DNA of 64,000 nucleotides from an uncultured Chloroflexia bacterium (GCA_963718285.1 CAVQYU010000001.1:75799-139798); one strand, 5' to 3'; numbered from the stretch's first letter, positions 1-64,000 are shown. Numbers and translations: made by a program. The notes: generated from the sequence alone by a model not told the origin.

Positions 1-1
1 C

Positions 2-328
2 CGGGAGGTGCTCGACAACCTGATCGCCAACGCCCTGCGCTATACCCCGCCCGGAGGCACGGTCACGGTCGAAGCCGGCCTGGCCCCGAGTGGGCGCAGC
101 GTGAACGTGTCGGTCAGCGACACTGGCTCGGGGATCGCCCCGGAGATCCGCGCTCACCTGTTCGAGCGCTTCGCCAAGACCGGCGACTCGCGCGGTTCAG
201 GACTCGGCCTCGCCATCGCCCGGAACCTGGTGGAGGCCCACGGCGGATCGATCAGGGCCGAAGGTCGGCCCGGGGGCGGGACGATCATCCGGTTCAGCCT
301 GCCCATCGGCGACCAGCCGGCCGGCTGA
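2..328 (+). CDS. sensor histidine kinase, C-terminal HATPase_c part (5' end cut by window edge)
   Basis: ORF 8..328 stays open to the window edge. G1 box DTGSGI and G2 box GSGLGLAIARNLVEAHGG are typical of HATPase_c. Confidence 0.85.
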   Translation, partial: REVLDNLIANALRYTPPGGTVTVEAGLAPSGRSVNVSVSDTGSGIAPEIRAHLFERFAKTGDSRGSGLGLAIARNLVEAHGGSIRAEGRPGGGTIIRFSLPIGDQPAG

Positions 329-431
329 CCAGGCCGGCGCGATGCGTTCGCCTTCGCCGGTCGGCTCCAGAGCGTTGCGGGGGCGCACCATCCGAGCGTG
401 AGCCTCGCTGAGCGATAGTACTTTCGTACTG

Positions 432-2105
432 TTGGGCGCCCCGACCAAAGGTGTTGTACTGCCGGGCACGGAGATGAGCCCGGATCGCGGCCAGTGCCAG
501 GCGCGAAGGGCTCGACCCGACGACCGGAGAGCCACGTTGACGCCCCCTGGTGTGACGATCGTACGCCGAGCCGATTCGCGCGTGCCGGTCCAGCCAGGCA
601 CGCTCGGCCGGCAGGCGCTCCACCGGCTGCTGGCCGCCGATCCCCGCCTCGAGCCGCTCTTCCCCACGGTCCTGCTCGAGCTCCAGATCTCAGCCGGCGA
701 AGCCATCGATATCGGCTGGCTGCTGTCCGCCTGGCTGGGCCGCGCCTCGGTGCCGGTCCGGCCGGGAGGAGGCCCGGCCGGCTATCCCTGGCCGCTGGCC
801 CTGAATCCGGAGACGAGCCGGCCGGAGTACATCGGCGCCGACGACACCTGGCGGGCCTGGCGGCCGGCGGACGATGCCCTGCGGGTCGCCGATCCGCCAC
901 GCTTCTTCGCCGGCCTTGTCGAGCCATTGGTGATCACCGAGTCGGCCGAGTTTCTCGAGTCGCTCATCGCGGTCGAGGGGCCGGCGACGGAGTTGGCCGA
1001 GGAGCTCCTGGCCCGGGCCCTGCCGGGGATCCGGCGGGCGATGGCCTCTCATGCCGCCCATCGCCACGCCTGGGCCGATACGTTCGCCCTGTGGGCCCTG
1101 ACCCGGCGACCCCGCCTGCTCCGCCGGGTCCACCCCTTCGCCCTGGCCATCGCCGATGGCTACGCCGCCAGCGCCCTCCTCGACGAGGGCATCGGAAGGG
1201 GCTCCGAGCCGCCCTTCGAGGACGTTGCCCTGGCCTCGGTCAGCGCCCAGCTGGCCGGCGGCCTGATCTCGCTCGGCCTCCGACCCAAGCTGGCGGCCTC
1301 GCTCATCGGCTTCGTCAAGCGGGCCGAGGATGCGCTGGGCGGCTGGGGCGACGGGGGCGGCCCGGTCGATGTCCTGACGACCCTCGTTGCGGCCGAGCTG
1401 CTGGCCCAGACCGACCCGGAGTTCGACCCGAGCCGGACGGCCCTGGCCCTCGCCCGGCTCCAGTCCGCCGATGGCTGGTGGCGGGCGGCCGGACCCGACA
1501 CGGTCTGGACGACCCGGACGGTCGCCGGCCTGCTGGCCAGCCTCGAGCAGCCATTTGCCGGGCGCTGGCGCTGGCCCCAGCTGGCGATCGAGCATCGCGA
1601 CCGGCGGACGGGCCTGGCCTGGGGCACCTGGCTGGCCGACCTGGGCCGGCTGATGAGCGAGGTGGCCGGCCTGTCTCGAGCGCCGATCGAGCTGGCGTTC
1701 ATCGACCTGGCCGGCTTCGGCGAGTGGAACACGCGCTTTGGCCAGGCCCTGGGCGATCGCGTCCTGCGCTCGTTCGCCCAGGTCCTGGCCGAGATTCCGG
1801 GAACCGTCTCGACCCGCGAGGGCGGTGACGAGTTCGTCGTCCTCGGGGCACCCACGGCGGGCGGCCTGCAGGTCCTGATCGAGCGGGCCTGCCGGACCTG
1901 GCAAGCCCGCTTCCGGGCCGAATACGGCACCGAGCTGGCCCCCGTCCGGCCGCGCATCCTGGTGACCGAGACGCGCGGCGGCGGGTTGCTGGCCGCCCGG
2001 GATGCGCTCGGGTTCGCCATTGGCACCCTCAAGGCACGTTGGCCGGACCCGCCCGCGCCCGGGATCATCGAGCGCGTGAGCCTCCGGCCCAGCCGCCAGC
2101 CGTAG
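432..2105 (+). CDS. GGDEF-domain protein with N-terminal prenyltransferase/terpene-cyclase-like alpha-alpha repeat region
   Basis: C-terminus has REGGDEFVVLGA (intact GGDEF) preceded by IDLAGFGEWNTRFGQALGDRVL. The middle has GGWGDGGGPVDVLTTLVAAELLAQ and LQSADGWWRAAGPDTVWTTRTVAGLLASL repeats. The start (TTG 432) is uncertain. Confidence 0.6.
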   Translation: MGAPTKGVVLPGTEMSPDRGQCQARRARPDDRRATLTPPGVTIVRRADSRVPVQPGTLGRQALHRLLAADPRLEPLFPTVLLELQISAGEAIDIGWLLSAWLGRASVPVRPGGGPAGYPWPLALNPETSRPEYIGADDTWRAWRPADDALRVADPPRFFAGLVEPLVITESAEFLESLIAVEGPATELAEELLARALPGIRRAMASHAAHRHAWADTFALWALTRRPRLLRRVHPFALAIADGYAASALLDEGIGRGSEPPFEDVALASVSAQLAGGLISLGLRPKLAASLIGFVKRAEDALGGWGDGGGPVDVLTTLVAAELLAQTDPEFDPSRTALALARLQSADGWWRAAGPDTVWTTRTVAGLLASLEQPFAGRWRWPQLAIEHRDRRTGLAWGTWLADLGRLMSEVAGLSRAPIELAFIDLAGFGEWNTRFGQALGDRVLRSFAQVLAEIPGTVSTREGGDEFVVLGAPTAGGLQVLIERACRTWQARFRAEYGTELAPVRPRILVTETRGGGLLAARDALGFAIGTLKARWPDPPAPGIIERVSLRPSRQP

Positions 2106-2157
2106 GCGCTGGCCTCGAGCGCCCGGGGGTGGTCGTTGGGCTACCCTGACGAGCACG

Positions 2158-2733
2158 ATGTTCAACCCCCGCGGCTCGATCACGGTCATCACCGGACCGA
2201 TGTTCAGCGGCAAGACCGCCGAGCTCATCCGGCTGTGCGAGCGGGCCCGAATCGCCCGGCGCAAGGTGGTCCTGATCCGACCCGCCCTCGACAATCGAAC
2301 CGAGCCCGAAACGGTCCGTAGCCGGTTCGGGGTGGCCTTCCCGGCCCGGCCCATCGCGGACTCGACCCAGATCGAGGCGGTCGTGACCGAGACCCGGGCC
2401 GACGTCGTGGCCATCGAGGAGGCCCAGTTCTTCGATGCCGGCCTGGTCGATGTCGCGGAGCGGCTGGCCGATCGTGATCGCTCTGTGATCGTCAATGGTC
2501 TCAACCGGGACTTCCTGGGCCGGCCGTTCGGACCGGTCCCGGACCTCATGGCGATCGCCGACGAGATCCTCATGCTGAGTGCCATCTGCATGGTCTGCGG
2601 CGAGGCCGCGACCCGGACCCAGCGCATCGTCGACGGCCGGCCGGCCTCAGCCAGCGATCCCCTCGTCGTCATCGGCGGGATGGGCGACGAGCGTTACGAG
2701 GCCCGCTGCCGCAAGCACCACGAGGTCGGCTAG
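2158..2733 (+). CDS. tdk: thymidine kinase
   Basis: P-loop GPMFSGKTAEL, AIEEAQFF and the zinc-finger-like CMVCGEAATRTQR...RCRKHH. Length of 191 aa fits. Confidence 0.9.
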   Translation: MFNPRGSITVITGPMFSGKTAELIRLCERARIARRKVVLIRPALDNRTEPETVRSRFGVAFPARPIADSTQIEAVVTETRADVVAIEEAQFFDAGLVDVAERLADRDRSVIVNGLNRDFLGRPFGPVPDLMAIADEILMLSAICMVCGEAATRTQRIVDGRPASASDPLVVIGGMGDERYEARCRKHHEVG

Positions 2734-2754
2734 CCGAGCGTCTGGCCCGAACGT

Positions 2755-4938
2755 ATGGCGGCGCCCGCTGGGACCGTCGGCCCATGGTGGGCCCGGTGTC
2801 GCGGCGCAACACTTCCCTCGATGACCAGAGTGGTTCGGCTCCCGCGTGCCTCGCGAGTGAATGGCAACGTGACGGCCTACCGGCTCGTCCGACGCGTGGT
2901 CGGCGACCCCCACGTCATGCTGGCGATCGCCCTGATCATCCCGATGACGGTCGTCAACCTGCTCGAGCGGGGACCAAACGAAGCAGTCGTGGCAGCCCTG
3001 GCCGTGGCCTTCCTGGCCGGCCAGGCGAGCCTGGCCCTGATCGGTCCGGCAACCTCTGGCCTGACCTCGCTGCGGCCCCGGGCCGACCAACCCCGGGTGG
3101 ATGCCTGGGCCCTCGCCCGCCTGACCCTGGCCGTCGCATTCGTCGCCGCGGCCGCCTTTGCCACGGCCGGCCTGACGACCGTCCCCCTGGCGCCCCTGTA
3201 CATCCCGATCATCGCCCTCGCCGCCGCCATCGGCCCGGGCGAGGCGCTCGCGATCTTCGGACTGGTCTTCCTGGCCCGGTTCCTGCCGATCATCGAGGGT
3301 CCGGTCCGGGCCTCGGCCCTGACCGAGCAGGCGCTCGTGCTGGGCGCCGTCGCCATCGTCGTCGCCATCAGCACCCGGCGCACGGTGGCGTCACTGAACG
3401 TGGCCGTCGACCGCCTGCGCTCGACCAACGCATCGGAGCGCCACCGCACGCGCCAGATCGCGGGAATCGATGCGGTCGGCCGGACGCTCGCCGCCGACGG
3501 GCCCATCCCACGCTCGCTCGATGACGTCATGGACCTGCTCACCGGCCCGTTCGGGTACAGCCACGGCTCGATCTACCTGGGCGAGGAGCTGGGCGGTTCG
3601 CCGACCGAGCTGCGGATGGGCGCCCAGCACGGCTACGAGCTGCCGATCCCCATCTTCGACGGCACGGCCGGGGTGATCGGCCGGGTCATCCGGACCCGCG
3701 AGCCGGCCCTCGTGCCCGATGTCCATGTCGACCCCGACTACATTGGCGCCGCCACCGGACTGCGCAGCGAGGTCTGCGCGCCGCTGCTGGCCGGCACCGA
3801 GCTGCTCGGCATCGTCAACGTGGAGTCCGACCGGGACGTGCTCGACGAGCACGACCTCGATGTCGTCCGGCTGGTGGCCGATCGCCTGGCCTCGGCCCTG
3901 ACCCTGGCCCGGGAGCGCCGTCGCCTGGCTGAGCGGGCCCAGCTCTTCCAGGCGGTCGTCCAGTTCGGCAGCGAGGTCACCTCGAGCCTGGACAGCGGCA
4001 TCCTGTACGACAAGATCGTGGCCGGCCTGGGCAGCCTGGTTCGGACCGATGTGGCCGGCCTGACCCTCCTGGATCGGCGCGATGGGACCTATCGAATGGT
4101 CGCCATCCAGGGCGGCGACCCGACCTTCGTGGGCCTGGAGATCCGATCCGGCGAAGGCACGGCAGGCCGGGCAATTCGCGACCGGGCGGCGGTCCTCGAC
4201 GATCATTTCGACCGGCGCCGCTTCCCGGCCGGCACGACCGGGGCCTCCATCCCGGACGTCGTGGCCAGCGTCGGCGTGCCGCTCATCCGCGACCAGGTCG
4301 TGCTCGGCGCGATCGCCCTCATCCGGTTCGACGCCCAGCCATTCAGCGACCTCGAGCTGGAGGTCCTCCAGATGGTCGCATCCCAGGTGGCCCTGGCCAT
4401 CACCAATGCCCAGCTCCACGCCGAGGTGATGGAGGCCTCGATCCGGGACTCGCTCACCGGCACCTTCAACCGGCGCCACCTCGAGCCGAGCCTGGAGCGG
4501 ATGATCGCCTCGCGCCGGAGGCTGCCCTTCGACGATCGGCCGGCCCTTGCCGCGATCCTGTTCGACCTCGACCTGTTCGGCTCGTTCAACAAGCTCCACG
4601 GCCACCAGACCGGGGATGCCGTCCTGCGCGCGTTCGGCCAGCTTCTGCTCGAGCGCTTCCGGGCGAGCGACCTGGTCGCCCGCTACGGCGGCGAGGAGTT
4701 CGTGGTCATCCTCGACGGCAGCGGCCGGGCCGAGGCGTTCCGGATCGCCGAGGAGGTCCGGGCGGCATTCGCCCAGCAGTCGTTCCGGGGCGCGAGCGGC
4801 GAGCGACTGGTCGCGACGGTCTCGGCCGGCTGCGCCGAGCTCGGTCCGGACGACGGCTTGCGCGAGCTGCTGGGGGCCTGTGACGTGGGCCTGGCGATGG
4901 CCAAGGGGGCCGGCCGCAACCAGGTCGTGGCAGCCTGA
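2755..4938 (+). CDS. membrane-anchored GAF-GAF-GGDEF diguanylate cyclase
   Basis: N-terminal hydrophobic helices and two GAF-like regions (GVIGRVIRTREPALVPDV..., GTAGRAIRDRAAVLDD...). C-terminal DSLTGTFNRRHL and RYGGEEFVVIL. Start uncertain (2755 or ATG 2821). Confidence 0.8.
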   Translation: MAAPAGTVGPWWARCRGATLPSMTRVVRLPRASRVNGNVTAYRLVRRVVGDPHVMLAIALIIPMTVVNLLERGPNEAVVAALAVAFLAGQASLALIGPATSGLTSLRPRADQPRVDAWALARLTLAVAFVAAAAFATAGLTTVPLAPLYIPIIALAAAIGPGEALAIFGLVFLARFLPIIEGPVRASALTEQALVLGAVAIVVAISTRRTVASLNVAVDRLRSTNASERHRTRQIAGIDAVGRTLAADGPIPRSLDDVMDLLTGPFGYSHGSIYLGEELGGSPTELRMGAQHGYELPIPIFDGTAGVIGRVIRTREPALVPDVHVDPDYIGAATGLRSEVCAPLLAGTELLGIVNVESDRDVLDEHDLDVVRLVADRLASALTLARERRRLAERAQLFQAVVQFGSEVTSSLDSGILYDKIVAGLGSLVRTDVAGLTLLDRRDGTYRMVAIQGGDPTFVGLEIRSGEGTAGRAIRDRAAVLDDHFDRRRFPAGTTGASIPDVVASVGVPLIRDQVVLGAIALIRFDAQPFSDLELEVLQMVASQVALAITNAQLHAEVMEASIRDSLTGTFNRRHLEPSLERMIASRRRLPFDDRPALAAILFDLDLFGSFNKLHGHQTGDAVLRAFGQLLLERFRASDLVARYGGEEFVVILDGSGRAEAFRIAEEVRAAFAQQSFRGASGERLVATVSAGCAELGPDDGLRELLGACDVGLAMAKGAGRNQVVAA

Positions 4939-5062
4939 CGGTCGCGGAGGCCACCTGGGCGCATTCGAATTGGGTCTGGTCTGGCGATGGCAGAGTGCGT
5001 ATGCTCTGGACGGCGACCGAGGATGGTCCCCGGTTGCGTCAGATCCCCAACAGGGAGGCACG

Positions 5063-5680
5063 ATGGACCAGAGTGGATCAACCGGCGGCCCGGGCGCGCC
5101 GACGGAACCGCCTTCGGGCTGGAGTGCGCCCCCGCGCCCACCCGCGCAGCCGGGACCAAAGGGCTTCGTCTACGCGGACGTCCCCAATCGCGCGATCGCC
5201 TACATCATCGACGCGATCATTCTGGGACTCATCAACCTCGTGGTGTTTGCGATCCTCGGTGGGGTCGGCCTCCACGCGTCGACGTTCGACCTGGTCAATG
5301 GCTACCAGTACAACTACGTCGTCTCGCTGATCCTGGCGATCATCGGGCTGGCCATCAGCGGCGCCTACTTCATCTACACCTGGACCAAGATGCGCTCGAC
5401 CCTGGGCATGAAGGTCCTCGGGATGCAGATCGGCGACGCCGGCAGCGGCACCACCCTGACCCAGGACCAGGCGCTTCGGCGCTGGCTTGCCCTGGGTGCC
5501 CCGTTCGGGATTGTCCAGGCGCTCAATCCCCTGCCCTACATCGGCATCGTGATCGCGATTGCGGCCCTGGCCTGGTTCGTCTTCCTCGTGTACACCACGT
5601 ACTCGAGCCCGACGAAGCAGGGCTGGCACGATATCTTTGCCCACACGATGGTGGTCAAGGCCACGAACACGGTCGGCTAG
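5063..5680 (+). CDS. RDD family membrane protein
   Basis: ATG 5063 is preceded by AGGGAGG. It has a Pro-rich N-terminus, then YADVPNRAIAYIIDAIILGL, TM helices and a C-terminal WHDIFAHTMVV, typical of RDD domains. Confidence 0.75.
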   Translation: MDQSGSTGGPGAPTEPPSGWSAPPRPPAQPGPKGFVYADVPNRAIAYIIDAIILGLINLVVFAILGGVGLHASTFDLVNGYQYNYVVSLILAIIGLAISGAYFIYTWTKMRSTLGMKVLGMQIGDAGSGTTLTQDQALRRWLALGAPFGIVQALNPLPYIGIVIAIAALAWFVFLVYTTYSSPTKQGWHDIFAHTMVVKATNTVG

Positions 5681-5701
5681 CCCTCGGCTCGCCCTCCTCT
5701 C

Positions 5702-5738
5702 GACGAGACCCGGCGCCGGCTTGGCACCGGGTCTCGTC
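5702..5738 (+). terminator. stem-loop downstream of the RDD gene (possible intrinsic terminator)
   Basis: Perfect 12-bp stem GACGAGACCCGG / CCGGGTCTCGTC with a 13-nt loop, 22 nt after the stop. No clear U-tract. Confidence 0.4.
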
Positions 5739-5758
5739 ATGTCCGGCACACTCTGATA

Positions 5759-6868
5759 GTGCGTGCCGCCGTCCTCCAGCAACCCGGCCTTCCGATCGCG
5801 ATCGAGGAGCTCAGGCTCGACCCACCCGGCGATGGCGAGGTGCGGGTCCGGATCAAGGCCAGCGGCGTCTGCCATTCGGACCTCCACCTGCGCGATGGCG
5901 AATGGCCGCGGCCCGGACCGTTCGTGATCGGACACGAAGGAGCCGGCATCATCGAGGCCCTGGGGCCTGGAGTGGACCCGGTTTCGTCGGGTCTGCACGT
6001 TGGCGGCCTCGTGGCCCTCAGCTGGTACGCGCCCTGCGGCCACTGCCCCGCCTGTCGCTCGGGCCGGGAATGGCTGTGCTCGGGCTCCGGCGCGAGCCGT
6101 CACCGAATGTCCGATGGCACGACCCGGATCCATCGGGCCGACGGGTCGGAGGTCTATCCGTATTGCGGGATCGGGACCCTGGCCGAGGCGACGGTCGTGC
6201 CGGCCAGTGCCGCCATCCCGATGCCGGCGGGCACGGCGCCCGAGGTGGCGGCCCTGATCGGCTGCTGCGTGTCGACCGGGGTCGGCGCCGTGACCAAGAC
6301 TGCCCGTGTCCCGGCCGGGGCAAGCGTCGTGGTCATCGGCCTCGGCGGGGTGGGCCTGTCGGCTGTCATGGGCGCGCGACTGGCCGGAGCCGATCCCATC
6401 GTGGCCGTCGACCGCGTCCCGGCCAAGCTCGAGCTGGCCAGCGTACTGGGGGCGACCGAACTGGTCCTCGCCGGTCCGGACGAGGCAGCCACGGACGAGG
6501 CCATCCGGGCAAAGGCCCGGCCGGGGCCCGACTTCGCGTTCGAGGCGATCGGCCTGGCCGTCACGATTGACCAGGCGATCCGGGTGCTGCCGCCGGGCGG
6601 CACGGCCGTCCTGATCGGGATGACCCCGTTCGGGGTCCGGGCAAGCTTCGAGGTATTCCCGTTCGTGGACGGCAGCCGCTCGATCCTGGGCAGCAACTAC
6701 GGCTTTGCCGTGGCCTCGGTCGACTTCCCGCGCTACGCCCAGCTGCAGCTGGCCGGCCGGCTGCCGATCGAGCGGCTGGTCGAGGAGCGAATCGGCCTCG
6801 ACGATGTCGAGGCTGCCTTCGAGCGCCTGCGCGGCGGACAGGGCCTACGCAGCGTCGTCACCTTCTGA
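5759..6868 (+). CDS. zinc-dependent alcohol dehydrogenase family oxidoreductase
   Basis: GVCHSDLHLRDGEW, GHEGAGIIE, CGHCPACRSG (structural Zn) and the Rossmann motif VVVIGLGGVGLSAV. Confidence 0.85.
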   Translation: MRAAVLQQPGLPIAIEELRLDPPGDGEVRVRIKASGVCHSDLHLRDGEWPRPGPFVIGHEGAGIIEALGPGVDPVSSGLHVGGLVALSWYAPCGHCPACRSGREWLCSGSGASRHRMSDGTTRIHRADGSEVYPYCGIGTLAEATVVPASAAIPMPAGTAPEVAALIGCCVSTGVGAVTKTARVPAGASVVVIGLGGVGLSAVMGARLAGADPIVAVDRVPAKLELASVLGATELVLAGPDEAATDEAIRAKARPGPDFAFEAIGLAVTIDQAIRVLPPGGTAVLIGMTPFGVRASFEVFPFVDGSRSILGSNYGFAVASVDFPRYAQLQLAGRLPIERLVEERIGLDDVEAAFERLRGGQGLRSVVTF

Positions 6869-8161
6869 GAGCGCCGGGGCGCGACCGGGCAGGACGCTCC
6901 GCCACAGCTCCGGAAATGCCCTGGCGACGACGCCCACCCCGAGCAGGCACAGGAGGCCGCCCGAGACCACCGAGAACTGGGCCCCCCAGATGGCCGCGAC
7001 TGCGGTCGCCTCGAGGTCGCCCAGGCGGGGGCCGCTGGTCACCACCAGCAGGTGGATGGAGTTGACCCGGCCGCGCAGATGGTCGGGCGTCGCAAGCTGG
7101 ACGATCGTGGACCGGAAGACGGCCGACAGGACGTCGGCGCCCCCGGCGATGGCCAGGAACAGCAGGGCCAGCGGGAACGAGAAGGTCGACAGGCCGAACG
7201 CGGTGATCGCGGCGCCCCACACGATCACGGCCACGACCACCGCCCGGCCGGCCCGCCGGACGCGCGAGACCCAGCCCGAAAGGAGGGCTCCGGCGAAGGC
7301 ACCCACCCCTGGCGCGGCGGCCATCAGGCCGACCCCGATCGGGCCGACCTTGAACACGTCCAGGGCCAGGACCGGGAAGAGGGCCGTGGGCATCCCGAAG
7401 ATCATCGCCACCAGGTCGATCGCGAAGGTCGACAGGATGATCCGATGCTGCCGGGCAAAGCGCAGGCCCTCGACGATCGCGTCGATGCCCGGCTTGGCTG
7501 CCTGGCCGATCGGCGGCAGCGGGCCGATCACCAGGAGGGCCGCCAGCGATGCGCCGAAGCTGAGCACGTCGACGGCGTAGGCACCGGCGACCCCCACCGT
7601 CGCCAGGAGGACCCCGCCGAGGGCCGGCCCGATGATCGAGGCGGTCTGGAAGTTGAGCTGGTTCAGGGCGATGGCGGCCGGCAGGCGCTCGCGGGTGACC
7701 AAGCGGGGAATCGCCGCCGAGCGGGTCGGGCCGTCGACCGAACCGAAGCCGGCGGCCAGGAAGGCGACCGCGTAGATCGCGATCAGGGGCGGCGCCGGGA
7801 TGACCGCCAGGGCGACGAGGGCCAGGCTCATCAGGGCCGAGCCGATCTGGGTGACGAACAGGATCTTGCGCCGATCGACCGCGTCGGCGACCGAGCCGGC
7901 CCCCAGCGAGAAGATGAGGATCGGAATGAGCTGGACCAGGACGAGCACGCCGATCGCCAGGGTCGAGCCGGTCAGCACGAAGACCTGGAAGGGCAGCACG
8001 ATCCGGGTGATCTGATTGCCAATCCCGGACACGACCTGGCCGATCCACAGGGCCCGGTATTCGCGGTGATAGCGCAGGGGCGCGGTGTCCAGGAACAGTC
8101 CGCGGACCCGGCCGGGCGGGCGGCCGACGGGCGAGCTGGCCCCGGTCGGCTGGCTGGTCAT
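6845..8161 (-). CDS. MFS transporter (EntS/DUF894-like)
   Basis: About 12 hydrophobic segments and N-terminal YREYRALWIGQVVSGIGNQITRIVLPFQV with ADAVDRRKIL. Converges on the ADH gene with a 24-nt overlap. Confidence 0.8.
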   Translation of the reverse strand: MTSQPTGASSPVGRPPGRVRGLFLDTAPLRYHREYRALWIGQVVSGIGNQITRIVLPFQVFVLTGSTLAIGVLVLVQLIPILIFSLGAGSVADAVDRRKILFVTQIGSALMSLALVALAVIPAPPLIAIYAVAFLAAGFGSVDGPTRSAAIPRLVTRERLPAAIALNQLNFQTASIIGPALGGVLLATVGVAGAYAVDVLSFGASLAALLVIGPLPPIGQAAKPGIDAIVEGLRFARQHRIILSTFAIDLVAMIFGMPTALFPVLALDVFKVGPIGVGLMAAAPGVGAFAGALLSGWVSRVRRAGRAVVVAVIVWGAAITAFGLSTFSFPLALLFLAIAGGADVLSAVFRSTIVQLATPDHLRGRVNSIHLLVVTSGPRLGDLEATAVAAIWGAQFSVVSGGLLCLLGVGVVARAFPELWRSVLPGRAPALSEGDDAA

Positions 8162-8325
8162 CGGCCGCAGTCTAGCGGCCCATCGTTAGGTCGGCGTTGA
8201 CCGACCGAAAACAGCCCAGGGCCATCCTTCAGTCGGTGGGACGGCGCCCACTGCGCCATGGCCCAGCACCCTTGCCCCGCACCCTTGGCCGTTGACCCTC
8301 AGCTGCGCCCGCCGGAGGAACCTCG

Positions 8326-8991
8326 TTGGCCGTCATGCTCGTTGCCACCGCCGCCACGCGGCGGATCCAGGTCGCTGTTACCACTGCCGATCCGGTCTCC
8401 CGGGCCGGCATCACCAGCCAGCTTCGGGGCAGCCCCCTGGTCGAGGTGGTCGACGAGTCACGCCTGGACCTGGAGGGTCGCCTCGACGCGGTCGCCCTGG
8501 TCGTCTCCGAGGGCTGGGACGAGGACGCCGCCCGAACGATCCGGGGCCTCCGCCAGCGGGGCATGGACCGGGTCGTGCTGCTGGTCAGCCGGCTCGACGA
8601 CAAGGGCCTGTTGGCCGCGGTCGAAGCGGGTGCCTGCGGGATCCTGCGCCGCCAGCAGGCCACGGCCGCCAACGTCATCGCCGCCATCCGCTCGGCCGCG
8701 GCTGGGGAAGGCACCCTCCCGCCGGACATGCTCGGCCGCCTTCTCGACCAGGTCGGCCGCCTCCAACGCCAGATCCTCAAGCCCCGCGGGCTGACGATCG
8801 GCGGCTTGACCGAACGCGAGATCGAGGTCCTCAAGCTGCTCGCCGACGGCCTGGACACGACCGAGGTGGGCGAGCGCCTGTTCCTGTCCGAGCGCACGGT
8901 CAAGACGATCGTCCACGACGTGACCAGCCGGCTCGAGCTGCGCAACCGGACCCACGCCGTGGCCCACGCCATCCGGCTGGGCCTGATCTAG
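8326..8991 (+). CDS. LuxR/NarL-family transcriptional regulator with degenerate (pseudo-)receiver domain
   Basis: C-terminal HTH LTEREIEVLKLLADGLDTTEVGERLFLSERTVKTIVHDVTSRL. The N-terminal receiver-like fold lacks the usual acidic pocket and phospho-Asp (AVALVVSEGWD). TTG start is 8 nt after GGAGGA. Confidence 0.8.
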   Translation: MAVMLVATAATRRIQVAVTTADPVSRAGITSQLRGSPLVEVVDESRLDLEGRLDAVALVVSEGWDEDAARTIRGLRQRGMDRVVLLVSRLDDKGLLAAVEAGACGILRRQQATAANVIAAIRSAAAGEGTLPPDMLGRLLDQVGRLQRQILKPRGLTIGGLTEREIEVLKLLADGLDTTEVGERLFLSERTVKTIVHDVTSRLELRNRTHAVAHAIRLGLI

Positions 8992-9731
8992 GACCCGCTC
9001 GAGAGCTCGTCCTCCTCGAGCTCGTCGTCGGCCTCGCGCTGGACGAACGAGCCCTGGACCGACTCCTCTTCCTCGTCGTCGGCCTCGCGCTGGACCGACG
9101 AGCCCGCGGCCACCGGCGCGCTGGACGGCAGCGCCCCACCGGAGATGACCTGCTCGGCGCGCTGCTCGGCCGCCCGCTCGAACCGATCGGCCGGGTCGCT
9201 CAGCCTGATCCCGCCGCCGGCCGGGCTGCCGTCGACCGGACCGGCCTCCTGCTGGACGACGTGGGTCAGCTCGTGGGCGATCGTGCGCTGGCCGGACGCC
9301 GTCCCCGGATCGAACCGACCGCCGGCGAAGACGATGTCGTGGCCGACGGTGTAGGCATGGGCGTTGACCGACAGGGCCGAAGCGGCGGCCTGGCCATCAG
9401 TATGCACCCGGACCGAGCCGAAATCGGCCGAGAAGCGATCCTCCATCGTGCTCCTGAGGCCCGCTTCCAGCGGCTCCCCGCCACCCCGTCCGACGACATC
9501 CAGGACCGGCGAAGGCTGGTCGGCTTCGCCCTCCTCGCCGAGCAGCTGAGCCACCCCGGCATTGCCGGCGCTGCGCTGGAGGTGGAGGACGGCGGCGCTG
9601 TCGAGATGGCCGCCTCCTCCGGCTGCAAGGGCCCGGCCGACATCTCCGGCGAGCCCGGCCGGCTCGGCCTCCGCCCCGGCCGGCGCCTTCGCTGGAGCGA
9701 CCAGGTCGAGCTCAAAGTCATGCATGGCCAC
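8988..9731 (-). CDS. DUF4157 (eCIS-associated, HExxH metallopeptidase-like) protein with acidic repeat tail
   Basis: FGSVRVHTDGQAAASALSVNAHAYTVGHDIVFAGGRF...IAHELTHVVQQ matches my recollection of the DUF4157 core. Last gene of the CIS minus operon. An alternative ATG lies at 9725. Confidence 0.75.
   Translation of the reverse strand: MAMHDFELDLVAPAKAPAGAEAEPAGLAGDVGRALAAGGGGHLDSAAVLHLQRSAGNAGVAQLLGEEGEADQPSPVLDVVGRGGGEPLEAGLRSTMEDRFSADFGSVRVHTDGQAAASALSVNAHAYTVGHDIVFAGGRFDPGTASGQRTIAHELTHVVQQEAGPVDGSPAGGGIRLSDPADRFERAAEQRAEQVISGGALPSSAPVAAGSSVQREADDEEEESVQGSFVQREADDELEEDELSSGS
9021..9095. repeat. 24-nt direct repeat (two copies, 51-nt period) inside the DUF4157 gene
   Basis: CTCGTCGTCGGCCTCGCGCTGGAC at 9021-9044 and 9072-9095. 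It encodes a duplicated VQREADDE segment (17-aa period). Confidence 0.8.
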
Positions 9732-11841
9732 GCTCCTTCAGGGCCTCGAAATGCGGTCCGAACTCACTTTCAACCACCAGCCGGCCCAGCTTTCGATACT
9801 CCCGTTCCGTCTCGCGCACGAGGTCGACCATCGACACCGGGCGGCCGCCGGCCGCCGCGCGATAGGCGGCGCCCACGGCCACGTTCCGAATGTTGCCACC
9901 GGACAGCTTGAAGGCCCGGGCCAGGAAGCCGATGTCGATGTCGGCGTCGCGGGGCAGGTCGGCCGCCAGGTGGCCCAGCCAGATCCGCCGGCGATCATCG
10001 GGCTCGGGCATCGGAAAGTCGATGATGGCGTCCAGCCGGCGCACGAATGCCTCATCGACGTTGGCCCGCAGGTTCGTGGTGAGGATGGCCATCCCGTCGA
10101 ACTGCTCCATCCGCTGGAGGAGGTAGGCCACTTCGACGTTGGCGTAGCGATCGCGGGCGTCCTTGACTTCGGAACGCTTGCCGAAGATCGAGTCGGCCTC
10201 GTCGAACAGAAGGATGCCATTCACTCGATCGGCCTCCGAGAAGACACGGTCGAGGTTCTTCTCAGTCTCGCCGATGTACTTGTCGACCACCGTCGACAGG
10301 TCGATCACGTACAGGTCGAGCCCGAGCTCGCCCGCGATCACCTCGGCCGACATCGTCTTGCCCGTGCCCGAGTCACCAGCAAACAGGGCGGTGATCCCAC
10401 GGCCGTGCGACGAGCGCCGGCCCATCCCCCACGTCTCGAGGACGAGGTCGCGATCGCGCGCCCGGCCGGCCAGCTCGCGGAGCTGCTCGACGACCGGCTC
10501 GGGCAGGACCAGGTCGGACCAGGCCACGGCCGGCTCGATCCGCCGGGCGAGGCGTTCGAGGCCAGCCGCATTCTGGGCCCGGGCCCCGCCGTAGAGGTCG
10601 GCGGGCTCGAGCGGACGCCCGCCCGCCAGGGCCTGCAGGCCGGCCGATCGGGCCGCCCGGACGACCTGTTCGGGGGCCAGCCGGAACGGCAGCCGCTCGA
10701 TCTCATCGGCCAGCGGCCGATCGACCTCCGGCGGCAGGGCGGCTCGCCAGATCGAACCCCGCTCGCCAGGATCGGCCACGGCGGCCTCGACCAGCAGGGG
10801 CACGGCTCGCGACCAGCCCGGGTCCCAGCCCCGGCTGCCCAGGAGGATCGTCGGGCAGGCCAGCTCGGCGAAGGCGCGCACCGCGGCCGGGCCGCGCTCG
10901 GCCAGGCCGTCGATCGGCCCGGCGACGAGGCCGCCCCCGCGCAGGCGTGCCTCCCGCTCGGCGGCAGCGGCGACCCGCCGCGGGTCGTCGCCCGGGGCAA
11001 GCCGCCGGAGGTCCAGCGGCAGCGGCTCGAGGCCGGCCGCGGCGAAGGCGGTGACTGCCTGGGAGAGGCCCGCCGAGCCGACCCGCTCGCGCAGGTAGAC
11101 CAGGCCGGCCCCTGCTGCGATCGCCCGCTCCAGGGCCGCCACGCTGCCCACGGCCGAGGGCACGGCGTCGGTCAGGAGATCCGCCAGGATGGGGTCGGGC
11201 CGGTCCACCCCGAGGAGGTGAGCCGTGACCCGATCGGGCACCCTCAGCGACCGGCTCAGGAATGGTCGGTCCGGGTCCTCGACCAGGATCAGGCCACCGG
11301 CGACCAGCGGCGCGGCCGGCTCGAAGCGGGCCCGCGCCGGGCCCGACCCGGTCGCCGCGCCGGCCTGGCCAGGGCTGCCCGCGGCCAGCTCCAGGGCGAG
11401 CCCGATGCTCGCCCGGCGGCGCGATACGTCGTCATGGAGGTAGCCATACAGGCGCTCGAAGCGCGGCTCGAGATCCGGGGCAAGAGCGACCAGCAGCAGC
11501 TCAAGGTCCAGGTCGGTTAGCCCGAACGTCTGCACCAGGCGGCGCAGGCGGAGGTCCGCCCCGGCAGCCGCGGCCGCCTCGGCCCGGGAATCGACCGCCG
11601 CCAGGGCCTCTTCAGCCGGCTGATCTCTGGCCGGACCCCGGATCGGGGCACGATCGCCGGCCAGCAGGCTGTCGACCTGGGCCTCCGAGATGTACAGGCC
11701 CCGAAAGCGGTCGGTTGGGTCAGGGTCGTCGGCCCGCCTGCGGGCGACGGCCTGGGCGACCCGCCCGGCCAGGATCGTCAGCCGGTCGTGGAGATCGTCG
11801 TCCGAGGCCGGCTCGGGCCGGGCCACGAGCTGGGCGGTCAC
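9718..11841 (-). CDS. AAA+ ATPase, Afp15/Pvc15-like CIS assembly ATPase
   Basis: C-terminal AAA module GITALFAGDSGTGKTMSAEVIAGELGL...ILLFDEADSIFGKR, with a long N-terminal region. GTGA overlap with the upstream cap gene. Confidence 0.85.
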   Translation of the reverse strand: MTAQLVARPEPASDDDLHDRLTILAGRVAQAVARRRADDPDPTDRFRGLYISEAQVDSLLAGDRAPIRGPARDQPAEEALAAVDSRAEAAAAAGADLRLRRLVQTFGLTDLDLELLLVALAPDLEPRFERLYGYLHDDVSRRRASIGLALELAAGSPGQAGAATGSGPARARFEPAAPLVAGGLILVEDPDRPFLSRSLRVPDRVTAHLLGVDRPDPILADLLTDAVPSAVGSVAALERAIAAGAGLVYLRERVGSAGLSQAVTAFAAAGLEPLPLDLRRLAPGDDPRRVAAAAEREARLRGGGLVAGPIDGLAERGPAAVRAFAELACPTILLGSRGWDPGWSRAVPLLVEAAVADPGERGSIWRAALPPEVDRPLADEIERLPFRLAPEQVVRAARSAGLQALAGGRPLEPADLYGGARAQNAAGLERLARRIEPAVAWSDLVLPEPVVEQLRELAGRARDRDLVLETWGMGRRSSHGRGITALFAGDSGTGKTMSAEVIAGELGLDLYVIDLSTVVDKYIGETEKNLDRVFSEADRVNGILLFDEADSIFGKRSEVKDARDRYANVEVAYLLQRMEQFDGMAILTTNLRANVDEAFVRRLDAIIDFPMPEPDDRRRIWLGHLAADLPRDADIDIGFLARAFKLSGGNIRNVAVGAAYRAAAGGRPVSMVDLVRETEREYRKLGRLVVESEFGPHFEALKERGHA

Positions 11842-12593
11842 CTCTCCAGGCCGCGCACGCGCACGATCCGGCCCGGCTGGCGATCGGTGCCGGTCAGGCG
11901 GGTCTCATCGGGCGCCGGCGCCCCGGGCGGCTCATCGCGCTTGGCGGCCGTGCGGCGAGCGGCCGCGCGGCGGCTTCCCCCAGCGTCTTCGTGGCCGCCC
12001 GGGGTGACGATCGCCAGGCGGGGCTCCTCGAGGACCGGCGGACCGGCGGCCTGACCCAGGTCGAGCACGAACGGGGCGGTCACGATCAGGTCGATCGACG
12101 GCTTCAGCTCCCCGCCCAAAGCCGACCAGATGTCGGCGATCGAGCGGTCGCTGCCGAGCGGCAGGGCGGCGGTCACGAAGAGCGGAATGTGCTGGTCGGC
12201 CAGCCCACCGGCACAGTCGGCCGGCGCGATCCGCTCGTGCCGGATGAAGCAGCCCAGCAGGTCGGACAGCAGGCGATGCTCGTCCTCCGGCCGCTGGGTC
12301 CAGGCGGTGACCATGTAGGCCAGCTTGAATTGGCGCGCCGGCGGCCGCCGTTCGATCACCCGGCCGGCGTTGTCCATGACCGGCTCCCACTGGACATCGC
12401 GCCGGGCCATGTCCTCGCGGATGTCATAGAGGTACAGGTCCACGGTCGGCCCATTGCGGCGGGCGACCCAGTCGCGGGTCGGCGCGTCGAAGGCGACTTC
12501 GATGGCCGCTCCGGCCAGGGCCTCGCTGCGCACGAGGGCAAGCAGGGTCTCGTCGACGTCCTGGATCATCCGGAGCATGGTCCGTCGCGGCAT
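11838..12593 (-). CDS. DUF4255 / Pvc16-Afp16-like tail terminator (cap) protein
   Basis: MIQDVDETLLALV...VAFDAPTRDW...TVDLYLYDIREDMARRD...FKLAYMVTAWT pattern typical of Pvc16_N. Start may be M6 or M9 of the ORF. Confidence 0.8.
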   Translation of the reverse strand: MPRRTMLRMIQDVDETLLALVRSEALAGAAIEVAFDAPTRDWVARRNGPTVDLYLYDIREDMARRDVQWEPVMDNAGRVIERRPPARQFKLAYMVTAWTQRPEDEHRLLSDLLGCFIRHERIAPADCAGGLADQHIPLFVTAALPLGSDRSIADIWSALGGELKPSIDLIVTAPFVLDLGQAAGPPVLEEPRLAIVTPGGHEDAGGSRRAAARRTAAKRDEPPGAPAPDETRLTGTDRQPGRIVRVRGLER

Positions 12594-12805
12594 GGCCTCG
12601 GCGCGAGCGCCAGCGGGGCAGCCGTTGGGGCAGACCGGGCCGTCCGGGCGGCCTCTTCGACGGGCGCTGGGTCGCCTCTTTGGGCGGCTCGGACCGCCCC
12701 TACTGCCGCACCTCGGGGCCTTGCAGGACGACGCTCGCGGCCGGACCCTCGAACGAGTCGTATGACCATCGCAGCTCGATCAGCGCAGCCTTGGAGGGCG
12801 TCTGA
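12594..12805. promoter_or_regulatory. divergent intergenic region between the two CIS operons
   Basis: 212-bp non-coding gap between oppositely oriented first genes. GGAGGG lies 7 nt before the sheath ATG. No promoter motifs could be assigned confidently. Confidence 0.4.
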
Positions 12806-14323
12806 ATGCCTAGCTACCTGTCGCCCGGCGTGTACGTCGAGGAGGTCGAAGCCGGATCTCGCCCGATCGAAGGCGTGGGCACGGCCGTGGCCGCGTTCGT
12901 TGGCCTGGCGGCCTCGGGGCCGGCCAACACCCCAACCCTGGTCACGAACTGGAGCCAGTTCGTCCAGCAGTTCGGCGATTTCATCGAAGGCTCGTACCTG
13001 GCCCACGCGGTCTACGGCTACTTCCTGAACGGCGGCGGAGCTGCCTACATCGTCCGGATCGGGGCCGACGGCAATCAGCCGGCCGCCCATCTCGACCTGC
13101 CGGCCGCCGATGAGAAGGGGGTCACGGCGCTGCGCCTGACAGCCCTCGACAGCGGTCCCCTGGGCAACGACATCAGCGTCGAGGTCGGCGAGCCGTCCCA
13201 GCCTGCCGAAGGGGTCTTCAAGCTCGTCGTCAGCCGGCCCGGCTCCGAGACCGAGACCTTCGACAACGTCAGCCTGAAGCGGGGCAAGCAGTACGTCGCG
13301 ACGGCGGTCAAGGCCGTCTCCAAGCTGATCCGGGTCGAGGAGGCCTCGTCGAGTGCCCTCACTCCCGTCAGCGGCAAGACCTCCCTGGCCGGCGGGGGGG
13401 CGTCCCGGGCGGTCCAGGTCGCGCCCGACGACTACGCCGGCAACGCCTCCGACCGAACCGGCTTCGCCGGGCTCGAGGCGATCGACGAGGTCACGATGCT
13501 GGCCGCGCCCGACGTCATGGCGCTCTACCAGCAGGGCGTGATCGACCTCGAGGGCCTCCAGGCGATCCAGCTGGCGATGCTCGCCCATTGCGAGCTGATG
13601 GGCGACCGGATGGCCATCCTCGACGCGCCTCCCGGCTACAACGCCCAGCAGGTCAAGGAATGGCGGATGGAGAAGGCCGGCTACGACTCGAAGTACGGCT
13701 CGCTCTACTGGCCCTGGATCAAGGTCTTTGATCCGGTTGCCGGCCAGGCCCGGTTCGTTCCACCGAGCGGCCACATCGCCGGCATCTGGGCCCGCAACGA
13801 CGACACCCGGGGCGTCTGGAAGGCGCCCGCCAACGAGGTCATCCGGGGCGCGATCTCGCTCGAGCTGCAGCTGACCAAGTCGGAGCAGGACCAGCTCAAC
13901 CCGGTCGGCATCGACTGCATCCGGGCGTTCCCCGGACGGGGCATCCGGGTCTGGGGCGCGCGGACCCTCTCGAGTGATCCGGCCTGGCGCTATGTCAACG
14001 TTCGGCGCCTCTTCAACTACATCGAGGAGTCGGTCATCGGCGGCACCCAATGGGTCGTCTTCGAACCGAACGACCTGGCCCTCTGGCAGCGGGTCAAGCG
14101 GACCCTCAACGCCTTCCTCGTCCGGACCTGGCGCGACGGGGCCCTGTTCGGCGCAACGCCCCAGGAAGCCTTCTACGTCAAGTGCGACTCCGAGACGAAT
14201 CCGGCCGAGGTCATCGACGCGGGCCAGCTCGTGGTCGAGATCGGCATCGCGCCGGTCAAGCCGGCCGAGTTCGTGATCTTCCGGATCGCCCAGTTCTCGG
14301 GTGGGACGTCCCTGTCGGAGTAG
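12806..14323 (+). CDS. contractile tail sheath protein (Afp2-4-like)
   Basis: Canonical N-terminus MPSYLSPGVYVEEVEAGSRPIEGVGTAVAAFVG and C-terminal sheath block GIDCIRAFPGRGIRVWGARTL. Confidence 0.9.
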   Translation: MPSYLSPGVYVEEVEAGSRPIEGVGTAVAAFVGLAASGPANTPTLVTNWSQFVQQFGDFIEGSYLAHAVYGYFLNGGGAAYIVRIGADGNQPAAHLDLPAADEKGVTALRLTALDSGPLGNDISVEVGEPSQPAEGVFKLVVSRPGSETETFDNVSLKRGKQYVATAVKAVSKLIRVEEASSSALTPVSGKTSLAGGGASRAVQVAPDDYAGNASDRTGFAGLEAIDEVTMLAAPDVMALYQQGVIDLEGLQAIQLAMLAHCELMGDRMAILDAPPGYNAQQVKEWRMEKAGYDSKYGSLYWPWIKVFDPVAGQARFVPPSGHIAGIWARNDDTRGVWKAPANEVIRGAISLELQLTKSEQDQLNPVGIDCIRAFPGRGIRVWGARTLSSDPAWRYVNVRRLFNYIEESVIGGTQWVVFEPNDLALWQRVKRTLNAFLVRTWRDGALFGATPQEAFYVKCDSETNPAEVIDAGQLVVEIGIAPVKPAEFVIFRIAQFSGGTSLSE

Positions 14324-14361
14324 CAGCTCGCTGAACGGTCAGCACGAAAGGAGACAGCACG

Positions 14362-14817
14362 ATGGCCAGCGGCCTGCCCAGTCTGCCCAATGACGCGATC
14401 GCGTCGTATCACTTCGCGGTCGAGATCGATGGCGTCGAGATTGCCCAGTTCTCGGAGCTGAGCGGGATCACCTCCGAGATCGACGTGATCGAGCTCAAGG
14501 AGAACATGAAGAACGGCAAGCCCATGATCAAGAAGCTGCCCGGTGCCCGGAAGCCGCCGACCATCACCCTCAAGCGGGCCAAGAACTCGAGCAAGGCGCT
14601 CTGGGACTGGCACTACGCGATGTACCAGGGCAAGGTTGCCACCGCCCGCAAGAACGGCTCGATCATCTTGAACGACTACGAAGGCGGCGAGATCACCCGC
14701 TACAACTTCACCAACGGCTGGGTCTCCAAGGTGACCATGGGCACCCTCAAGGCCGGCTCCAACGAGGTGCTGATGGAGGAGATCAGCATCGTCTGCGAAG
14801 AGCTCGAGCGAGCCTGA
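14362..14817 (+). CDS. tail tube protein (T4 gp19 / Afp1-like)
   Basis: YHFAVEIDGVEIAQFSELSGITSEIDVIELKEN and ITLKRA motifs of gp19-type tube proteins. AAAGGAGA RBS. Confidence 0.9.
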   Translation: MASGLPSLPNDAIASYHFAVEIDGVEIAQFSELSGITSEIDVIELKENMKNGKPMIKKLPGARKPPTITLKRAKNSSKALWDWHYAMYQGKVATARKNGSIILNDYEGGEITRYNFTNGWVSKVTMGTLKAGSNEVLMEEISIVCEELERA

Positions 14818-14818
14818 C

Positions 14819-15253
14819 GTGAGCCCGGTCGAAAGCCCGGCCCGGCCGGTCACCCAGATCGCTGGCCAGGGTGGGCCCGGCTCACTCCAGACCGAGTTCG
14901 CGTTCGTCCTGCCCCGCGGCTTCATCGACGATTTGGGCACGGTCCAGCGCGACGGTGTCATGCGCCTGGCCACGGCCCGGGACGAGATCCTGCCCCAGCG
15001 TGATCCGCGGGTGCGCGAGAACGAGGCCTACCTGACTGTCCTGCTCCTGTCCCGGGTGGTCACCCGGCTGGGCAGCCTGACCTCGATCAATGCCGGCACG
15101 ATCGAAGGCCTGTTCGCCTCGGACCTGGCCTTTCTGCAGGACCTCTACCGGCGGGTCAACCAGGAGGGCACGACCCAGGTCGCGGTCACCTGCCCGGCCT
15201 GCGCGCACCACTTCGCGGTCGACCTGGGGGGTGGCCGCCTGGGGGAATCGTGA
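14819..15253 (+). CDS. conserved CIS protein in the tail-assembly-chaperone position (P2 gpE-like placement)
   Basis: Lies between the tube and the tape-measure candidate. GTG start is 1 nt after the tube stop. No recognisable catalytic motif. Has a CxxC near the C-terminus. Confidence 0.45.
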   Translation: MSPVESPARPVTQIAGQGGPGSLQTEFAFVLPRGFIDDLGTVQRDGVMRLATARDEILPQRDPRVRENEAYLTVLLLSRVVTRLGSLTSINAGTIEGLFASDLAFLQDLYRRVNQEGTTQVAVTCPACAHHFAVDLGGGRLGES

Positions 15254-15405
15254 CGTACGCGAACGACCGCCTGTTCAGCGAGATCGCGTACGTGGCCTAC
15301 CACTTTCACTGGCCGCTGGATTCGATCCTCGACCTGGAACACCCGCTCCGCCAGCGGTTCGTCGAGGAGATCGCCCAGCTCAACCAACGACAAGCCGAGG
15401 AGTAG
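15250..15405 (+). CDS. small (51 aa) ORF in the -1 frame overlapping the upstream stop (gpE'/T-like position)
   Basis: GTG 15250 overlaps TGA 15251-15253. Protein-like sequence VTYANDRLFSEIAYVAYHFHWPLDSILDLEHPLRQRFVEEIAQLNQRQAEE. Below the ORF-track length cut-off. Confidence 0.45.
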   Translation: MTYANDRLFSEIAYVAYHFHWPLDSILDLEHPLRQRFVEEIAQLNQRQAEE

Positions 15406-15408
15406 CCC

Positions 15409-17175
15409 GTGCGCTGGCCGTTTGGCCGCAGGGCGACCCTGCCCGAGGAAGCCGCCGCCCCGGCGCCCGCTCGCCCGCATGACGCGTGGCGAACGGCAGC
15501 GCCGCTCCAGCGTGCCAGCGGCGACCCGCCGGTCGTCGCTCCGGTCCAGCCGTTCGCGGCCAGCCTGGCCACCCGCAACCCGCCGGAGCTGGCCCTCCAG
15601 GCTCTCGGCCACGAGGTCTCCCCGCTGGCCGGAGGCGGCCTGGTCATCGGCGCCCCTGCGCGGGCGAGCGAGGCGCCCGGCACCGGTGGGGTTGAGCTGC
15701 CCCTCCAGCGCAACGTCGACCGGGCGGGGGTCGGTCCGGCCGAGAGCCAACTCCAGGGTTCCGATCCGGCCTTCGCATCATCGGCTGTCGACGACCAGGC
15801 GGGCCGCGTCTCGGACCGGGCGGCGGTTCAACGAGCCGCCAGCCCCGACCTGCCGATGACCAGCGCGAGCGGCGTTGGCCTGCCCGGCCGTCCGGCCGGC
15901 TTGCTCGACCTGCGTCCGCTCACGAGTGACGCACCGGATCGCCTGATGGCACCGGCGCCGATCCAGGGCGCCGCCGCGCGCCCGGTCCAACGCATCGAGG
16001 CGGACCCGGTCCACGATCCGCACCCGGCGACCACCATCCGCCGGCCCAGCCTGGGCCAGGCCCGCCGGCTGGGTCTCGGCCCTCCGCTCGAACCTGCCCT
16101 CCAGCGGACCTCGCAGGCGCCGGCGGTGGTCGCGGCGGGGGCTCGAGCGCCTGGGCTGCCGCCGGCCGGGGCCGACGGGCCGCACGGCGCCGCGCTGGCC
16201 GGGGCGGCCCTGGCCCCAGCCCTGGCCGGGGCAGCCCTGGCCCCTGAGCCGCCGTCCCGCGGGGCCGATGGTCCGGGCCGGCCGAACACCGGACCAGCAC
16301 CGACGTTGGGCTCGACCAGCAGCCCCGAGGCGCGAGGCAGGGCCGGGCTGGAGCTGGTCCAGCCCCTCAGCATCCAGCGCCTCGGCCGGCCAGGCTGGAT
16401 CGGACTCGGACAGGGCGGTCCAAGCGCGAAGGCGACCGATCACGTCGCAGCGACCCCGTTTGACGGCCAGGCGAACCGCCTGGTGCCCGGCGTGGCCCGG
16501 CTCCTGGCCTCTGCCGCGGTCGAGCCCGCCGTGAGCGTCGGGTCGGGCATCGGGTCGGGCGATGGGCCGGCCGCCGGCAACGAGACCAGCCCCGTCCTGA
16601 GGAGCTCGATCCTGGCCGGCCGGACCGAGTCCCGAGGCGGGTCCGGATCGCCCCTGGTCCAGCGACTCGGCCGGCCGGGCGAGGCGGCCGGGGCCACGCC
16701 TGCCGGGCAACTCCTCGCCCGGCTCGCGGACGACGCCGGCCGCCTGATCCCCCTGCCGCTCCCCCATCCGCTCCCGGGCAGAGGGACGGAACCGGCTGGG
16801 ACGACCTGGCCGAGCTTGGCCGGGACACCCAGGCCCGGGCCCATGGCCATGGCCGGGCCGTCGATCCAGCGCAACGTGGCGCCGGCCGGAGCAGATGCAG
16901 CCGTCGAACGGACCCCGATGCCCCCTGAGCCGGGCCCGGCGGCGGTCCAGCGAGCGATCCAGCTGCCTGACCTCAATATCGGGGCCAACCCGCCCTCGCC
17001 GGCGCCGGCCGGCCCATCGGCCGCCGCCCCCGCGGCCCTCAGCGCGTCACCGGCCAACCAGGAGCGCGAGCTCGATGAGCTCGCGCGCCGCCTCTACGGA
17101 CGAATCCGATCGCGCCTGGCGGCCGAGCTGCTGGCCGACCGGGAACGGGCCGGGATGATCACGGACCTCCGATGA
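15409..17175 (+). CDS. Pro/Ala/Gly-rich protein, tape-measure (Afp14-like) candidate by position
   Basis: 588 aa and low complexity. Conserved-looking charged helical C-terminus ELDELARRLYGRIRSRLAAELLADRERAGMITDLR. ATGA overlap with the next tube gene. Confidence 0.5.
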   Translation: MRWPFGRRATLPEEAAAPAPARPHDAWRTAAPLQRASGDPPVVAPVQPFAASLATRNPPELALQALGHEVSPLAGGGLVIGAPARASEAPGTGGVELPLQRNVDRAGVGPAESQLQGSDPAFASSAVDDQAGRVSDRAAVQRAASPDLPMTSASGVGLPGRPAGLLDLRPLTSDAPDRLMAPAPIQGAAARPVQRIEADPVHDPHPATTIRRPSLGQARRLGLGPPLEPALQRTSQAPAVVAAGARAPGLPPAGADGPHGAALAGAALAPALAGAALAPEPPSRGADGPGRPNTGPAPTLGSTSSPEARGRAGLELVQPLSIQRLGRPGWIGLGQGGPSAKATDHVAATPFDGQANRLVPGVARLLASAAVEPAVSVGSGIGSGDGPAAGNETSPVLRSSILAGRTESRGGSGSPLVQRLGRPGEAAGATPAGQLLARLADDAGRLIPLPLPHPLPGRGTEPAGTTWPSLAGTPRPGPMAMAGPSIQRNVAPAGADAAVERTPMPPEPGPAAVQRAIQLPDLNIGANPPSPAPAGPSAAAPAALSASPANQERELDELARRLYGRIRSRLAAELLADRERAGMITDLR

Positions 17176-17591
17176 GCGAGCGCGCCCTGGGCCTCCACTT
17201 CACGGTCACGATCGATGGCCTGTCGCTGGGCGACTGGACCAAGTGCGACGGACTGAGCATCGAGTACGACGTCAAGGAATACCAGGAGGGCGGCGAGAAC
17301 AGCTTCACCCACCGCCTCGCCGGCCGGGCCAAGTACAGCAACATCCGGCTGACCCGCCCGATCGATTCCTCGTCGGCCGAGATCGCAATGTGGGTGGCCA
17401 GCGTGGCCGCCAAGCTCGTCCGCCAGACGGCCCAGATCGCGGTCATGGACGCCTCGGGCAGCACGATCGTGGCCTGGAACCTGATCGGTGTCTACCCGGC
17501 GAAGTGGACCGGGCCGACCCTCGACGTGGCCGGCAACCAGGTCGCGTACGAGACCCTCGAGCTGGCCCATCACGGCCTGACCGGCGGCTGA
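17172..17591 (+). CDS. second tail tube-family protein (Afp5-like)
   Basis: LHFTVTIDGLSLGDWTKCDGLSIEYDVKEYQEGG...IRLTRP parallels the first tube protein. Confidence 0.85.
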   Translation: MSERALGLHFTVTIDGLSLGDWTKCDGLSIEYDVKEYQEGGENSFTHRLAGRAKYSNIRLTRPIDSSSAEIAMWVASVAAKLVRQTAQIAVMDASGSTIVAWNLIGVYPAKWTGPTLDVAGNQVAYETLELAHHGLTGG

Positions 17592-17593
17592 CG

Positions 17594-18304
17594 ATGAGCA
17601 TTCTCGGCCTGAACCTGGAGAAGGCCTCCCTGCGGGCGGTCAGCGGCGATCCCAAGACGCGCCAGCTCAAGTTCAGCTACAACCCGAGCGAGCTGTCGAC
17701 CTCGAAGTCGGCCAACTGGCATCGGCCCACGACCAACTCGGCCAAGACCGCGACCCAGCCCCAGTTCGCCGGAGTCCAGGCCCAGTCGGTCCAGATGGAG
17801 ATCTTCTTCGACGAGTACGAGGATCTCCTGGGCGATGTCTCGGACGACGTGAAGACGCTGTTCGAGTGGACCAAGCCGACCCCGTCGTCGCTCCGCAAGA
17901 ACCTGCCCAACCCGCCGATCCTGGCCTTCGAGTGGGGCAGCAACAAGGTCCTCGCCGGGTTCCAGGGCTACCTCAGCAAGGTCTCGGCCAAATACACCAT
18001 GTTCCGGGCCGACGGCACGCCGATCCGGGCGACCGCCTCGATCAGCCTCGAGGAGGTCCCCAACGACCCGTCCGGCCAGAACCCCACCTCGGGCAGCCTG
18101 AACAGTCGCCGCAGCCATGTCCTGGGCGATGGGGACAGCCTCCAGTCCGTCGCCTGGCACGAGTACGGCAACGCGGCCCTCTGGCGCAGCCTGGCCCTGT
18201 TCAACGGCATCGACGATCCGATGCGCCTGACCACGGGCAGCTCGATCCTCATCCCCAGCTCGAGCGAGGCCCTCCGCCTGGCCGAGGGCGGCGGCGATGG
18301 CTGA
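17594..18304 (+). CDS. CIS tube-fold + LysM protein (Afp7-like tube initiator / baseplate hub component)
   Basis: N-terminal LKFSYNPSELSTSKSANW...MEIFFDE tube-like block. C-terminal LysM LQSVAWHEYGNAALWRSLALFNGIDDPMRLTTGSSILIP. Confidence 0.8.
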   Translation: MSILGLNLEKASLRAVSGDPKTRQLKFSYNPSELSTSKSANWHRPTTNSAKTATQPQFAGVQAQSVQMEIFFDEYEDLLGDVSDDVKTLFEWTKPTPSSLRKNLPNPPILAFEWGSNKVLAGFQGYLSKVSAKYTMFRADGTPIRATASISLEEVPNDPSGQNPTSGSLNSRRSHVLGDGDSLQSVAWHEYGNAALWRSLALFNGIDDPMRLTTGSSILIPSSSEALRLAEGGGDG

Positions 18305-20016
18305 CGGCGGCCAGGCCCTGCGGGCGGAGATCGAGGTCGAGGGCAGCCCGCTCGATCCCGAGATCGAGCCGCTCGTCGAGCAGGTCATCGTCGACAACGA
18401 TGTGCACCTGCCCGGCACGTTCCTGATCGTGTTCAACGACCACGATCGGGACGTCCTCAATCGAGTCGGGCATCAACGTCGGCTCGGCCATCCGGATCAG
18501 GGGCAGCGCCCTGGGCAGCCAGCAAAGCGGCCTGCTCATTGCGGGCGAGGTCACCTCGCTCGGCGCCGAGTACCGCTCGGGCGAGAGCCGGGTGCTGGTC
18601 CGGGGCTACGACGCCCTCCACCGGCTCCAGCACGGCCGCCAGACCCAGACCTACCTCAACGCCAAGGACTCGGACATCGCCCAGGCCGTCGCGGGCCGGG
18701 CCGGGCTGGAGGTGGGTCCGATCACGGAGACGACCGAGGTCCACCCGTGGGTCCCCCAGGCCAACCAATCGGACTGGGAGTTCCTGACCGACCGCGCCCG
18801 CCAGATCGGCTTCGAGCTGTCGGTCGACGACGGTGCCCTCCAGTTCCGCAAGCCGACTCCCGCCTCGGACGCACCGGAGGACGGCGACTACGACTCGAGC
18901 AACCCGCTCCAGCTTGTCTTCGGCCAGAATCTGCTCCAGTTCCGGCCTCGGATCACGGCGGCCGAGCAGGTCGGCAGCGTGGAGGTCCACGGCTGGGATC
19001 CAGTCCAGGCGGCCGCCCTGAACAAGCCCGCCGATCCGGCCACGACCAGCGTGACCCTGGGCTCGCTCAAGCCGGACGAGATCGCCGCCGGCTTCAACCC
19101 GCCGGCCTACGTCCTGATCGGTGGCCAGGTCGCGACCGAAGCGGGCCTGGATGCCGCCTCGGCGGCCGTCAGCGAGCAGCTCGCCAGTGCCTTCGTCGAG
19201 GCCGAGGGCACCGCCCGGGGCCACCCCGGGCTGAAGGCCGGCGTCGCCGTCAGCGTCTCGGCCGTGGCCGACCAGTTCGCCGGCAAGTACAGCCTGAGCC
19301 AGACCCGCCATGTCTTCGATGAAGACGGCTATCGGACCGAGTTCCGGATCAGCGGTGGCGCCGATCGTAGCCTGCTCGGGCTGGCCCTGGCCGGCCCGTC
19401 CGCGTCGGGCGCGATCGGCGGGTCGGCCCGCTCGAGCTCGGTCGGCGGGCTGGTCATCGCCCTCGTCACCGAGAACGACGATCCCGAAGGGCTTGGCCGG
19501 GTCAAGCTCAAGTTTCCCTGGCTGGCCGACACATTCGAATCGGATTGGGCGCCGGTGACCCAGTTCGGGGCCGGGCCGGACAGCGGCAGCTTCTTCGTGC
19601 CCAACGTCGGCGATGAGGTCCTGGTCGGCTTCGGCTTCGGGGACATTCGCCAGCCGTTCGTGATCGGCGGCCTCCACAACGGCCAGACCAAGCACATGGC
19701 CGGCGAGATCGAGTCGGTGAACGGAGCGCAGAAGCGGCGCGGGATCGTCTCGCGCAACAAGCATCACCTGACCTTCTTCGACGGGGCTGACGAGTCCGGC
19801 ATCTCCCTGATCACCGGCCAGAACCACCTCCGAATCTCGCTCGACGACACCCAGTCCTGGATTGAGCTCAACTCGCCGGGCAAGGTCACGATCTCGGCCG
19901 ACGGCGACATGCAGCTGACCGCCAAGGGCTCGCTCGAGCTGAGCGGCTCGGCCGGGCTGAAGCTCAAGAGCGACGCCGTGGTCGAAGTCTCCGGCCAGAC
20001 GATCAAGCTGAACTAG
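18297..20016 (+). pseudogene. gpD/VgrG-like spike-hub protein (Afp8-like), split by a single 1-nt frame change at the GGG run 18468-18470
   Basis: Frame 0 reads MADGGQALRAEIEVEGSPLDPE...DRDVLNRVG. Frame +1 continues seamlessly INVGSAIRIRGSALGSQQSGLLIAGEVTSLGAEYRSGESRVLVRGYDALHRL into ORF 18592..20016 (gpD-like, later VGDEVLVGFGFGDIRQPFVIGGLHNG). Confidence 0.8.
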
Positions 20017-20024
20017 GAGAGGCG

Positions 20025-20411
20025 ATGGGCACCCCTGCGATCGTGGCCGGCGACAAGATCACCGGAGCCTGTCCCAACCACCTGATCCCTGGCCCGCTCG
20101 GGGCGCCGATCCCGTCGCCGGTCCCCCTGCCCTTCTCCGCCCCGCTTTCGCAAGGGCTCTCGACCAACGTCCTGATCGGAGGCAAGGCGGCCGCGGTCGT
20201 GGGCTCGTCCGGCCTCAACTCGCCGGCCCATGCCGGCCTTCACGCCAGCGATCCGTTCCTCCTGCCGGCGACCGAGATCGGCCAGGTCACGAGTGGCAGT
20301 GCCACCGTCCTGATCGGTGGCCAGCCGGCCGCGACGGCGGCCTCGCAGGCCACCTGCTGCACGGTCCCGGGCAAGCTCCCGCCGTCCGTGTCCAATGTGT
20401 TGATCGGCTAG
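20025..20411 (+). CDS. PAAR-like spike tip protein (Afp10-like)
   Basis: 128 aa and Gly/Pro-rich, with VLIGGKAAAVVGS and VLIGGQPAATAAS repeats characteristic of PAAR folds. Immediately follows the spike gene. Confidence 0.75.
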   Translation: MGTPAIVAGDKITGACPNHLIPGPLGAPIPSPVPLPFSAPLSQGLSTNVLIGGKAAAVVGSSGLNSPAHAGLHASDPFLLPATEIGQVTSGSATVLIGGQPAATAASQATCCTVPGKLPPSVSNVLIG

Positions 20412-20419
20412 GTGGGGCA

Positions 20420-20818
20420 GTGAGCACGGAATTCATCGGCGCCGGCTGGGCCTTTCCCCTGCGGACCGACGCGACCGGCGGAATCGCCCTGGTCAGCCAC
20501 GATCGCGAGATCGAGGAGAGCATCCGGTTGATCCTGGGCACGGCCTTCGGCGAACGGCCGATGCGGCCCGACTTCGGCTGTGCCATCCACGACTACATCT
20601 TCGCCCCGACCGATGCGACAACGGCCGGCCGGATCTCCTACGAGGTCCGCGCATCGCTCCAGCGCTGGGAGCCCCGGATCGAGGTGGCCGAGGTCGTGGT
20701 CGAGATCTCGGCCGACGACCCGGCCCTGCTCTACATCGACGTGCGCTACACGATCACCAGCTCGAATGACCCACGCAACCTGGTCTTCCCCTTCTACGTC
20801 ATCCCGCCGGAGAGCTGA
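20420..20818 (+). CDS. GPW/gp25 baseplate wedge protein (Afp9-like)
   Basis: IEESIRLILGTAFGERPMRPDFGCAIHDYIFAP is the classic gp25 motif. Confidence 0.9.
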   Translation: MSTEFIGAGWAFPLRTDATGGIALVSHDREIEESIRLILGTAFGERPMRPDFGCAIHDYIFAPTDATTAGRISYEVRASLQRWEPRIEVAEVVVEISADDPALLYIDVRYTITSSNDPRNLVFPFYVIPPES

Positions 20819-20819
20819 C

Positions 20820-22766
20820 ATGGCCCTGCCCGTCCCCAACCTCGACGATCGGCGCTTCCAGGACCTCGTCGACGACGCCAAGCGCCTGGTCCAGCAGCGC
20901 TGCCCCGAATGGACCGACCACAACGTGTCCGATCCGGGGGTCACCCTGATCGAGCTGTTCGCCTGGATGTCGGACCAGCTGCTGTACCGGATGAATCGGG
21001 TCCCCGAGCGCCACTACGTCAAGTTCCTGGAGCTCCTCGGGGTCCGCCTGTTCCCGCCGATCGCGGCCCGGGCAGCCGTCACGTTCTGGCTGACTGCCCC
21101 CCAGCCGGACGCCGTCAGGATCGCCGCCGCCACCCGGGTCGCGACGGTCCGGACCGAGGCCGATGAGGCGATCGTGTTCGCCACCGTGGCCGACCTGGCG
21201 ATCGTACCCTGTGCCCTGGCCCGGCCCGGCTCGATCGTCGACGGCAAGCAGTTCCGGGACAGCTCCGCCGCCCTGGACAAGGGCACCGGCTTCCTGTGCT
21301 TCGACACGCCACCCAAGCCAGGCGACGCGCTCATGGTCGGGCTGACCGACGCCGTGCCATCCTGCGCGGTCACCCTCAGGATCAAGGCCACGATCGAGGG
21401 CGTGGGCGTCGACCCGGACCGGCCACCGCTCGTCTGGGAGGCCTGGGACGGCGCCGACTGGGCCGCCTGCGAGGTCGATCGGGACGGCACCGGCGGGCTC
21501 AACCGCGACGGCGACATCGTGCTGCATGTGCCGGCCGGCCATGTCGCCTCGGTCATCGACAAGCAGCGCGCGGGCTGGCTGCGCGCCCGGATCGTGGAGC
21601 CGGAGCCGGACCAGCCGGCCTACAGCGCTTCGCCCAGCATCCGGGCCCTGAGCGCATTCACGATCGGGGGCACGACCAGCGCGATCAACGCCGAGGTCGT
21701 CCACGACGAGCTGCTGGGCATCTCCGGTGGGGTGCCCGGCCAGCGCTTCACGGTCAAGCGCCGGCCGGTCGTGCCGGGGGGCGGACCGGCCGTCCTCCAG
21801 GTCAGCGCTGAAGATGGCTGGGTCGACTGGCAGCAGGTCACGACCTTTGCGGACAGCGGCCCGGCCGATCACCACTTCGTGCTCGACGCGGCGGCTGGCG
21901 AAGTCCTGCTCGGCCCGGGCGTCCGGCTCGAGGACGGTTCCTTCCGGCAGTACGGGTCGGTTCCGGCCAAGGGTGCCAGGCTGGCCCTCCAGACCTACTA
22001 CACGGGCGGCGGCCGGCGGGGCAACGTGGCGGCCCACGCCCTGAGCACGCTCAAATCCTCGATCCCGTTCGTCGGGCGGGTCGAGAACCGGCGACCGGCG
22101 GCCGAGGGCGTGGACGGCGAGGACATCGAGAACGCCAAGGTGCGCGGCCCGATCGTCCTGCGCACCCGGGGCCGGGCCGTGACCACCGAGGACTACGAGC
22201 AGCTCGCCCTGGAAGCCGCCCCCGAGGTGGCCCGGGTGCGGGCCGTGCCGGCCGGCGACGGCGTCGATGCCGGTTCGGTCCGGGTCCTGGTCGTGCCGGC
22301 TGCGGCGAGCCGGGCCGGCCGGCTCCAGTTCGAGCAGCTCGTGCCGCCCGATGACACGCTGGAGCGGATCTCGCGTCGCCTCGACGAGTGCCGGGTCATC
22401 GGGGTGCGGGTCCTGACCGAGCCGCCGGCCTATCGCGGGATCACCGTCGTAGCCCGCCTGCGGGCCCGCTCGCGAACGAACCCGGGGCGCCTCCAGGAGG
22501 CGGCCCTGGAGGCCCTCTACGCCTACTTCCATCCGATCAGCGGCGGCCCCGAGGGCAGCGGCTGGCCGTTCGGACGACCGGTCCAGGTCGGCGAGGTGTA
22601 CGCCGTGCTGCAGGGCGTCGGCGGCCTGGAGCTCGTCGAGGACGTCCGCCTCTTCGGGGCCGATCCGATCACCGGCCAGCGTGGCCAGTCGGTGCCTCGG
22701 CTCGACCTCGACCCCAACGCCCTCGTGTTCTCCTACGAGCACCAGGTCCTGGTCGAGGGCATCTGA
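20820..22766 (+). CDS. baseplate J / gp6-like protein (Afp11-like)
   Basis: MALPVPNLDDRRFQDLVDDAKRLVQQRCPEWTDHNVSDPGVTLIELFAWMSDQLLYRMNRVPE is typical of putative baseplate assembly proteins. The ATG is adjacent to the gp25 stop. Confidence 0.85.
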   Translation: MALPVPNLDDRRFQDLVDDAKRLVQQRCPEWTDHNVSDPGVTLIELFAWMSDQLLYRMNRVPERHYVKFLELLGVRLFPPIAARAAVTFWLTAPQPDAVRIAAATRVATVRTEADEAIVFATVADLAIVPCALARPGSIVDGKQFRDSSAALDKGTGFLCFDTPPKPGDALMVGLTDAVPSCAVTLRIKATIEGVGVDPDRPPLVWEAWDGADWAACEVDRDGTGGLNRDGDIVLHVPAGHVASVIDKQRAGWLRARIVEPEPDQPAYSASPSIRALSAFTIGGTTSAINAEVVHDELLGISGGVPGQRFTVKRRPVVPGGGPAVLQVSAEDGWVDWQQVTTFADSGPADHHFVLDAAAGEVLLGPGVRLEDGSFRQYGSVPAKGARLALQTYYTGGGRRGNVAAHALSTLKSSIPFVGRVENRRPAAEGVDGEDIENAKVRGPIVLRTRGRAVTTEDYEQLALEAAPEVARVRAVPAGDGVDAGSVRVLVVPAAASRAGRLQFEQLVPPDDTLERISRRLDECRVIGVRVLTEPPAYRGITVVARLRARSRTNPGRLQEAALEALYAYFHPISGGPEGSGWPFGRPVQVGEVYAVLQGVGGLELVEDVRLFGADPITGQRGQSVPRLDLDPNALVFSYEHQVLVEGI

Positions 22767-22768
22767 CG

Positions 22769-23380
22769 ATGCGCGGGCTGGTGGCCGGGCTGCTCAACCC
22801 GCACCCGCTGGGCGAGAGCCTGCCCGCCCTCTACCACGAGGATTCGTTCACCCAGCGCCTGACCGGGGCGCTGGACGAGGTGATGGCCCCGGTCTACGCC
22901 AGCCTCGATGGATTGGGCGCCTACCTCGACCCGGCCCTGGCCCCGGACGACTTCCTCGACTGGCTGGCGAGCTGGGTCGGCGTGGCCCTCGACGAAACCT
23001 GGCCGATCGAGCGGCGGCGCCAGCTGGTGGCCGACGCGGCCGGGCTGTACCGGTCGCGCGGGACGGTCGCCGGCCTGGCCGCCCAGGTAACCGTGTATAC
23101 CGGTGGCGAGGTGACCGTCGAGGACAACGGCGGGGCGGCCTGGAGCAAGCAGGCCGGCGGCGCGATTCCGGGCAAGGCCGCGCCCCTTCTGCGGGTTCGG
23201 GTCAGCGTGGACCAGCCCGACTCAATCAGCCTGGCCCGGCTCGAGGCGGTCGTGGCCACGGCCAAGCCCGCTCACGTCCCCCACACGATCGAGGTCGTGG
23301 GCCGATCGGGCCGGGCCGGCCGCGCGGCCCGGAACGCCGAGCCGGCCGCGTCGGATGCCGACGAGGCGCCCGGGGGCTGA
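22769..23380 (+). CDS. phage tail protein I / gp7-like baseplate protein (Afp12-like)
   Basis: LPALYHEDSFTQRLTGALDEVMAPV...FLDWLASWVGVALDETWPIERRRQLVADAAGLYRSRGT is a P2 gpI-type tail protein domain. Confidence 0.8.
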   Translation: MRGLVAGLLNPHPLGESLPALYHEDSFTQRLTGALDEVMAPVYASLDGLGAYLDPALAPDDFLDWLASWVGVALDETWPIERRRQLVADAAGLYRSRGTVAGLAAQVTVYTGGEVTVEDNGGAAWSKQAGGAIPGKAAPLLRVRVSVDQPDSISLARLEAVVATAKPAHVPHTIEVVGRSGRAGRAARNAEPAASDADEAPGG

Positions 23381-23384
23381 TCGC

Positions 23385-26300
23385 TCAGGCTCGGGCCACC
23401 AGGGCAGCTGCTGTGGCGCCGTCAGCCGGCACCGGCCTGGCCGGCGCCTCGAGGGGCGGCCCAACGCCCAGCTCGGCCAGCATCTGGGCGTAGCCGCGCC
23501 GAGCGCGGTGCGCCGCGCCCCGATCGCCGGCCCGATCATGGGCGTCGATCAACAGCCGCCACAGCCCGTCATCGAACCGGTCGAGGGTCAGGCCGCGGGC
23601 GCAGGCCTGGGCGGCTCCGCCATCGTCGCCGGCCGCCAGGCGCAGCTCGGCCAGGCTGCGGGCCGCCCCGACGGCGGCCAGGCGGGCCCGGTCCCGGGCA
23701 TCGACCACCCAGTCGGCGGGACCCTCTTCGGGCAGGAGGTCGCCGCGGTAGCGCTCGATGGCCCGCCTCAGGGCGTCCATGGCCGCGCCGGGATTGGCCT
23801 GGGCCAGGGCGGTGGCGGCTTCATCCAGGGCCTCCTGGAAGTCAATGAGGTCGAACTCGGCCGCGCCCGGGAGACCCAGCCGGTAGGCATCGCCGTCCCG
23901 CCGGATCAAGCCGGCCCCGCCCCTCGGGCTGCCCGGCTCGAGGGCCGTGCGCAGGCTCGACACGGCGACATGCAGGAGCCGGCCGGCGGTCTCCGGGTCG
24001 GTGTCCGGCCACAGTGCGGTCAGGATCACCTCGCGGTGGACCGGGCCGCCGCAGGCCAGGCTGAGCAGGTGAAGAACCTGCCTGGCCCGGGGCTTGACCA
24101 GGGCCAGGTCGACCTCGAGTCCGCCGACCAGCAGGCGGAAGCCGCCAAACAGGTCGATCGAAACCGCCGCTGGCTGGGTCGCCTCGGCCGGTCGCTGGGC
24201 GGGCGTCCCGAGGGCCATGGCCGGGCTCGAACGGCGCCGGGCCTCGGCCGGAGTCGGCTCGGCCGGTCGATCGGGGGCAACCTGGCGGGGCTCGACGAGG
24301 CCGGTCCGGCCCGCGACCTCGGCGGCCCGCTCGAGGTGCAGGTCGGCCCGCTCGGCATCGAGCCGGGCCAGAGCGAGCTCGACCAGGAAATACGCGTCCG
24401 GCACGGACCCGCGTCGGATGGCTGCCACAGCCCGGCTCACCTGGGCGCCGGCGTCGGGCCGAGCCTGGCGTGCGGAGGCATAGGCGCCCAGGGCCAGGGC
24501 CCACGCCTCGAGCGACGCCGCGCCGAGCGCCGCGAAGCGATCGACGGCCCCGTCAAGGAAGCTGAGCGTCGCCGGCGCACCCGGCCGGAGCCAGCCCATG
24601 AGCAGGCCGGTGAGAGCGGTTGACCAGGGATGACGATCTGCGCCGGCCTCGGGTGGCGAGCCCGGCGGCAGGTCGGCGCTCGCCACGACGAGGAGCGCCC
24701 GGCCCAGCCGAGCCAGCCAGCCTGCGCCAGCGCCGTCGGCCAGGGCGATCCCGGCTTCGACGTCGCGGCTTCCAGCAGGATCCCCGGCAACCAGGCGGGC
24801 CGCGCCTCGAGCCAGGGCGAGCGCAGCGGCCATGGCGGGATCTGCCTCATCGGAGCCCGCAGCCTGGGCCACTGGACCGCCGAGCGGGCCAGTCATTGGG
24901 GCGGCCACCTGATCGGCCGTCTGATCGGAAAGAGCACCGACCGCGGCGGCGACCCGGCCGCCGGCCAGCAGGGCCAGGCCGCGGCCCAGCCGCGATCCGG
25001 GCGAGCCGAGGGCCGAGCCCGCCGGGTCCGCGTCCGAGCTGGTCGCCGGCCAGGTCCCTCGGGCGGCCGTCAGCGGATCGCGCAGGACGGCCGCGCGCAG
25101 CCGCCCGGACCAGTCGGTCGGTGGCCCGGGATTGACCTCGAGCCAGGGGGCGATCGCGAGACGCTCGCGGCGGGGGGTCTGGGCCACGGTCGACGCACCG
25201 AAGCCCGCCTCGGCCAGCTGGTACGCCTCGATCGCCTCCACCCAGCGCCCTTCGGCCCGATGGCGCCGGGCCGTGGCCAGGATGAGCCAGGGATCATGGC
25301 GGACGGTACCCGCGGGCAGCACCTCCAGCCAGGCGGCCGGGCCCGCCGCCAGCTGCCGGCCTTCGCGCGCGACCAGGCGCTCGGCGGCATCCCAGGCCTC
25401 GGCCCGGCAGTAGGCCACGAGCGCCTCGGCCGGGGCGTCGGCCGCCTCGAGCAGCTCGCCTGCCCGGCGGTGGGTGCTCCGAAGAGCAACTTCGCCTCGC
25501 TCCTCGAGCAGGACACCCTCCAGGTGGCTGCGCAGGACCTCGTGATAGCGGTACGTGCCGTCATCCAGGGCGAACGTGAACAGGCGGCGGCGCTCGAGCT
25601 CCTCGAGGACGCGGGCACCGTCCGTGCGGCCGAGCAGGCCATCGGCCAGGGGCCCGCTGAGGATGCCCAGGACCGACGTCTGGACCAGGAAGGAGCGCAG
25701 CTCCGGCGGCAGCTCGTCGAGGACATTCCGGGTCAGGTATTCGCGGACCACGCGCGAGCCGCTACCCAGGCTGGCCAGGATCCGCCGGCGCTCCTCGGCC
25801 GATTTGCCGGCCGTGGCCAGGTGGAAGAGCTGCAGGCCGGCGGCCCAGCCATCGGTCCGGCGGGCCAGCCGGGCGATCTCCTCGGGTCCCACGGACTCGG
25901 CGTAGAAGTCGCGGAAGAGGCGCTCCACCTCCCACGAGCGGAAGCGCAGGTCCTCGGGCCCGATCTCGAGCAGGCCGCCCGAGACGCGCCGGCGGGACAG
26001 GTTGAAGGCAGGTTCGGAGCGGGACCCGATGACCACCGCCAGCGATGGCGGGGCGTAGTCGATGAACCGTTCCAGGGCCTGCTCGGCGGATGATCCTTCA
26101 AGCGTGTGGGCGTCGTCGACGACCAGCAGGATCCGGCCGGTCGCCAGCTGCTCGAAGGCCCGGCTCGCTGCTTCGACCGACGTCCAGCCCCGGGCCAGCC
26201 CGGGCAGGATGGCCAGGAGAGCGGCCTCCAGATGCTGCAGCAGGGCCGCCTCGGACTGGTCGCGTCCCTCGGCCCGGTACCAGGCCACAGGATCAGGCGA

Positions 26301-26621
26301 GGCGGCCGCGAAGCGAGCGATCAGGGTGGTTTTGCCCGATCCGGCCGGAGCAACGACCAGGGCCAGGCCGTGGCGCCAGACCGCCGACAGGCGATCATCG
26401 ACCCTTGGCCGGGCAAGGCCGGCCACTGCCGGCACGCGGACCTTGGCCGGCGCCACCGGCGGTCCGGAATTGAGCGGACTCGCGCTCCGGCGCGGGCGCC
26501 CGCCTGGGGCAGCGTTCCTGGCCAATTGAGTCGATAGAGCCTCGACAGGTCGCAATCCAGGGTGATTGGCGAGGCACGATTGTCGATCTTTCGGGGGTCC
26601 ACCGTCCAGCCGCTGGCGCAA
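23385..26621 (-). CDS. large STAND ATPase-TPR regulator with C-terminal SARP module (OmpR-type wHTH + BTAD)
   Basis: N-terminal P-loop VVAPAGSGKTTLIARF and LLVVDDAHTL. Central helical/TPR-like repeats. C-terminal FGGFRLLVGG...PRARQVLHLLSLACGGPVHREVILTALWPD...YRL, then BTAD (AMDALRRAIERYRGDLLPE...GLWRLLIDAHDRAGDRGAAHRARRGYAQMLAELGV). True start uncertain (TTG 26621 or internal GTGs). Confidence 0.8.
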   Translation of the reverse strand: MRQRLDGGPPKDRQSCLANHPGLRPVEALSTQLARNAAPGGRPRRSASPLNSGPPVAPAKVRVPAVAGLARPRVDDRLSAVWRHGLALVVAPAGSGKTTLIARFAAASPDPVAWYRAEGRDQSEAALLQHLEAALLAILPGLARGWTSVEAASRAFEQLATGRILLVVDDAHTLEGSSAEQALERFIDYAPPSLAVVIGSRSEPAFNLSRRRVSGGLLEIGPEDLRFRSWEVERLFRDFYAESVGPEEIARLARRTDGWAAGLQLFHLATAGKSAEERRRILASLGSGSRVVREYLTRNVLDELPPELRSFLVQTSVLGILSGPLADGLLGRTDGARVLEELERRRLFTFALDDGTYRYHEVLRSHLEGVLLEERGEVALRSTHRRAGELLEAADAPAEALVAYCRAEAWDAAERLVAREGRQLAAGPAAWLEVLPAGTVRHDPWLILATARRHRAEGRWVEAIEAYQLAEAGFGASTVAQTPRRERLAIAPWLEVNPGPPTDWSGRLRAAVLRDPLTAARGTWPATSSDADPAGSALGSPGSRLGRGLALLAGGRVAAAVGALSDQTADQVAAPMTGPLGGPVAQAAGSDEADPAMAAALALARGAARLVAGDPAGSRDVEAGIALADGAGAGWLARLGRALLVVASADLPPGSPPEAGADRHPWSTALTGLLMGWLRPGAPATLSFLDGAVDRFAALGAASLEAWALALGAYASARQARPDAGAQVSRAVAAIRRGSVPDAYFLVELALARLDAERADLHLERAAEVAGRTGLVEPRQVAPDRPAEPTPAEARRRSSPAMALGTPAQRPAEATQPAAVSIDLFGGFRLLVGGLEVDLALVKPRARQVLHLLSLACGGPVHREVILTALWPDTDPETAGRLLHVAVSSLRTALEPGSPRGGAGLIRRDGDAYRLGLPGAAEFDLIDFQEALDEAATALAQANPGAAMDALRRAIERYRGDLLPEEGPADWVVDARDRARLAAVGAARSLAELRLAAGDDGGAAQACARGLTLDRFDDGLWRLLIDAHDRAGDRGAAHRARRGYAQMLAELGVGPPLEAPARPVPADGATAAALVARA

Positions 26622-26729
26622 TGGCCAGGGACTCCAGCACCTCTACAGCCTCGTTCGCGACACCCCGGCGGTGGGCGCAGGCCATCGTGGATAATGGCCC
26701 AGCCCCGGTCGGCTCGATGAGGGTTCAGC

Positions 26730-28496
26730 GTGATCGTCTGTACGAACTGCGGACACGAGAATTCGGACGATGCGACGTTCTGCGCCTCGTGCAACGCGTT
26801 TCTCGAGTGGAGCGGTGCCCCGGCCAAGAGCTCGGCGGGCCCGGAGCCTGGCCAACCGGCCGATCCAGGGCCGGCCGATGCCGGTCCGGCCGGCCCGACG
26901 GACGCCGGGAACAGCCGGTCCCAGGCCGCCGAATCCCTGGACGCCGCGACAGAAGCCGACGCCACCGGCCGCCCGGCCGCACGTGAGCGGGACGATCAGG
27001 TGGTGCCACCTGTCACCACGCCGCCCGACCGTCCGTCGCCCGTCGTCAGCCCGCCGCCCACCGAGAAGGCGCCTGCACCGGGCCCACCGGCCGTCAAGGC
27101 TGGACCGGCGGCCGGCGGCGCTGCAGCCGTCGCTGCCGCTGGCGCTGCAGCCGTCGCTGCCGCTGGCGCGACAACCGGCGCTGCGGCAGCGAGCGAACCA
27201 CCGGCCCAGCGACCTGTTGCCCCCGCCCGGAAGCCGGCCCGAGCCGACACCAGCCCACCCGAGGTGGCTCCCGGCCCGGCTCGGCCAACCGCCCGGCCTG
27301 GACCGGCCGCAGTCGTGCCCGCGATCGGCGCCCCCGCCCAGGGCGGAATCACGTGCGCCAAGTGCGGCACGGTCAACGAACCCGGCCGGGTTTACTGCGT
27401 CTACTGCGGCGAAGCCCTGGCCGCCCCCGTCACGGCGCCGGTCCCACCGCCAGTTTCGTCCGGACGGCGCATCCCGGTCATCGCGATCGTGGGCGGGGTC
27501 GCGCTCGTCGCGCTCCTCGCCATCGGCGTGTTCGCCCTGAAGGGCAGTCCGGCCGCCACGACCCCATCGCCGACGGTCCCGGCCAGTGCCGCGGCAGTTG
27601 TTGCCAGCCCAAGCACGCCGGCCAGCCTGGCGCCGACTCCGGCCCCGACAGCGTCCGCCAGCGTCAGCGCCGCACCGCTTCCGCCCCCGCCGGATCGACC
27701 GATCGTCTATTCGATGACCACCACGAGCACCCTGATCTGGTCGATCCCGGCAACTGGCGGCAAGGCGACCCAGCTGGTCAAGACCGGCACGAACAGCGGC
27801 GCCGGCTGGTCGCGCGACGCCAAGCACATCAGCTGGGTCCGGCGGGTTGGGTCCGCGCCGATCGAGGTGTGGGTCATGAATGCCAACGGCTCGTCGGCCC
27901 ACGCCCTGACCAGCGGAGCCCATGCCAACGACGCGCCGAGCTGGTCGCCGTCGGGTGACCGGATCGCATTCGCGGCTTCGTTCGGGGCGAGCACGAGCCA
28001 GATCTGGATCATCCCGGCCGCGGGCGGCAAGGCAGTCCGGCTGACGAGCGTCGCGGGCGGAGCCCGCTGGCCGAGCTGGTCGCCCGACGGTCACTCGATC
28101 GTCTACGTCTCTCCGACCAACGGCCAGTCGAGCCTGTGGCGGATCGACCCCGAGAATCCGGCCGCCGGCGCCGTCCAGCTGACCGCGGCAACGAGCGGCG
28201 CCGACCATTCCCCGACCTGGTCGCCCGACGGCACGCGGATCGCCTTCGACAGCAGCCGCGACGGCACGGACCGGATCTACGTCATGAACGCCGATGGTTC
28301 GAACGCCCAGGCGGTGACGCCACCCAGCCTGCCGGCGGCCTGGCCGGCGTGGTCGCCGGACGGCAGCCAGCTCGTGTTCGAGGGGACGAAGGGCGCCGAC
28401 CGGGACCTGTACCTCGTCCCGGCCAACGGCTCGGCCGCGCCGACCGACCTGACCAACGATCCCGACCACAACGAGTTCGCGGCCGGCTGGTGGTAA
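26730..28496 (+). CDS. double zinc-ribbon, single-TM, PD40/TolB-like beta-propeller protein
   Basis: CTNCGHENSDDATFCASCNAFL and CAKCGTVNEPGRVYCVYCGEAL. TM helix IPVIAIVGGVALVALLAIGVFAL. Repeated WSPDG/WSPSGDRIAF PD40 motifs. Ends in AAGWW. Confidence 0.8.
   Translation: MIVCTNCGHENSDDATFCASCNAFLEWSGAPAKSSAGPEPGQPADPGPADAGPAGPTDAGNSRSQAAESLDAATEADATGRPAARERDDQVVPPVTTPPDRPSPVVSPPPTEKAPAPGPPAVKAGPAAGGAAAVAAAGAAAVAAAGATTGAAAASEPPAQRPVAPARKPARADTSPPEVAPGPARPTARPGPAAVVPAIGAPAQGGITCAKCGTVNEPGRVYCVYCGEALAAPVTAPVPPPVSSGRRIPVIAIVGGVALVALLAIGVFALKGSPAATTPSPTVPASAAAVVASPSTPASLAPTPAPTASASVSAAPLPPPPDRPIVYSMTTTSTLIWSIPATGGKATQLVKTGTNSGAGWSRDAKHISWVRRVGSAPIEVWVMNANGSSAHALTSGAHANDAPSWSPSGDRIAFAASFGASTSQIWIIPAAGGKAVRLTSVAGGARWPSWSPDGHSIVYVSPTNGQSSLWRIDPENPAAGAVQLTAATSGADHSPTWSPDGTRIAFDSSRDGTDRIYVMNADGSNAQAVTPPSLPAAWPAWSPDGSQLVFEGTKGADRDLYLVPANGSAAPTDLTNDPDHNEFAAGWW
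27120..27167. repeat. perfect 24-nt tandem duplication inside the zinc-ribbon/PD40 gene
   Basis: GCTGCAGCCGTCGCTGCCGCTGGC x2, encoding AAAVAAAG AAAVAAAG in the cytoplasmic linker. Confidence 0.85.
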
Positions 28497-28503
28497 GTGC
28501 CTG

Positions 28504-29586
28504 ATGCAGCGACCCGCCCAGCAGCGACCGCCGGAGCCCGACCGTGAGATTCCCGGCGTGGCGATCGCGGCCGGCGGACTGGTCGTGGTCCTGGTCGTGG
28601 TCGCCTTGCTCGTGTTGAGCGGGCGGTTGCAGCCCTCAGGGTCACCGAGCGCCGCCCCCAGCGCCGCCGAGGCACAGCCGACGCCCTCCGACTCGGGCGG
28701 GCCGGGCAGCTCAGGGGGCCCGGACGGCTCGGTCGGACCGGGCAGCTCAAACCTGGGAGCGACCTCTTCCGCCGGACCGGCCCCCGATCGACCGATCGCC
28801 TACTCCAGGACGGCCGGCGCGACAACGATCTGGTCGATGCAGCCCGGCGCGGCGGCAATTCAGCTGGGCCAGGACGGCCCGAGCACGGGCGCCGCCTGGT
28901 CGCATGACGCGCGCCAGATCGCATTCATCCGGCGGACCGGCAGCGGGTCGGGCGAGGTCTGGGTCATGGCCGCCGATGGCTCGTCCGCCCACGCCCTCAC
29001 GACCGGCGCCCAGGCGGTCGAGCATCCGAGCTGGTCGCCCAAGGGCGATCGGATCGCGTTCGCGGCAGCCTATGGCAGCACCGACACCCAGCTGTGGGTC
29101 ATTCCGTCGGCCGGCGGCAAGCCGGTCCAGGTCACCTACGTCACGGGCAGTCCCGGGGCGCCCAGCTGGTCGCCGGACGGGCAAACCCTGATCTACGCCA
29201 ACACGATCAATGGATCGTCGGGACTGTGGATCGCCGACCCCGCCAACCCGACCTCTCCGACGATCGGCCTGTTCGGGCTGCCCGAAGGGACGAATCGAAC
29301 GCCGGCCTGGTCACCGGACGGCTCGCGGATCGCCTTCGACAGCACCCTCAACGGGACCGACCAGATCTGGGTGATGAATGCCGACGGCTCGGCGCCCAAC
29401 TCGATCACACCGGCGACGCTGGCCGCTTCCTGGCCGGCCTGGTCACCGGACGGCAAGCAGCTCGTCTTCCAGGTGCTCAAGGGCTCCGACACCGACCTGT
29501 ATGTGATGCCTGCCGATGGGTCGGCGAGCCCGGTCGATATCACCAAGGACCCAAAGCACGCAGCGTTCGACGCGGCCTGGTGGTGA
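28504..29586 (+). CDS. single-TM PD40/TolB-like beta-propeller protein (tandem paralogue of the previous gene)
   Basis: N-terminal TM GVAIAAGGLVVVLVVVALLVL. The propeller region aligns by eye along its length with 26730..28496 (DRPIAYS..., WSPKGDRIAFAA, WSPDGSRIAFDS, ends DAAWW). Only a 7-nt gap to the upstream gene. Confidence 0.8.
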   Translation: MQRPAQQRPPEPDREIPGVAIAAGGLVVVLVVVALLVLSGRLQPSGSPSAAPSAAEAQPTPSDSGGPGSSGGPDGSVGPGSSNLGATSSAGPAPDRPIAYSRTAGATTIWSMQPGAAAIQLGQDGPSTGAAWSHDARQIAFIRRTGSGSGEVWVMAADGSSAHALTTGAQAVEHPSWSPKGDRIAFAAAYGSTDTQLWVIPSAGGKPVQVTYVTGSPGAPSWSPDGQTLIYANTINGSSGLWIADPANPTSPTIGLFGLPEGTNRTPAWSPDGSRIAFDSTLNGTDQIWVMNADGSAPNSITPATLAASWPAWSPDGKQLVFQVLKGSDTDLYVMPADGSASPVDITKDPKHAAFDAAWW

Positions 29587-29593
29587 GGGCCTG

Positions 29594-31117
29594 ATGCCGG
29601 CCACCGTCGAGCTCGTCGACTCCTCGGTCGTGATCGCCCCAGGGGCGACCGCCAGCGCCGTGCTGCGGATCCGGAACACGGGCCGGATCGTGGATGAGTT
29701 CAGCATCCGGCCGGTAGGCGAATTTGCCGCCTGGATGGCGGCTCCGGCCGCGCTGCCCCTGTTCCCCGACGCAGTCGGCGAGGTCCGGGTCCAGTTCGCC
29801 CTGCCACGGGGCAGCCAGCCGGCGGCTGGCACCTACCCATTTGCCGTCCAGGTGCGCTCGCGCGAGGACGCCGCGTTCTCCTATGTGGCCGAGGGCCGGA
29901 TCCAGGTCAGCCCGGTCCTCGAGGTCACGGCCCGACTCACTCCTCGGACAACGAGCGGTGGCCGCCTGTCGCGCAGCGGTGCGCCTCGCCTCGAGCTCGA
30001 CAATGCGGGCAACGTGCCGGCGACGATCGACATCTCGGGGGCCGATCCCGACGAGCGCCTGATGATCCAGCCGGAGCAGGCCAGGGTGGTGGTGCCGGCC
30101 GGTGGCAGCGCCGTCGTCCGGATCAAGGTGACCGCCCGGAAGCAGATCCTCCAGGGCACGCCGGTCGCGATTCCCTTCCAGGTGCGGGCGACGCCGGCCG
30201 GAGCTGCCCCGATCAGCCTGGACGGCTCGCTCAACCAGAAGGCGCTCCTGCCTTCTGGCATGGGTCAGCTGCTCATCGCGATCGTGCCCCTGCTGGTCGT
30301 CGCGTTCATTGCCAAGACGGTCATCGACAACGTGAGCAAGGCGAGTGCCAGCCCCTCGGTGATCGCCCTCGCGACGCCCAGCCCGACGCCGACGCCCAGC
30401 CCAAGCCCCTCCGCCGCACCCAGCGCCACGCCTGCCCCGAGCCCCAGCGCCAGCCCGATCCCGCTGGCCGATGCGACCTTGCGCGGCCTCGGCCTGTACG
30501 ACCCCGCGGGCCAGGGCAATCCCAAGGCGACGTTCGGCTTCCACGTCGACGGCGGCGGGACGATCGATGTCAAGGCCCTCACCGCCACTGGGCCGATCAA
30601 GATCTGCATCCAGCAACAAGGCCGCAGCCCAACCTGCGGATCGGGAGCGACCGGGCTCGAGGTGAAGAAGGCGACGGCCGTCGCCGGTACCTGGACGGTC
30701 AGCCTGGTCGGGGACAGCAACGGCAACTCCTCGACCGTGGACGTCGAGCTGACCTATCCGGCCGCCGCGCCTTCACTCGAGATCAGCGGGATCCCCTTCG
30801 CGGGGTCGATGGCCAGGACCGGGCTCGACCTGACCGTCGTCGCGACCGCGTCCGGCGCGCTCAACCTCAACGCGAGCTGGACGGCCTTTCCGGACCCCGG
30901 CACGAGCACGATCTCCGGGTCGAGTGCCAGCTCATACGACCTGCGCATCCTGAATGTCGCCAACCCGGGCACGCCGATCACGGGATCCGGTGAGGCGGTC
31001 CAGAACGCGACGGCGCCGGCGAACCAGCTCCTGCCGCCCAATGCCTATGAGCTGACCCTGACCAGCCGCCTGGCAACATCCGAGCTGGTCCTCGACGGGA
31101 CGGTGAGCTGGCCCTGA
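29594..31117 (+). CDS. bitopic membrane protein: two N-terminal Ig/CARDB-like domains, TM, Pro/Thr/Ser linker, beta-rich C-terminal domain
   Basis: VIAPGATASAVLRIRNTGRIVDEFSI and VVVPAGGSAVVRIKV are CARDB/NEW3-like strands. TM helix LLIAIVPLLVVAFIA. Linker TPSPTPTPSPSPS. Only a 7-nt gap to the upstream gene. Confidence 0.6.
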   Translation: MPATVELVDSSVVIAPGATASAVLRIRNTGRIVDEFSIRPVGEFAAWMAAPAALPLFPDAVGEVRVQFALPRGSQPAAGTYPFAVQVRSREDAAFSYVAEGRIQVSPVLEVTARLTPRTTSGGRLSRSGAPRLELDNAGNVPATIDISGADPDERLMIQPEQARVVVPAGGSAVVRIKVTARKQILQGTPVAIPFQVRATPAGAAPISLDGSLNQKALLPSGMGQLLIAIVPLLVVAFIAKTVIDNVSKASASPSVIALATPSPTPTPSPSPSAAPSATPAPSPSASPIPLADATLRGLGLYDPAGQGNPKATFGFHVDGGGTIDVKALTATGPIKICIQQQGRSPTCGSGATGLEVKKATAVAGTWTVSLVGDSNGNSSTVDVELTYPAAAPSLEISGIPFAGSMARTGLDLTVVATASGALNLNASWTAFPDPGTSTISGSSASSYDLRILNVANPGTPITGSGEAVQNATAPANQLLPPNAYELTLTSRLATSELVLDGTVSWP

Positions 31118-31150
31118 GCCACGGTTCAGGGTCCTGGAGCGGCTGACCGG

Positions 31151-33943
31151 CTAGCGGTCGCGCTCCGCGGCCAGCGCCAGAGTTGCCTGGGCGGCGGCCA
31201 GCCGGGCGACCGGCACCCGGAACGGTGAGCAGGACACGTAGTCAAGGCCGATCCGCTCGCACTTGGCGATCGACTCGGGGTCCCCGCCGTGCTCACCACA
31301 GATGCCCAGCTCGAGGTCAGGCCGGGTGGCCCGGCCCTTGTCGACCGCGATCTTCATCAGGCCGGCGACGGCGTCATCGAGGGTCTGGAACGGGTTGACC
31401 GGCAGGATGTGGTCCTCGACGTACTTGAGCAGGAAGCCACCCTCGGCGTCGTCCCGGCTGTAGCCGAAGGTCATCTGGGTCAGGTCGTTCGTGCCGAAGC
31501 TGAAGAAGGCGGCGTCGGCCGCGATGAGGTCGGCAGTCAGGGCTCCCCGAGGGACCTCGATCATCGTCCCGAACTTGTAGTCGAGGGCGACCCCGGCCGC
31601 CCCGGCCACGGCGTTCGCCTCAGTCTCGAGAATCCGCTTCGTGGCCGACAGCTCGTTCACGTGGCCAACCAGCGGGATCATGATCTTGGCGATGGGATGG
31701 CCACCGGTCCGGGTGACCGCGATCTGGGCGTTCAGGATCGCCCGGGTCTGGATCTTCACGAAGTCCGGGATCATCAGGCCCAGCCGGCAGCCGCGCAGGC
31801 CCAGCATCGGGTTCTGCTCGCGCATCGACTCGACCACGGCCAGGACCTCGCGCGCCCGGCGGTAGGCGGGGTCGTCCTCGGGCGTGCCCCGCTCGCGCAG
31901 CTCGGTGACCTCGACCAGCAGGTCGTCATGGTTTGGCAGGAACTCGTGGAGGGGCGGGTCGATCAGGCGGACGACGACCGGCAGGCCATCCATGGCCCGG
32001 AAGATCCCCTCGAAATCACCCTGCTGGAGGACCTCCAGGCGGCCCATCGCCGCATCGAACCGGGCAACGATGGCGAGCTCGTCGGGACCCAGGGCCTCGC
32101 CGGCGTCGCGACGGGCCTTGGCCCGGGTGGCGGCCGTGGCCACCAGGATGGCGTCACGGACGATCTCAAGGCGCTCGCCTTCGCGGAACATGTGCTCGGT
32201 CCGGCACAGGCCGATGCCCTGGGCACCGTAGGTCCGGGCCAGGGCGGCCTCTTCAGGCTTGTCCGCGTTGGTCCACACGCCCATCCGGCGAATGCCGTCG
32301 GCCCAGCCCAGGATCGTGCGCAGGTCGGGCTGGTCCTCGAAGCGGGCCGAGACGGTGGCCATCGCGCCCAGGAAGACCTCGCCGGTCGAACCGTCGACGC
32401 TCAGCCAGTCGCCCTCGGCAAAGGTCACTCCCGACTCGACGCTGCGCGCCGTGCGGGCGGAATAGTCGATGACGAGCTCGGCGCAGCCGGCCACGCAGGG
32501 CTTGCCGATCTGGCGGGCGACGACGGCGGCGTGCGAGGTCGCGCCACCGCGGGCCGTGAGGATGCCCTGGGCCACGGCCATCCCGTGGAAGTCGTCGGGC
32601 GAGGTCTCGATCCGGACCAGGACCACTCGCTCGCCCCGGCCGACCCAGGCCACGGCGTCGTCGGCCGAGAAGACGGCCCGGCCGACGGCCGCGCCCGGCG
32701 ACGCGTTCAAGCCGCGCGCGATGCGGGTCGCCGACTTGCGCGCCTCGGGATCGTACTGGTCGCGCAGGAGCTGGTCGATCTGGGTTGGCTCGATCCGGCC
32801 AACGGCCTCTTCCTTCGTGATCACGTTCTCGCCGACCATGTCGACGGCGATCTTCACGGCTGCGGCCGCGGTCCGCTTGGCGCTCCGGGTCTGGAGCATG
32901 AACAGGTGGCCGCGCTCGATCGTGAACTCCAGGTCCTGGACGTCGCGATAGTGGCGCTCGAGGCGCTCGGCGATGCGCTGGAACTCGGCGTAGGCCTCGG
33001 GCAGATCGCGCTGGAGGTTGCTGATCTTGAGCGGGGTGCGAATGCCGGCGACGACGTCCTCGCCCTGGGCGTTGGTCAGGTACTCGCCATAGAGGACCTT
33101 CTCGCCGGTGTTGGGGTCGCGGGTGAAGGCGACCCCGGTGCCCGAGTCGTCGCCCATGTTGCCGAAGACCATCGTGACCACGTTGACGGCCGTGCCGAGG
33201 TCGTGCCGGATCTTCTGGTTCTCGCGGTAGTCGTGGGCGCGCTTGCCGAACCACGAGGCGAAGACGGCCTTGATCGCCAGGTCGAGCTGATCGAACGGAT
33301 CGCTCGGGAAATCGCGGCCGGTCTCGGCCTTGACGATCGCCTTGAACGCCTCGCTCACGTGCTGCAGGGCGGCTGCGTCGAGATCGGTGTCCTGGCGGGC
33401 CCCGTGGATCGACTTGGCGTGGTCGAGCGCCTCGTCGAACTTCTCGGCGTCGACGCCCATCACGATCCGGCCGAACATCTGGATGAACCGGCGGTAGGCG
33501 TCCCAGCCGAAGCGATCGTTGCCGGTCAGGGCAATCAGGCCGTGCAGGGTTCGCTCGTTGAGGCCCAGGTTGAGGACGGTGTCCATCATCCCGGGCATCG
33601 AGAAGCGGGCGCCCGAGCGGACCGACACGAGGAGCGGATTGGCCGGATCGCCGAAGCCCTTGCCGGTCTGCCGCTCGACATCCTTGACCGCGTCGAGTAC
33701 GTCCTGCCACAGGCCGTCGGGCAGTTGCTCGCCGGCCGCGAAGAAGTCGTTGCAGGCCTCGGTCGTGATCGTGAAACCGGGTGGCACGGGCAATCCCGCC
33801 GTGGTCATCTCGGCCAGGCCGGCCCCTTTCCCACCGAGCAGGTCGCGCATCGCGGCGCTGCCCTCGGCGTGGCCATCGCCCCAGGCGTAGATGTAGCGCT
33901 TGGCGGCAACGTGGGAACGCTCGGACGTGGCAGTCTCGGTCAT
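31151..33943 (-). CDS. ppdK: pyruvate, phosphate dikinase
   Basis: KRYIYAWGDG...GGKGAGLAEM, catalytic His block GGATSHAAVVARQIGKPCV, and C-terminal CGEHGGDPESI. ATG 33943 is preceded by AAGGAG. Confidence 0.9.
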   Translation of the reverse strand: MTETATSERSHVAAKRYIYAWGDGHAEGSAAMRDLLGGKGAGLAEMTTAGLPVPPGFTITTEACNDFFAAGEQLPDGLWQDVLDAVKDVERQTGKGFGDPANPLLVSVRSGARFSMPGMMDTVLNLGLNERTLHGLIALTGNDRFGWDAYRRFIQMFGRIVMGVDAEKFDEALDHAKSIHGARQDTDLDAAALQHVSEAFKAIVKAETGRDFPSDPFDQLDLAIKAVFASWFGKRAHDYRENQKIRHDLGTAVNVVTMVFGNMGDDSGTGVAFTRDPNTGEKVLYGEYLTNAQGEDVVAGIRTPLKISNLQRDLPEAYAEFQRIAERLERHYRDVQDLEFTIERGHLFMLQTRSAKRTAAAAVKIAVDMVGENVITKEEAVGRIEPTQIDQLLRDQYDPEARKSATRIARGLNASPGAAVGRAVFSADDAVAWVGRGERVVLVRIETSPDDFHGMAVAQGILTARGGATSHAAVVARQIGKPCVAGCAELVIDYSARTARSVESGVTFAEGDWLSVDGSTGEVFLGAMATVSARFEDQPDLRTILGWADGIRRMGVWTNADKPEEAALARTYGAQGIGLCRTEHMFREGERLEIVRDAILVATAATRAKARRDAGEALGPDELAIVARFDAAMGRLEVLQQGDFEGIFRAMDGLPVVVRLIDPPLHEFLPNHDDLLVEVTELRERGTPEDDPAYRRAREVLAVVESMREQNPMLGLRGCRLGLMIPDFVKIQTRAILNAQIAVTRTGGHPIAKIMIPLVGHVNELSATKRILETEANAVAGAAGVALDYKFGTMIEVPRGALTADLIAADAAFFSFGTNDLTQMTFGYSRDDAEGGFLLKYVEDHILPVNPFQTLDDAVAGLMKIAVDKGRATRPDLELGICGEHGGDPESIAKCERIGLDYVSCSPFRVPVARLAAAQATLALAAERDR

Positions 33944-33998
33944 CGCGACGGGATGCTCCTTCGATCGACGCTCGGGTCGTGCGGGGCGTGGCCCCCCG

Positions 33999-34004
33999 AT
34001 TGTA
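33999..34004 (-). promoter_or_regulatory. candidate -10 hexamer TACAAT upstream of ppdK
   Basis: On the minus strand, GGGTACAATCGGGG lies ~56 nt upstream of the ppdK ATG and is a rare AT hexamer in GC-rich context. No convincing -35. Confidence 0.3.
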
Positions 34005-34100
34005 CCCGCGACCCCGGGTGACCTCCGGTTGTGGATCGGTTGCGGGCCCCGAAGCCGACAGCCCACGCGTTGGCAGCTGAACGGCGGTCGGGGCATCCGA

Positions 34101-34284
34101 ATATCACCACTATTCTTAGCTTGCGTGCTGGCCGCCCGGAACGAGGGTCTGAGCCAGGTCGAGCTGGGCAGAGCTCGGGCGCTGAGCACGAAATCCGCTG
34201 AGCGGACCCACCGGGACCCCGGATTCTCCCGGCCGAACCTGCAGTTCCGCGGTGCTAGCGGTCAGCTAAGAATAGTGGTGATAT
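34101..34284. repeat. 184-bp segment bounded by perfect 21-bp AT-rich inverted repeats
   Basis: ATATCACCACTATTCTTAGCT (34101-34121) and its exact reverse complement AGCTAAGAATAGTGGTGATAT (34264-34284), separated by 142 bp. It lies in the intergenic region between the FNR-like gene and ppdK. Confidence 0.85.
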
Positions 34285-34324
34285 CGTGCGATCGACGAGG
34301 TCGAGCCACGGCCGTGACGAAGGG

Positions 34325-35170
34325 CTACTCGTCGTCGTTGACGGCCGGGTCGATGCCCTCGGCGGCGGCCAGTTTGGGCTCCTTGCCCTTGGGCCAGTAC
34401 AGCTCCTTGTGGACCGAGGCGTCGTCAAAGCCGAGCGACTGGAGGGTGGCGTCGGCGTTGAGGATCATGTCGGGATTGCCGCAGATGTAGGCCACCGCGT
34501 TGTCCGGCGTGAGCCCGTGCTCGGCGCAGATCGCCTCGACGATCGCCTCGACGCGGCCGGTTCGGCCGGTCCAGCTGGCGTTGCGCGGATCGCTCGTGCG
34601 CGACACGGTCGGGATGTAGGTCACCGGGAACTGGCCGGCGCCCTGCCAGCCCTCCACGAGCGCCCGGTAGCCCAGCTCGTCCTGGTACGAGACGCCGTTC
34701 AGGAACAGGGCCCGGCGGGTCGCGCCGTCGACGAGCAGTGTCCGGATCATCGACACGAACGGGGCGTTGCCCGTGCCCGACGAGATGAACAGGTGGGTCC
34801 GGTCGTCGTCCGGCTCGAGGGTGAACTTGCCCTTGGGCCCGATCAGGCGCATCCGGTGCCCGATCGGCAGGCGCCACAGCAGGGGCGTGAACTGGCCGCC
34901 CTCGACCAGGCGCACGTACAGCTCGTAGCCGTCGGCCGCGGTGCGCGGCGAGGAGGCCACCGAGTAGGGCCGCTGGACCATCCGGCCGTCGGCGATCACC
35001 CCGATCGTCATGTACTGGCCGGGCTCGAAGGGCAGCGGTTCGGCGTCCATCCGGATCGTGAAGTAGCCCAGGCTCGACGTCTCGTCCGAGCGGGCCACCA
35101 GGCTCGCGTTGTACTGGGGGGCGTCGGGCTCGACCTGTCGGGCGTCGACCGCGGTGATCAGGTCAGCCAC
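34325..35170 (-). CDS. ferredoxin-NADP+ reductase family oxidoreductase
   Basis: FAD-binding RPYSVAS, NAD(P)-binding LFISSGTGNAPF and YICGNPDM. GTG start. Confidence 0.85.
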   Translation of the reverse strand: MADLITAVDARQVEPDAPQYNASLVARSDETSSLGYFTIRMDAEPLPFEPGQYMTIGVIADGRMVQRPYSVASSPRTAADGYELYVRLVEGGQFTPLLWRLPIGHRMRLIGPKGKFTLEPDDDRTHLFISSGTGNAPFVSMIRTLLVDGATRRALFLNGVSYQDELGYRALVEGWQGAGQFPVTYIPTVSRTSDPRNASWTGRTGRVEAIVEAICAEHGLTPDNAVAYICGNPDMILNADATLQSLGFDDASVHKELYWPKGKEPKLAAAEGIDPAVNDDE

Positions 35171-35264
35171 CGGCCGCGCCCGTGTACAGCCACACGCCCA
35201 GGGCGATCCCGGCCAGCACCGCGATCAGGGTGGCACCCATCAACCAGGCCGGCCGGATGCTCAT
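35163..35264 (-). CDS. possible 33-aa single-TM peptide translationally coupled to the FNR-like gene
   Basis: MSIRPAWLMGATLIAVLAGIALGVWLYTGAAGG. Its ATG sits in the last copy of the 17-bp repeat, and its stop lies 8 nt inside the FNR-like gene. No homology is recognisable. Confidence 0.3.
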   Translation of the reverse strand: MSIRPAWLMGATLIAVLAGIALGVWLYTGAAGG

Positions 35265-35311
35265 CCCTTGCCCTCGATCATCCCTGGCCCTCGATCATCC
35301 CTGGCCCTCGA
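35261..35311. repeat. 17-bp tandem repeat, three copies
   Basis: TCATCCCTTGCCCTCGA / TCATCCCTGGCCCTCGA / TCATCCCTGGCCCTCGA, followed by a partial TCA. Confidence 0.9.
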
Positions 35312-36014
35312 TCAGGGCGTGCTTGGCGGCCGCGAACTCCTCGTCGGACAGGTTGCCCTGCTGATGGAGCGTGCTCAGGCGCTCGATCGCGTCGACCAGC
35401 GCCGTCCCGCCCGGGGCGGTCATCGGCCGCCCCCGCCCCGCCCCTGGCGTCCGCCGGCCGATCGAGCCGAACAGGCCGGATGCCGAGAATGGGTCCTCCG
35501 AGATCCGACCCGGGCGCGTCGGCCGGAGCTCGAGCCGGCGGCCATGGGCAGGCCCCGTCCGGCCCGCAGCGCGATCAGGGTCATGACCAAGGGGGCGAGG
35601 CCCATGACCTCGAACATGACGCCCGAGCAGGACGAAGATGATCCCGGCGCCATCGGCTTCGGGGTCGCCGAACGCGGCGAGGCCGTACTGCAGGAAGTTG
35701 AAGCCCAGGCTGCAGAACAGGCCGACCCAGGCCAGGCCCGGCAGCGAGCCATAGATCCCGCCGATCCTGGTGCCCGCGGCGAATGCCAGGAAGACGAACA
35801 GGAGGCCGATCGGGATGGCCAGCGGCAGCAGCCAGGTGCCGTCCGGGACAGGGCGTGGCGATCACGTAGGGCCGCCGCTGGCGCATTGCCCGCCGACGTC
35901 GAGGACGGCCCGCATGGCCAGGAAGGTCACCGTCAGGGCCAGCGGCGATGCCGGCCATGGCCAGCAGGTACCCGACAACGCCAGCCAGGGCGGTCGCCGG
36001 GCGGACGCGGTCAT
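35295..36014 (-). pseudogene. multi-TM protein with C-terminal SHOCT domain, disrupted (in-frame TGA at 35862-35864 and several apparent frame changes)
   Basis: C-terminal TALVDAIERLSTLHQQGNLSDEEFAAAKHALIEG is SHOCT-like. Upstream TM-like stretches (WLLPLAIPIGLLFVFLAFAAG, LAWVGLFCSLGFNFLQYGL, VMFEVMGLAPLVMTLIAL) are spread over different frames. Confidence 0.4.
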
Positions 36015-36031
36015 CGGGCCGGGATCGCGGG

Positions 36032-37468
36032 TCACGGCCGAAGCGCCGCGAGGCGGTCGAGGATCACCCGCCGGACGTGGCCGACGCCGACCCGTTCCTG
36101 GGTCATCGAGTCGCGATCCCGGATCGTGACCGCCCCGTCCTCGAGCGAGTCGACGTCGACGGTCACGCACCACGGCGTGCCGATCTCGTCCTGGCGCCGG
36201 TAGAGCTTGCCGATCGCCGCCGTGTCGTCGTACACGGCCATCACGTCGCGCTTGAGGTCGTCCTTGATCTGGTGGCATAGGGCCGACGATCTCGGGGCGC
36301 TTCTTGAGGAGCGGCAGGACCGCAACCTTGTACGGCGCGAGATCGGGGTGGAGGGCCAGCGAGACGCGCGTCTCGCCCTTGACCTCCTCCTCGCGATAGG
36401 CGTCGATCAGGAAGGTGAAGGCCGCCCGATCCGCGCCGGCCGCGGTCTCGACGATCCAGGGGATGAAGTGCTCCTCGGTCGCCGGATCGAAGTACTCGAG
36501 GTTCTGGCCCGACGCCGCGGCATGGCGGGACAGGTCGAAGTCGCCCCGGTTGTGGATGCCCTCGAGCTCCTTCCAGCCGAACGGGAAGCGATACTCGATG
36601 TCGACCGCCTTCTTGGCGTAATGGGCCAGCTCGTCCGGGAGCATGCTCGCGCAGACGGAGCCGGGCCGGGTCCACGCCGTAGGCCTCGTACCAGGCCCGC
36701 CGGCGAGGCAGCCACTCGTCGAAGGCCCTGTCCGAGGCCGGTCCGCCGGGCTGGACGAAGTACTGCATCTCCATCTGCTCGAACTCGCGCATCCGGAAGA
36801 CGAAGTTGCCCGGGCTGATCTCGTTGCGGAAGCTCTTGCCAATCTGGGCGATCCCGAACGGGATCTTCTTGCGGCTCGATTCCCGGACGTTCTTGAAGTT
36901 CACGTACGAGCCCTGGGCGGTCTCGGGCCGGAAGTAGATCACCGACGACTCGTCCTGGACCGGGCCCATGTTGGTCTGGAACATCAGGTTGAACTGGCGC
37001 GGCGCCGACAGCGGCCCGGCGTCATTGGGGCAGACCAGGTGGTGGCTCTCGATCACGGCCGGGTCGGCCAGCTCGGCGACCGTGAGGCCTTCGGCTCCGG
37101 GAAGCTCGTCGAGGCGGTAGCGCCGATGGCAGGTGGCGCATTCGACCAGCGGGTCCGAGAACGAGCCGACATGGCCCGAGGTCACCCAGACCTGGGGATG
37201 CATCAGGATCCCGGCGTCGAGCCCGACGATGTCGTCGCGATCCTGGACCATCGCCCGCCACCAGGCCCGTTTGACGTTGTTCTTCAGCTCGACGCCGAGC
37301 GGCCCGTAGTCCCACACGGCGTTGATCCCGCCGTAGATCTCCGAGCTGGGAAAGACGAATCCGCGCCGCTTGCTGAGCGAGACGATCGTGTCGAGGCTGG
37401 CGACAGCCGGCGCGACGGCGTTCGGATCCGGCGCCGAGACGCTCCGGGGTTGGTCACCCGGCGGTCAC
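36032..37468 (-). pseudogene. glyQS: glycine--tRNA ligase (class II, GlyQS type), broken by at least three 1-nt frame changes (~37457-37459, ~36637-36639, ~36279-36283)
   Basis: [107 protein letters not shown] and [25 protein letters not shown] lie in successive frames. Confidence 0.85.
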
Positions 37469-37476
37469 GTCTCAGT

Positions 37477-37912
37477 CTAGCCGAGCCGCAGGCGGGTCGG
37501 CCGGATGCGGATCGGGTCGGGATAGTCGCGCGAGAACGATTTGGGCGTCCAGCCGTAGGCCTTGATCTTGCCGCCGTACTTGGCGACGTACGCCGGATTG
37601 CGCCGATGCGGGCGGCGCGCCGGGCTCGAGCCTGGCCTCGCCCTCGAAGGTGACGATGCCGTCGCCCTGGTCGTCGCTGTTGAGGTGGATCGAGACGTGC
37701 CCGTTCGCGGCCACGTTGCGGGCTCGCGGTGCGCCGGCCCGGCTGAAGACGAGGAACTCGCCAGCCGCCCACAGGAACCAGACCGCCGAGCTCTGGAGCC
37801 GGCCGTCGGCGGTGATCGTGGTCAGCCATGCCACGACCTCGCTGTCGAGCCGGGCCAGGACGGCCCGGCCGGTCTCGGTGGCGGAATCGGGCATGACGCT
37901 GGGCGTCGTCAT
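37477..37912 (-). pseudogene. PPOX-class (probably F420-dependent) oxidoreductase, one frame change near 37605-37615
   Basis: VVAWLTTITADGRLQSSAVWFLWAAGEFLVFS...HVSIHLNSD, then in another frame HRRNPAYVAKYGGKIKAYGWTPKSFSRDYPDPIRIRPTRLRLG ending at a stop. Confidence 0.65.
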
Positions 37913-37929
37913 CGGCGGGCTCTCCACGG

Positions 37930-38734
37930 CTAGTGCTGGATCAGGCGTCGAGCCGGCCGGCGGACGGCCGGGTCCGGCCCGGACCATGTCCAGGAAGGGC
38001 AGCGAGCGCGCGTCGCGCTCGAGGCTGAACCGGACGAAGTCGCGCATCGCGGCCTCGACCTCACGCTCGGCCGGGGACCGGGACCCGGAGGGCCGCGATC
38101 GCTGCGATGTCGAGGCGCTGGTAGGCCTTGAGCAGCTTGAGGCCGTCGAGGCTGAGGCCGGTCCGCTCGGCCGGCGGTCCCGGGTCCCGCCCGCACAGCA
38201 CGCCGCCGAGCGGCGGGACCCAGCGGAAGGTGTCGCTCCGGCTCGAGCATCCGGTCGCACTCGACGCAGCGGTCGACCTCGGGCCGCATGCCCAGCTCAT
38301 CGGTCAGGTGCATCTCGTACCAGCGCGCGACCCGGCCGGGCTGCATCCCCGCGTCGAGCAGCTCGTAGGCCCGCTTGAGGAGCGTGTAGAGCGGCTCGGC
38401 CGGGTGGCGCTCCTCGAGCGAGCGGTCGGCCAGCTCCGCCAGGTACCAGGCGGTGGCCGTCGACTCGAGCGAGTCGCGCAGGGCCAGCCAGGCATGTCCG
38501 ACGCTGACCTGGGTGACCACGTCGAAGGTCCGGCCGTGGGCCAGCTGGAGGCGCAGCTCGGCGAACGGCTCGACGCTGCCGCCCAGCCGGCTGGTCGGCC
38601 GCCGGACGCCCTTGGCGATCGCCTTGAGCTTGCCGTCGTGCGGGCGTGATCAGGGTCAGCACCCGGTCGGCCTCGCCCAGGTCGAAGCGGGACAGGACGA
38701 TCGCGTCGGTCGACCACAGGCGCTTCACGGGCAT
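37930..38734 (-). pseudogene. recO: DNA repair protein RecO, broken by about four frame changes (~38640, ~38232, ~38075, ~37980)
   Basis: MPVKRLWSTDAIVLSRFDLGEADRVLTLITP, DGKLKAIAKGVRRPTSRLGGSVEPFAELRLQL, WYLAELADRSLEERHPAEPLYTLL and zinc-finger CVECDR...GGVLCG lie in successive frames. Confidence 0.8.
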
Positions 38735-38859
38735 GCCCTCACGGTAGCATCGGAGGCGACCGGATGACGGTCGGTGGCCGGGCCGGGTGGCGCGGACCGG
38801 CTCCGCTGGCTCAACCCGCTACCGGGAGCGTGCAGGTTTGCGTGTACACTCAGGCGGCG

Positions 38860-39885
38860 ATGACCGTGACCCGCCCAGAGCTCGATCTGCCCACCCTGAT
38901 CGCCGCGACCGAGGACGAGATCCTGGGCCTGGTCGGCGACCGCGACCCGTCGACCCGGGGCATGTACGAGATGGTCCGCTACCACCTCGGCCTCGACGGC
39001 AGCGGCTCGGCCGGCAAGCGGATGCGGCCGCTCCTCGGGCTGCTGGCCTACGCCTCGATCACCGGCACGCTATGAGCCGGCCCTGCCCGGCGCGGCGGCG
39101 GTCGAGCTGGGCCACAACTTCAGCCTGATCCACGACGACATCGAGGATGCCGACCTGGAGCGCCGCCATCGCCCGACGCTGTGGTCGCTCCACGGCATTC
39201 CCCAGGCGATCAACACCGGCGATGCGGTCTTCGTCCTCAGCCGGATCGCCCTCCACCGCCTGACCGAGCTCGGCTTCAGCGACCACAAGGTCCTCCGGCT
39301 GATGCGCCTGTACGACGAGACCTGCCTGGCCCTGTGCGAAGGCCAGTACATCGACATCTGGACCTCGGGCCACGACGACCCGATGACGGTCGAGCTGTAC
39401 TTCGACATGATCGGGCGCAAGACGGCCGCCCTGATCTCGGCGGCGATCGAGGCGGGGGCGCTGCTGGCCACCGACGACGAGGCCGTGATCAGCCGCTATC
39501 GGGCCTTCGGCTGGGCCCTCGGCCTGGCCTTCCAGCTCAACGACGACCTGCTCGGCATCTGGGGTGAGGAGTCGGCCACGGGCAAGGCCCCCTCGGACAT
39601 CGCCAAGCACAAGAAGACGCTCCCGATCGTGTATGCCTTCGAGCAGGCCGGAGCCACCGACCGGCTGCGCCTTGGGCCAGGTCTATCGCGACCCGGAACC
39701 ATCGGCCGAAGCGGTGTGCCGACGTCGTGGCCATCCTCGAGCGGACGGGCGCCCGGGCCTATACCCGCGACCAGGCCCGGCGCTACCGGGACGAGGCGCT
39801 GGCCGAGCTCGACGCCGCCGGGGTCGTCCTGCCCGAGGCCCGGGCCGCCCTCGAGGCGATCATGCTCCGGGTCATCAGCGCCTGA
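38860..39885 (+). pseudogene. polyprenyl diphosphate synthase (GGPP/long-chain type), three frame changes (~39065, ~39677, ~39718)
   Basis: GKRMRPLLGLLAY, first DDxxD LIHDDIEDAD, second FQLNDDLLGIW, and KAPSDIAKHKKTLPIV. The C-terminal helix block lies in a third frame. Confidence 0.8.
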
Positions 39886-41159
39886 GTAGCGATCGTCGTC
39901 GGACTGGTCGTCGTCGGGGTCCCGCTGGCGGACGGCCAGGACCTTGCCCACCCGCCGTCCGTCGGTCGTCTCGACGGTCAGCTTGAGCCCGTCGAGGCGG
40001 ACCTCATCGCCCGGCCGCGGGACGTGGCCGAGGCGATGGAAGATCAGCCCGCCGACGGTGTCGTACTCGTCGGCATCCTCCAGGCAGAGCGGGATCTCGA
40101 AGGTCTCGGACAGCTCGTCGACATCGACCCGGCCGTCGATCCGGGCCTCGTCCGGTGACAGGCGCACGATGAGCGGCTCCTCGACGTCGTACTCGTCCTG
40201 GATCTCGCCCACGATCTCCTCGAGCAGGTCCTCGATGGTGAGCAGCCCGGCGGTGCCGCCGTATTCGTCGAGGACGATGGCGATGTGGACCTTGCGCCGC
40301 TGGAACTCGTGGAGGAGGTCGTCGATTGACATCGACTCGGGCACGAACAACGGCGCCCGCAAGCAGCGAGCGGACGGTCGGCCGGGCTGTCGGCCCCGAT
40401 CTTGAGCACTGGCAGGAGGTCCTTGGCGTAGAGGATGCCGAGGACCTCGTCGATCAATTCGTCGTAGACCGGGACGCGGCTGTGGCCCTCCTCGACGATC
40501 AGGTCGATCGCCTCGTCCAGGGTGGCCGACACGGGCATGGCCACGATCGCGATCCGGGGGACCATGACCTCGTGCAGGCGGCGGTCGCCGAGCTCGATCA
40601 CCGCGTTGATCATCTGTTCCTCTTCGGCCTCGAGGATGCCCTGCTCGCCGCCGCGCTCGACGATCAGCTTGAGCTCCTCGGCCGTCATCTGGGCCTCGCT
40701 CGACATGCTCACCCCGAGCAGCCGGGTGATGCCGCTGGTGACCCGGGTCAGGAACCACACGATCGGGCCGAGCACCCGGGCGATCCACTCGACCGGCCCG
40801 GCCACGAGCATGGCCAGGCGCTCGGCATAGGCCAGTCCGATCGACTTGGGCACGAGCTCGCCGAAGACGATCGTGAACAAGGCCAGCAGGACGGTCACGA
40901 TCAGGAGGGCCAGCCCGTCGGCCCCACCGCCCACGGCCGGGATCGTCCGGAGGGCATCGGCCAGCTTGTTGCTCAGGTTGACCGCCGCATAGGCCGAGGC
41001 GAAGAAGCCGAGGACGGTCAGCCCGAGCTGGACCACGGCCAGGAAGCGACCCGGATCGTCCTTCAGCCGGCGGACCCGGCGGGCCCGGTGATTGCCTTCC
41101 TCGGCGAGCTGGTCGAGGCGGCTCCGGCGGATCGAGATGATCGCGATCTCGGCCGACAC
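39875..41159 (-). pseudogene. CNNM/CorC-type hemolysin-family membrane protein (DUF21-CBS-CorC_HlyC), frame change near 40360; both ends uncertain
   Basis: SAEIAIISIRRSRL, FGELVPKSIG, CBS pair (VMVPRIAIVAM..., SRVPVYDELIDEVLGILYAKDLL) and [33 protein letters not shown]. No in-frame stop until 39496, so the 3' end is inferred. Confidence 0.75.
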
Positions 41160-41214
41160 GAAGAAGCCCTCGAAGAGGGTCAGGACGACGATGACCAGCA
41201 GCTGGGTAGTTCGG

Positions 41215-42717
<1,503 letters not shown>

Positions 42718-43104
42718 TCAGGCAGGCCGGCGGGCAACCAGCTCGATCTCGACCCGGGCGCCCTTGGGCAGGGCGGCCACCCCGATCGTCGAGCGGGCCG
42801 GCGGCGGATCCGGCATGTACCGGCCGTAGACCGCGTTCATCTCCGCGAAGTCATTGATGTCGACCAGGAAGACGGTCGTCTTGAGGACGTCGTCCAGCGA
42901 CGCCCCGGCCGCCGCCAGGACGGCCACCAGGTTGTCCAGGACGCGGGCGGTCTGGGTCGCGATGTCGCCTTCGACCAGGTTGCCGCTGGCTGGCTCGAGG
43001 TGGATCTGGCCCGAACAGAACAGGAGCTCGCCGGCCGCGATTGCCTGGCTGTAGGGCCCGACCGCCGCCGGGGCATTGGTGGTTGCGATGGCCTGTCGAT
43101 CCAT
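42718..43104 (-). CDS. ridA: RidA/YjgF family reactive intermediate deaminase
   Basis: APAAVGPYSQAI...LFCSGQI...TTVFLVDINDFAEMNAVY...ARSTIGVAALPKGARVEIE. AGGAGA RBS. Confidence 0.85.
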   Translation of the reverse strand: MDRQAIATTNAPAAVGPYSQAIAAGELLFCSGQIHLEPASGNLVEGDIATQTARVLDNLVAVLAAAGASLDDVLKTTVFLVDINDFAEMNAVYGRYMPDPPPARSTIGVAALPKGARVEIELVARRPA

Positions 43105-43139
43105 GGCTGTCTCCTGCTGGGCGAGCGGGGAACGCCCGC

Positions 43140-44174
43140 CTATCTTGGCACCCCGGGCGAGGCCCCGGACGAGGCCGCGATCGCCGTGGCGGCGACGAAT
43201 GGCGGCCCTCGCCGGGCGCCACGAGGACGCCGTCATCGAGCGCCGAGCGCACGACGAGGGCGGCCGCCTGCGCCTCGGCCAGGCCGGGATACAGGATCCA
43301 GAGCGTCGGTCCCGAGCCCGACAGGCCGACCGGCCGACCCGTCAGCCGGGTCAGCGCCCGGCGGAGCGGAACCAGCCCGGGCACGACCACGGCGCTGGCC
43401 GGCAGGAGGTCGTTGGCCGCGGCCAGGACTCCCGCCCGATCGTGCAGCGCCTGGCTGGTCAAGCCCCGCTGGAGCTCGCCGGCGAGGTGCTCCGACGAGA
43501 TCCGGCTGGGTCCGCCGGGACCGCCCGGGCCACCCGGCGGCCCGGAATAGGCCGACGCCAGGGCCGCAAAGACGTCGCCGCTGGACACCGCCACGGCGGG
43601 CGTCACGAGCAGGATCCCGGGCGGCTCACCCCGGATCGCTCCGCCCAGCGGGTTGACCTGCTCGCCCGCGGCCCTCGACCAGGGCCAACCCCCCGGCCTG
43701 GAAGAACGGCACGTCCGAGCCCAGCCGGGCGGCGATCCGGCGACGCTCCTCGGACGACAGGACAGTGTCGCCCGGCGCGCCCCACAGCTCGAGCACGCCG
43801 TCGAGGGCGGCCGCCGCGTCGCTGCTGCCGCCGCCCAGGCCGGCCGCCACCGGGATCCGCTTGTCGAGGCGGGCCGCCACGGCCGGCGCGGGCAGCGCCC
43901 CGCCGAGGGCCGAGCGGGCTGCCCCGATCGCTCGCAGGACCAGGTTGTCGGTGGCCGGCCCGAGGCTCGCGAGGTCCTGGTCCGAGACGACGTTGAGGGT
44001 GTCGAGCGGGCCGGCCGCCAGGGCGAGCGACAGGCGGTCGACCAGCGCGAGGGGTGCCATGACCGAGTGGAGCGCGTGGTAGCCGTCGGGCCTCCGGCCG
44101 ATGATCGCCAGGGTCAGGTTGAGCTTGGCCGGGGCAAGCCGGACGGTCGGGCCGAGCCGGCTCGGGTCGCTCAT
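43140..44174 (-). pseudogene. ispE: 4-diphosphocytidyl-2-C-methyl-D-erythritol kinase, two frame changes (~43664, ~43205)
   Basis: APAKLNLTLAIIGRRPDGYHALHSVM, KRIPVAAGLGGGSSDAAAAL and GLSGSGPTLW lie in successive frames. The 3' end is inferred. Confidence 0.8.
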
Positions 44175-45120
44175 TCGGTCCCGTCGGGCCGGGTCGGCGG
44201 GCTCGCCTGACCAGAATGGCCGGCGTGGCGAAGCCGACCGCGCTCGTCCGGTCCGATCGGCCCAAGCGCCTCGAGCAGGCGGATCCACTCCCCCACGGCC
44301 ACGGTCTGGGGCCGCCGGTCGGGATCGATGCCGGCGCTCGCCAGGGCGGCCAGGACCTGCTCGGCGGGCAGCGGCAGCTGCCTGACCAGGACGTTGTGGA
44401 GCATCTTGCGGCGTTCCCGGAAGGCTGCCTGGACCAACCGCCAGAGCGAATCCTCGGTGGCCGGGTCGAGTCGGTCGTCCTCGGCAAATGGCTCGACCAC
44501 GATGACCGCCGAGTCGACGGCCGGGGCCGGCTCGAAGGCCGTCGGAGGGACCCGCAGCGCGATCCGGACCGTCGCGTGGTACTGGACGAAGACGGATAGG
44601 TAGGACAGGCCGCCCGGCCGGGCCGCGATCCGCTCGGCCACCTCACGCTGGACCATGAGCACCAGCCGGCGTGGCCTCGGGGGCTCGCCCAGCAATCGAT
44701 GCAGGATCGGGCTGGTGATGTGGTAGGGCAGGTTGGCCACGACGTCGTACGGCTCGGGCAACAGCCGGCCGAGGGGCTGGTCGAGGGCGTCGCCTTCGAT
44801 CAGATTGAGTGTCCCTGACGCACCCGACGAAGCCAGGGCCTCGGCAAACTCGGTCCGCAGGAAGCTGGCCAGGCCACGGTCGAGCTCGACCGCGGTGACG
44901 GCGGCCCCGGCCGCCAGGAGGCCGCCTGTCAGAAGCCCGAGGCCCGGCCCGATCTCGAGCACGTTCGTGCCCGGCCGCGGGTCGGCCTCGGCCAGGATGG
45001 CCTCCAGGACGTCGATGTCGGCCAGGAAGTTCTGGCTCATCGAATGGCGCGCGTGGAGGCCGGCCCGCTGGAGCGTCCTTCGAATCGTGGCCGGATCGAG
45101 CCGGGCCGGGGCGGCCGGGC

Positions 45121-45124
<4 letters not shown>
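44171..45124 (-). CDS. rsmA: 16S rRNA (adenine1518/1519-N6)-dimethyltransferase
   Basis: SQNFLAD, VLEIGPGLGLLT and NLPYHITSPIL. Confidence 0.9.
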
Positions 45125-46208
<1,084 letters not shown>

Positions 46209-46212
<4 letters not shown>

Positions 46213-46784
46213 GGCCGACCGTCCAGGCCCGCCGGCGGGATTCCCTGGACCTTGACCGGCTCGGCCCACGACTCGAGTTCGGCGCGCCGCTGGGCCAGGC
46301 GGGCGACCATGTCCGGCGAGCGGAGGGGCTCGGTCGTCATGATCAGGGCGTCCTCGTTGGTGTCGCTGTAGTAGCCCGGCCGGATGCCCACCGGTCGGAA
46401 GCCGAACTTCTCGTAGAGGCGCCGGGCCGGCAGGTTCGACAGGCGGACTTCGAGCGTGGCCTCGGCCGCCCGGCGCTCGATCGCGGCGTCCATGACCGCG
46501 ACCAGGAGGCGCTCGCCGAGGTGGTTGCGGCGCCAGGCCGGGGCGATCGCGAAGGTCGTGACGTGGGCCTCGTCGACCATCAGCCACAGGCCGGCGAAGC
46601 CGGCAATCTCGGCGCCCACCCGGACGACCAGGTAGTGGGCCAGCTTGTTCGTCTCGAGCTCGGTCCGGTAGGCGTTGGCCGGCCAGGGCGCCGAGAACGA
46701 CGCCCGCTCGATGACCTGCACGGCCGGGATGTCGTCGAGGTCCATCGACTCGACGACAACCCTTACCGGGGGTCGCGCGACCAT
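46209..46784 (-). CDS. rimI: ribosomal-protein-alanine N-acetyltransferase
   Basis: GNAT fold (VTTFAIAPAWRRNHLGERLL, LEVRLSNLPARRLYEKFGF) in the conserved tsaB-rimI-tsaD context. Confidence 0.85.
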
Positions 46785-47501
46785 TCGATCGTTCCTCCGC
46801 TGGCGGTGACGCCCCGGGGCAGGCTGACGTACTCCGGCACGAGGCGGGCCAGGTCATCGACCTCGCCCCTGGCCAGGCGGGCCCGGCCCAGGCGGAGCAG
46901 GCTCGGCCCGAGCCCGGCCAGGGCAGCGATCCCTCGCTCGACGGCTTCGGAGGAGGCCCGGCCCTCGAGGTCGACCGCCACGACCCAGACCGCTGGGGCC
47001 AGCTCTGGTTCGGTTCCGGCGGGCAGCAGGCGCGGCCCGGCCTGATCGACCAGCACCCGGTCGCGCGGCCCGGCGGGCAGGAGCAAGGCCGACAAGGGCA
47101 CGGCCGAGCCACCCAGGCTCAAATCGCCGGCCGCCTGGCTTGCCGCCTGCCTTGCCGCCTTGCTTGCCGCATCGGCCGCGGCCAGCAGGGCCGTCGAGGT
47201 CGGAATCGCCGACGATCGGAATGGCCAGAGCGTGGGCCAGGCCCTTGGCCGTGGCCAGGCCCACCCGCAACCCGGTGAAACCGCCGGGACCGGTACCGAC
47301 CACGATGGCCTGGATCGAGGCCAGCCCGATGGCCTCGGCCGCGAGCAGGCGGTCCAGCCCGGCCAGGAGCTCCTCGCCATGGCGCTGGCCGCTTGGCCAG
47401 CTCGCCTCCGCCTGGCTGCCGTCCGCGCGTTCGATGGCCACGACCGTCTGGCTCGTGGCCGTATCGATGGCCAGCAGCGGTCCGATCGCGGCGCCGCTCA
47501 T
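46763..47501 (-). pseudogene. tsaB: tRNA threonylcarbamoyladenosine biosynthesis protein TsaB, one frame change near 47205-47212
   Basis: LLAIDTATSQTVVAI, IVVGTGPGGFTGLRVGLATAKGLAHAL, then in a second frame IPTSTALLAAA...VPEYVSLP. Confidence 0.8.
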
Positions 47502-47977
47502 CCGATGGCCTCCAGGTAGCGGACCAGGTCGTCGCTCGTGGCGCTCAGCTCGATCGTGCGGGGCTCATCAGCGCTGCCACTGATCACGATGTCCAGCCGC
47601 TCTGCCGGCAGGTCCGGTCCCAGCCGCTCGGCCCACTCGATGAGGCTGACGCCGGCGGCCTGGCGCTCGTCGAGAAGGCCTGCCGCCCGGGCGTCGACGC
47701 CCGTCTCGAGCCGATAGAGGTCGATATGGAACAGGGGCAGGCGGCCCTCGTACTCGGCCATCAGGACATAGCTCGGCGAGTTGATCGTGGCGCTCACACC
47801 CAGGCCTGCCCCGAAGCCCTTGGCCAGCTGGGTCTTGCCGGCGCCGAGCTCACCGTGGAGCGCGATCAGGTCACCGGGCCGGGCGGCCGAAGCCAGGGCC
47901 CGGGCGAGGTCCTGAGTGGCCTGGGGCGAGCGCGATTCGATCTGACGCCGGGTGCTGCCCGCCTGCGTTGTCGGCAT
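47498..47977 (-). CDS. tsaE: tRNA threonylcarbamoyladenosine biosynthesis ATPase TsaE
   Basis: LHGELGAGKTQLAKG, SPSYVLMAEY and HIDLYRL. Confidence 0.85.
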   Translation of the reverse strand: MPTTQAGSTRRQIESRSPQATQDLARALASAARPGDLIALHGELGAGKTQLAKGFGAGLGVSATINSPSYVLMAEYEGRLPLFHIDLYRLETGVDARAAGLLDERQAAGVSLIEWAERLGPDLPAERLDIVISGSADEPRTIELSATSDDLVRYLEAIG

Positions 47978-48026
47978 GGGCGGAGGGTACCCGAAGCGGG
48001 TCGGGCCAGCCGGTCAGGCCAGACGC

Positions 48027-49097
48027 TCAGACAAAGCGCTCGAGGTCGGGGATCGGCACGACCACGATCGAGCCATCGTCGAGCTCGACCGTCCCGGCCT
48101 CGAGCTGGACGCCCGCCCCGAAGCGCCGTCGGCCGGCCGGCCCGCGCCAGCGGCCCTCGCGTCCGGCCAGATCGCCGTGGCGGATCCGGACCCACTCGGG
48201 GGGCACCACGGGCGGGTCCAGGGGCGGGTCGATCACGAGCATCGGCGGATCGGCCACGATCCCGACCTCGCGCCCGACGAGCTGCTCGAACAAGGCCTGC
48301 AGCGGCCCCGGGATGGGCCGCCGGAAGGTGCCATCCAGGACGAGAACCGCGAACGGCGCGATCGCCTGCAGGCTGGCCCGCTGGCGCGCTTCGGAGGCGA
48401 CCAGGTCGCGCAGATCCTTGCCGGCCAGGCCGGGCACCACGATGCCCCGCACGCCCATCGCCCGGGCCCGCCCGATCGTCTCGGAGTCGAGCCGGCCGCC
48501 GACCACCAGGATCGCCCCGGCCCGTCCGACGTCGAGCTGGCCGCGCAGGCCCGACTCCCCGGCCACCAGCTCCAGCCGGCCGCGGGTCGGGCCCCCGGCG
48601 GCAAACGCACCGGGCACGCCGTGGCCGGCCAGCGACAGGCCGATCCCCCGCCCCGGCACGACCTCGCGCACGATCCCGGCACCGGGCGACTCGAGCAGCT
48701 CGGTGTGCTCGCCGCCGACCACCTGCCAGCGACCCGCCTCGGCCATGAGCACCTCGCCGGGCGGCGTGCGCGGCCGGCGGCGACGGAGCATCGCGCCGGC
48801 TTCGTGGCCGTCGCCGCCCCACCAGTCACCGGGGGCCAGCCCGGCGGCCGCGTCATCGGGCTCGGGCACGGTCGGCGGGCCGATCTCGAGTCGGGGATCG
48901 CGCCGGCGCTCGGCCAGGCCCAGGCCAGGGGTCACCGGCTCGCCGGCACCGACCAGGATGCGGTCGCCCGGGCCGAGCTCGAACCAGGTCGTGGGGGCGG
49001 CCAGGACCAGGGCCCGGCTGGGCACGTCCCAGGCGGTCCCGTCCCTGGCCACGTCCCGGGCGGCCTTGGCGGCGCCCTTGGCGGCGGCGTCAGACAT
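48027..49097 (-). CDS. hypothetical protein (possible barrel-sandwich/lipoyl-like segments), translationally coupled to the upstream gene
   Basis: 356-aa ORF with protein-like composition. Its ATG overlaps the upstream stop by 8 nt. I recognise no family. Confidence 0.5.
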   Translation of the reverse strand: MSDAAAKGAAKAARDVARDGTAWDVPSRALVLAAPTTWFELGPGDRILVGAGEPVTPGLGLAERRRDPRLEIGPPTVPEPDDAAAGLAPGDWWGGDGHEAGAMLRRRRPRTPPGEVLMAEAGRWQVVGGEHTELLESPGAGIVREVVPGRGIGLSLAGHGVPGAFAAGGPTRGRLELVAGESGLRGQLDVGRAGAILVVGGRLDSETIGRARAMGVRGIVVPGLAGKDLRDLVASEARQRASLQAIAPFAVLVLDGTFRRPIPGPLQALFEQLVGREVGIVADPPMLVIDPPLDPPVVPPEWVRIRHGDLAGREGRWRGPAGRRRFGAGVQLEAGTVELDDGSIVVVPIPDLERFV

Positions 49098-50685
49098 CGA
49101 GGCCTGGCCACAGGGCCGCCTGCCACGCGCCGAGCAGGGCCCGCCGCCGATCGAGACGGTCGGGCAGGCGGAGGGGCACGTCACGCAGGTCGACGAGCAG
49201 GCCGCCCAGGCCGCCGCCGACCTCGATCCGGGCATGGCGGGCCCGGCTGCCGAGATCGACCTGGTCCCGGAAGCGGAACTCGGCCACGCCCACCTGGCCG
49301 GGCGGGAGGTCCACGAGCTGGAGCCCGCCCGGCACCAGGTCCACCTCGCTCGACGCCGAGTCGGAATGGACGATGAGGCGCCCGGCGGTCTTGCCGGCCC
49401 GTACGCCGGCCGGCGTGACCACCGTCCCGAGCGGAACAAGCAGGTCCTCGGCCAGCTCGCCCAGGACGGCCCGGCGCTCGGCCGGATCCTCGATCGTGCC
49501 GACCGGCCCGAGCAGACGGGCGTGATCCCAGGCGAGCTGGCTGGCGCCCGGCCGGCGGACCAGGTCGGCCAGGGCCAGGGCGATGGCCGGACCGGGCGCG
49601 ACCGCCCAGCCGCCGCCCGACACGACGATCAGGTCGGGCGCCGCGAGACGGCTGATCGCGGGCGTCGCCTCGACCAGCCGTTCCAGGGCGGCCCGGGCTG
49701 CGGCGTAGCGCACGACGGCACCGGCGCCGTAGGCCTCCCCCCACGGCGTCAGGCGCAGCTCCCGCAACCGGTCGCGCATCCGGTGCCGGTCGAGGGCGAT
49801 CGACGACCAGTCGAGGACGCCGTCGACCAGGCTGTCGTCGGGCTCCCCGGGCGGAACCAGGCAGGCGGCCGCGACCAGGGCCGGGGCCTCCTCCGGGCCG
49901 TCCGGCCCGGCCAGGACCCGGAGGCCGCCGTTGAAGCCAATCTCGACCAGCTCGACCCTTCGATCGATGGTCGCGGCCAGGTCGACCGTTGCCCGGACCA
50001 TCGCGTGCCGCCCGTCGTGGCCGGCCGGCTGGATCGCATCGAGCAGGCGTCGCAGGCCCTCCCCGGGGGGCTCACCCGAGGTGGCTGCCGGCCCATACGG
50101 CGGTGGCGCGCCGTCGGAGTCGGTCCCGAACCGGGCGGCCTCGGTCCGGACCAGGCCGGCCAGGACGATCGGCCGGCTCGGGTCGCGTCCCGCCAGCGCC
50201 GCGCCCAGGGTGGCCAGGCTGGCCACGACCGGCCGGGGGTCGAGCGCGGCCGACTCGCCGGCGGCCAGGACGATCGCGGCGACATCCCGCTCCAGCCCCA
50301 GGCGGGCCATCGCGATCGGCTCGGAGTGCTCCAGGCTGAGCCCGCTGACCCGCCAGCCGGCGGTCTCGGCCAGGCGCTCGACGGCCGCCCGTTCGCGTTC
50401 GCTCGTGGCCAGGACGGCCAGCCGGGGCAGCTCGCCGGTGCGCGCCTCGAGGCGCGGGATCGATTCGAGCGAGGCGGCATCGAGGCCCAGGGTCTGGCTG
50501 AGGTCCGGATCGGCTGCGGCCAGGCCACCCACCAGCCGGTCGAGCTGCTCCTCGACGCTGCCCCCGGCCGGCGCCGACTCGGCCGCCAGGAGGCGCCAGC
50601 GGTCGTTCATTCGACCGATCAGGGCGACCGACGTCGTGGCCGACCCGAGGTCAAGCGCGAAGAGGGCGCGCGGGTCGCTCGTCAC
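49090..50685 (-). CDS. hypothetical ASKHA-fold (glutamate-mutase-L/MutL-like) ATPase family protein
   Basis: N-terminal ALFALDLGSATTSVALIG resembles the phosphate-1 motif of actin-like ATPases and MutL/GlmL-type proteins. 531 aa. The family call is tentative. Confidence 0.45.
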   Translation of the reverse strand: MTSDPRALFALDLGSATTSVALIGRMNDRWRLLAAESAPAGGSVEEQLDRLVGGLAAADPDLSQTLGLDAASLESIPRLEARTGELPRLAVLATSERERAAVERLAETAGWRVSGLSLEHSEPIAMARLGLERDVAAIVLAAGESAALDPRPVVASLATLGAALAGRDPSRPIVLAGLVRTEAARFGTDSDGAPPPYGPAATSGEPPGEGLRRLLDAIQPAGHDGRHAMVRATVDLAATIDRRVELVEIGFNGGLRVLAGPDGPEEAPALVAAACLVPPGEPDDSLVDGVLDWSSIALDRHRMRDRLRELRLTPWGEAYGAGAVVRYAAARAALERLVEATPAISRLAAPDLIVVSGGGWAVAPGPAIALALADLVRRPGASQLAWDHARLLGPVGTIEDPAERRAVLGELAEDLLVPLGTVVTPAGVRAGKTAGRLIVHSDSASSEVDLVPGGLQLVDLPPGQVGVAEFRFRDQVDLGSRARHARIEVGGGLGGLLVDLRDVPLRLPDRLDRRRALLGAWQAALWPGLDV

Positions 50686-50739
50686 CCGCCCATGCTACCC
50701 GGCCGCGCCCGGGCCGGTGTCCGGGAGCACCGCCCGGGG

Positions 50740-51036
50740 TCAGGCGTCGAGCGTGTCGTCCTCGTCCCACTCCTCGAGCCGCTCGATCAGCTGCTCGATC
50801 CCGATGTCGTCCGCCAGGAGCTCCGTCGCGGCGTCGACATCGCCGCCGAACAGGCCCCGCAGGGTCGGGTCGAAGAAGAGCATGGCGTTGCTGCCCAGCG
50901 GGCGATAGGGCCGGCTGGCGTTCAGGAAGTGGACCGCCGGAGCGGCCAGGCCGCGCAGGTGGATCTCGCGGGCGACCTGGTCGACCAGCTCGTCGCGCTG
51001 CTCCTCGGTCCGGTCGGGCGGCGGCGGCAGCATCAT
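50740..51036 (-). CDS. hypothetical acidic 98-aa protein
   Basis: ORF with 1-nt overlap to the macro-domain gene. No motif recognised. Confidence 0.4.
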   Translation of the reverse strand: MMLPPPPDRTEEQRDELVDQVAREIHLRGLAAPAVHFLNASRPYRPLGSNAMLFFDPTLRGLFGGDVDAATELLADDIGIEQLIERLEEWDEDDTLDA

Positions 51037-51581
51037 CAGCCGGCGCTCATCTCGTCCGGGCCGCCGGCGAGCGCGCTCTCGGCACCATGGAGCGCGGCCT
51101 CGAAGGCGGCATACGCCGCGGCCCCGCGCAGGGCGAAGGTGACCACCTCGATCGAGGGCGAGGCCGGCAGCTCCTGGTGGATCGTGTCGAGGGTGATCCG
51201 GGCCGCCTCGTCGATGGGGTAGCCGCCCACGCCGGTGCCCAGGGCGGGAAAGGCGATGCTGGTGACGTTGTGCTCCCGGGCGCGGGCCATCGCGCTGTGG
51301 ACGGCCGCCTCGATCGCGACGGCGCTCGTCCGGCGGTCCCGGTCGAGCGACACGGCGTGGATGATGATCCGGGCGGCCAGCGCCCCGGCCGAGGTCACCA
51401 CGGCCTGGCCCAGCTCGAGCGGACCCTGGCGCACCGCGGCGAACTCGATCTCGTCACCGCCGGCCCGCTTGATCGCTCCGCCCACGCCCGTGGCCATCCA
51501 CAGGCTGGGGTTGGCCGGATTGACGATCGCGTCCACCTCGAGTTCGCAAATGTCTCCGTTCCAGAGCTGAATCCGAGCCAC
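51036..51581 (-). CDS. macro domain protein (O-acetyl-ADP-ribose deacetylase-like)
   Basis: GDICELEVDAIVNPANPSLWMATGVGGAIKRAGG and SIAFPALGTGVGGYP. Confidence 0.85.
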   Translation of the reverse strand: MARIQLWNGDICELEVDAIVNPANPSLWMATGVGGAIKRAGGDEIEFAAVRQGPLELGQAVVTSAGALAARIIIHAVSLDRDRRTSAVAIEAAVHSAMARAREHNVTSIAFPALGTGVGGYPIDEAARITLDTIHQELPASPSIEVVTFALRGAAAYAAFEAALHGAESALAGGPDEMSAG

Positions 51582-52833
51582 CTTGCCTCCATCCCGCCAG
51601 CGTCCGGACGCTCAGCGGTACCAGCCCGGCATGGTACACCCGGGGTAATCGGCGAGCCATGCCGCTGACCACTTCCCACGAGATCGTGGTGCGGGCCTGC
51701 GCCACCTCACCCGCGCTGATCTCGGCCCCGCCCTGGCGTCCGATCAGCACGAACTCATCGTCGAGGGAGACCGGCGGCCCGGGCAGGTCGGTCACGTCGG
51801 CCATCACGGCGTCCATCGCGACCGTGCCGACCAGCGGGACGCGCTGGCCCCGGACGAGCGCCTCGGCCCGGTTCGAGAGGGCCCGGGGCCAGCCGTCGGC
51901 GTAGCCCAGGGGCAGGGTCGCGATCCGGCTGGGACGGCTCGTGCTGAAGCTCGGGCCGTAGCTGATGCCACTGCCCGCCGGCAGGTCGGCCACCCGGATC
52001 GGCCGGGCGTGCAGGGAGAGGATCGGCCGGAGCGCCCCGGCCAGGAGGCCCGTCCGCCGATCGGCCGGCAGGTCCTCGGGCAGGAGGCCGTACAGGGCCA
52101 GCCCGATCCGCACCCCGTCGAGGGTCGGAGCCGTGCCCGCCAGCAGGCCGCCACTGGCGGTCAGGTGGCGGGCCGGCAGGCGCACGCCTTCGCCGCCCAG
52201 CTGGCCGACCAGGGCCGCCAGCCGATCGGCCTGGCCGGTGGTCCGGGTCGGATCGGCCGGCGCCTGGAGGTGGGACCAGATGCCGGCCAGCCGGACGCCC
52301 GGGGCCGCCCCAATTCGGCCGGCCGCGGCCAGTGCGTCCGCCTCCGACAGGCCCGCCCGGCCGAGGCCTGTCTCGAGCTCCAGGTGGAGGTCGAGGCGGT
52401 GAGGCGGATGGCGGCGGCCGGTCGCCCGGGCCGATGTGCGGGCAAGCTCGAGGGCGGCCAGGGTCCGCTCCAGGCCGAGCAGGTCGCCGGCGGCCAGGGC
52501 GATCCGCCGCCGGGCAGCCTCCGGGGCGCGCTCCGGGGGCACCCCGAAGAGGACCAGGATCGGCAGCTCGAGGCCCGCCTCGCGCAGCTCCACGGCTTCG
52601 TCGAAGGTGGCTACGGCGAAGCCGTCGGGCGGCTCGGCCGCGCTCTCCAGGGCGGACCCGATGGGCACCGCGCCGTGGCCATAGGCGTCCGCCTTGAGCA
52701 CGACGTCGAGGCGGCAGCCGGCCGGCAGCGCGCGGCGCAGGGCGGCCAGGTTCGAGTGCAGGGCCTCGATGTCGATCTCGAGCCAGGCCGTCCGGGGCAG
52801 CCCGGGCAGCCCGGCCGCGGCCAGGCCCGCCAC
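51454..52833 (-). CDS. alr: alanine racemase (3' end probably over-extended; likely true stop near 51612 in another frame)
   Basis: PLP-lysine motif VVLKADAYGHGA, and C-terminal ISWEVVSGMARRLPRVY. The ORF then runs 128 nt into the macro-domain gene. Confidence 0.85.
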   Translation of the reverse strand: MAGLAAAGLPGLPRTAWLEIDIEALHSNLAALRRALPAGCRLDVVLKADAYGHGAVPIGSALESAAEPPDGFAVATFDEAVELREAGLELPILVLFGVPPERAPEAARRRIALAAGDLLGLERTLAALELARTSARATGRRHPPHRLDLHLELETGLGRAGLSEADALAAAGRIGAAPGVRLAGIWSHLQAPADPTRTTGQADRLAALVGQLGGEGVRLPARHLTASGGLLAGTAPTLDGVRIGLALYGLLPEDLPADRRTGLLAGALRPILSLHARPIRVADLPAGSGISYGPSFSTSRPSRIATLPLGYADGWPRALSNRAEALVRGQRVPLVGTVAMDAVMADVTDLPGPPVSLDDEFVLIGRQGGAEISAGEVAQARTTISWEVVSGMARRLPRVYHAGLVPLSVRTLAGWRQGGSDSALERRHLRTRGGRDRQSGQPQPVDGHGRGRSDQAGRR

Positions 52834-52850
52834 GATCGACGGAGCAGGGC

Positions 52851-53843
52851 TCAGCTTGGGCTCCCGCTGGGCCGGACCAGGAAGCCGAGCTTGCGCTCGG
52901 CGGTCCGACGAGCGCGGGCGGCGCGCAGGCGCTTGGCCGCCAGGGCGATCTCGAAGGGCAGGTCCGAGGCGAGCAGGCCGGCGTCGCCCAGCCGGTCGCG
53001 GACCGACTCGCCGGCCGTTCCGTGCAGGAAGACGCCCAGCCGGGCCGCGTCATAGGCGGGCAGGTGCTGGGCGAGGAGCGCCCCGATCGTGCCGCTCAGG
53101 ACGTCTCCCGTGCCGCCGGTCGCGAGGGCGGGATTCTCGAAGGGCGCCCGGGCCAGCCGGCCGTCGGGGGCCGCGATCACGCTGCGGGCTCCCTTCAGGA
53201 CCACGACCTGGCCCCAGCGCCGGGCGGCGTCCGCAGCGGCCGCGGCCCGGGCCTCGTCATCGTCGAGGAGATCCCCGTCGGCGCCGGCCTCGATCCCACT
53301 GGCCGACCGCAGCCGGGCGAATTCGCCGGTATGCGGAGTGAGCACGCACGATCGGTGGACGCCCTCCCACCAGCCATCCTCCGCCGCCAGCGAGCGGAGC
53401 GCCTCGGCATCGACGACCGCCGGCGGCGCGCCATCCTCTTCGACCGCGAGCAGCCGCCGGATCAGCTCGACCGTGGCCAGGCCCGGCCGGAGGCCCGGTC
53501 CCACGACCAGGGCATCGTGCTCGTGGTCCAGGATCCGGGCCAGGGCGTCATCCGGCTCGACCTCCTCGACGTCGTCCTCGGGCAGGCCCAGCGTCGTGGC
53601 CTCGACGACCTTGGCGGCGAACAGCGGCTGGAGCGATTCGGGCACGGCCAGGGCGACCAGGCCGGCCCCGGCTCGTCCGGCGGCCAGGCAGACCAGAAGG
53701 GCCGAGCCGGCGTAGTCGAGCGAGCCGGCCACGACCAGCAGGCGCCCGAACGTGCCCTTGTGGCCGCGGGCCGGGCGCTCGGGCAGGAGGGGCCCGACGA
53801 TCGCGTCGGACAGCTCCTCGGGCGGCGCTGCCTCAGCCGTCAT
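52851..53843 (-). CDS. nnrD: ADP-dependent NAD(P)H-hydrate dehydratase (YjeF C-terminal type only)
   Basis: HKGTFGRLLVVAGSLDYAGSALL, LTPHTGEFARL and ATGGTGDVLSGTIGALLAQ. Confidence 0.8.
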   Translation of the reverse strand: MTAEAAPPEELSDAIVGPLLPERPARGHKGTFGRLLVVAGSLDYAGSALLVCLAAGRAGAGLVALAVPESLQPLFAAKVVEATTLGLPEDDVEEVEPDDALARILDHEHDALVVGPGLRPGLATVELIRRLLAVEEDGAPPAVVDAEALRSLAAEDGWWEGVHRSCVLTPHTGEFARLRSASGIEAGADGDLLDDDEARAAAAADAARRWGQVVVLKGARSVIAAPDGRLARAPFENPALATGGTGDVLSGTIGALLAQHLPAYDAARLGVFLHGTAGESVRDRLGDAGLLASDLPFEIALAAKRLRAARARRTAERKLGFLVRPSGSPS

Positions 53844-54348
53844 CGGTCGCCTCTTCGGCCAGCGAGCGCAGGCGGTTGATCCGGGCCAGGATGCGCCGCT
53901 CGCGATCATCGAGGCGGGCCTCGATGTCCGGCGGGAAGACATAGCGGCCACCCTCGGTCCGGACCCCGAAGGCCACGGCCACGGCATAGTCGTCCTCGTG
54001 GCTGATCGAGACCGCGATCCGGCCCATACCCAGCTGCTCGGCCCGGGCCGCGGCCCGATCGTGGAGGCGAACCGACGGCTGGCCGGTCGGCAGCCGCTCG
54101 ATCTCGATCTCACGCCAGCCGATGCCCCGGACGCCCAGGCCGAGGACCTTGCTGACCGCCTCCTTGGCCGCCCAGCGGCCGGCCATCGTGGACGGCCGGC
54201 CCCGGACGTAGGCCTGCTCGGCCGGGGTCAGGACCCGGTTGGTGAAGCGCGGGCCGAAGCGCTCCAGGGTGGCCCGGATCCGGCCGATCGCGATGATGTC
54301 GATCCCCAGCTCGGTCGTCCCGGGTGGGACCGCCGGGACCGTGGCCAC
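53833..54348 (-). CDS. acpS: holo-[acyl-carrier-protein] synthase with C-terminal extension
   Basis: LGIDIIAIGRI, WAAKEAVSKVLG and ISHEDDYAVAVA. GTG start is 2 nt after the glmS stop (start uncertain). Confidence 0.75.
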   Translation of the reverse strand: MATVPAVPPGTTELGIDIIAIGRIRATLERFGPRFTNRVLTPAEQAYVRGRPSTMAGRWAAKEAVSKVLGLGVRGIGWREIEIERLPTGQPSVRLHDRAAARAEQLGMGRIAVSISHEDDYAVAVAFGVRTEGGRYVFPPDIEARLDDRERRILARINRLRSLAEEATDDG

Positions 54349-54350
54349 GG

Positions 54351-56180
54351 CTACTCGACCGTGACCGACTTGGCCAGGTTGCGCGGCTGGTCGACGTCCG
54401 TGCCGCGGGCCACCGCCGTGTAGTAGGCGAACAGCTGGAGGGGGATGACCGCCAGGATCGGGCTGAGCACCTCGTCCGTGTCGGGCACCCAGCAGACCTC
54501 GTCGGCGAAGCGCTCGATCTGGGGGTCGCCCTCGGTGGCGACGGCGATCACCCGGGCATCCCGGGCCCGGCCCTCCATCACGTTGCTGATCAGCTTGTCG
54601 TAGACCGACGAGCGGGTGGCCACCGCCACGAGGGGGCATTCGGCATCGAGCAGCGAGATGGGCCCGTGCTTCAGCTCGCCCGCCGCGTAACCCTCGGCAT
54701 GGACGTAGCTGACCTCCTTGAGCTTGAGAGCGCCCTCGAGCGCGGCCGGGAAGCCGTAGCCGCGCCCCACGAACATGAACCCCCGCGAGTTGACGTAGCG
54801 CCGGGCGAGGGCCGCGATGTCGGTATTGAGGTCGAGCGTCCGCTGGGCGGCCTCGGGCAACGCCCGGAGGGCCCGGCCGAGGGCGACCTCTCGCTCGAGC
54901 GCCAGGCTGCCCCGGGCCCGGGCGATCGCGGCGGCCAGGATGACCAGGGTGGTGACCTGGGTCACGAACGTCTTTGACGCCGCGACGGCGACCTCGGGCC
55001 CGGCCTGCAGGAAGAGGACCGCGTCCGCTTCACGGGTGATCGCCGAGCCGACCGTGTTCGTGACCGCGATCACCGGGCAGCCACGCTCGCGGGCCAGGCG
55101 GGTGGGTGCGATCGTGTCGGCGGTCTCGCCCGACTGGGTCACGGCGATGACCAGGGTGTCGCCATCGAGCGGCGGCGGGCTGTAGCGGAACTCCGAGCCG
55201 ACCGTCGCCCGGGCGGGCAGGCCGGTCCACTCCTGGAGGGCGGCGGCCCCGATCAGGGCGGCGTAGTAGGCCGTGCCGCAGGCCACCAGCTCGATCCGGC
55301 GGACGCGCGCCAGGACCCCGGCCAGGCCGGCCAGCTCCTCGACCTCGATCCGGTCGTCCCGGGTCAGCCGGCCGGTGATCGACTGGAGCAGGGCGGCGGG
55401 CTGCTCGTGGATCTCCTTGAGCATGAAGTGATCGAAGCCACCCTTCTCGGCGGCCTCGGCCGTCCAGGTGATCGTGGTCACCGAGCGACTCACCGGCCGG
55501 CCGTCGACATCGCTGATCGCCACCCCGCCCGGGCGGAGGTCGGCGACATCGCCCTCCTCGAGGAAGATGACCTGGTCGGTGTGGGCCAGGATGGCCGCCA
55601 CGTCGCTGGCCAGGAAGGTCTCGCCCGGGGCCACGCCCACGACCAGGGGCACGTTCTGGCGGGCCCCGACCAGCCGGTCGGGCTCAGCCCGGTGCATGAC
55701 CGCCAGGGCATAGGCGCCGTGGGTCTGGCGCAGGGCCGCCCGGGTGGCATCGGCCAGGTCGCCCTGGTAGGCCTCCTCGATCAGGTGGGCGATCGCCTCG
55801 GTGTCGGTCTCCGAGGTCAGGACATGGCCACGCGCCTCGAGGCCGTCACGAAGCTCCCGGAAGTTCTCGATGATCCCGTTGTGGATGACCGTGATGTCGC
55901 CGGTGCAGTCCTGGTGGGGATGGGCATTGAGGTCATTGGGCCGGCCATGGGTGGCCCAGCGAGTGTGGGCCAGGCCGATGGCGGCGTGCGGCGTCCGGTC
56001 GGCAATGGCGGTCTGGAGGTTGGCCAGCTTGCCGGCCCGCTTCTCGACGAACAGGGCGCCCTGATCGTCAACGAGGGCGATCCCGGCCGAATCGTAGCCC
56101 CGGTATTCGAGCCGCTTGAGGCCCTCGATCAGGATCGGCCCGGCCTCGCGCGGTCCGGTGTATCCGACAATTCCGCACAT
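54351..56180 (-). CDS. glmS: glutamine--fructose-6-phosphate aminotransferase
   Basis: MCGIVGY N-terminal nucleophile, two SIS domains, and C-terminal NLAKSVTVE. Confidence 0.95.
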   Translation of the reverse strand: MCGIVGYTGPREAGPILIEGLKRLEYRGYDSAGIALVDDQGALFVEKRAGKLANLQTAIADRTPHAAIGLAHTRWATHGRPNDLNAHPHQDCTGDITVIHNGIIENFRELRDGLEARGHVLTSETDTEAIAHLIEEAYQGDLADATRAALRQTHGAYALAVMHRAEPDRLVGARQNVPLVVGVAPGETFLASDVAAILAHTDQVIFLEEGDVADLRPGGVAISDVDGRPVSRSVTTITWTAEAAEKGGFDHFMLKEIHEQPAALLQSITGRLTRDDRIEVEELAGLAGVLARVRRIELVACGTAYYAALIGAAALQEWTGLPARATVGSEFRYSPPPLDGDTLVIAVTQSGETADTIAPTRLARERGCPVIAVTNTVGSAITREADAVLFLQAGPEVAVAASKTFVTQVTTLVILAAAIARARGSLALEREVALGRALRALPEAAQRTLDLNTDIAALARRYVNSRGFMFVGRGYGFPAALEGALKLKEVSYVHAEGYAAGELKHGPISLLDAECPLVAVATRSSVYDKLISNVMEGRARDARVIAVATEGDPQIERFADEVCWVPDTDEVLSPILAVIPLQLFAYYTAVARGTDVDQPRNLAKSVTVE

Positions 56181-56238
56181 TGTTGATCGCTCTCCGTCGC
56201 GGTTCTGGCCCCGGTTCCTGACCGGCGCCGGAGCCGGG

Positions 56239-57570
56239 CTAGTGTAGACGCTCCCCGGCCAGGGTCATGATCTGGTCGGCCAGCCGGGCCACGAGCTCAG
56301 CGTCCGACCCTTCGACCATGACCCGCAGGACGGGCTCGGTGCCCGACGGCCGGACGAGGACCCGGCCACCCGGGCCGAGGCGCCCCTGGGCATCGACGAT
56401 CGCCCGGTGAAGCACCGGATCGCCTTCCCACTGGTCCTTGTGACGGACGCGGACCGCCCGTTGCTCCTGTGGAAACAGGGGGATCTCGGCGGCCAGCTCG
56501 TCGACCGGGCGGTCGGTCCGGCTCAGGACGCCGAGCAGCTCGAGGCCGGTCAGCAGGCCATCGCCCGAGGAGCTGTGGTCGAGGCTGATGACGTGCCCGC
56601 TCTTCTCGCCGCCCAGGTTGGCGTCGTTGACCAGCATCCCCTCGAGGATGTACTTGTCGCCGACGGGCGTCCGGACGACCTGCCCGCCGGCCGCCGCGAG
56701 GGCGGCCTCGAGGCCGCCGTTGGACAGCACGGTGACGACCACGATGCCCTGGCGCAGGGCGCCCCGCTGGAGTCGGTCGAGGGCGATCAGGCCGATCAGC
56801 TGGTCGCCGTCGACCACGCTGCCGTGGCGATCCACCACGACCAGCCGGTCGGCGTCGCCATCGAGGGCGAAGCCGAGGTCGGCCCCGCGAGCGACGACCT
56901 CGCGGGCCAGGGCGGCCGGGGCGGTCGCCCCGCACTCGACGTTGATGTTGACCCCGTCGGGCTCGTTGTAGATCACCTCGACCGTGGCCCCGGTCGCGGC
57001 CAGGATGCCCGGCGCCGAGACGCCTCCGGCGCCATTGGCGCAGTCAAGCACGATTCGCAGGTTCGTCCGGATCGTTCGGGCCAGCTCGGTCCGGCTGGAC
57101 CGGTAGCGCTCGAGCAGGTCGGCCGCGTGCGAGACCCGCCCGATTCCCGAGTTGCGTGGTCCGGTCAGCTCCTCGGCTCGCCAGATCAGCGCTTCGAGGG
57201 CGTCCTCGCGATCGTCGTCGAGCTTCATCCCCCGGGCGTCGAGCACCTTGAGCCCGTTGTCGTCGGCCGGGTTGTGCGAGGCCGAGACCATGATCCCGGC
57301 ACCGAACTCGCCGCTCCCGGCGATGAACGCCAGGGCGGGCGTGGGCAGGGTCCCGGCCAGGGCCACGTCGGCGCCCAGGCTGGCCGCCCCGGCGGCGATG
57401 GCCTGGACGAACATGCCGCCCGACCGGCGCGTGTCCTGGCCGATCACGAGCACGCCGTCCGGGCCGAGCAGCTCGTGGGCCGTCGCCCGGCCGAGGGCGT
57501 AGGCCAAGGTAGGTTTGAGATCGACATTCGCGACCCCCCGAATGCCGTCGGTTCCGAACAGCCGGGCCAT
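56239..57570 (-). CDS. glmM: phosphoglucosamine mutase
   Basis: LFGTDGIRG, the phosphoserine loop SASHNPADDNGLK, and GGEKSGH. Confidence 0.95.
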   Translation of the reverse strand: MARLFGTDGIRGVANVDLKPTLAYALGRATAHELLGPDGVLVIGQDTRRSGGMFVQAIAAGAASLGADVALAGTLPTPALAFIAGSGEFGAGIMVSASHNPADDNGLKVLDARGMKLDDDREDALEALIWRAEELTGPRNSGIGRVSHAADLLERYRSSRTELARTIRTNLRIVLDCANGAGGVSAPGILAATGATVEVIYNEPDGVNINVECGATAPAALAREVVARGADLGFALDGDADRLVVVDRHGSVVDGDQLIGLIALDRLQRGALRQGIVVVTVLSNGGLEAALAAAGGQVVRTPVGDKYILEGMLVNDANLGGEKSGHVISLDHSSSGDGLLTGLELLGVLSRTDRPVDELAAEIPLFPQEQRAVRVRHKDQWEGDPVLHRAIVDAQGRLGPGGRVLVRPSGTEPVLRVMVEGSDAELVARLADQIMTLAGERLH

Positions 57571-58833
57571 CTACGGCCCCGCCGATGCCGACGGGCTGGG
57601 CGCCGGGCTGGCCGGGATCGTGATCGTCACGGTCACGCTGCCCGGGCTCATCCCGATCAGCTTCAGGCTGGCCGGCAGGTTCACGACCGGGGTCAGGACA
57701 TGGACCCCGGGAGCCAGCCCGTCGACGTCGATCGTGACCGCGAACGTCTGGCCATCGATCCCGGCCAGGGCGGTGGGCGTGCCACCCAGGGTCACCAGGA
57801 CCTGGTCGACCGACAGGCTGTAGACCCGGTCGTCACGGGCGCCCGACAGGACGATCCCGGCCGAGAACGTCTGCGACGCCGTGCGCGGGACGAGGTGGAC
57901 CGCGACGGTCACGGTGGGCGAGCCGATCACGGTGATGCCGGGTGGCAGGACCAGGTTGACCTGGCTGGTCACATCGGCGGTCGCGCCATTGAGATCAAGC
58001 GGGGTGGTGGTCAGCTGGACCAGCTGGCCGAGGCTGGTCGAGTCACCGGCGACGGTCACCGCCACCGGATTGACCGTGACGCTGGCAACCTGGTAGGCGG
58101 CATTGGGCGTGCCGGTCAGGATGGGCTGGACGGGCACCGTCCGGGTCTGCTGGCTGCCCACCCGGATCTGGACCCGGACGGTCGCCGGATCGATCCGGAT
58201 CGGGCTGAGGACGTTGCCCAGGGCGTCGACCGCGACGAGCGACACCTCCTGGTCGACGTCCAGGCCGGACGGCTGGATCACGACCCGGGCCAGGGCCGCG
58301 GTGGCCAGCCGGACGACCGAGTCCGGCCCGGAGACGTTCACCGACTCGGTCGACAGGACCGGCGACTGGGGGTGCAGCCCGGCCGGCACGTCGCCCGTGT
58401 CGACCACGACCGGGACGCTCTTGGTCACGAGCGGGTCGAGCTGGACCTGGATGACCTGCGGATCGAAGTCCAGGATCTGGACCCGCGGATCGACGGCCTG
58501 GACATGGACCTGGACGGTGGCGAACGCCGTCCCGGCCTGGGGCGTGGCCGTCGACAGGTCGACGCTGGCGTTGAAGCTGCTGCTGGTCAGCCGGTCGGCC
58601 ACGTCGGTCGGGGCGAAGTAGTGGATGTTCGTCACGTCGCCCAGGTTGCTGGTCAGGAGGACGGCGTCGGTCGGCTGGTTGGTGGCCACGATGGGCACCC
58701 GACCGGGCCACACCTGGGCGTTCTGGGACAGGACCAGTCCGGCGTACAGGAACGTGGCCAGGATGACCGAGCCGAGCTTGAGGGGCCAGTTCCGGACGAT
58801 CCGGGCGACGATCCTGCCGGCCGTCCGCCTCAC
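57571..58833 (-). CDS. cdaR: YbbR-domain protein (CdaR-like regulator of diadenylate cyclase)
   Basis: N-terminal TM WPLKLGSVILATFLYAGLV followed by repeated beta-rich YbbR-like modules. Lies between cdaA and glmM. Confidence 0.75.
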   Translation of the reverse strand: MRRTAGRIVARIVRNWPLKLGSVILATFLYAGLVLSQNAQVWPGRVPIVATNQPTDAVLLTSNLGDVTNIHYFAPTDVADRLTSSSFNASVDLSTATPQAGTAFATVQVHVQAVDPRVQILDFDPQVIQVQLDPLVTKSVPVVVDTGDVPAGLHPQSPVLSTESVNVSGPDSVVRLATAALARVVIQPSGLDVDQEVSLVAVDALGNVLSPIRIDPATVRVQIRVGSQQTRTVPVQPILTGTPNAAYQVASVTVNPVAVTVAGDSTSLGQLVQLTTTPLDLNGATADVTSQVNLVLPPGITVIGSPTVTVAVHLVPRTASQTFSAGIVLSGARDDRVYSLSVDQVLVTLGGTPTALAGIDGQTFAVTIDVDGLAPGVHVLTPVVNLPASLKLIGMSPGSVTVTITIPASPAPSPSASAGP

Positions 58834-59810
58834 CGGCGGCCCCCGCTCGCGGACGTCGGCCCGTCGGGCTCGGCCCCTTCGACCGGCGCGACGGGCCCGG
58901 TGGGCGGGGTGGCCGGCGCCGTGCGCATCGTGATCGGCTCAGGTTGGCCGGCCTGCCGCAGGCGGGAGATCCGGGCGCTCGATGGGCGCAGGCTGCCCGT
59001 TGGCATCCGGCTGAGCATCGAGCGACGGCCGCCCGAGGTATCGAGGAGCACGATCAGGGCCCGTTCGAGCTGGACCGGGTTGAGGTTGCGCACGATCCGG
59101 GCGCGCTCGACCAGGCTGGTCTGGCCGGTCTCCTCGGACACGACCACGACGACCGCGTCGGTCTGCTCGGCAATGCCCACGGCTGCCCGGTGGCGGGTCC
59201 CGAAGCGCTCGGCCGGCAGGACCGTCGTCTCGGCCAGGGGCAGGACGGCGCCGGCCGCCACGACCTGGTCGCCCCGGATGATCACGGCCCCATCGTGGAG
59301 CGGCGAGCGGGGCATGAAGATCGTGCGCAGCAGGTCGGCCGTCAGGTCGGCGTGGAGCATCACCCCCGTCTCGGCGATCTCGCCCAGGGCGGTCTCGCGC
59401 TCGATCACGATCAGGGCGCCGTAGCGCTCGGCGGCCAGCAGACCGCAGGCGTGGGCGACCTCGGCGGCGACGTGGCCCACGACCCGCTCGTCCGAGCCGC
59501 TCAGGAGCCACGCGAACGAGCCAACCCGGCCGAGGCGGTCGAGCGCCCGCCGGAGCTCCGGCTGGAAGACCACGACCAGGGCAAAGACGCCGACCAGGGC
59601 GCCGGTCTCGAGCACCTGTCGGAGCAGGCGCAGGTCGAAGAAGCGGGCCCCGGCGTAGACCAGGAGCATGACCGTCACGCCGATCACGAGGCTGACCGCC
59701 CGGGTTCCCCGAATCAGGCTGAACAGGCCGTAGATCAGGAGCGCCGTGATCCCGATGTCGACCACGGTGTTGAGCTTGACCTGGTCGAGGATCAACTGGA
59801 CGAGCTGCAT
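58830..59810 (-). CDS. cdaA: diadenylate cyclase CdaA (three TM helices + DAC domain) with ~80-aa Pro-rich C-terminal tail
   Basis: DAC motifs HDGAVIIRG (DGA) and GTRHRAAVG (RHR), plus AVVVVVSEETG. Confidence 0.85.
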   Translation of the reverse strand: MQLVQLILDQVKLNTVVDIGITALLIYGLFSLIRGTRAVSLVIGVTVMLLVYAGARFFDLRLLRQVLETGALVGVFALVVVFQPELRRALDRLGRVGSFAWLLSGSDERVVGHVAAEVAHACGLLAAERYGALIVIERETALGEIAETGVMLHADLTADLLRTIFMPRSPLHDGAVIIRGDQVVAAGAVLPLAETTVLPAERFGTRHRAAVGIAEQTDAVVVVVSEETGQTSLVERARIVRNLNPVQLERALIVLLDTSGGRRSMLSRMPTGSLRPSSARISRLRQAGQPEPITMRTAPATPPTGPVAPVEGAEPDGPTSASGGRR

Positions 59811-59827
59811 CGTGCGCTCAGTCTAGG

Positions 59828-60796
59828 TCAGGCACAGAGTCCCGCGAGCCGGCTGTCGTCGGGCAGGAGCCTGGTTGCGGCGGCACACAGGCGGTCGCGG
59901 ACGGCGGCGTCGCCGGACAGCTCGACCAGCCGTCCGAGCAGGAGCAGCTTGTCCCCGGCCAGTGTCCGCCAGCCCCGGGCCACGTACAGCTCGACCAGGA
60001 CAAGGTGGAGGTCGGGATCGTCGGGGGCCATGCCCAGGGCCGAATCAGCGGCGTCGAGGGCGGCTTCGTCCAGCCCGGCCGCGGCCAGCTCCCGGCTGGC
60101 TGCCACGATCGTGCGGATTCGCCCGACTGGATCGTCCGAGCTCATGGCGGCCTCGAGGCGGGCACTGACGGCGGCCACGTCGACCGGCACGAGCTCGATC
60201 CGGGCCGGCCGGCCCGGCTCAACCGGGGCGGAGCCGTCGGCCTCGGCCGGGAGCGGCTCGGGCTCGGCCGGGGCCGGCTCGGCCGGCGGGGCGACATGGA
60301 CCGGCTCCTCGAGGACCCGCATCGCCCGGGCGAGGGCGGCCTCGGCGGCGCTGCCGGGCGTATCGCTGACGAGCTCGGTCAGGTCCGCCAGGTGACGCCT
60401 CCGAGCGCGCGATTCGGCCAGCTCGAGGGCTCGCCGGGCCGTGTCGCAGGCTTCGGGCAGGCGGCCGCTCACGGCCTGGACCTCGGCCAGCAGGTCGAGC
60501 GCCCCGGCGGCCTCGGCCGGGCGACCGGCCCGGATCAGGGTGTCGGCCCGGCCGCCCAGGGCCGATTCGTCGCGGGGCGCCAGGCCCAGGGCCGCTCCGT
60601 AGGCGTCGAGGGCCTCATCCAGCCGGCCCTGGCGGACGAGCACGCCGGCCCGGCTGGTCAGGGGCAGGGCCCGGTCGGGCGCCACCGCCGCCGCCTCGTC
60701 GTAGGCGGCCAGGGCATCATCCAGGCGGCCGTGCAGGGCGGCCACGTGGCCGATCCGGAGCGATTCCTTGTAGCGCTCGTAGGGGACGTCGGTCAT
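59828..60796 (-). CDS. TPR repeat protein
   Basis: Repeated A..Y..AL...P helix pairs (LDDALAAYDEAAAVAP, LDEALDAYGAALGLAP). 4-nt overlap with the argF stop region. Confidence 0.7.
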   Translation of the reverse strand: MTDVPYERYKESLRIGHVAALHGRLDDALAAYDEAAAVAPDRALPLTSRAGVLVRQGRLDEALDAYGAALGLAPRDESALGGRADTLIRAGRPAEAAGALDLLAEVQAVSGRLPEACDTARRALELAESRARRRHLADLTELVSDTPGSAAEAALARAMRVLEEPVHVAPPAEPAPAEPEPLPAEADGSAPVEPGRPARIELVPVDVAAVSARLEAAMSSDDPVGRIRTIVAASRELAAAGLDEAALDAADSALGMAPDDPDLHLVLVELYVARGWRTLAGDKLLLLGRLVELSGDAAVRDRLCAAATRLLPDDSRLAGLCA

Positions 60797-61769
60797 TGGG
60801 CGGCTCCGGCCGGCTGCGGGCTGCTCCCGATCAGCTCGACGAGGAGCGCCTTCTGGACGTGGAGCCGGTTCTCGGACTGGTCGAAGATGATGCTCTGGGG
60901 GCCGTCCATCACGTCCGAAGTGATCTCCTCGCCACGATGCGCCGGCAGGCAGTGCATCACGAGCGCCTGGGGACCGGCGATGGCCAGCAGCCGGCCGTTG
61001 ACCTGGTAGGCCGCGAACGCGTCGCGCCGTTCCTCGGTCTCGGCCTCCTGGCCCATCGACGTCCAGGCATCGGTATACACGACTGAGGCGCCGCGGACCA
61101 CCTCATCGGGGTCCTGGCTGAAGGACCAGTCGTCCGCCGCTGGCCGCCGCGAGGGCCTGCGGCCCGCTCGACGATCCGGGGGTTGGGAGCATAGCCGGCC
61201 GGGTGGGCCAGGCGAACCTCGATGCCCAGGATCGCGCCCAGCAGGGCCAGCGAGTGGTAGACGTTGTTGCCGTCGCCGACAAAGGCCAGGACGAGCCCGT
61301 CGAAGCTGCCCAGGCGCTCCCGGATCGAGAACAGGTCGGCCAGGGCCTGGCAGGGATGCTCGCGCAGGGTCAGGCCGTTGATGACCGGGATGCGGGCCTG
61401 GGCGGCCAGCTCGACGGCCACCTCGTGGGGTCCCGTCCGGACCACGATCGCGTCGACAAAGCGCTCGAGGTTGCGGGCCACGTCGCGCACGCTTTCACGG
61501 GCGCCCAGGACGACGTCGTTGGTCAGGTAGATGGCCGACCCGCCGAGCTGGGCCGCGCCCGCCTCGAAGGTCACCCTGGTCCGCAGGCTGGGCTTCTGGA
61601 AGAGCATCGCCAGGGTCCGCCCGGCGAGCCGGGCGTGGTCGTGCCGGCGGTCAAGGGCGAACTCGGCCTTGAGCTCGGCGGCGAGGTCGAACAGCCGTTC
61701 GACCTCGGCCCGGGACAGGTCTGCGACGCTCAGCAGATCGCGACCTCGCAGCGAGCTCTCGGTCGGCAT
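60793..61769 (-). pseudogene. argF: ornithine carbamoyltransferase, at least one frame change between ~61100 and ~61180
   Basis: FQKPSLRTRVTFE, and HPCQALADL in ORF 60957..61769. VVYTDAWTSMGQE and HCLPAHRGEE are in ORF 60793..61101. Confidence 0.85.
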
Positions 61770-61804
61770 CCTGCTGGCGTCCGCTGGCGCGCCCGGCGCG
61801 CTGC

Positions 61805-62200
61805 CTAGCGCTTCGTGTACTGGGGCGCCTTGCGGGCTCGCTTCAGGCCGTACTTCTTGCGCTCCTTCATCCGCGGGTCGCGGGTGAGCAGGCCGGCCTG
61901 GCGGAGCGAAAGGCGATGCGCCTCATCGAGCTGGAGGAGGGCCCGGGCGATGCCATGGCGGATCGCGCCGGCCTGGCCGGTCACGCCGCCGCCCTCGACC
62001 TTGACCATCGTGTTGAAGCGGCCGTCCGTGCCGGTCACCCGGAAGGGCATCCGGACGTCGGACTCGTTGACCGCGTTGCCGAAGTGCTGGTCCATGGTCC
62101 GGCCGTTGACCACGATCTCACCCTCACCGGGCAGCAGGCGGACGCGGGCCACGGCCGTCTTGCGGCGGCCCGTCCCGTAGTAGAAGGCAGGGGTCGACAT
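61805..62200 (-). CDS. rpsI: 30S ribosomal protein S9
   Basis: [19 protein letters not shown] and C-terminal [17 protein letters not shown]. Confidence 0.95.
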
Positions 62201-62217
62201 GAAAGGCGGTTCCTCCG

Positions 62218-62649
62218 TCAGGCCAGCGGCTCAGGCCGCTGGGCCTGATGGGGATGATCCGAGCCGGCGTAGACCTTCAGCTTGCGCAGCTGCTGGGCAC
62301 CGAGGCGGTTGTGCGGAAGCATCCCCTTGACGGCTCGCCGGATGACCTCTTCGGGCCGGCGCTCGAGGAGGTGGCCGAGGGTCTCTTCCTTGAAGCCCTG
62401 GGGATGGCCACTGTGGCGGGCATAGACCTTCGAATCGAGCTTGTCGCGGCTGACCGAGATGCGGGCGGCGTTGAGGATGATCACGTGGTCACCCGAGTCG
62501 AGGTGCGGAGCATAGGTCGGCTTGTGCTTGCCGACGAGGACATGGGCGACCCGCGATGCGAGGCGGCCGAGGGTCTCGTCCGCCGCGTCGACGACGTACC
62601 AGCGGCGATCGATCTCGCTCTCTCGAGGCGTGTAGGTCTTCGCGGTCAT
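62218..62649 (-). CDS. rplM: 50S ribosomal protein L13
   Basis: [35 protein letters not shown] and [11 protein letters not shown]. The ATG overlaps the truA stop (ATGA). Confidence 0.95.
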
Positions 62650-63447
62650 GATGCTCCGAGCTCTCCATTCAATTCCGGCGCCGGCCGTCCCTGGGCTCGT
62701 CCCAGGGCGACCCGTCGCAGGCACAATCCCTGCGCCGGAGCCGCTGCTCCAGCGAGGGCCGGCCGCCCGGCGCCCAGCGCCGCCGCGACCGCGGCTTGAT
62801 CCATCTTGCCCTGACCGACCTTCAGCAGGACGGCCACCATCCGGCGCACCATCCCCCGCAGGAAGGCGTCGGCCCGGACGTCGATCGTCACGACCCGACC
62901 CGACCGGCGGACCCGGACCGAATGCACGGTCCGGACCGGCTGGCGGTCCGGCGCCCCGAAGGCGGAGAAGTCGTGCCGGCCAACGAAGACCGACCCGGCC
63001 CGCTCCATCGCGGCGTCATCAAGTGGCGTCCGCACGCCGAGCGCGTAGCGCTCGATGAGCGGTCGATGCGGCCCGTTCCAGACGGTGTAGCGATACTCCC
63101 GGTAGCGCGCCGCGTAGCGAGGGTGAAACTCGTCGGCCACCCGTCGGACACCACTGATGGCGAGGTCCGCGGGGAGCAATGCCTCGATCGAGCGTTCCAG
63201 CCGGGTGGCACTGAGACGTCCCCGAGTAGGTGAATGCGATCACCTGCCCCGAGGCGTGGACCCCGGCATCCGTTCGACCGGCCCCATCGACCCGGCCCGA
63301 ACCCTGCGGTTCGAGCCTGGCCAGTGCGGCTTCGAGCTCTCCCTGGACTGTCCGCTTTCCCGGCTGGACCTGGAAACCGGCAAAGTCCGTTCCGTCATAT
63401 TCAACCCGGGCGCGATAGCGCGCGGGCGCGCCCTCTCGAGCGCTCAC
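62646..63447 (-). pseudogene. truA: tRNA pseudouridine(38-40) synthase, one frame change near 63214-63222
   Basis: [19 protein letters not shown] and [15 protein letters not shown] are in ORF 63019..63570. LPADLAI...GRHDFSAF...FLRGMVRRMV is in ORF 62646..63179. Confidence 0.85.
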
Positions 63448-63460
63448 CCTCGGATCCGTC

Positions 63461-63814
63461 CTAGACGAGCTCGAGCTGGACGATCTCGGCGGAGTCGCCG
63501 AGGCGCCGGCCGATGCGCACGATCCGGGTATAGCCCGAGGTGCGGTCGGCGTACTTGGGGGCGATCTCATCGAACAGCTTGTCGACGACGAGCGGCTCGT
63601 TGGGGAATTCAGCGATGACCTGCCGGCGGGCGGCGAGGTCGCCCCGCTTGGCCAGGGTGATCATCCGCTCGACGCGGGGCCGGATCTCCTTGGCCTTGGC
63701 CTCGGTCGTCTGGATCTTCTCGTAGCGCAGGACCGACACGGTCATGTTCTTGAACAGGGCCAGCCGGGGGCCCTGCTTGCGCGAGAGCTTGCGGCCGTCG
63801 ATCCGGTGGGACAT
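63461..63814 (-). CDS. rplQ: 50S ribosomal protein L17
   Basis: [24 protein letters not shown]...[21 protein letters not shown]. Confidence 0.95.
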
Positions 63815-63817
63815 GGC

Positions 63818-64000
63818 TCAGCCTTCCTCGCCGTCTTCGTCGTCGAACGGCTCGTCCGACGGCTCGGTGTCGGGGATGACGAAGCCGCGCATGCGCAGGC
63901 GCTCCTTCATCTCGTCGAGGGACTTGCGCCCGAAGTTGCGCATCCGCAGGAGATCGTCGTCGGACAGCTGCAGGAGCTGGCCGACCTTGACGATGTTGTT
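63818..64000 (-). CDS. rpoA: DNA-directed RNA polymerase alpha subunit, C-terminal fragment (cut by window edge)
   Basis: The minus-strand frame reads ...VGQLLQLSDDDLLRMRNFGRKSLDEMKERLRMRGF, the alpha-CTD helix-hairpin-helix, followed by an acidic tail and a stop at 63818-63820. Confidence 0.9.
   Translation of the reverse strand, partial: NNIVKVGQLLQLSDDDLLRMRNFGRKSLDEMKERLRMRGFVIPDTEPSDEPFDDEDGEEG

What the first reader, a model, noticed from the sequence alone, without database searches (positions are those of the whole stretch)
8988..23380. Complete Afp/PVC-like contractile injection system in two divergent operons
Seen: 15 adjacent ORFs have tight or overlapping junctions (GTGA at 11838-11841, ATGA at 17172-17175, gaps of 1-9 nt elsewhere). 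They diverge from a 212-bp intergenic region (12594-12805). The minus arm holds a DUF4255/Pvc16-like cap, a 707-aa AAA+ ATPase and a DUF4157 HExxH protein. The plus arm holds the sheath, gp19-type tube, chaperone-like pair, P/A-rich tape-measure candidate, second tube paralogue, tube-fold+LysM protein, gpD/VgrG-like spike, PAAR, GPW/gp25, gp6/J-like and gp7/I-like proteins. Established: this gene set, in the order sheath-tube-chaperone-tape measure-...-gpD, is that of P2-type tails and of Afp (Serratia), PVC (Photorhabdus) and actinobacterial CIS. The cap, the Afp15-type ATPase and the tape measure, together with the lack of TssJLM/ClpV-type genes, separate it from T6SS. No capsid, portal, terminase, integrase or lysis genes flank it, which argues against a prophage. 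Inference: this is a particle-forming injection system in what looks like a high-GC actinobacterial-type genome. Its subclass cannot be assigned by eye.
Basis: partly seen in the sequence, partly recalled or inferred. Interest (0 to 1): 0.75.

Follow-up and report, generated by a model that had tools for sequence, protein, structure and literature searches.

The report
Streptomyces-type contractile injection system in Chloroflexota
The window holds a complete phage-tail-like injection machine of the tail-fibre-less kind known from Streptomyces, where it fires inside the producing cell, but here it sits in an uncultured Chloroflexota (Limnocylindria) genome with a variant membrane trigger protein; it is a solid new member of a known kind.

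Summary
Fifteen genes in two divergent arms (8988-23380) encode every core part of a contractile injection system (CIS), each with a significant Pfam hit.

Corrections:
- The spike gene reads across two frames (one extra base near 18464). The 341-aa ORF 18297-19322 is wrong past that point.
- The second "chaperone" gene is a 51-aa DUF6760 ORF (15250-15405).
- The host is Chloroflexota, class Limnocylindria, not an actinobacterium.

The subclass can be assigned. Sheath, baseplate, cap and tube initiator are far closer to the solved Streptomyces coelicolor cytoplasmic CIS (dbeCIS IId) than to Afp/PVC. Gene order matches, and there is no tail fibre.

The locus is larger than flagged. LuxR and SARP regulators flank it. 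An operon at 26730-31117 encodes a CisA-family membrane protein whose outer domain is a PD40 propeller instead of the CisA C-terminal domain, a second PD40 protein, and an Ig-like membrane protein that recurs beside IId loci in several phyla.

The spike frameshift is probably an assembly error, because GlyRS, a CNNM transporter and IspE in this window are also frame-broken.

Verdict: new member of a known kind, moderate interest.

The parts
8326..8991 (+). LuxR/GerE-family regulator, convergent with the DUF4157 gene (stop codons overlap)
   Evidence: Pfam GerE 7e-15. Homologues at 43-85% identity lie in the upstream flank of most related loci checked. GerE regulators are reported next to eCIS loci (PMC8213781).
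8988..9731 (-). Small DUF4157/eCIS_core protein with HExxH: N-terminal region of about 86 aa, DUF4157 at residues 87-164, acidic tail, 3 [LIVM]QR motifs
   Evidence: Pfam PF13699 2.7e-31. Sequence. Motif count. The layout is like the small DUF4157 adaptor Sle2 of S. lividans (PMC13277306).
9718..11841 (-). AAA+ ATPase (Afp15/Cis15 type), 707 aa
   Evidence: Pfam WHD variant 2.9e-29 plus AAA 2.8e-24. Walker A and B motifs visible. 46-77% identical in related loci.
11838..12593 (-). Cap / tail terminator (Cis16, Pvc16_N)
   Evidence: Pfam Pvc16_N 1.2e-37. PDB: Cis16 (9gts) 2.6e-55, against Pvc16 4e-6 and Afp16 5e-5.
12594..12805 (.). Divergent regulatory region, conserved in length and sequence in the closest relatives
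   Evidence: Alignment with L001, L002, L003 and L162 (211-213 bp each). GGGCRGMC direct repeats at 12616, 12628 and 12646. The last ~75 bp, including the GGAGGG ribosome-binding site, are nearly invariant. No sigma-70 consensus found.
12806..14323 (+). Sheath (Cis2), single copy
   Evidence: Pfam sheath_1 and sheath_1C. PDB: CIS-Sc sheath 8bky/8bl4 at 1e-202 over the full length. Afp2/3 and Pvc2 reach only about 1e-48 to 1e-51, over the C-terminal part.
14362..14817 (+). Inner tube (Cis1a)
   Evidence: Pfam Phage_T4_gp19 4.3e-32.
14819..15253 (+). Conserved 144-aa protein at the tail-assembly-chaperone position (probable sco4251 equivalent, by gene order)
   Evidence: No Pfam or NCBIfam family. 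PHROG phrog_508 'tail assembly chaperone' 4e-4. 62-85% identical across phyla. All 8000 scored candidates were significant, and named ones are 'hypothetical'. AlphaFold pLDDT 68.6 with no significant fold match; best is YqbN at TM 0.42-0.49.
15250..15405 (+). DUF6760 protein, 51 aa; its GTG start overlaps the stop of the preceding gene (GTGA)
   Evidence: Pfam DUF6760 5.4e-12. Frame analysis. The same junction occurs in 134 of 135 distinct loci.
15409..17175 (+). P/A/G-rich 588-aa protein at the tape-measure position: 9 [LIVM]QR motifs and a conserved C-terminal helix (...LARRLYGRIRSRLAAELLADRERAGMITDLR)
   Evidence: No Pfam, NCBIfam or PHROG hit. Composition and motifs. Motif enrichment in homologous positions. 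C-terminal motif conserved in 98 loci, ending just before tube2.
17172..17591 (+). Second tube paralogue (Cis1b, tube initiator layer)
   Evidence: Pfam Phage_T4_gp19 3.5e-35. Role taken from the CIS-Sc structure (PMC12237407).
17594..18304 (+). Tube initiator with LysM-like C-terminus (Cis7)
   Evidence: Pfam CIS_tube 1.8e-24. PDB: Cis7 (9gtp_P, 'LysM domain-containing protein') 1.1e-46 over residues 22-225.
18297..20016 (+). Spike (VgrG/gpD-like, Cis8), read in two frames with one extra base at about 18464-18465
   Evidence: Frame plot, sequence and translations, intact homologues. The reconstructed 572-aa protein hits Phage_base_V 2.6e-24 and Phage_GPD 1e-6. The window's own gene call is a 474-aa truncation (P0001).
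20025..20411 (+). PAAR tip protein (Cis10)
   Evidence: Pfam PAAR_motif 1.1e-8. Present in Limnocylindria, Dormibacterota and Acidimicrobiia loci and absent from most Streptomyces loci.
20420..20818 (+). gp25-like baseplate wedge protein (Cis9)
   Evidence: Pfam GPW_gp25 2.3e-26.
20820..22766 (+). Baseplate J-like protein (Cis11)
   Evidence: Pfam Baseplate_J 1.9e-13. PDB: Cis11 (9gtp_1K) 2e-234 over residues 1-647 of 648.
22769..23380 (+). P2 gpI-like baseplate protein (Cis12), 203 aa
   Evidence: Pfam Tail_P2_I 1.1e-15. TIGR02242 1.5e-29. Streptomyces counterparts are 183-194 aa.
23385..26621 (-). Large ATPase plus SARP (Trans_reg_C/BTAD) regulator, convergent with the baseplate genes
   Evidence: Pfam results. 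A homologue lies downstream of gene I on the opposite strand in L001, L003, L161, L162 and more than 30 other loci. BTAD regulators are reported next to eCIS loci (PMC8213781).
26730..28496 (+). CisA-family bitopic membrane protein variant: Zn-ribbon 1, about 190 aa of disorder, Zn-ribbon 2, TM helix, PD40/TolB-like propeller
   Evidence: ORF and ribosome-binding site. Pfam gives two Zn_Ribbon_1 stretches and four PD40 stretches. The N-terminus matches the start of the gene right after cis12 in 104 hits across 123 loci. An HMM built without the window scores E 3.9e-24, with the next ORF at 0.5. Zn-ribbon and CisA CTD share one ORF in 48 of 52 loci. No CisA CTD in the window.
28504..29586 (+). 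Second bitopic PD40 propeller protein (short N-terminus, TM helix, propeller)
   Evidence: Pfam PD40 1.1e-27. TM helix. 8-nt gaps to both neighbouring genes.
29594..31117 (+). Bitopic protein with a cytoplasmic tandem Ig-like N-domain (about 215 aa), TM helix and variable ectodomain ('Ig-TM')
   Evidence: N-domain homologues in 27 of 80 sheath-anchored loci across several phyla. Same topology in homologues. Reverse neighbourhood test. AlphaFold pLDDT 89.4, generic tandem Ig/ASH/PapD-like fold.

Best explanation
This is a chromosomal contractile injection system of dbeCIS subtype IId, the lineage of the Streptomyces coelicolor cytoplasmic CIS (CIS-Sc). The host is an uncultured Chloroflexota bacterium of class Limnocylindria.

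Shown here:
- All structural modules are present: baseplate (Cis9/11/12), spike (Cis8 with a PAAR tip), two tube-initiator layers (Cis1b, Cis7), tube (Cis1a), one sheath (Cis2), cap (Cis16) and an AAA+ ATPase.
- They are co-linear with related IId loci, including Streptomyces ones, and their best solved relatives are CIS-Sc proteins.
- There is no tail-fibre gene.
- A CisA-family membrane protein is encoded nearby.

Inferred from the Streptomyces and Roseiflexus work:
- Particles assemble on the baseplate in the cytoplasm. The chaperone-like protein, DUF6760 and the P/A-rich protein at the tape-measure position probably help.
- The ATPase aids assembly or cargo loading.
- The particles stay inside the cell. 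On envelope stress, the bitopic CisA-like protein recruits them to the cytoplasmic membrane through its cytoplasmic Zn-ribbon/disordered region, possibly via Cis11.
- The sheath then contracts and the cell dies or lyses.

In this genome the CisA periplasmic domain is replaced by a TolB-like PD40 propeller. That gene is co-transcribed with a second PD40 protein and an Ig-like bitopic protein, so the signal sensed outside the membrane probably differs from that in Streptomyces. LuxR and SARP regulators flanking the cluster probably control expression. The small DUF4157 protein is the only cargo or adaptor candidate.
For: - Complete part list by Pfam.
- Best solved relatives are CIS-Sc proteins by very large margins: sheath 1e-202 against about 1e-48 to 1e-51 for Afp2/3 and Pvc2; Cis11 2e-234; Cis16 2.6e-55 against 4e-6 for Pvc16; Cis7 1.1e-46.
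- Gene order is identical across about 160 related loci, including Streptomyces.
- No gene lies between cis12 and the convergent regulator, and no fibre-like family was found.
- CisA-family N-terminus: positional match in 104 hits across 123 loci; one ORF with the CisA CTD in 48 of 52 loci; HMM E 3.9e-24 and specific to this ORF.
- The nearest relatives L161 and L162 share the whole arrangement.
- Chromosomal context with no phage genes.
- Host assignment.
- Literature: IId systems are cytoplasmic in Streptomyces (PMC10066040), require CisA (PMC12237407), and are intracellular in Roseiflexus and other Chloroflexota and Deinococcota (PMC12998442).
Against: - The mode of action is extrapolated. 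Nothing here shows where the particles sit or what they hit.
- The CisA CTD, the best-conserved part of Streptomyces CisA, is absent. The N-terminal match rests on a short Zn-ribbon of about 30 aa, which is a common motif.
- The CisA-like gene is separated from cis12 by a 3.2-kb regulator gene.
- No effector was identified.
- A PAAR tip is present but is absent from most Streptomyces loci.
- The second-closest solved sheath (9ezm) belongs to a membrane-anchored, T6SS-like archaeal system.
- The spike gene is frame-broken in this sequence.
- No formal phylogeny against dbeCIS reference sets was made.
Confidence: 0.72

Rival explanations
1. It is a classical extracellular CIS of the Afp/PVC kind. 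Particles are released by lysis of the producer, bind another cell and inject a toxin.
For: It shares the core part list, including the Afp15-type ATPase, Afp16-type cap and DUF4157 protein. A PAAR tip is present. DUF4157 is linked to eCIS toxins (PMC8213781).
Against: - No Afp13-like fibre or receptor-binding gene.
- One sheath gene rather than the Afp2-4 set.
- No recognisable toxin or lysis cassette in the scanned genes of the 64-kb window.
- Afp/PVC proteins are distant matches compared with CIS-Sc.
- Extended IId particles are unstable on lysis in Roseiflexus (PMC12998442).
Confidence: 0.12
2. It is a membrane-anchored, T6SS-like weapon, as in haloarchaea or the thylakoid-anchored cyanobacterial CIS. 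The three bitopic membrane proteins (26730-31117) anchor the baseplate so that it fires outward into neighbouring cells.
For: The second-best solved sheath is the Halogeometricum 'archaeal T6SS' (9ezm, 1e-113). Membrane proteins with conserved cytoplasmic domains are linked to the locus in several phyla. A PAAR tip is present.
Against: There is no homologue of the 6-TM anchor that marks the archaeal T6SS group (PMC11566945). No toxin-immunity pair was seen. CisA in Streptomyces acts transiently, not as a permanent anchor (PMC12237407). Related Chloroflexota and Deinococcota particles are unattached in the cytoplasm.
Confidence: 0.1
3. The cluster is inactive because the spike gene carries a real frameshift, leaving a decaying remnant.
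For: There is one extra base at about 18464 relative to intact homologues. The window's own gene call is truncated to 474 aa. No same-species sequence was available to compare; the next best is 62-64% identical.
Against: - The 56 codons upstream of the shift still have high GC3 and conserved residues.
- All other 14 genes are intact.
- Essential or conserved genes in the same window are frame-broken in the same way: GlyRS in at least three frames, CNNM-CBS-CorC and IspE. That points to assembly indel errors.
- Related metagenome contigs show the same fragmentation.
Confidence: 0.1
4. It is a defective prophage tail or an R-type tailocin.
For: The sheath-tube-chaperone-(tape measure)-gpD-gp25-J-I order is that of P2-type tails. 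There is a weak PHROG hit to a tail assembly chaperone.
Against: No capsid, portal, terminase, integrase, holin or endolysin gene and no fibre gene. The Pvc16 cap, AAA+ ATPase and DUF4157 are eCIS markers. The cluster has the same genomic organisation in many phyla.
Confidence: 0.02

Closest known systems
CIS-Sc, the cytoplasmic contractile injection system of Streptomyces coelicolor/venezuelae (dbeCIS subtype IId; PMC10066040, PMC10020575, PMC12237407)
   Same: Same gene order in the structural arm. Best solved match for sheath, Cis11, Cis16 and Cis7. Two tube paralogues, one sheath, a small Cis12, no tail fibre, a LuxR regulator beside the cluster, and a CisA-family N-terminus.
   Different: - The host phylum is Chloroflexota, class Limnocylindria.
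- The cap-ATPase-DUF4157 genes form a divergent arm, whereas in the Streptomyces loci examined the cap and ATPase genes are co-directional with the sheath.
- A PAAR gene is present.
- The CisA CTD is replaced by a PD40 propeller, and the gene is displaced by a SARP regulator.
- There is an extra PD40 protein and an Ig-TM protein.
- Sheath identity to Streptomyces is only 57-60%.
Chloroflexota/Deinococcota intracellular IId CIS (Roseiflexus, Thermogemmatispora, Deinococcus; PMC12998442)
   Same: Same phylum and same IId subtype, with particles seen unattached in the cytoplasm. Horizontal transfer with Streptomyces has been proposed.
   Different: That clade was reported to lack close cisA homologues. 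The window does carry a CisA-family N-terminal module. The relationship of the Limnocylindria sheath to that clade was not tested here because no Roseiflexus sequence was on hand.
Afp (Serratia entomophila) and PVC (Photorhabdus) extracellular CIS
   Same: Shared core families: sheath, gp19 tube, LysM initiator, VgrG, PAAR, gp25, gp6/J, gp7/I, AAA+ ATPase and the Pvc16/Afp16 cap.
   Different: Afp/PVC have three sheath paralogues, an Afp13 fibre, an Afp14 tape measure and toxin genes at the 3' end. None of these is found here. The matches are distant: sheath about 1e-48 to 1e-51 over the C-terminal part only, and cap 4e-6 to 5e-5.
S. lividans SLP cargo pair Sle1/Sle2 (PMC13277306)
   Same: A small DUF4157 protein is encoded divergently from the sheath operon. 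Sle2 binds the spike complex.
   Different: There is no Sle1-like coiled-coil partner next to the window's DUF4157 gene. The slot between DUF4157 and LuxR is empty here and variable in relatives.
Haloarchaeal T6SS-like CIS (Halogeometricum borinquense; PMC11566945)
   Same: Second-best solved sheath match (9ezm, 1e-113). It also depends on a locus-linked membrane protein.
   Different: That system uses a 6-TM anchor and toxin-immunity pairs. Neither was found here.
P2-type phage tail and phage tail assembly chaperones (G/GT, E/E+E')
   Same: The order is sheath, tube, chaperone-position genes, long gene, gpD. The downstream small ORF is in the -1 frame.
   Different: There is no head or lysis module. 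The -1 frame relation follows from a GTGA start/stop overlap, so frameshifting is not shown.

Membership tests
dbeCIS subtype IId / CIS-Sc-type CIS | Sheath groups with the Streptomyces Cis2 sheath | tested here: met
   Full-length match to 8bky/8bl4 at 1e-202, far above all other solved sheaths. 57-60% identity to Streptomyces loci. No formal tree against dbeCIS references was made.
dbeCIS subtype IId / CIS-Sc-type CIS | Baseplate, cap and tube-initiator proteins of the CIS-Sc type (Cis11, Cis16, Cis7, Cis1a/1b) | tested here: met
   Cis11 2e-234, Cis16 2.6e-55, Cis7 1.1e-46. Two gp19 paralogues.
dbeCIS subtype IId / CIS-Sc-type CIS | Conserved gene order: sheath, tube, unknown, DUF6760, long P/A-rich gene, tube2, LysM, VgrG, (PAAR), gp25, J, I | tested here: met
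   Synteny matrices over about 160 loci.
dbeCIS subtype IId / CIS-Sc-type CIS | No conventional tail fibre (Afp13) | tested here: met
   cis12 ends at 23380 and the convergent regulator stops at 23385. No fibre-like Pfam family in the scanned genes of the window.
dbeCIS subtype IId / CIS-Sc-type CIS | Particles are cytoplasmic and mediate death of the producing cell | not testable with these tools
   Needs cryo-ET or genetics. Inferred from PMC10066040 and PMC12998442.
CisA family (SCO4242) | Bitopic protein linked to the baseplate genes, with a cytoplasmic N-terminal region followed by one TM helix | tested here: met
   N-terminal Zn-ribbon HMM E 3.9e-24. Second Zn-ribbon plus TM match Limnocylindria CisA-like genes. 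TM helix shown. The gene lies 3.3 kb from cis12 rather than adjacent to it.
CisA family (SCO4242) | Conserved C-terminal extracytoplasmic domain of about 150 aa | tested here: not met
   tblastn with two Streptomyces CisA CTDs finds it in 54 loci but not in the window. The window has a PD40 propeller there instead.
Afp/PVC-type extracellular CIS | Tail fibre (Afp13), several sheath paralogues, toxin genes at the 3' end | tested here: not met
   One sheath gene, no fibre, and no toxin domain recognised.
Afp/PVC-type extracellular CIS | Afp14-type tape measure protein | tested here: inconclusive
   A 588-aa gene sits in the right position and has a conserved C-terminal helix. It has no family hit and is 45% Ala+Pro+Gly. 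The CIS-Sc papers say a typical tape measure is absent.
Type VI secretion system | TssJ/L/M membrane complex, ClpV recycling ATPase, TssB/C sheath | tested here: not met
   None of these families was found in the scanned genes of the window. The sheath is of the phage/CIS type.
Prophage or R-type tailocin | Capsid, portal, terminase, integrase or lysis genes next to the tail genes | tested here: not met
   The 9 kb upstream and 40 kb downstream are housekeeping or regulatory genes. No tRNA gene is present.
Phage tail assembly chaperone with programmed -1 frameshift (G/GT type) | Chaperone homology plus a conserved slippery site giving a fusion with the downstream -1 ORF | tested here: inconclusive
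   phrog_508 4e-4 and a weak YqbN fold match. An in-phase G_GGG_GGT lies 24 nt before the stop but is not conserved in L001. A GTG start with a Shine-Dalgarno-like G-run explains the junction more simply.

The most novel reading that the evidence does not exclude
CisA is one member of a wider, modular family of CIS 'trigger' proteins. The family would be defined by a short N-terminal zinc ribbon ([MV]-I-x-C-x2-CG-x2-N-x5-FC-x2-C-x2-FLEW), not by its periplasmic domain. The motif is encoded after cis12 in most IId loci examined, across several phyla.

In Limnocylindria the outer domain has been swapped for a TolB-like PD40 propeller. The protein would work with a second PD40 protein and a bitopic protein with a cytoplasmic Ig-like domain that also recurs beside IId loci. 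If so, the cytoplasmic modules would dock the baseplate while interchangeable outer domains set which envelope signal fires the system.

Two side leads would add to this:
- Repeated [LIVM]QR motifs in the tape-measure-position protein and the DUF4157 protein may be processing or loading signals.
- The chaperone-DUF6760 pair may be fused by a -1 frameshift in some lineages.
Probability: 0.35. Interest if true: 0.6.

Novelty: new member of a known kind. Interest (0 to 1): 0.42.

Why it matters
Cytoplasmic, self-directed injection systems have been studied mainly in Streptomyces and only recently seen in thermophilic Chloroflexota. This locus shows the same machine, nearly gene for gene, in Limnocylindria, a Chloroflexota class known here only from MAGs.

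The CIS proteins are more conserved across phyla than a housekeeping enzyme. The sheath is 70-76% identical to Dormibacterota, against 52% for GlmS. That fits horizontal spread of the system.

The practical gain is a sharper definition of the membrane trigger. The conserved part of CisA appears to be a cytoplasmic zinc ribbon, while the outer domain varies. That suggests direct experiments: N-terminus-Cis11 binding and domain swaps in Streptomyces. It may also help find trigger proteins in lineages reported to lack cisA.

For annotation, the case shows that a frame-broken spike gene in a long-read MAG should not be read as a pseudogene.

Tried and rejected
1. The mechanical ORFs 18297-19322 and 15090-15482 were rejected on GC3 frame evidence.
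2. Programmed frameshifting at the spike was rejected. There is no slippery site at 18455-18470, homologues are intact, and housekeeping genes are broken too.
3. Searching for a same-species copy of the spike failed. The next best hit is 62-64% identical.
4. The fold of the 144-aa protein gave no significant PDB match.
5. NCBIfam gave no names for p3, DUF6760, the P/A-rich protein, the DUF4157 protein or Cis7. The ATPase hits are generic and below cut-off.
6. No sigma-70 promoter or terminator was found in the divergent region. The GGGCRGMC repeat is common genome-wide (100 sites against 57 expected), so only its conservation in relatives is suggestive.
7. The effector hunt found nothing. The slot between DUF4157 and LuxR is empty in the window. 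In relatives it holds unrelated genes: a DUF2207-like membrane protein, HipAB plus HIT, or a long DUF4157 extension.
8. The first extraction of C-termini of the tape-measure-position proteins picked wrong frames. It was replaced by a direct search.
9. My first start for the CisA-like gene (27315) was too short. It was corrected to 26730.
10. Rfam and tRNA scans of the window found nothing.
11. The fold of the Ig-TM N-domain is a generic tandem Ig/ASH/PapD-like sandwich, with no CIS-specific match.

Full report
**Observation**

The window is about 72% G+C, so ORF lists are full of spurious frames. I called genes by third-position GC and a codon log-odds model and fixed the starts by inspection. 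This gives 15 genes between 8988 and 23380: three on the minus strand and twelve on the plus strand, diverging from a 212-bp gap at 12594-12805.

Pfam supports every assignment except two:
- eCIS_core/DUF4157
- WHD + AAA
- Pvc16_N
- sheath (two domains)
- T4 gp19 tube, twice
- DUF6760
- CIS_tube
- Phage_base_V / Phage_GPD
- PAAR
- GPW_gp25
- Baseplate_J
- Tail_P2_I

The two exceptions are a 144-aa gene (14819-15253) and a 588-aa P/A-rich gene (15409-17175). Neither has a Pfam or NCBIfam family.

**Corrections to the gene models**

The spike gene changes frame. GC3 follows the frame of 18297 up to about 18420-18460 and then the frame of 18427-20016, which has no start codon before 18592. Intact 566-579-aa homologues read ...DVLERSGIRIGSKIEIKG.... 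The window reads DVLNR in one frame and SGINVGSAIRIRG in the next. That places one extra base at about 18464-18465. The reconstructed 572-aa protein has the expected domains. The window's own gene call in the protein database is the 474-aa truncation.

The fourth plus-arm gene is a 51-aa DUF6760 ORF at 15250-15405. Its GTG start overlaps the stop of the previous gene.

**Is the spike frameshift real?**

No same-species copy exists in the searched data; the next best hit is 62-64% identical. However, other genes in the window are broken in the same way:
- A glycyl-tRNA synthetase at 36.0-37.5 kb is read in at least three frames.
- A CNNM-CBS-CorC transporter is split between 40047-41360 and 39496-40344. 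The missing CBS and CorC_HlyC domains are in the second piece.
- IspE continues in another frame after its N-domain.

An essential synthetase cannot be a pseudogene, so the assembly probably carries indel errors. The spike frameshift is most likely one of them. Related metagenome contigs show the same fragmentation.

**Host and context**

The sheath's nearest loci are Chloroflexota MAGs labelled Limnocylindria/Limnocylindrales (92-93%). Next come other Limnocylindria (72-76%), Dormibacterota (70-76%), Acidimicrobiia (64-68%), Actinomycetes (60-67%) and Streptomyces (57-60%).

An independent housekeeping marker agrees. GlmS is 79-90% identical to Limnocylindrales MAGs and about 52-54% to Dormibacterota and Actinomycetes (taxonomy).

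The flanks are ordinary chromosomal genes:
- Upstream: a histidine kinase, GGDEF proteins, thymidine kinase, an RDD protein, an alcohol dehydrogenase and an MFS transporter.
- Downstream: PPDK, TsaD/TsaE, alanine racemase, GlmS, GlmM and CdaA.

There is no capsid, portal, terminase, integrase or lysis gene, and no tRNA or Rfam RNA.

**Subclass**

The solved S. coelicolor CIS is the best match for each part tested, by wide margins:
- Sheath: 8bky/8bl4 at 1e-202 over the full length. Afp2/3 and Pvc2 score about 1e-48 to 1e-51 over the C-terminal part only.
- Cis11: 2e-234 over 647 of 648 residues.
- Cis16: 2.6e-55, against 4e-6 for Pvc16.
- Cis7: 1.1e-46.

Gene order in the plus arm is identical across about 160 related loci, including Streptomyces. 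The Streptomyces system is assigned to dbeCIS subtype IId. It lacks an Afp13 fibre and is cytoplasmic (PMC10066040). IId particles are also intracellular in Roseiflexus, other Chloroflexota and Deinococcota (PMC12998442).

In the window, cis12 ends at 23380 and a convergent gene stops at 23385, so there is no room for a fibre gene. The label 'Afp/PVC-like' is therefore too loose. This is a CIS-Sc-type (IId) system.

**The locus is larger than flagged**

Two regulators flank it:
- A LuxR/GerE regulator (8326-8991) abuts the DUF4157 gene and recurs in related loci.
- A 1078-aa ATPase-SARP regulator (23385-26621, minus strand) follows cis12 here, in the closest relatives and in more than 30 other loci.

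GerE and BTAD regulators next to eCIS loci have been noted before (PMC8213781).

Downstream lies a three-gene operon with 8-nt gaps (26730-31117). Its first gene (588 aa) starts with a zinc ribbon (MIVCTNCGHENSDDATFCASCNAFLEW) after a GAGGG ribosome-binding site. It continues with about 190 disordered residues, a second zinc ribbon, one TM helix and a PD40/TolB-like propeller.

**Link to CisA**

In Streptomyces, the gene after cis12 is cisA (SCO4242). CisA is a bitopic protein needed for firing, and its cytoplasmic part is predicted to contact Cis11 (PMC12237407). I recovered that gene from Streptomyces loci. The evidence for the link is:
1. Its C-terminal domain is present after gene I in 54 of 80 loci, including seven Limnocylindria loci. 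It is absent from the window.
2. The window protein's first 30-50 residues match the start of the gene right after gene I. There are 104 hits across the 123 loci that have a gene-I match, and nearly all begin 0-600 nt after gene I.
3. The zinc-ribbon start and the CisA CTD lie in one open ORF in 48 of 52 loci.
4. An HMM of the N-terminus, built without the window, scores this ORF at E 3.9e-24. The next ORF in the window scores 0.5.
5. Residues 176-248 (second ribbon plus TM) also match Limnocylindria CisA-like genes.

Eight loci, including the nearest relatives L161 and L162, have the ribbon but no CisA CTD. L161 and L162 share the PD40 form and the whole arrangement. The CisA paper does not mention a zinc ribbon.

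I conclude that the window encodes a CisA-family protein with a swapped outer domain, displaced from cis12 by the regulator gene.

**The other two genes of the operon**

The second gene (28504-29586) is a shorter TM-PD40 protein.

The third (29594-31117) has a cytoplasmic N-domain of about 215 aa, a TM helix and a variable ectodomain. The evidence that it belongs with the CIS is:
- N-domain homologues (E 1e-31 to 1e-9) lie within 10 kb of the sheath in 27 of 80 loci from Chloroflexota, Dormibacterota, Acidimicrobiia, Thermoleophilia and Actinomycetes. They are often divergent from the LuxR gene.
- In L164 the gene lies about 1 kb downstream of gene I, and in L206 it follows PD40 genes after gene I.
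- Control neighbours (the MFS transporter and PPDK) gave no such hits.
- Starting instead from four N-domain homologues found in the protein database, three lie beside PD40 genes, GerE/BTAD regulators or CIS genes. The fourth is on a short contig with none visible.

The fold is a confident but generic tandem Ig/ASH/PapD-like sandwich.

**Accessory proteins in the structural arm**

The 144-aa protein:
- It is 62-85% identical across phyla.
- It belongs to a very large unnamed family.
- It has a weak PHROG hit to tail assembly chaperones (4e-4).
- Its best, non-significant, fold match is YqbN, which from my own recollection (not checked here) is encoded in a PBSX-like contractile-tail cluster of B. 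subtilis.

The P/A-rich protein:
- It is 45% Ala+Pro+Gly.
- Its C-terminal ~35-residue helix is conserved in 98 loci.
- It carries 9 [LIVM]QR motifs against 0.38 expected. The enrichment recurs in the same-position proteins of most loci.
- The DUF4157 protein has 3 such motifs.

Its tape-measure role rests on position only. The Streptomyces papers regard a typical tape measure as absent.

The small DUF4157 protein resembles the S. lividans adaptor Sle2, which binds the spike complex. It has no Sle1-like partner here, and the adjacent slot is empty in the window. No effector was identified.

**Mechanism**

Shown: a complete, co-linear IId part list, no fibre, a CisA-family membrane protein, flanking regulators and a chromosomal context.

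Inferred from Streptomyces and Roseiflexus: particles assemble and remain in the cytoplasm. Under stress, the CisA-like protein brings the baseplate to the membrane and the system fires, killing or lysing the producer. The PD40 outer domain suggests a different envelope cue.

Rivals:
- An extracellular Afp-like system. Against it: no fibre, no toxin, no lysis genes, and only distant similarity.
- A T6SS-like anchored weapon. For it: the second-closest solved sheath, 9ezm, is the haloarchaeal system. Against it: that system's 6-TM anchor is absent.
- A decaying cluster. This is unlikely given the other frameshifts.
- A prophage tail. No head or lysis genes are present.

**Verdict**

The finding is real and complete. 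It is a new member of a known kind (IId, CIS-Sc-type) in a class with no CIS literature in the searched library. The main added value is the corrected host, the subclass assignment, the artefactual frameshift, and the CisA-family variant with its linked membrane proteins.

Noticed in passing
window 36035-37500 (-), 39496-41360 (-), 43301-44198 (-): Three housekeeping genes appear frame-broken. A glycyl-tRNA synthetase reads in at least three frames. A CNNM-CBS-CorC transporter is split in two frames, with the missing CBS and CorC_HlyC domains in the second piece. IspE continues in another frame. This pattern points to indel errors in the assembly.
   Followed up: partly
window 15409-17175 and 8988-9731; same-position genes in L064, L035, L054, L045 and others: [LIVM]QR motifs are strongly enriched in the P/A-rich tape-measure-position protein (9 against 0.38 expected) and in the DUF4157 protein (3 against 0.13). 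The enrichment recurs in most related loci, up to 15 per protein. They could be cleavage sites for the HExxH domain, or loading signals.
   Followed up: partly
window 15205-15260; 135 related loci: The junction between the chaperone-like gene and DUF6760 (CTGGGGGAATCGTGACGTACG) is almost invariant from Chloroflexota to Streptomyces. DUF6760 is in the -1 frame in 134 of 135 loci. The window has an in-phase G_GGG_GGT 24 nt before the stop. Loci with a CTG start have an in-phase G-run slippery heptamer more often (8 of 13 against 24 of 110). The geometry recalls the phage G/GT frameshift, but translational coupling is the simpler reading.
   Followed up: partly
window 12594-12805; L001, L002, L003, L162: The divergent intergenic region keeps its length (211-213 bp) and much of its sequence in the closest relatives. 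It has three GGGCRGMC direct repeats (12616, 12628, 12646). A 16-bp palindrome, CTGCCCGATCGGGCAG, is present in relatives but degenerate in the window. The 75 bp leading to the sheath start are nearly invariant. These are candidate binding sites for the LuxR or SARP regulators.
   Followed up: partly
window 12806-14323 versus 54351-56180: CIS proteins are more conserved across phyla than a housekeeping enzyme. The sheath is 70-76% identical to Dormibacterota and 57-67% to Actinomycetes, whereas GlmS is about 52-54% to both. This fits horizontal transfer of the cluster between soil phyla.
   Followed up: no
L003 4414-5937, L013 2882-5437, L004 3029-5113 (slot between DUF4157 and LuxR): Relatives carry variable extra genes where the window has none: a DUF2207-like membrane protein, a HipA/HipB pair with a HIT protein, or a 540-aa extension on the DUF4157 protein. 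This may be a variable cargo or insertion slot.
   Followed up: partly
window 48027-50685 (-): Two adjacent well-coding genes (356 and 531 aa) within the tsaE-alr housekeeping stretch have no Pfam or PHROG family.
   Followed up: no
window 432-4938 and 58830-59810: Second-messenger genes surround the locus. Two GGDEF proteins (one with GAF domains) and a histidine kinase fragment lie upstream, and the c-di-AMP cyclase CdaA with its YbbR partner lies downstream. There is no evidence of a link to the CIS.
   Followed up: no
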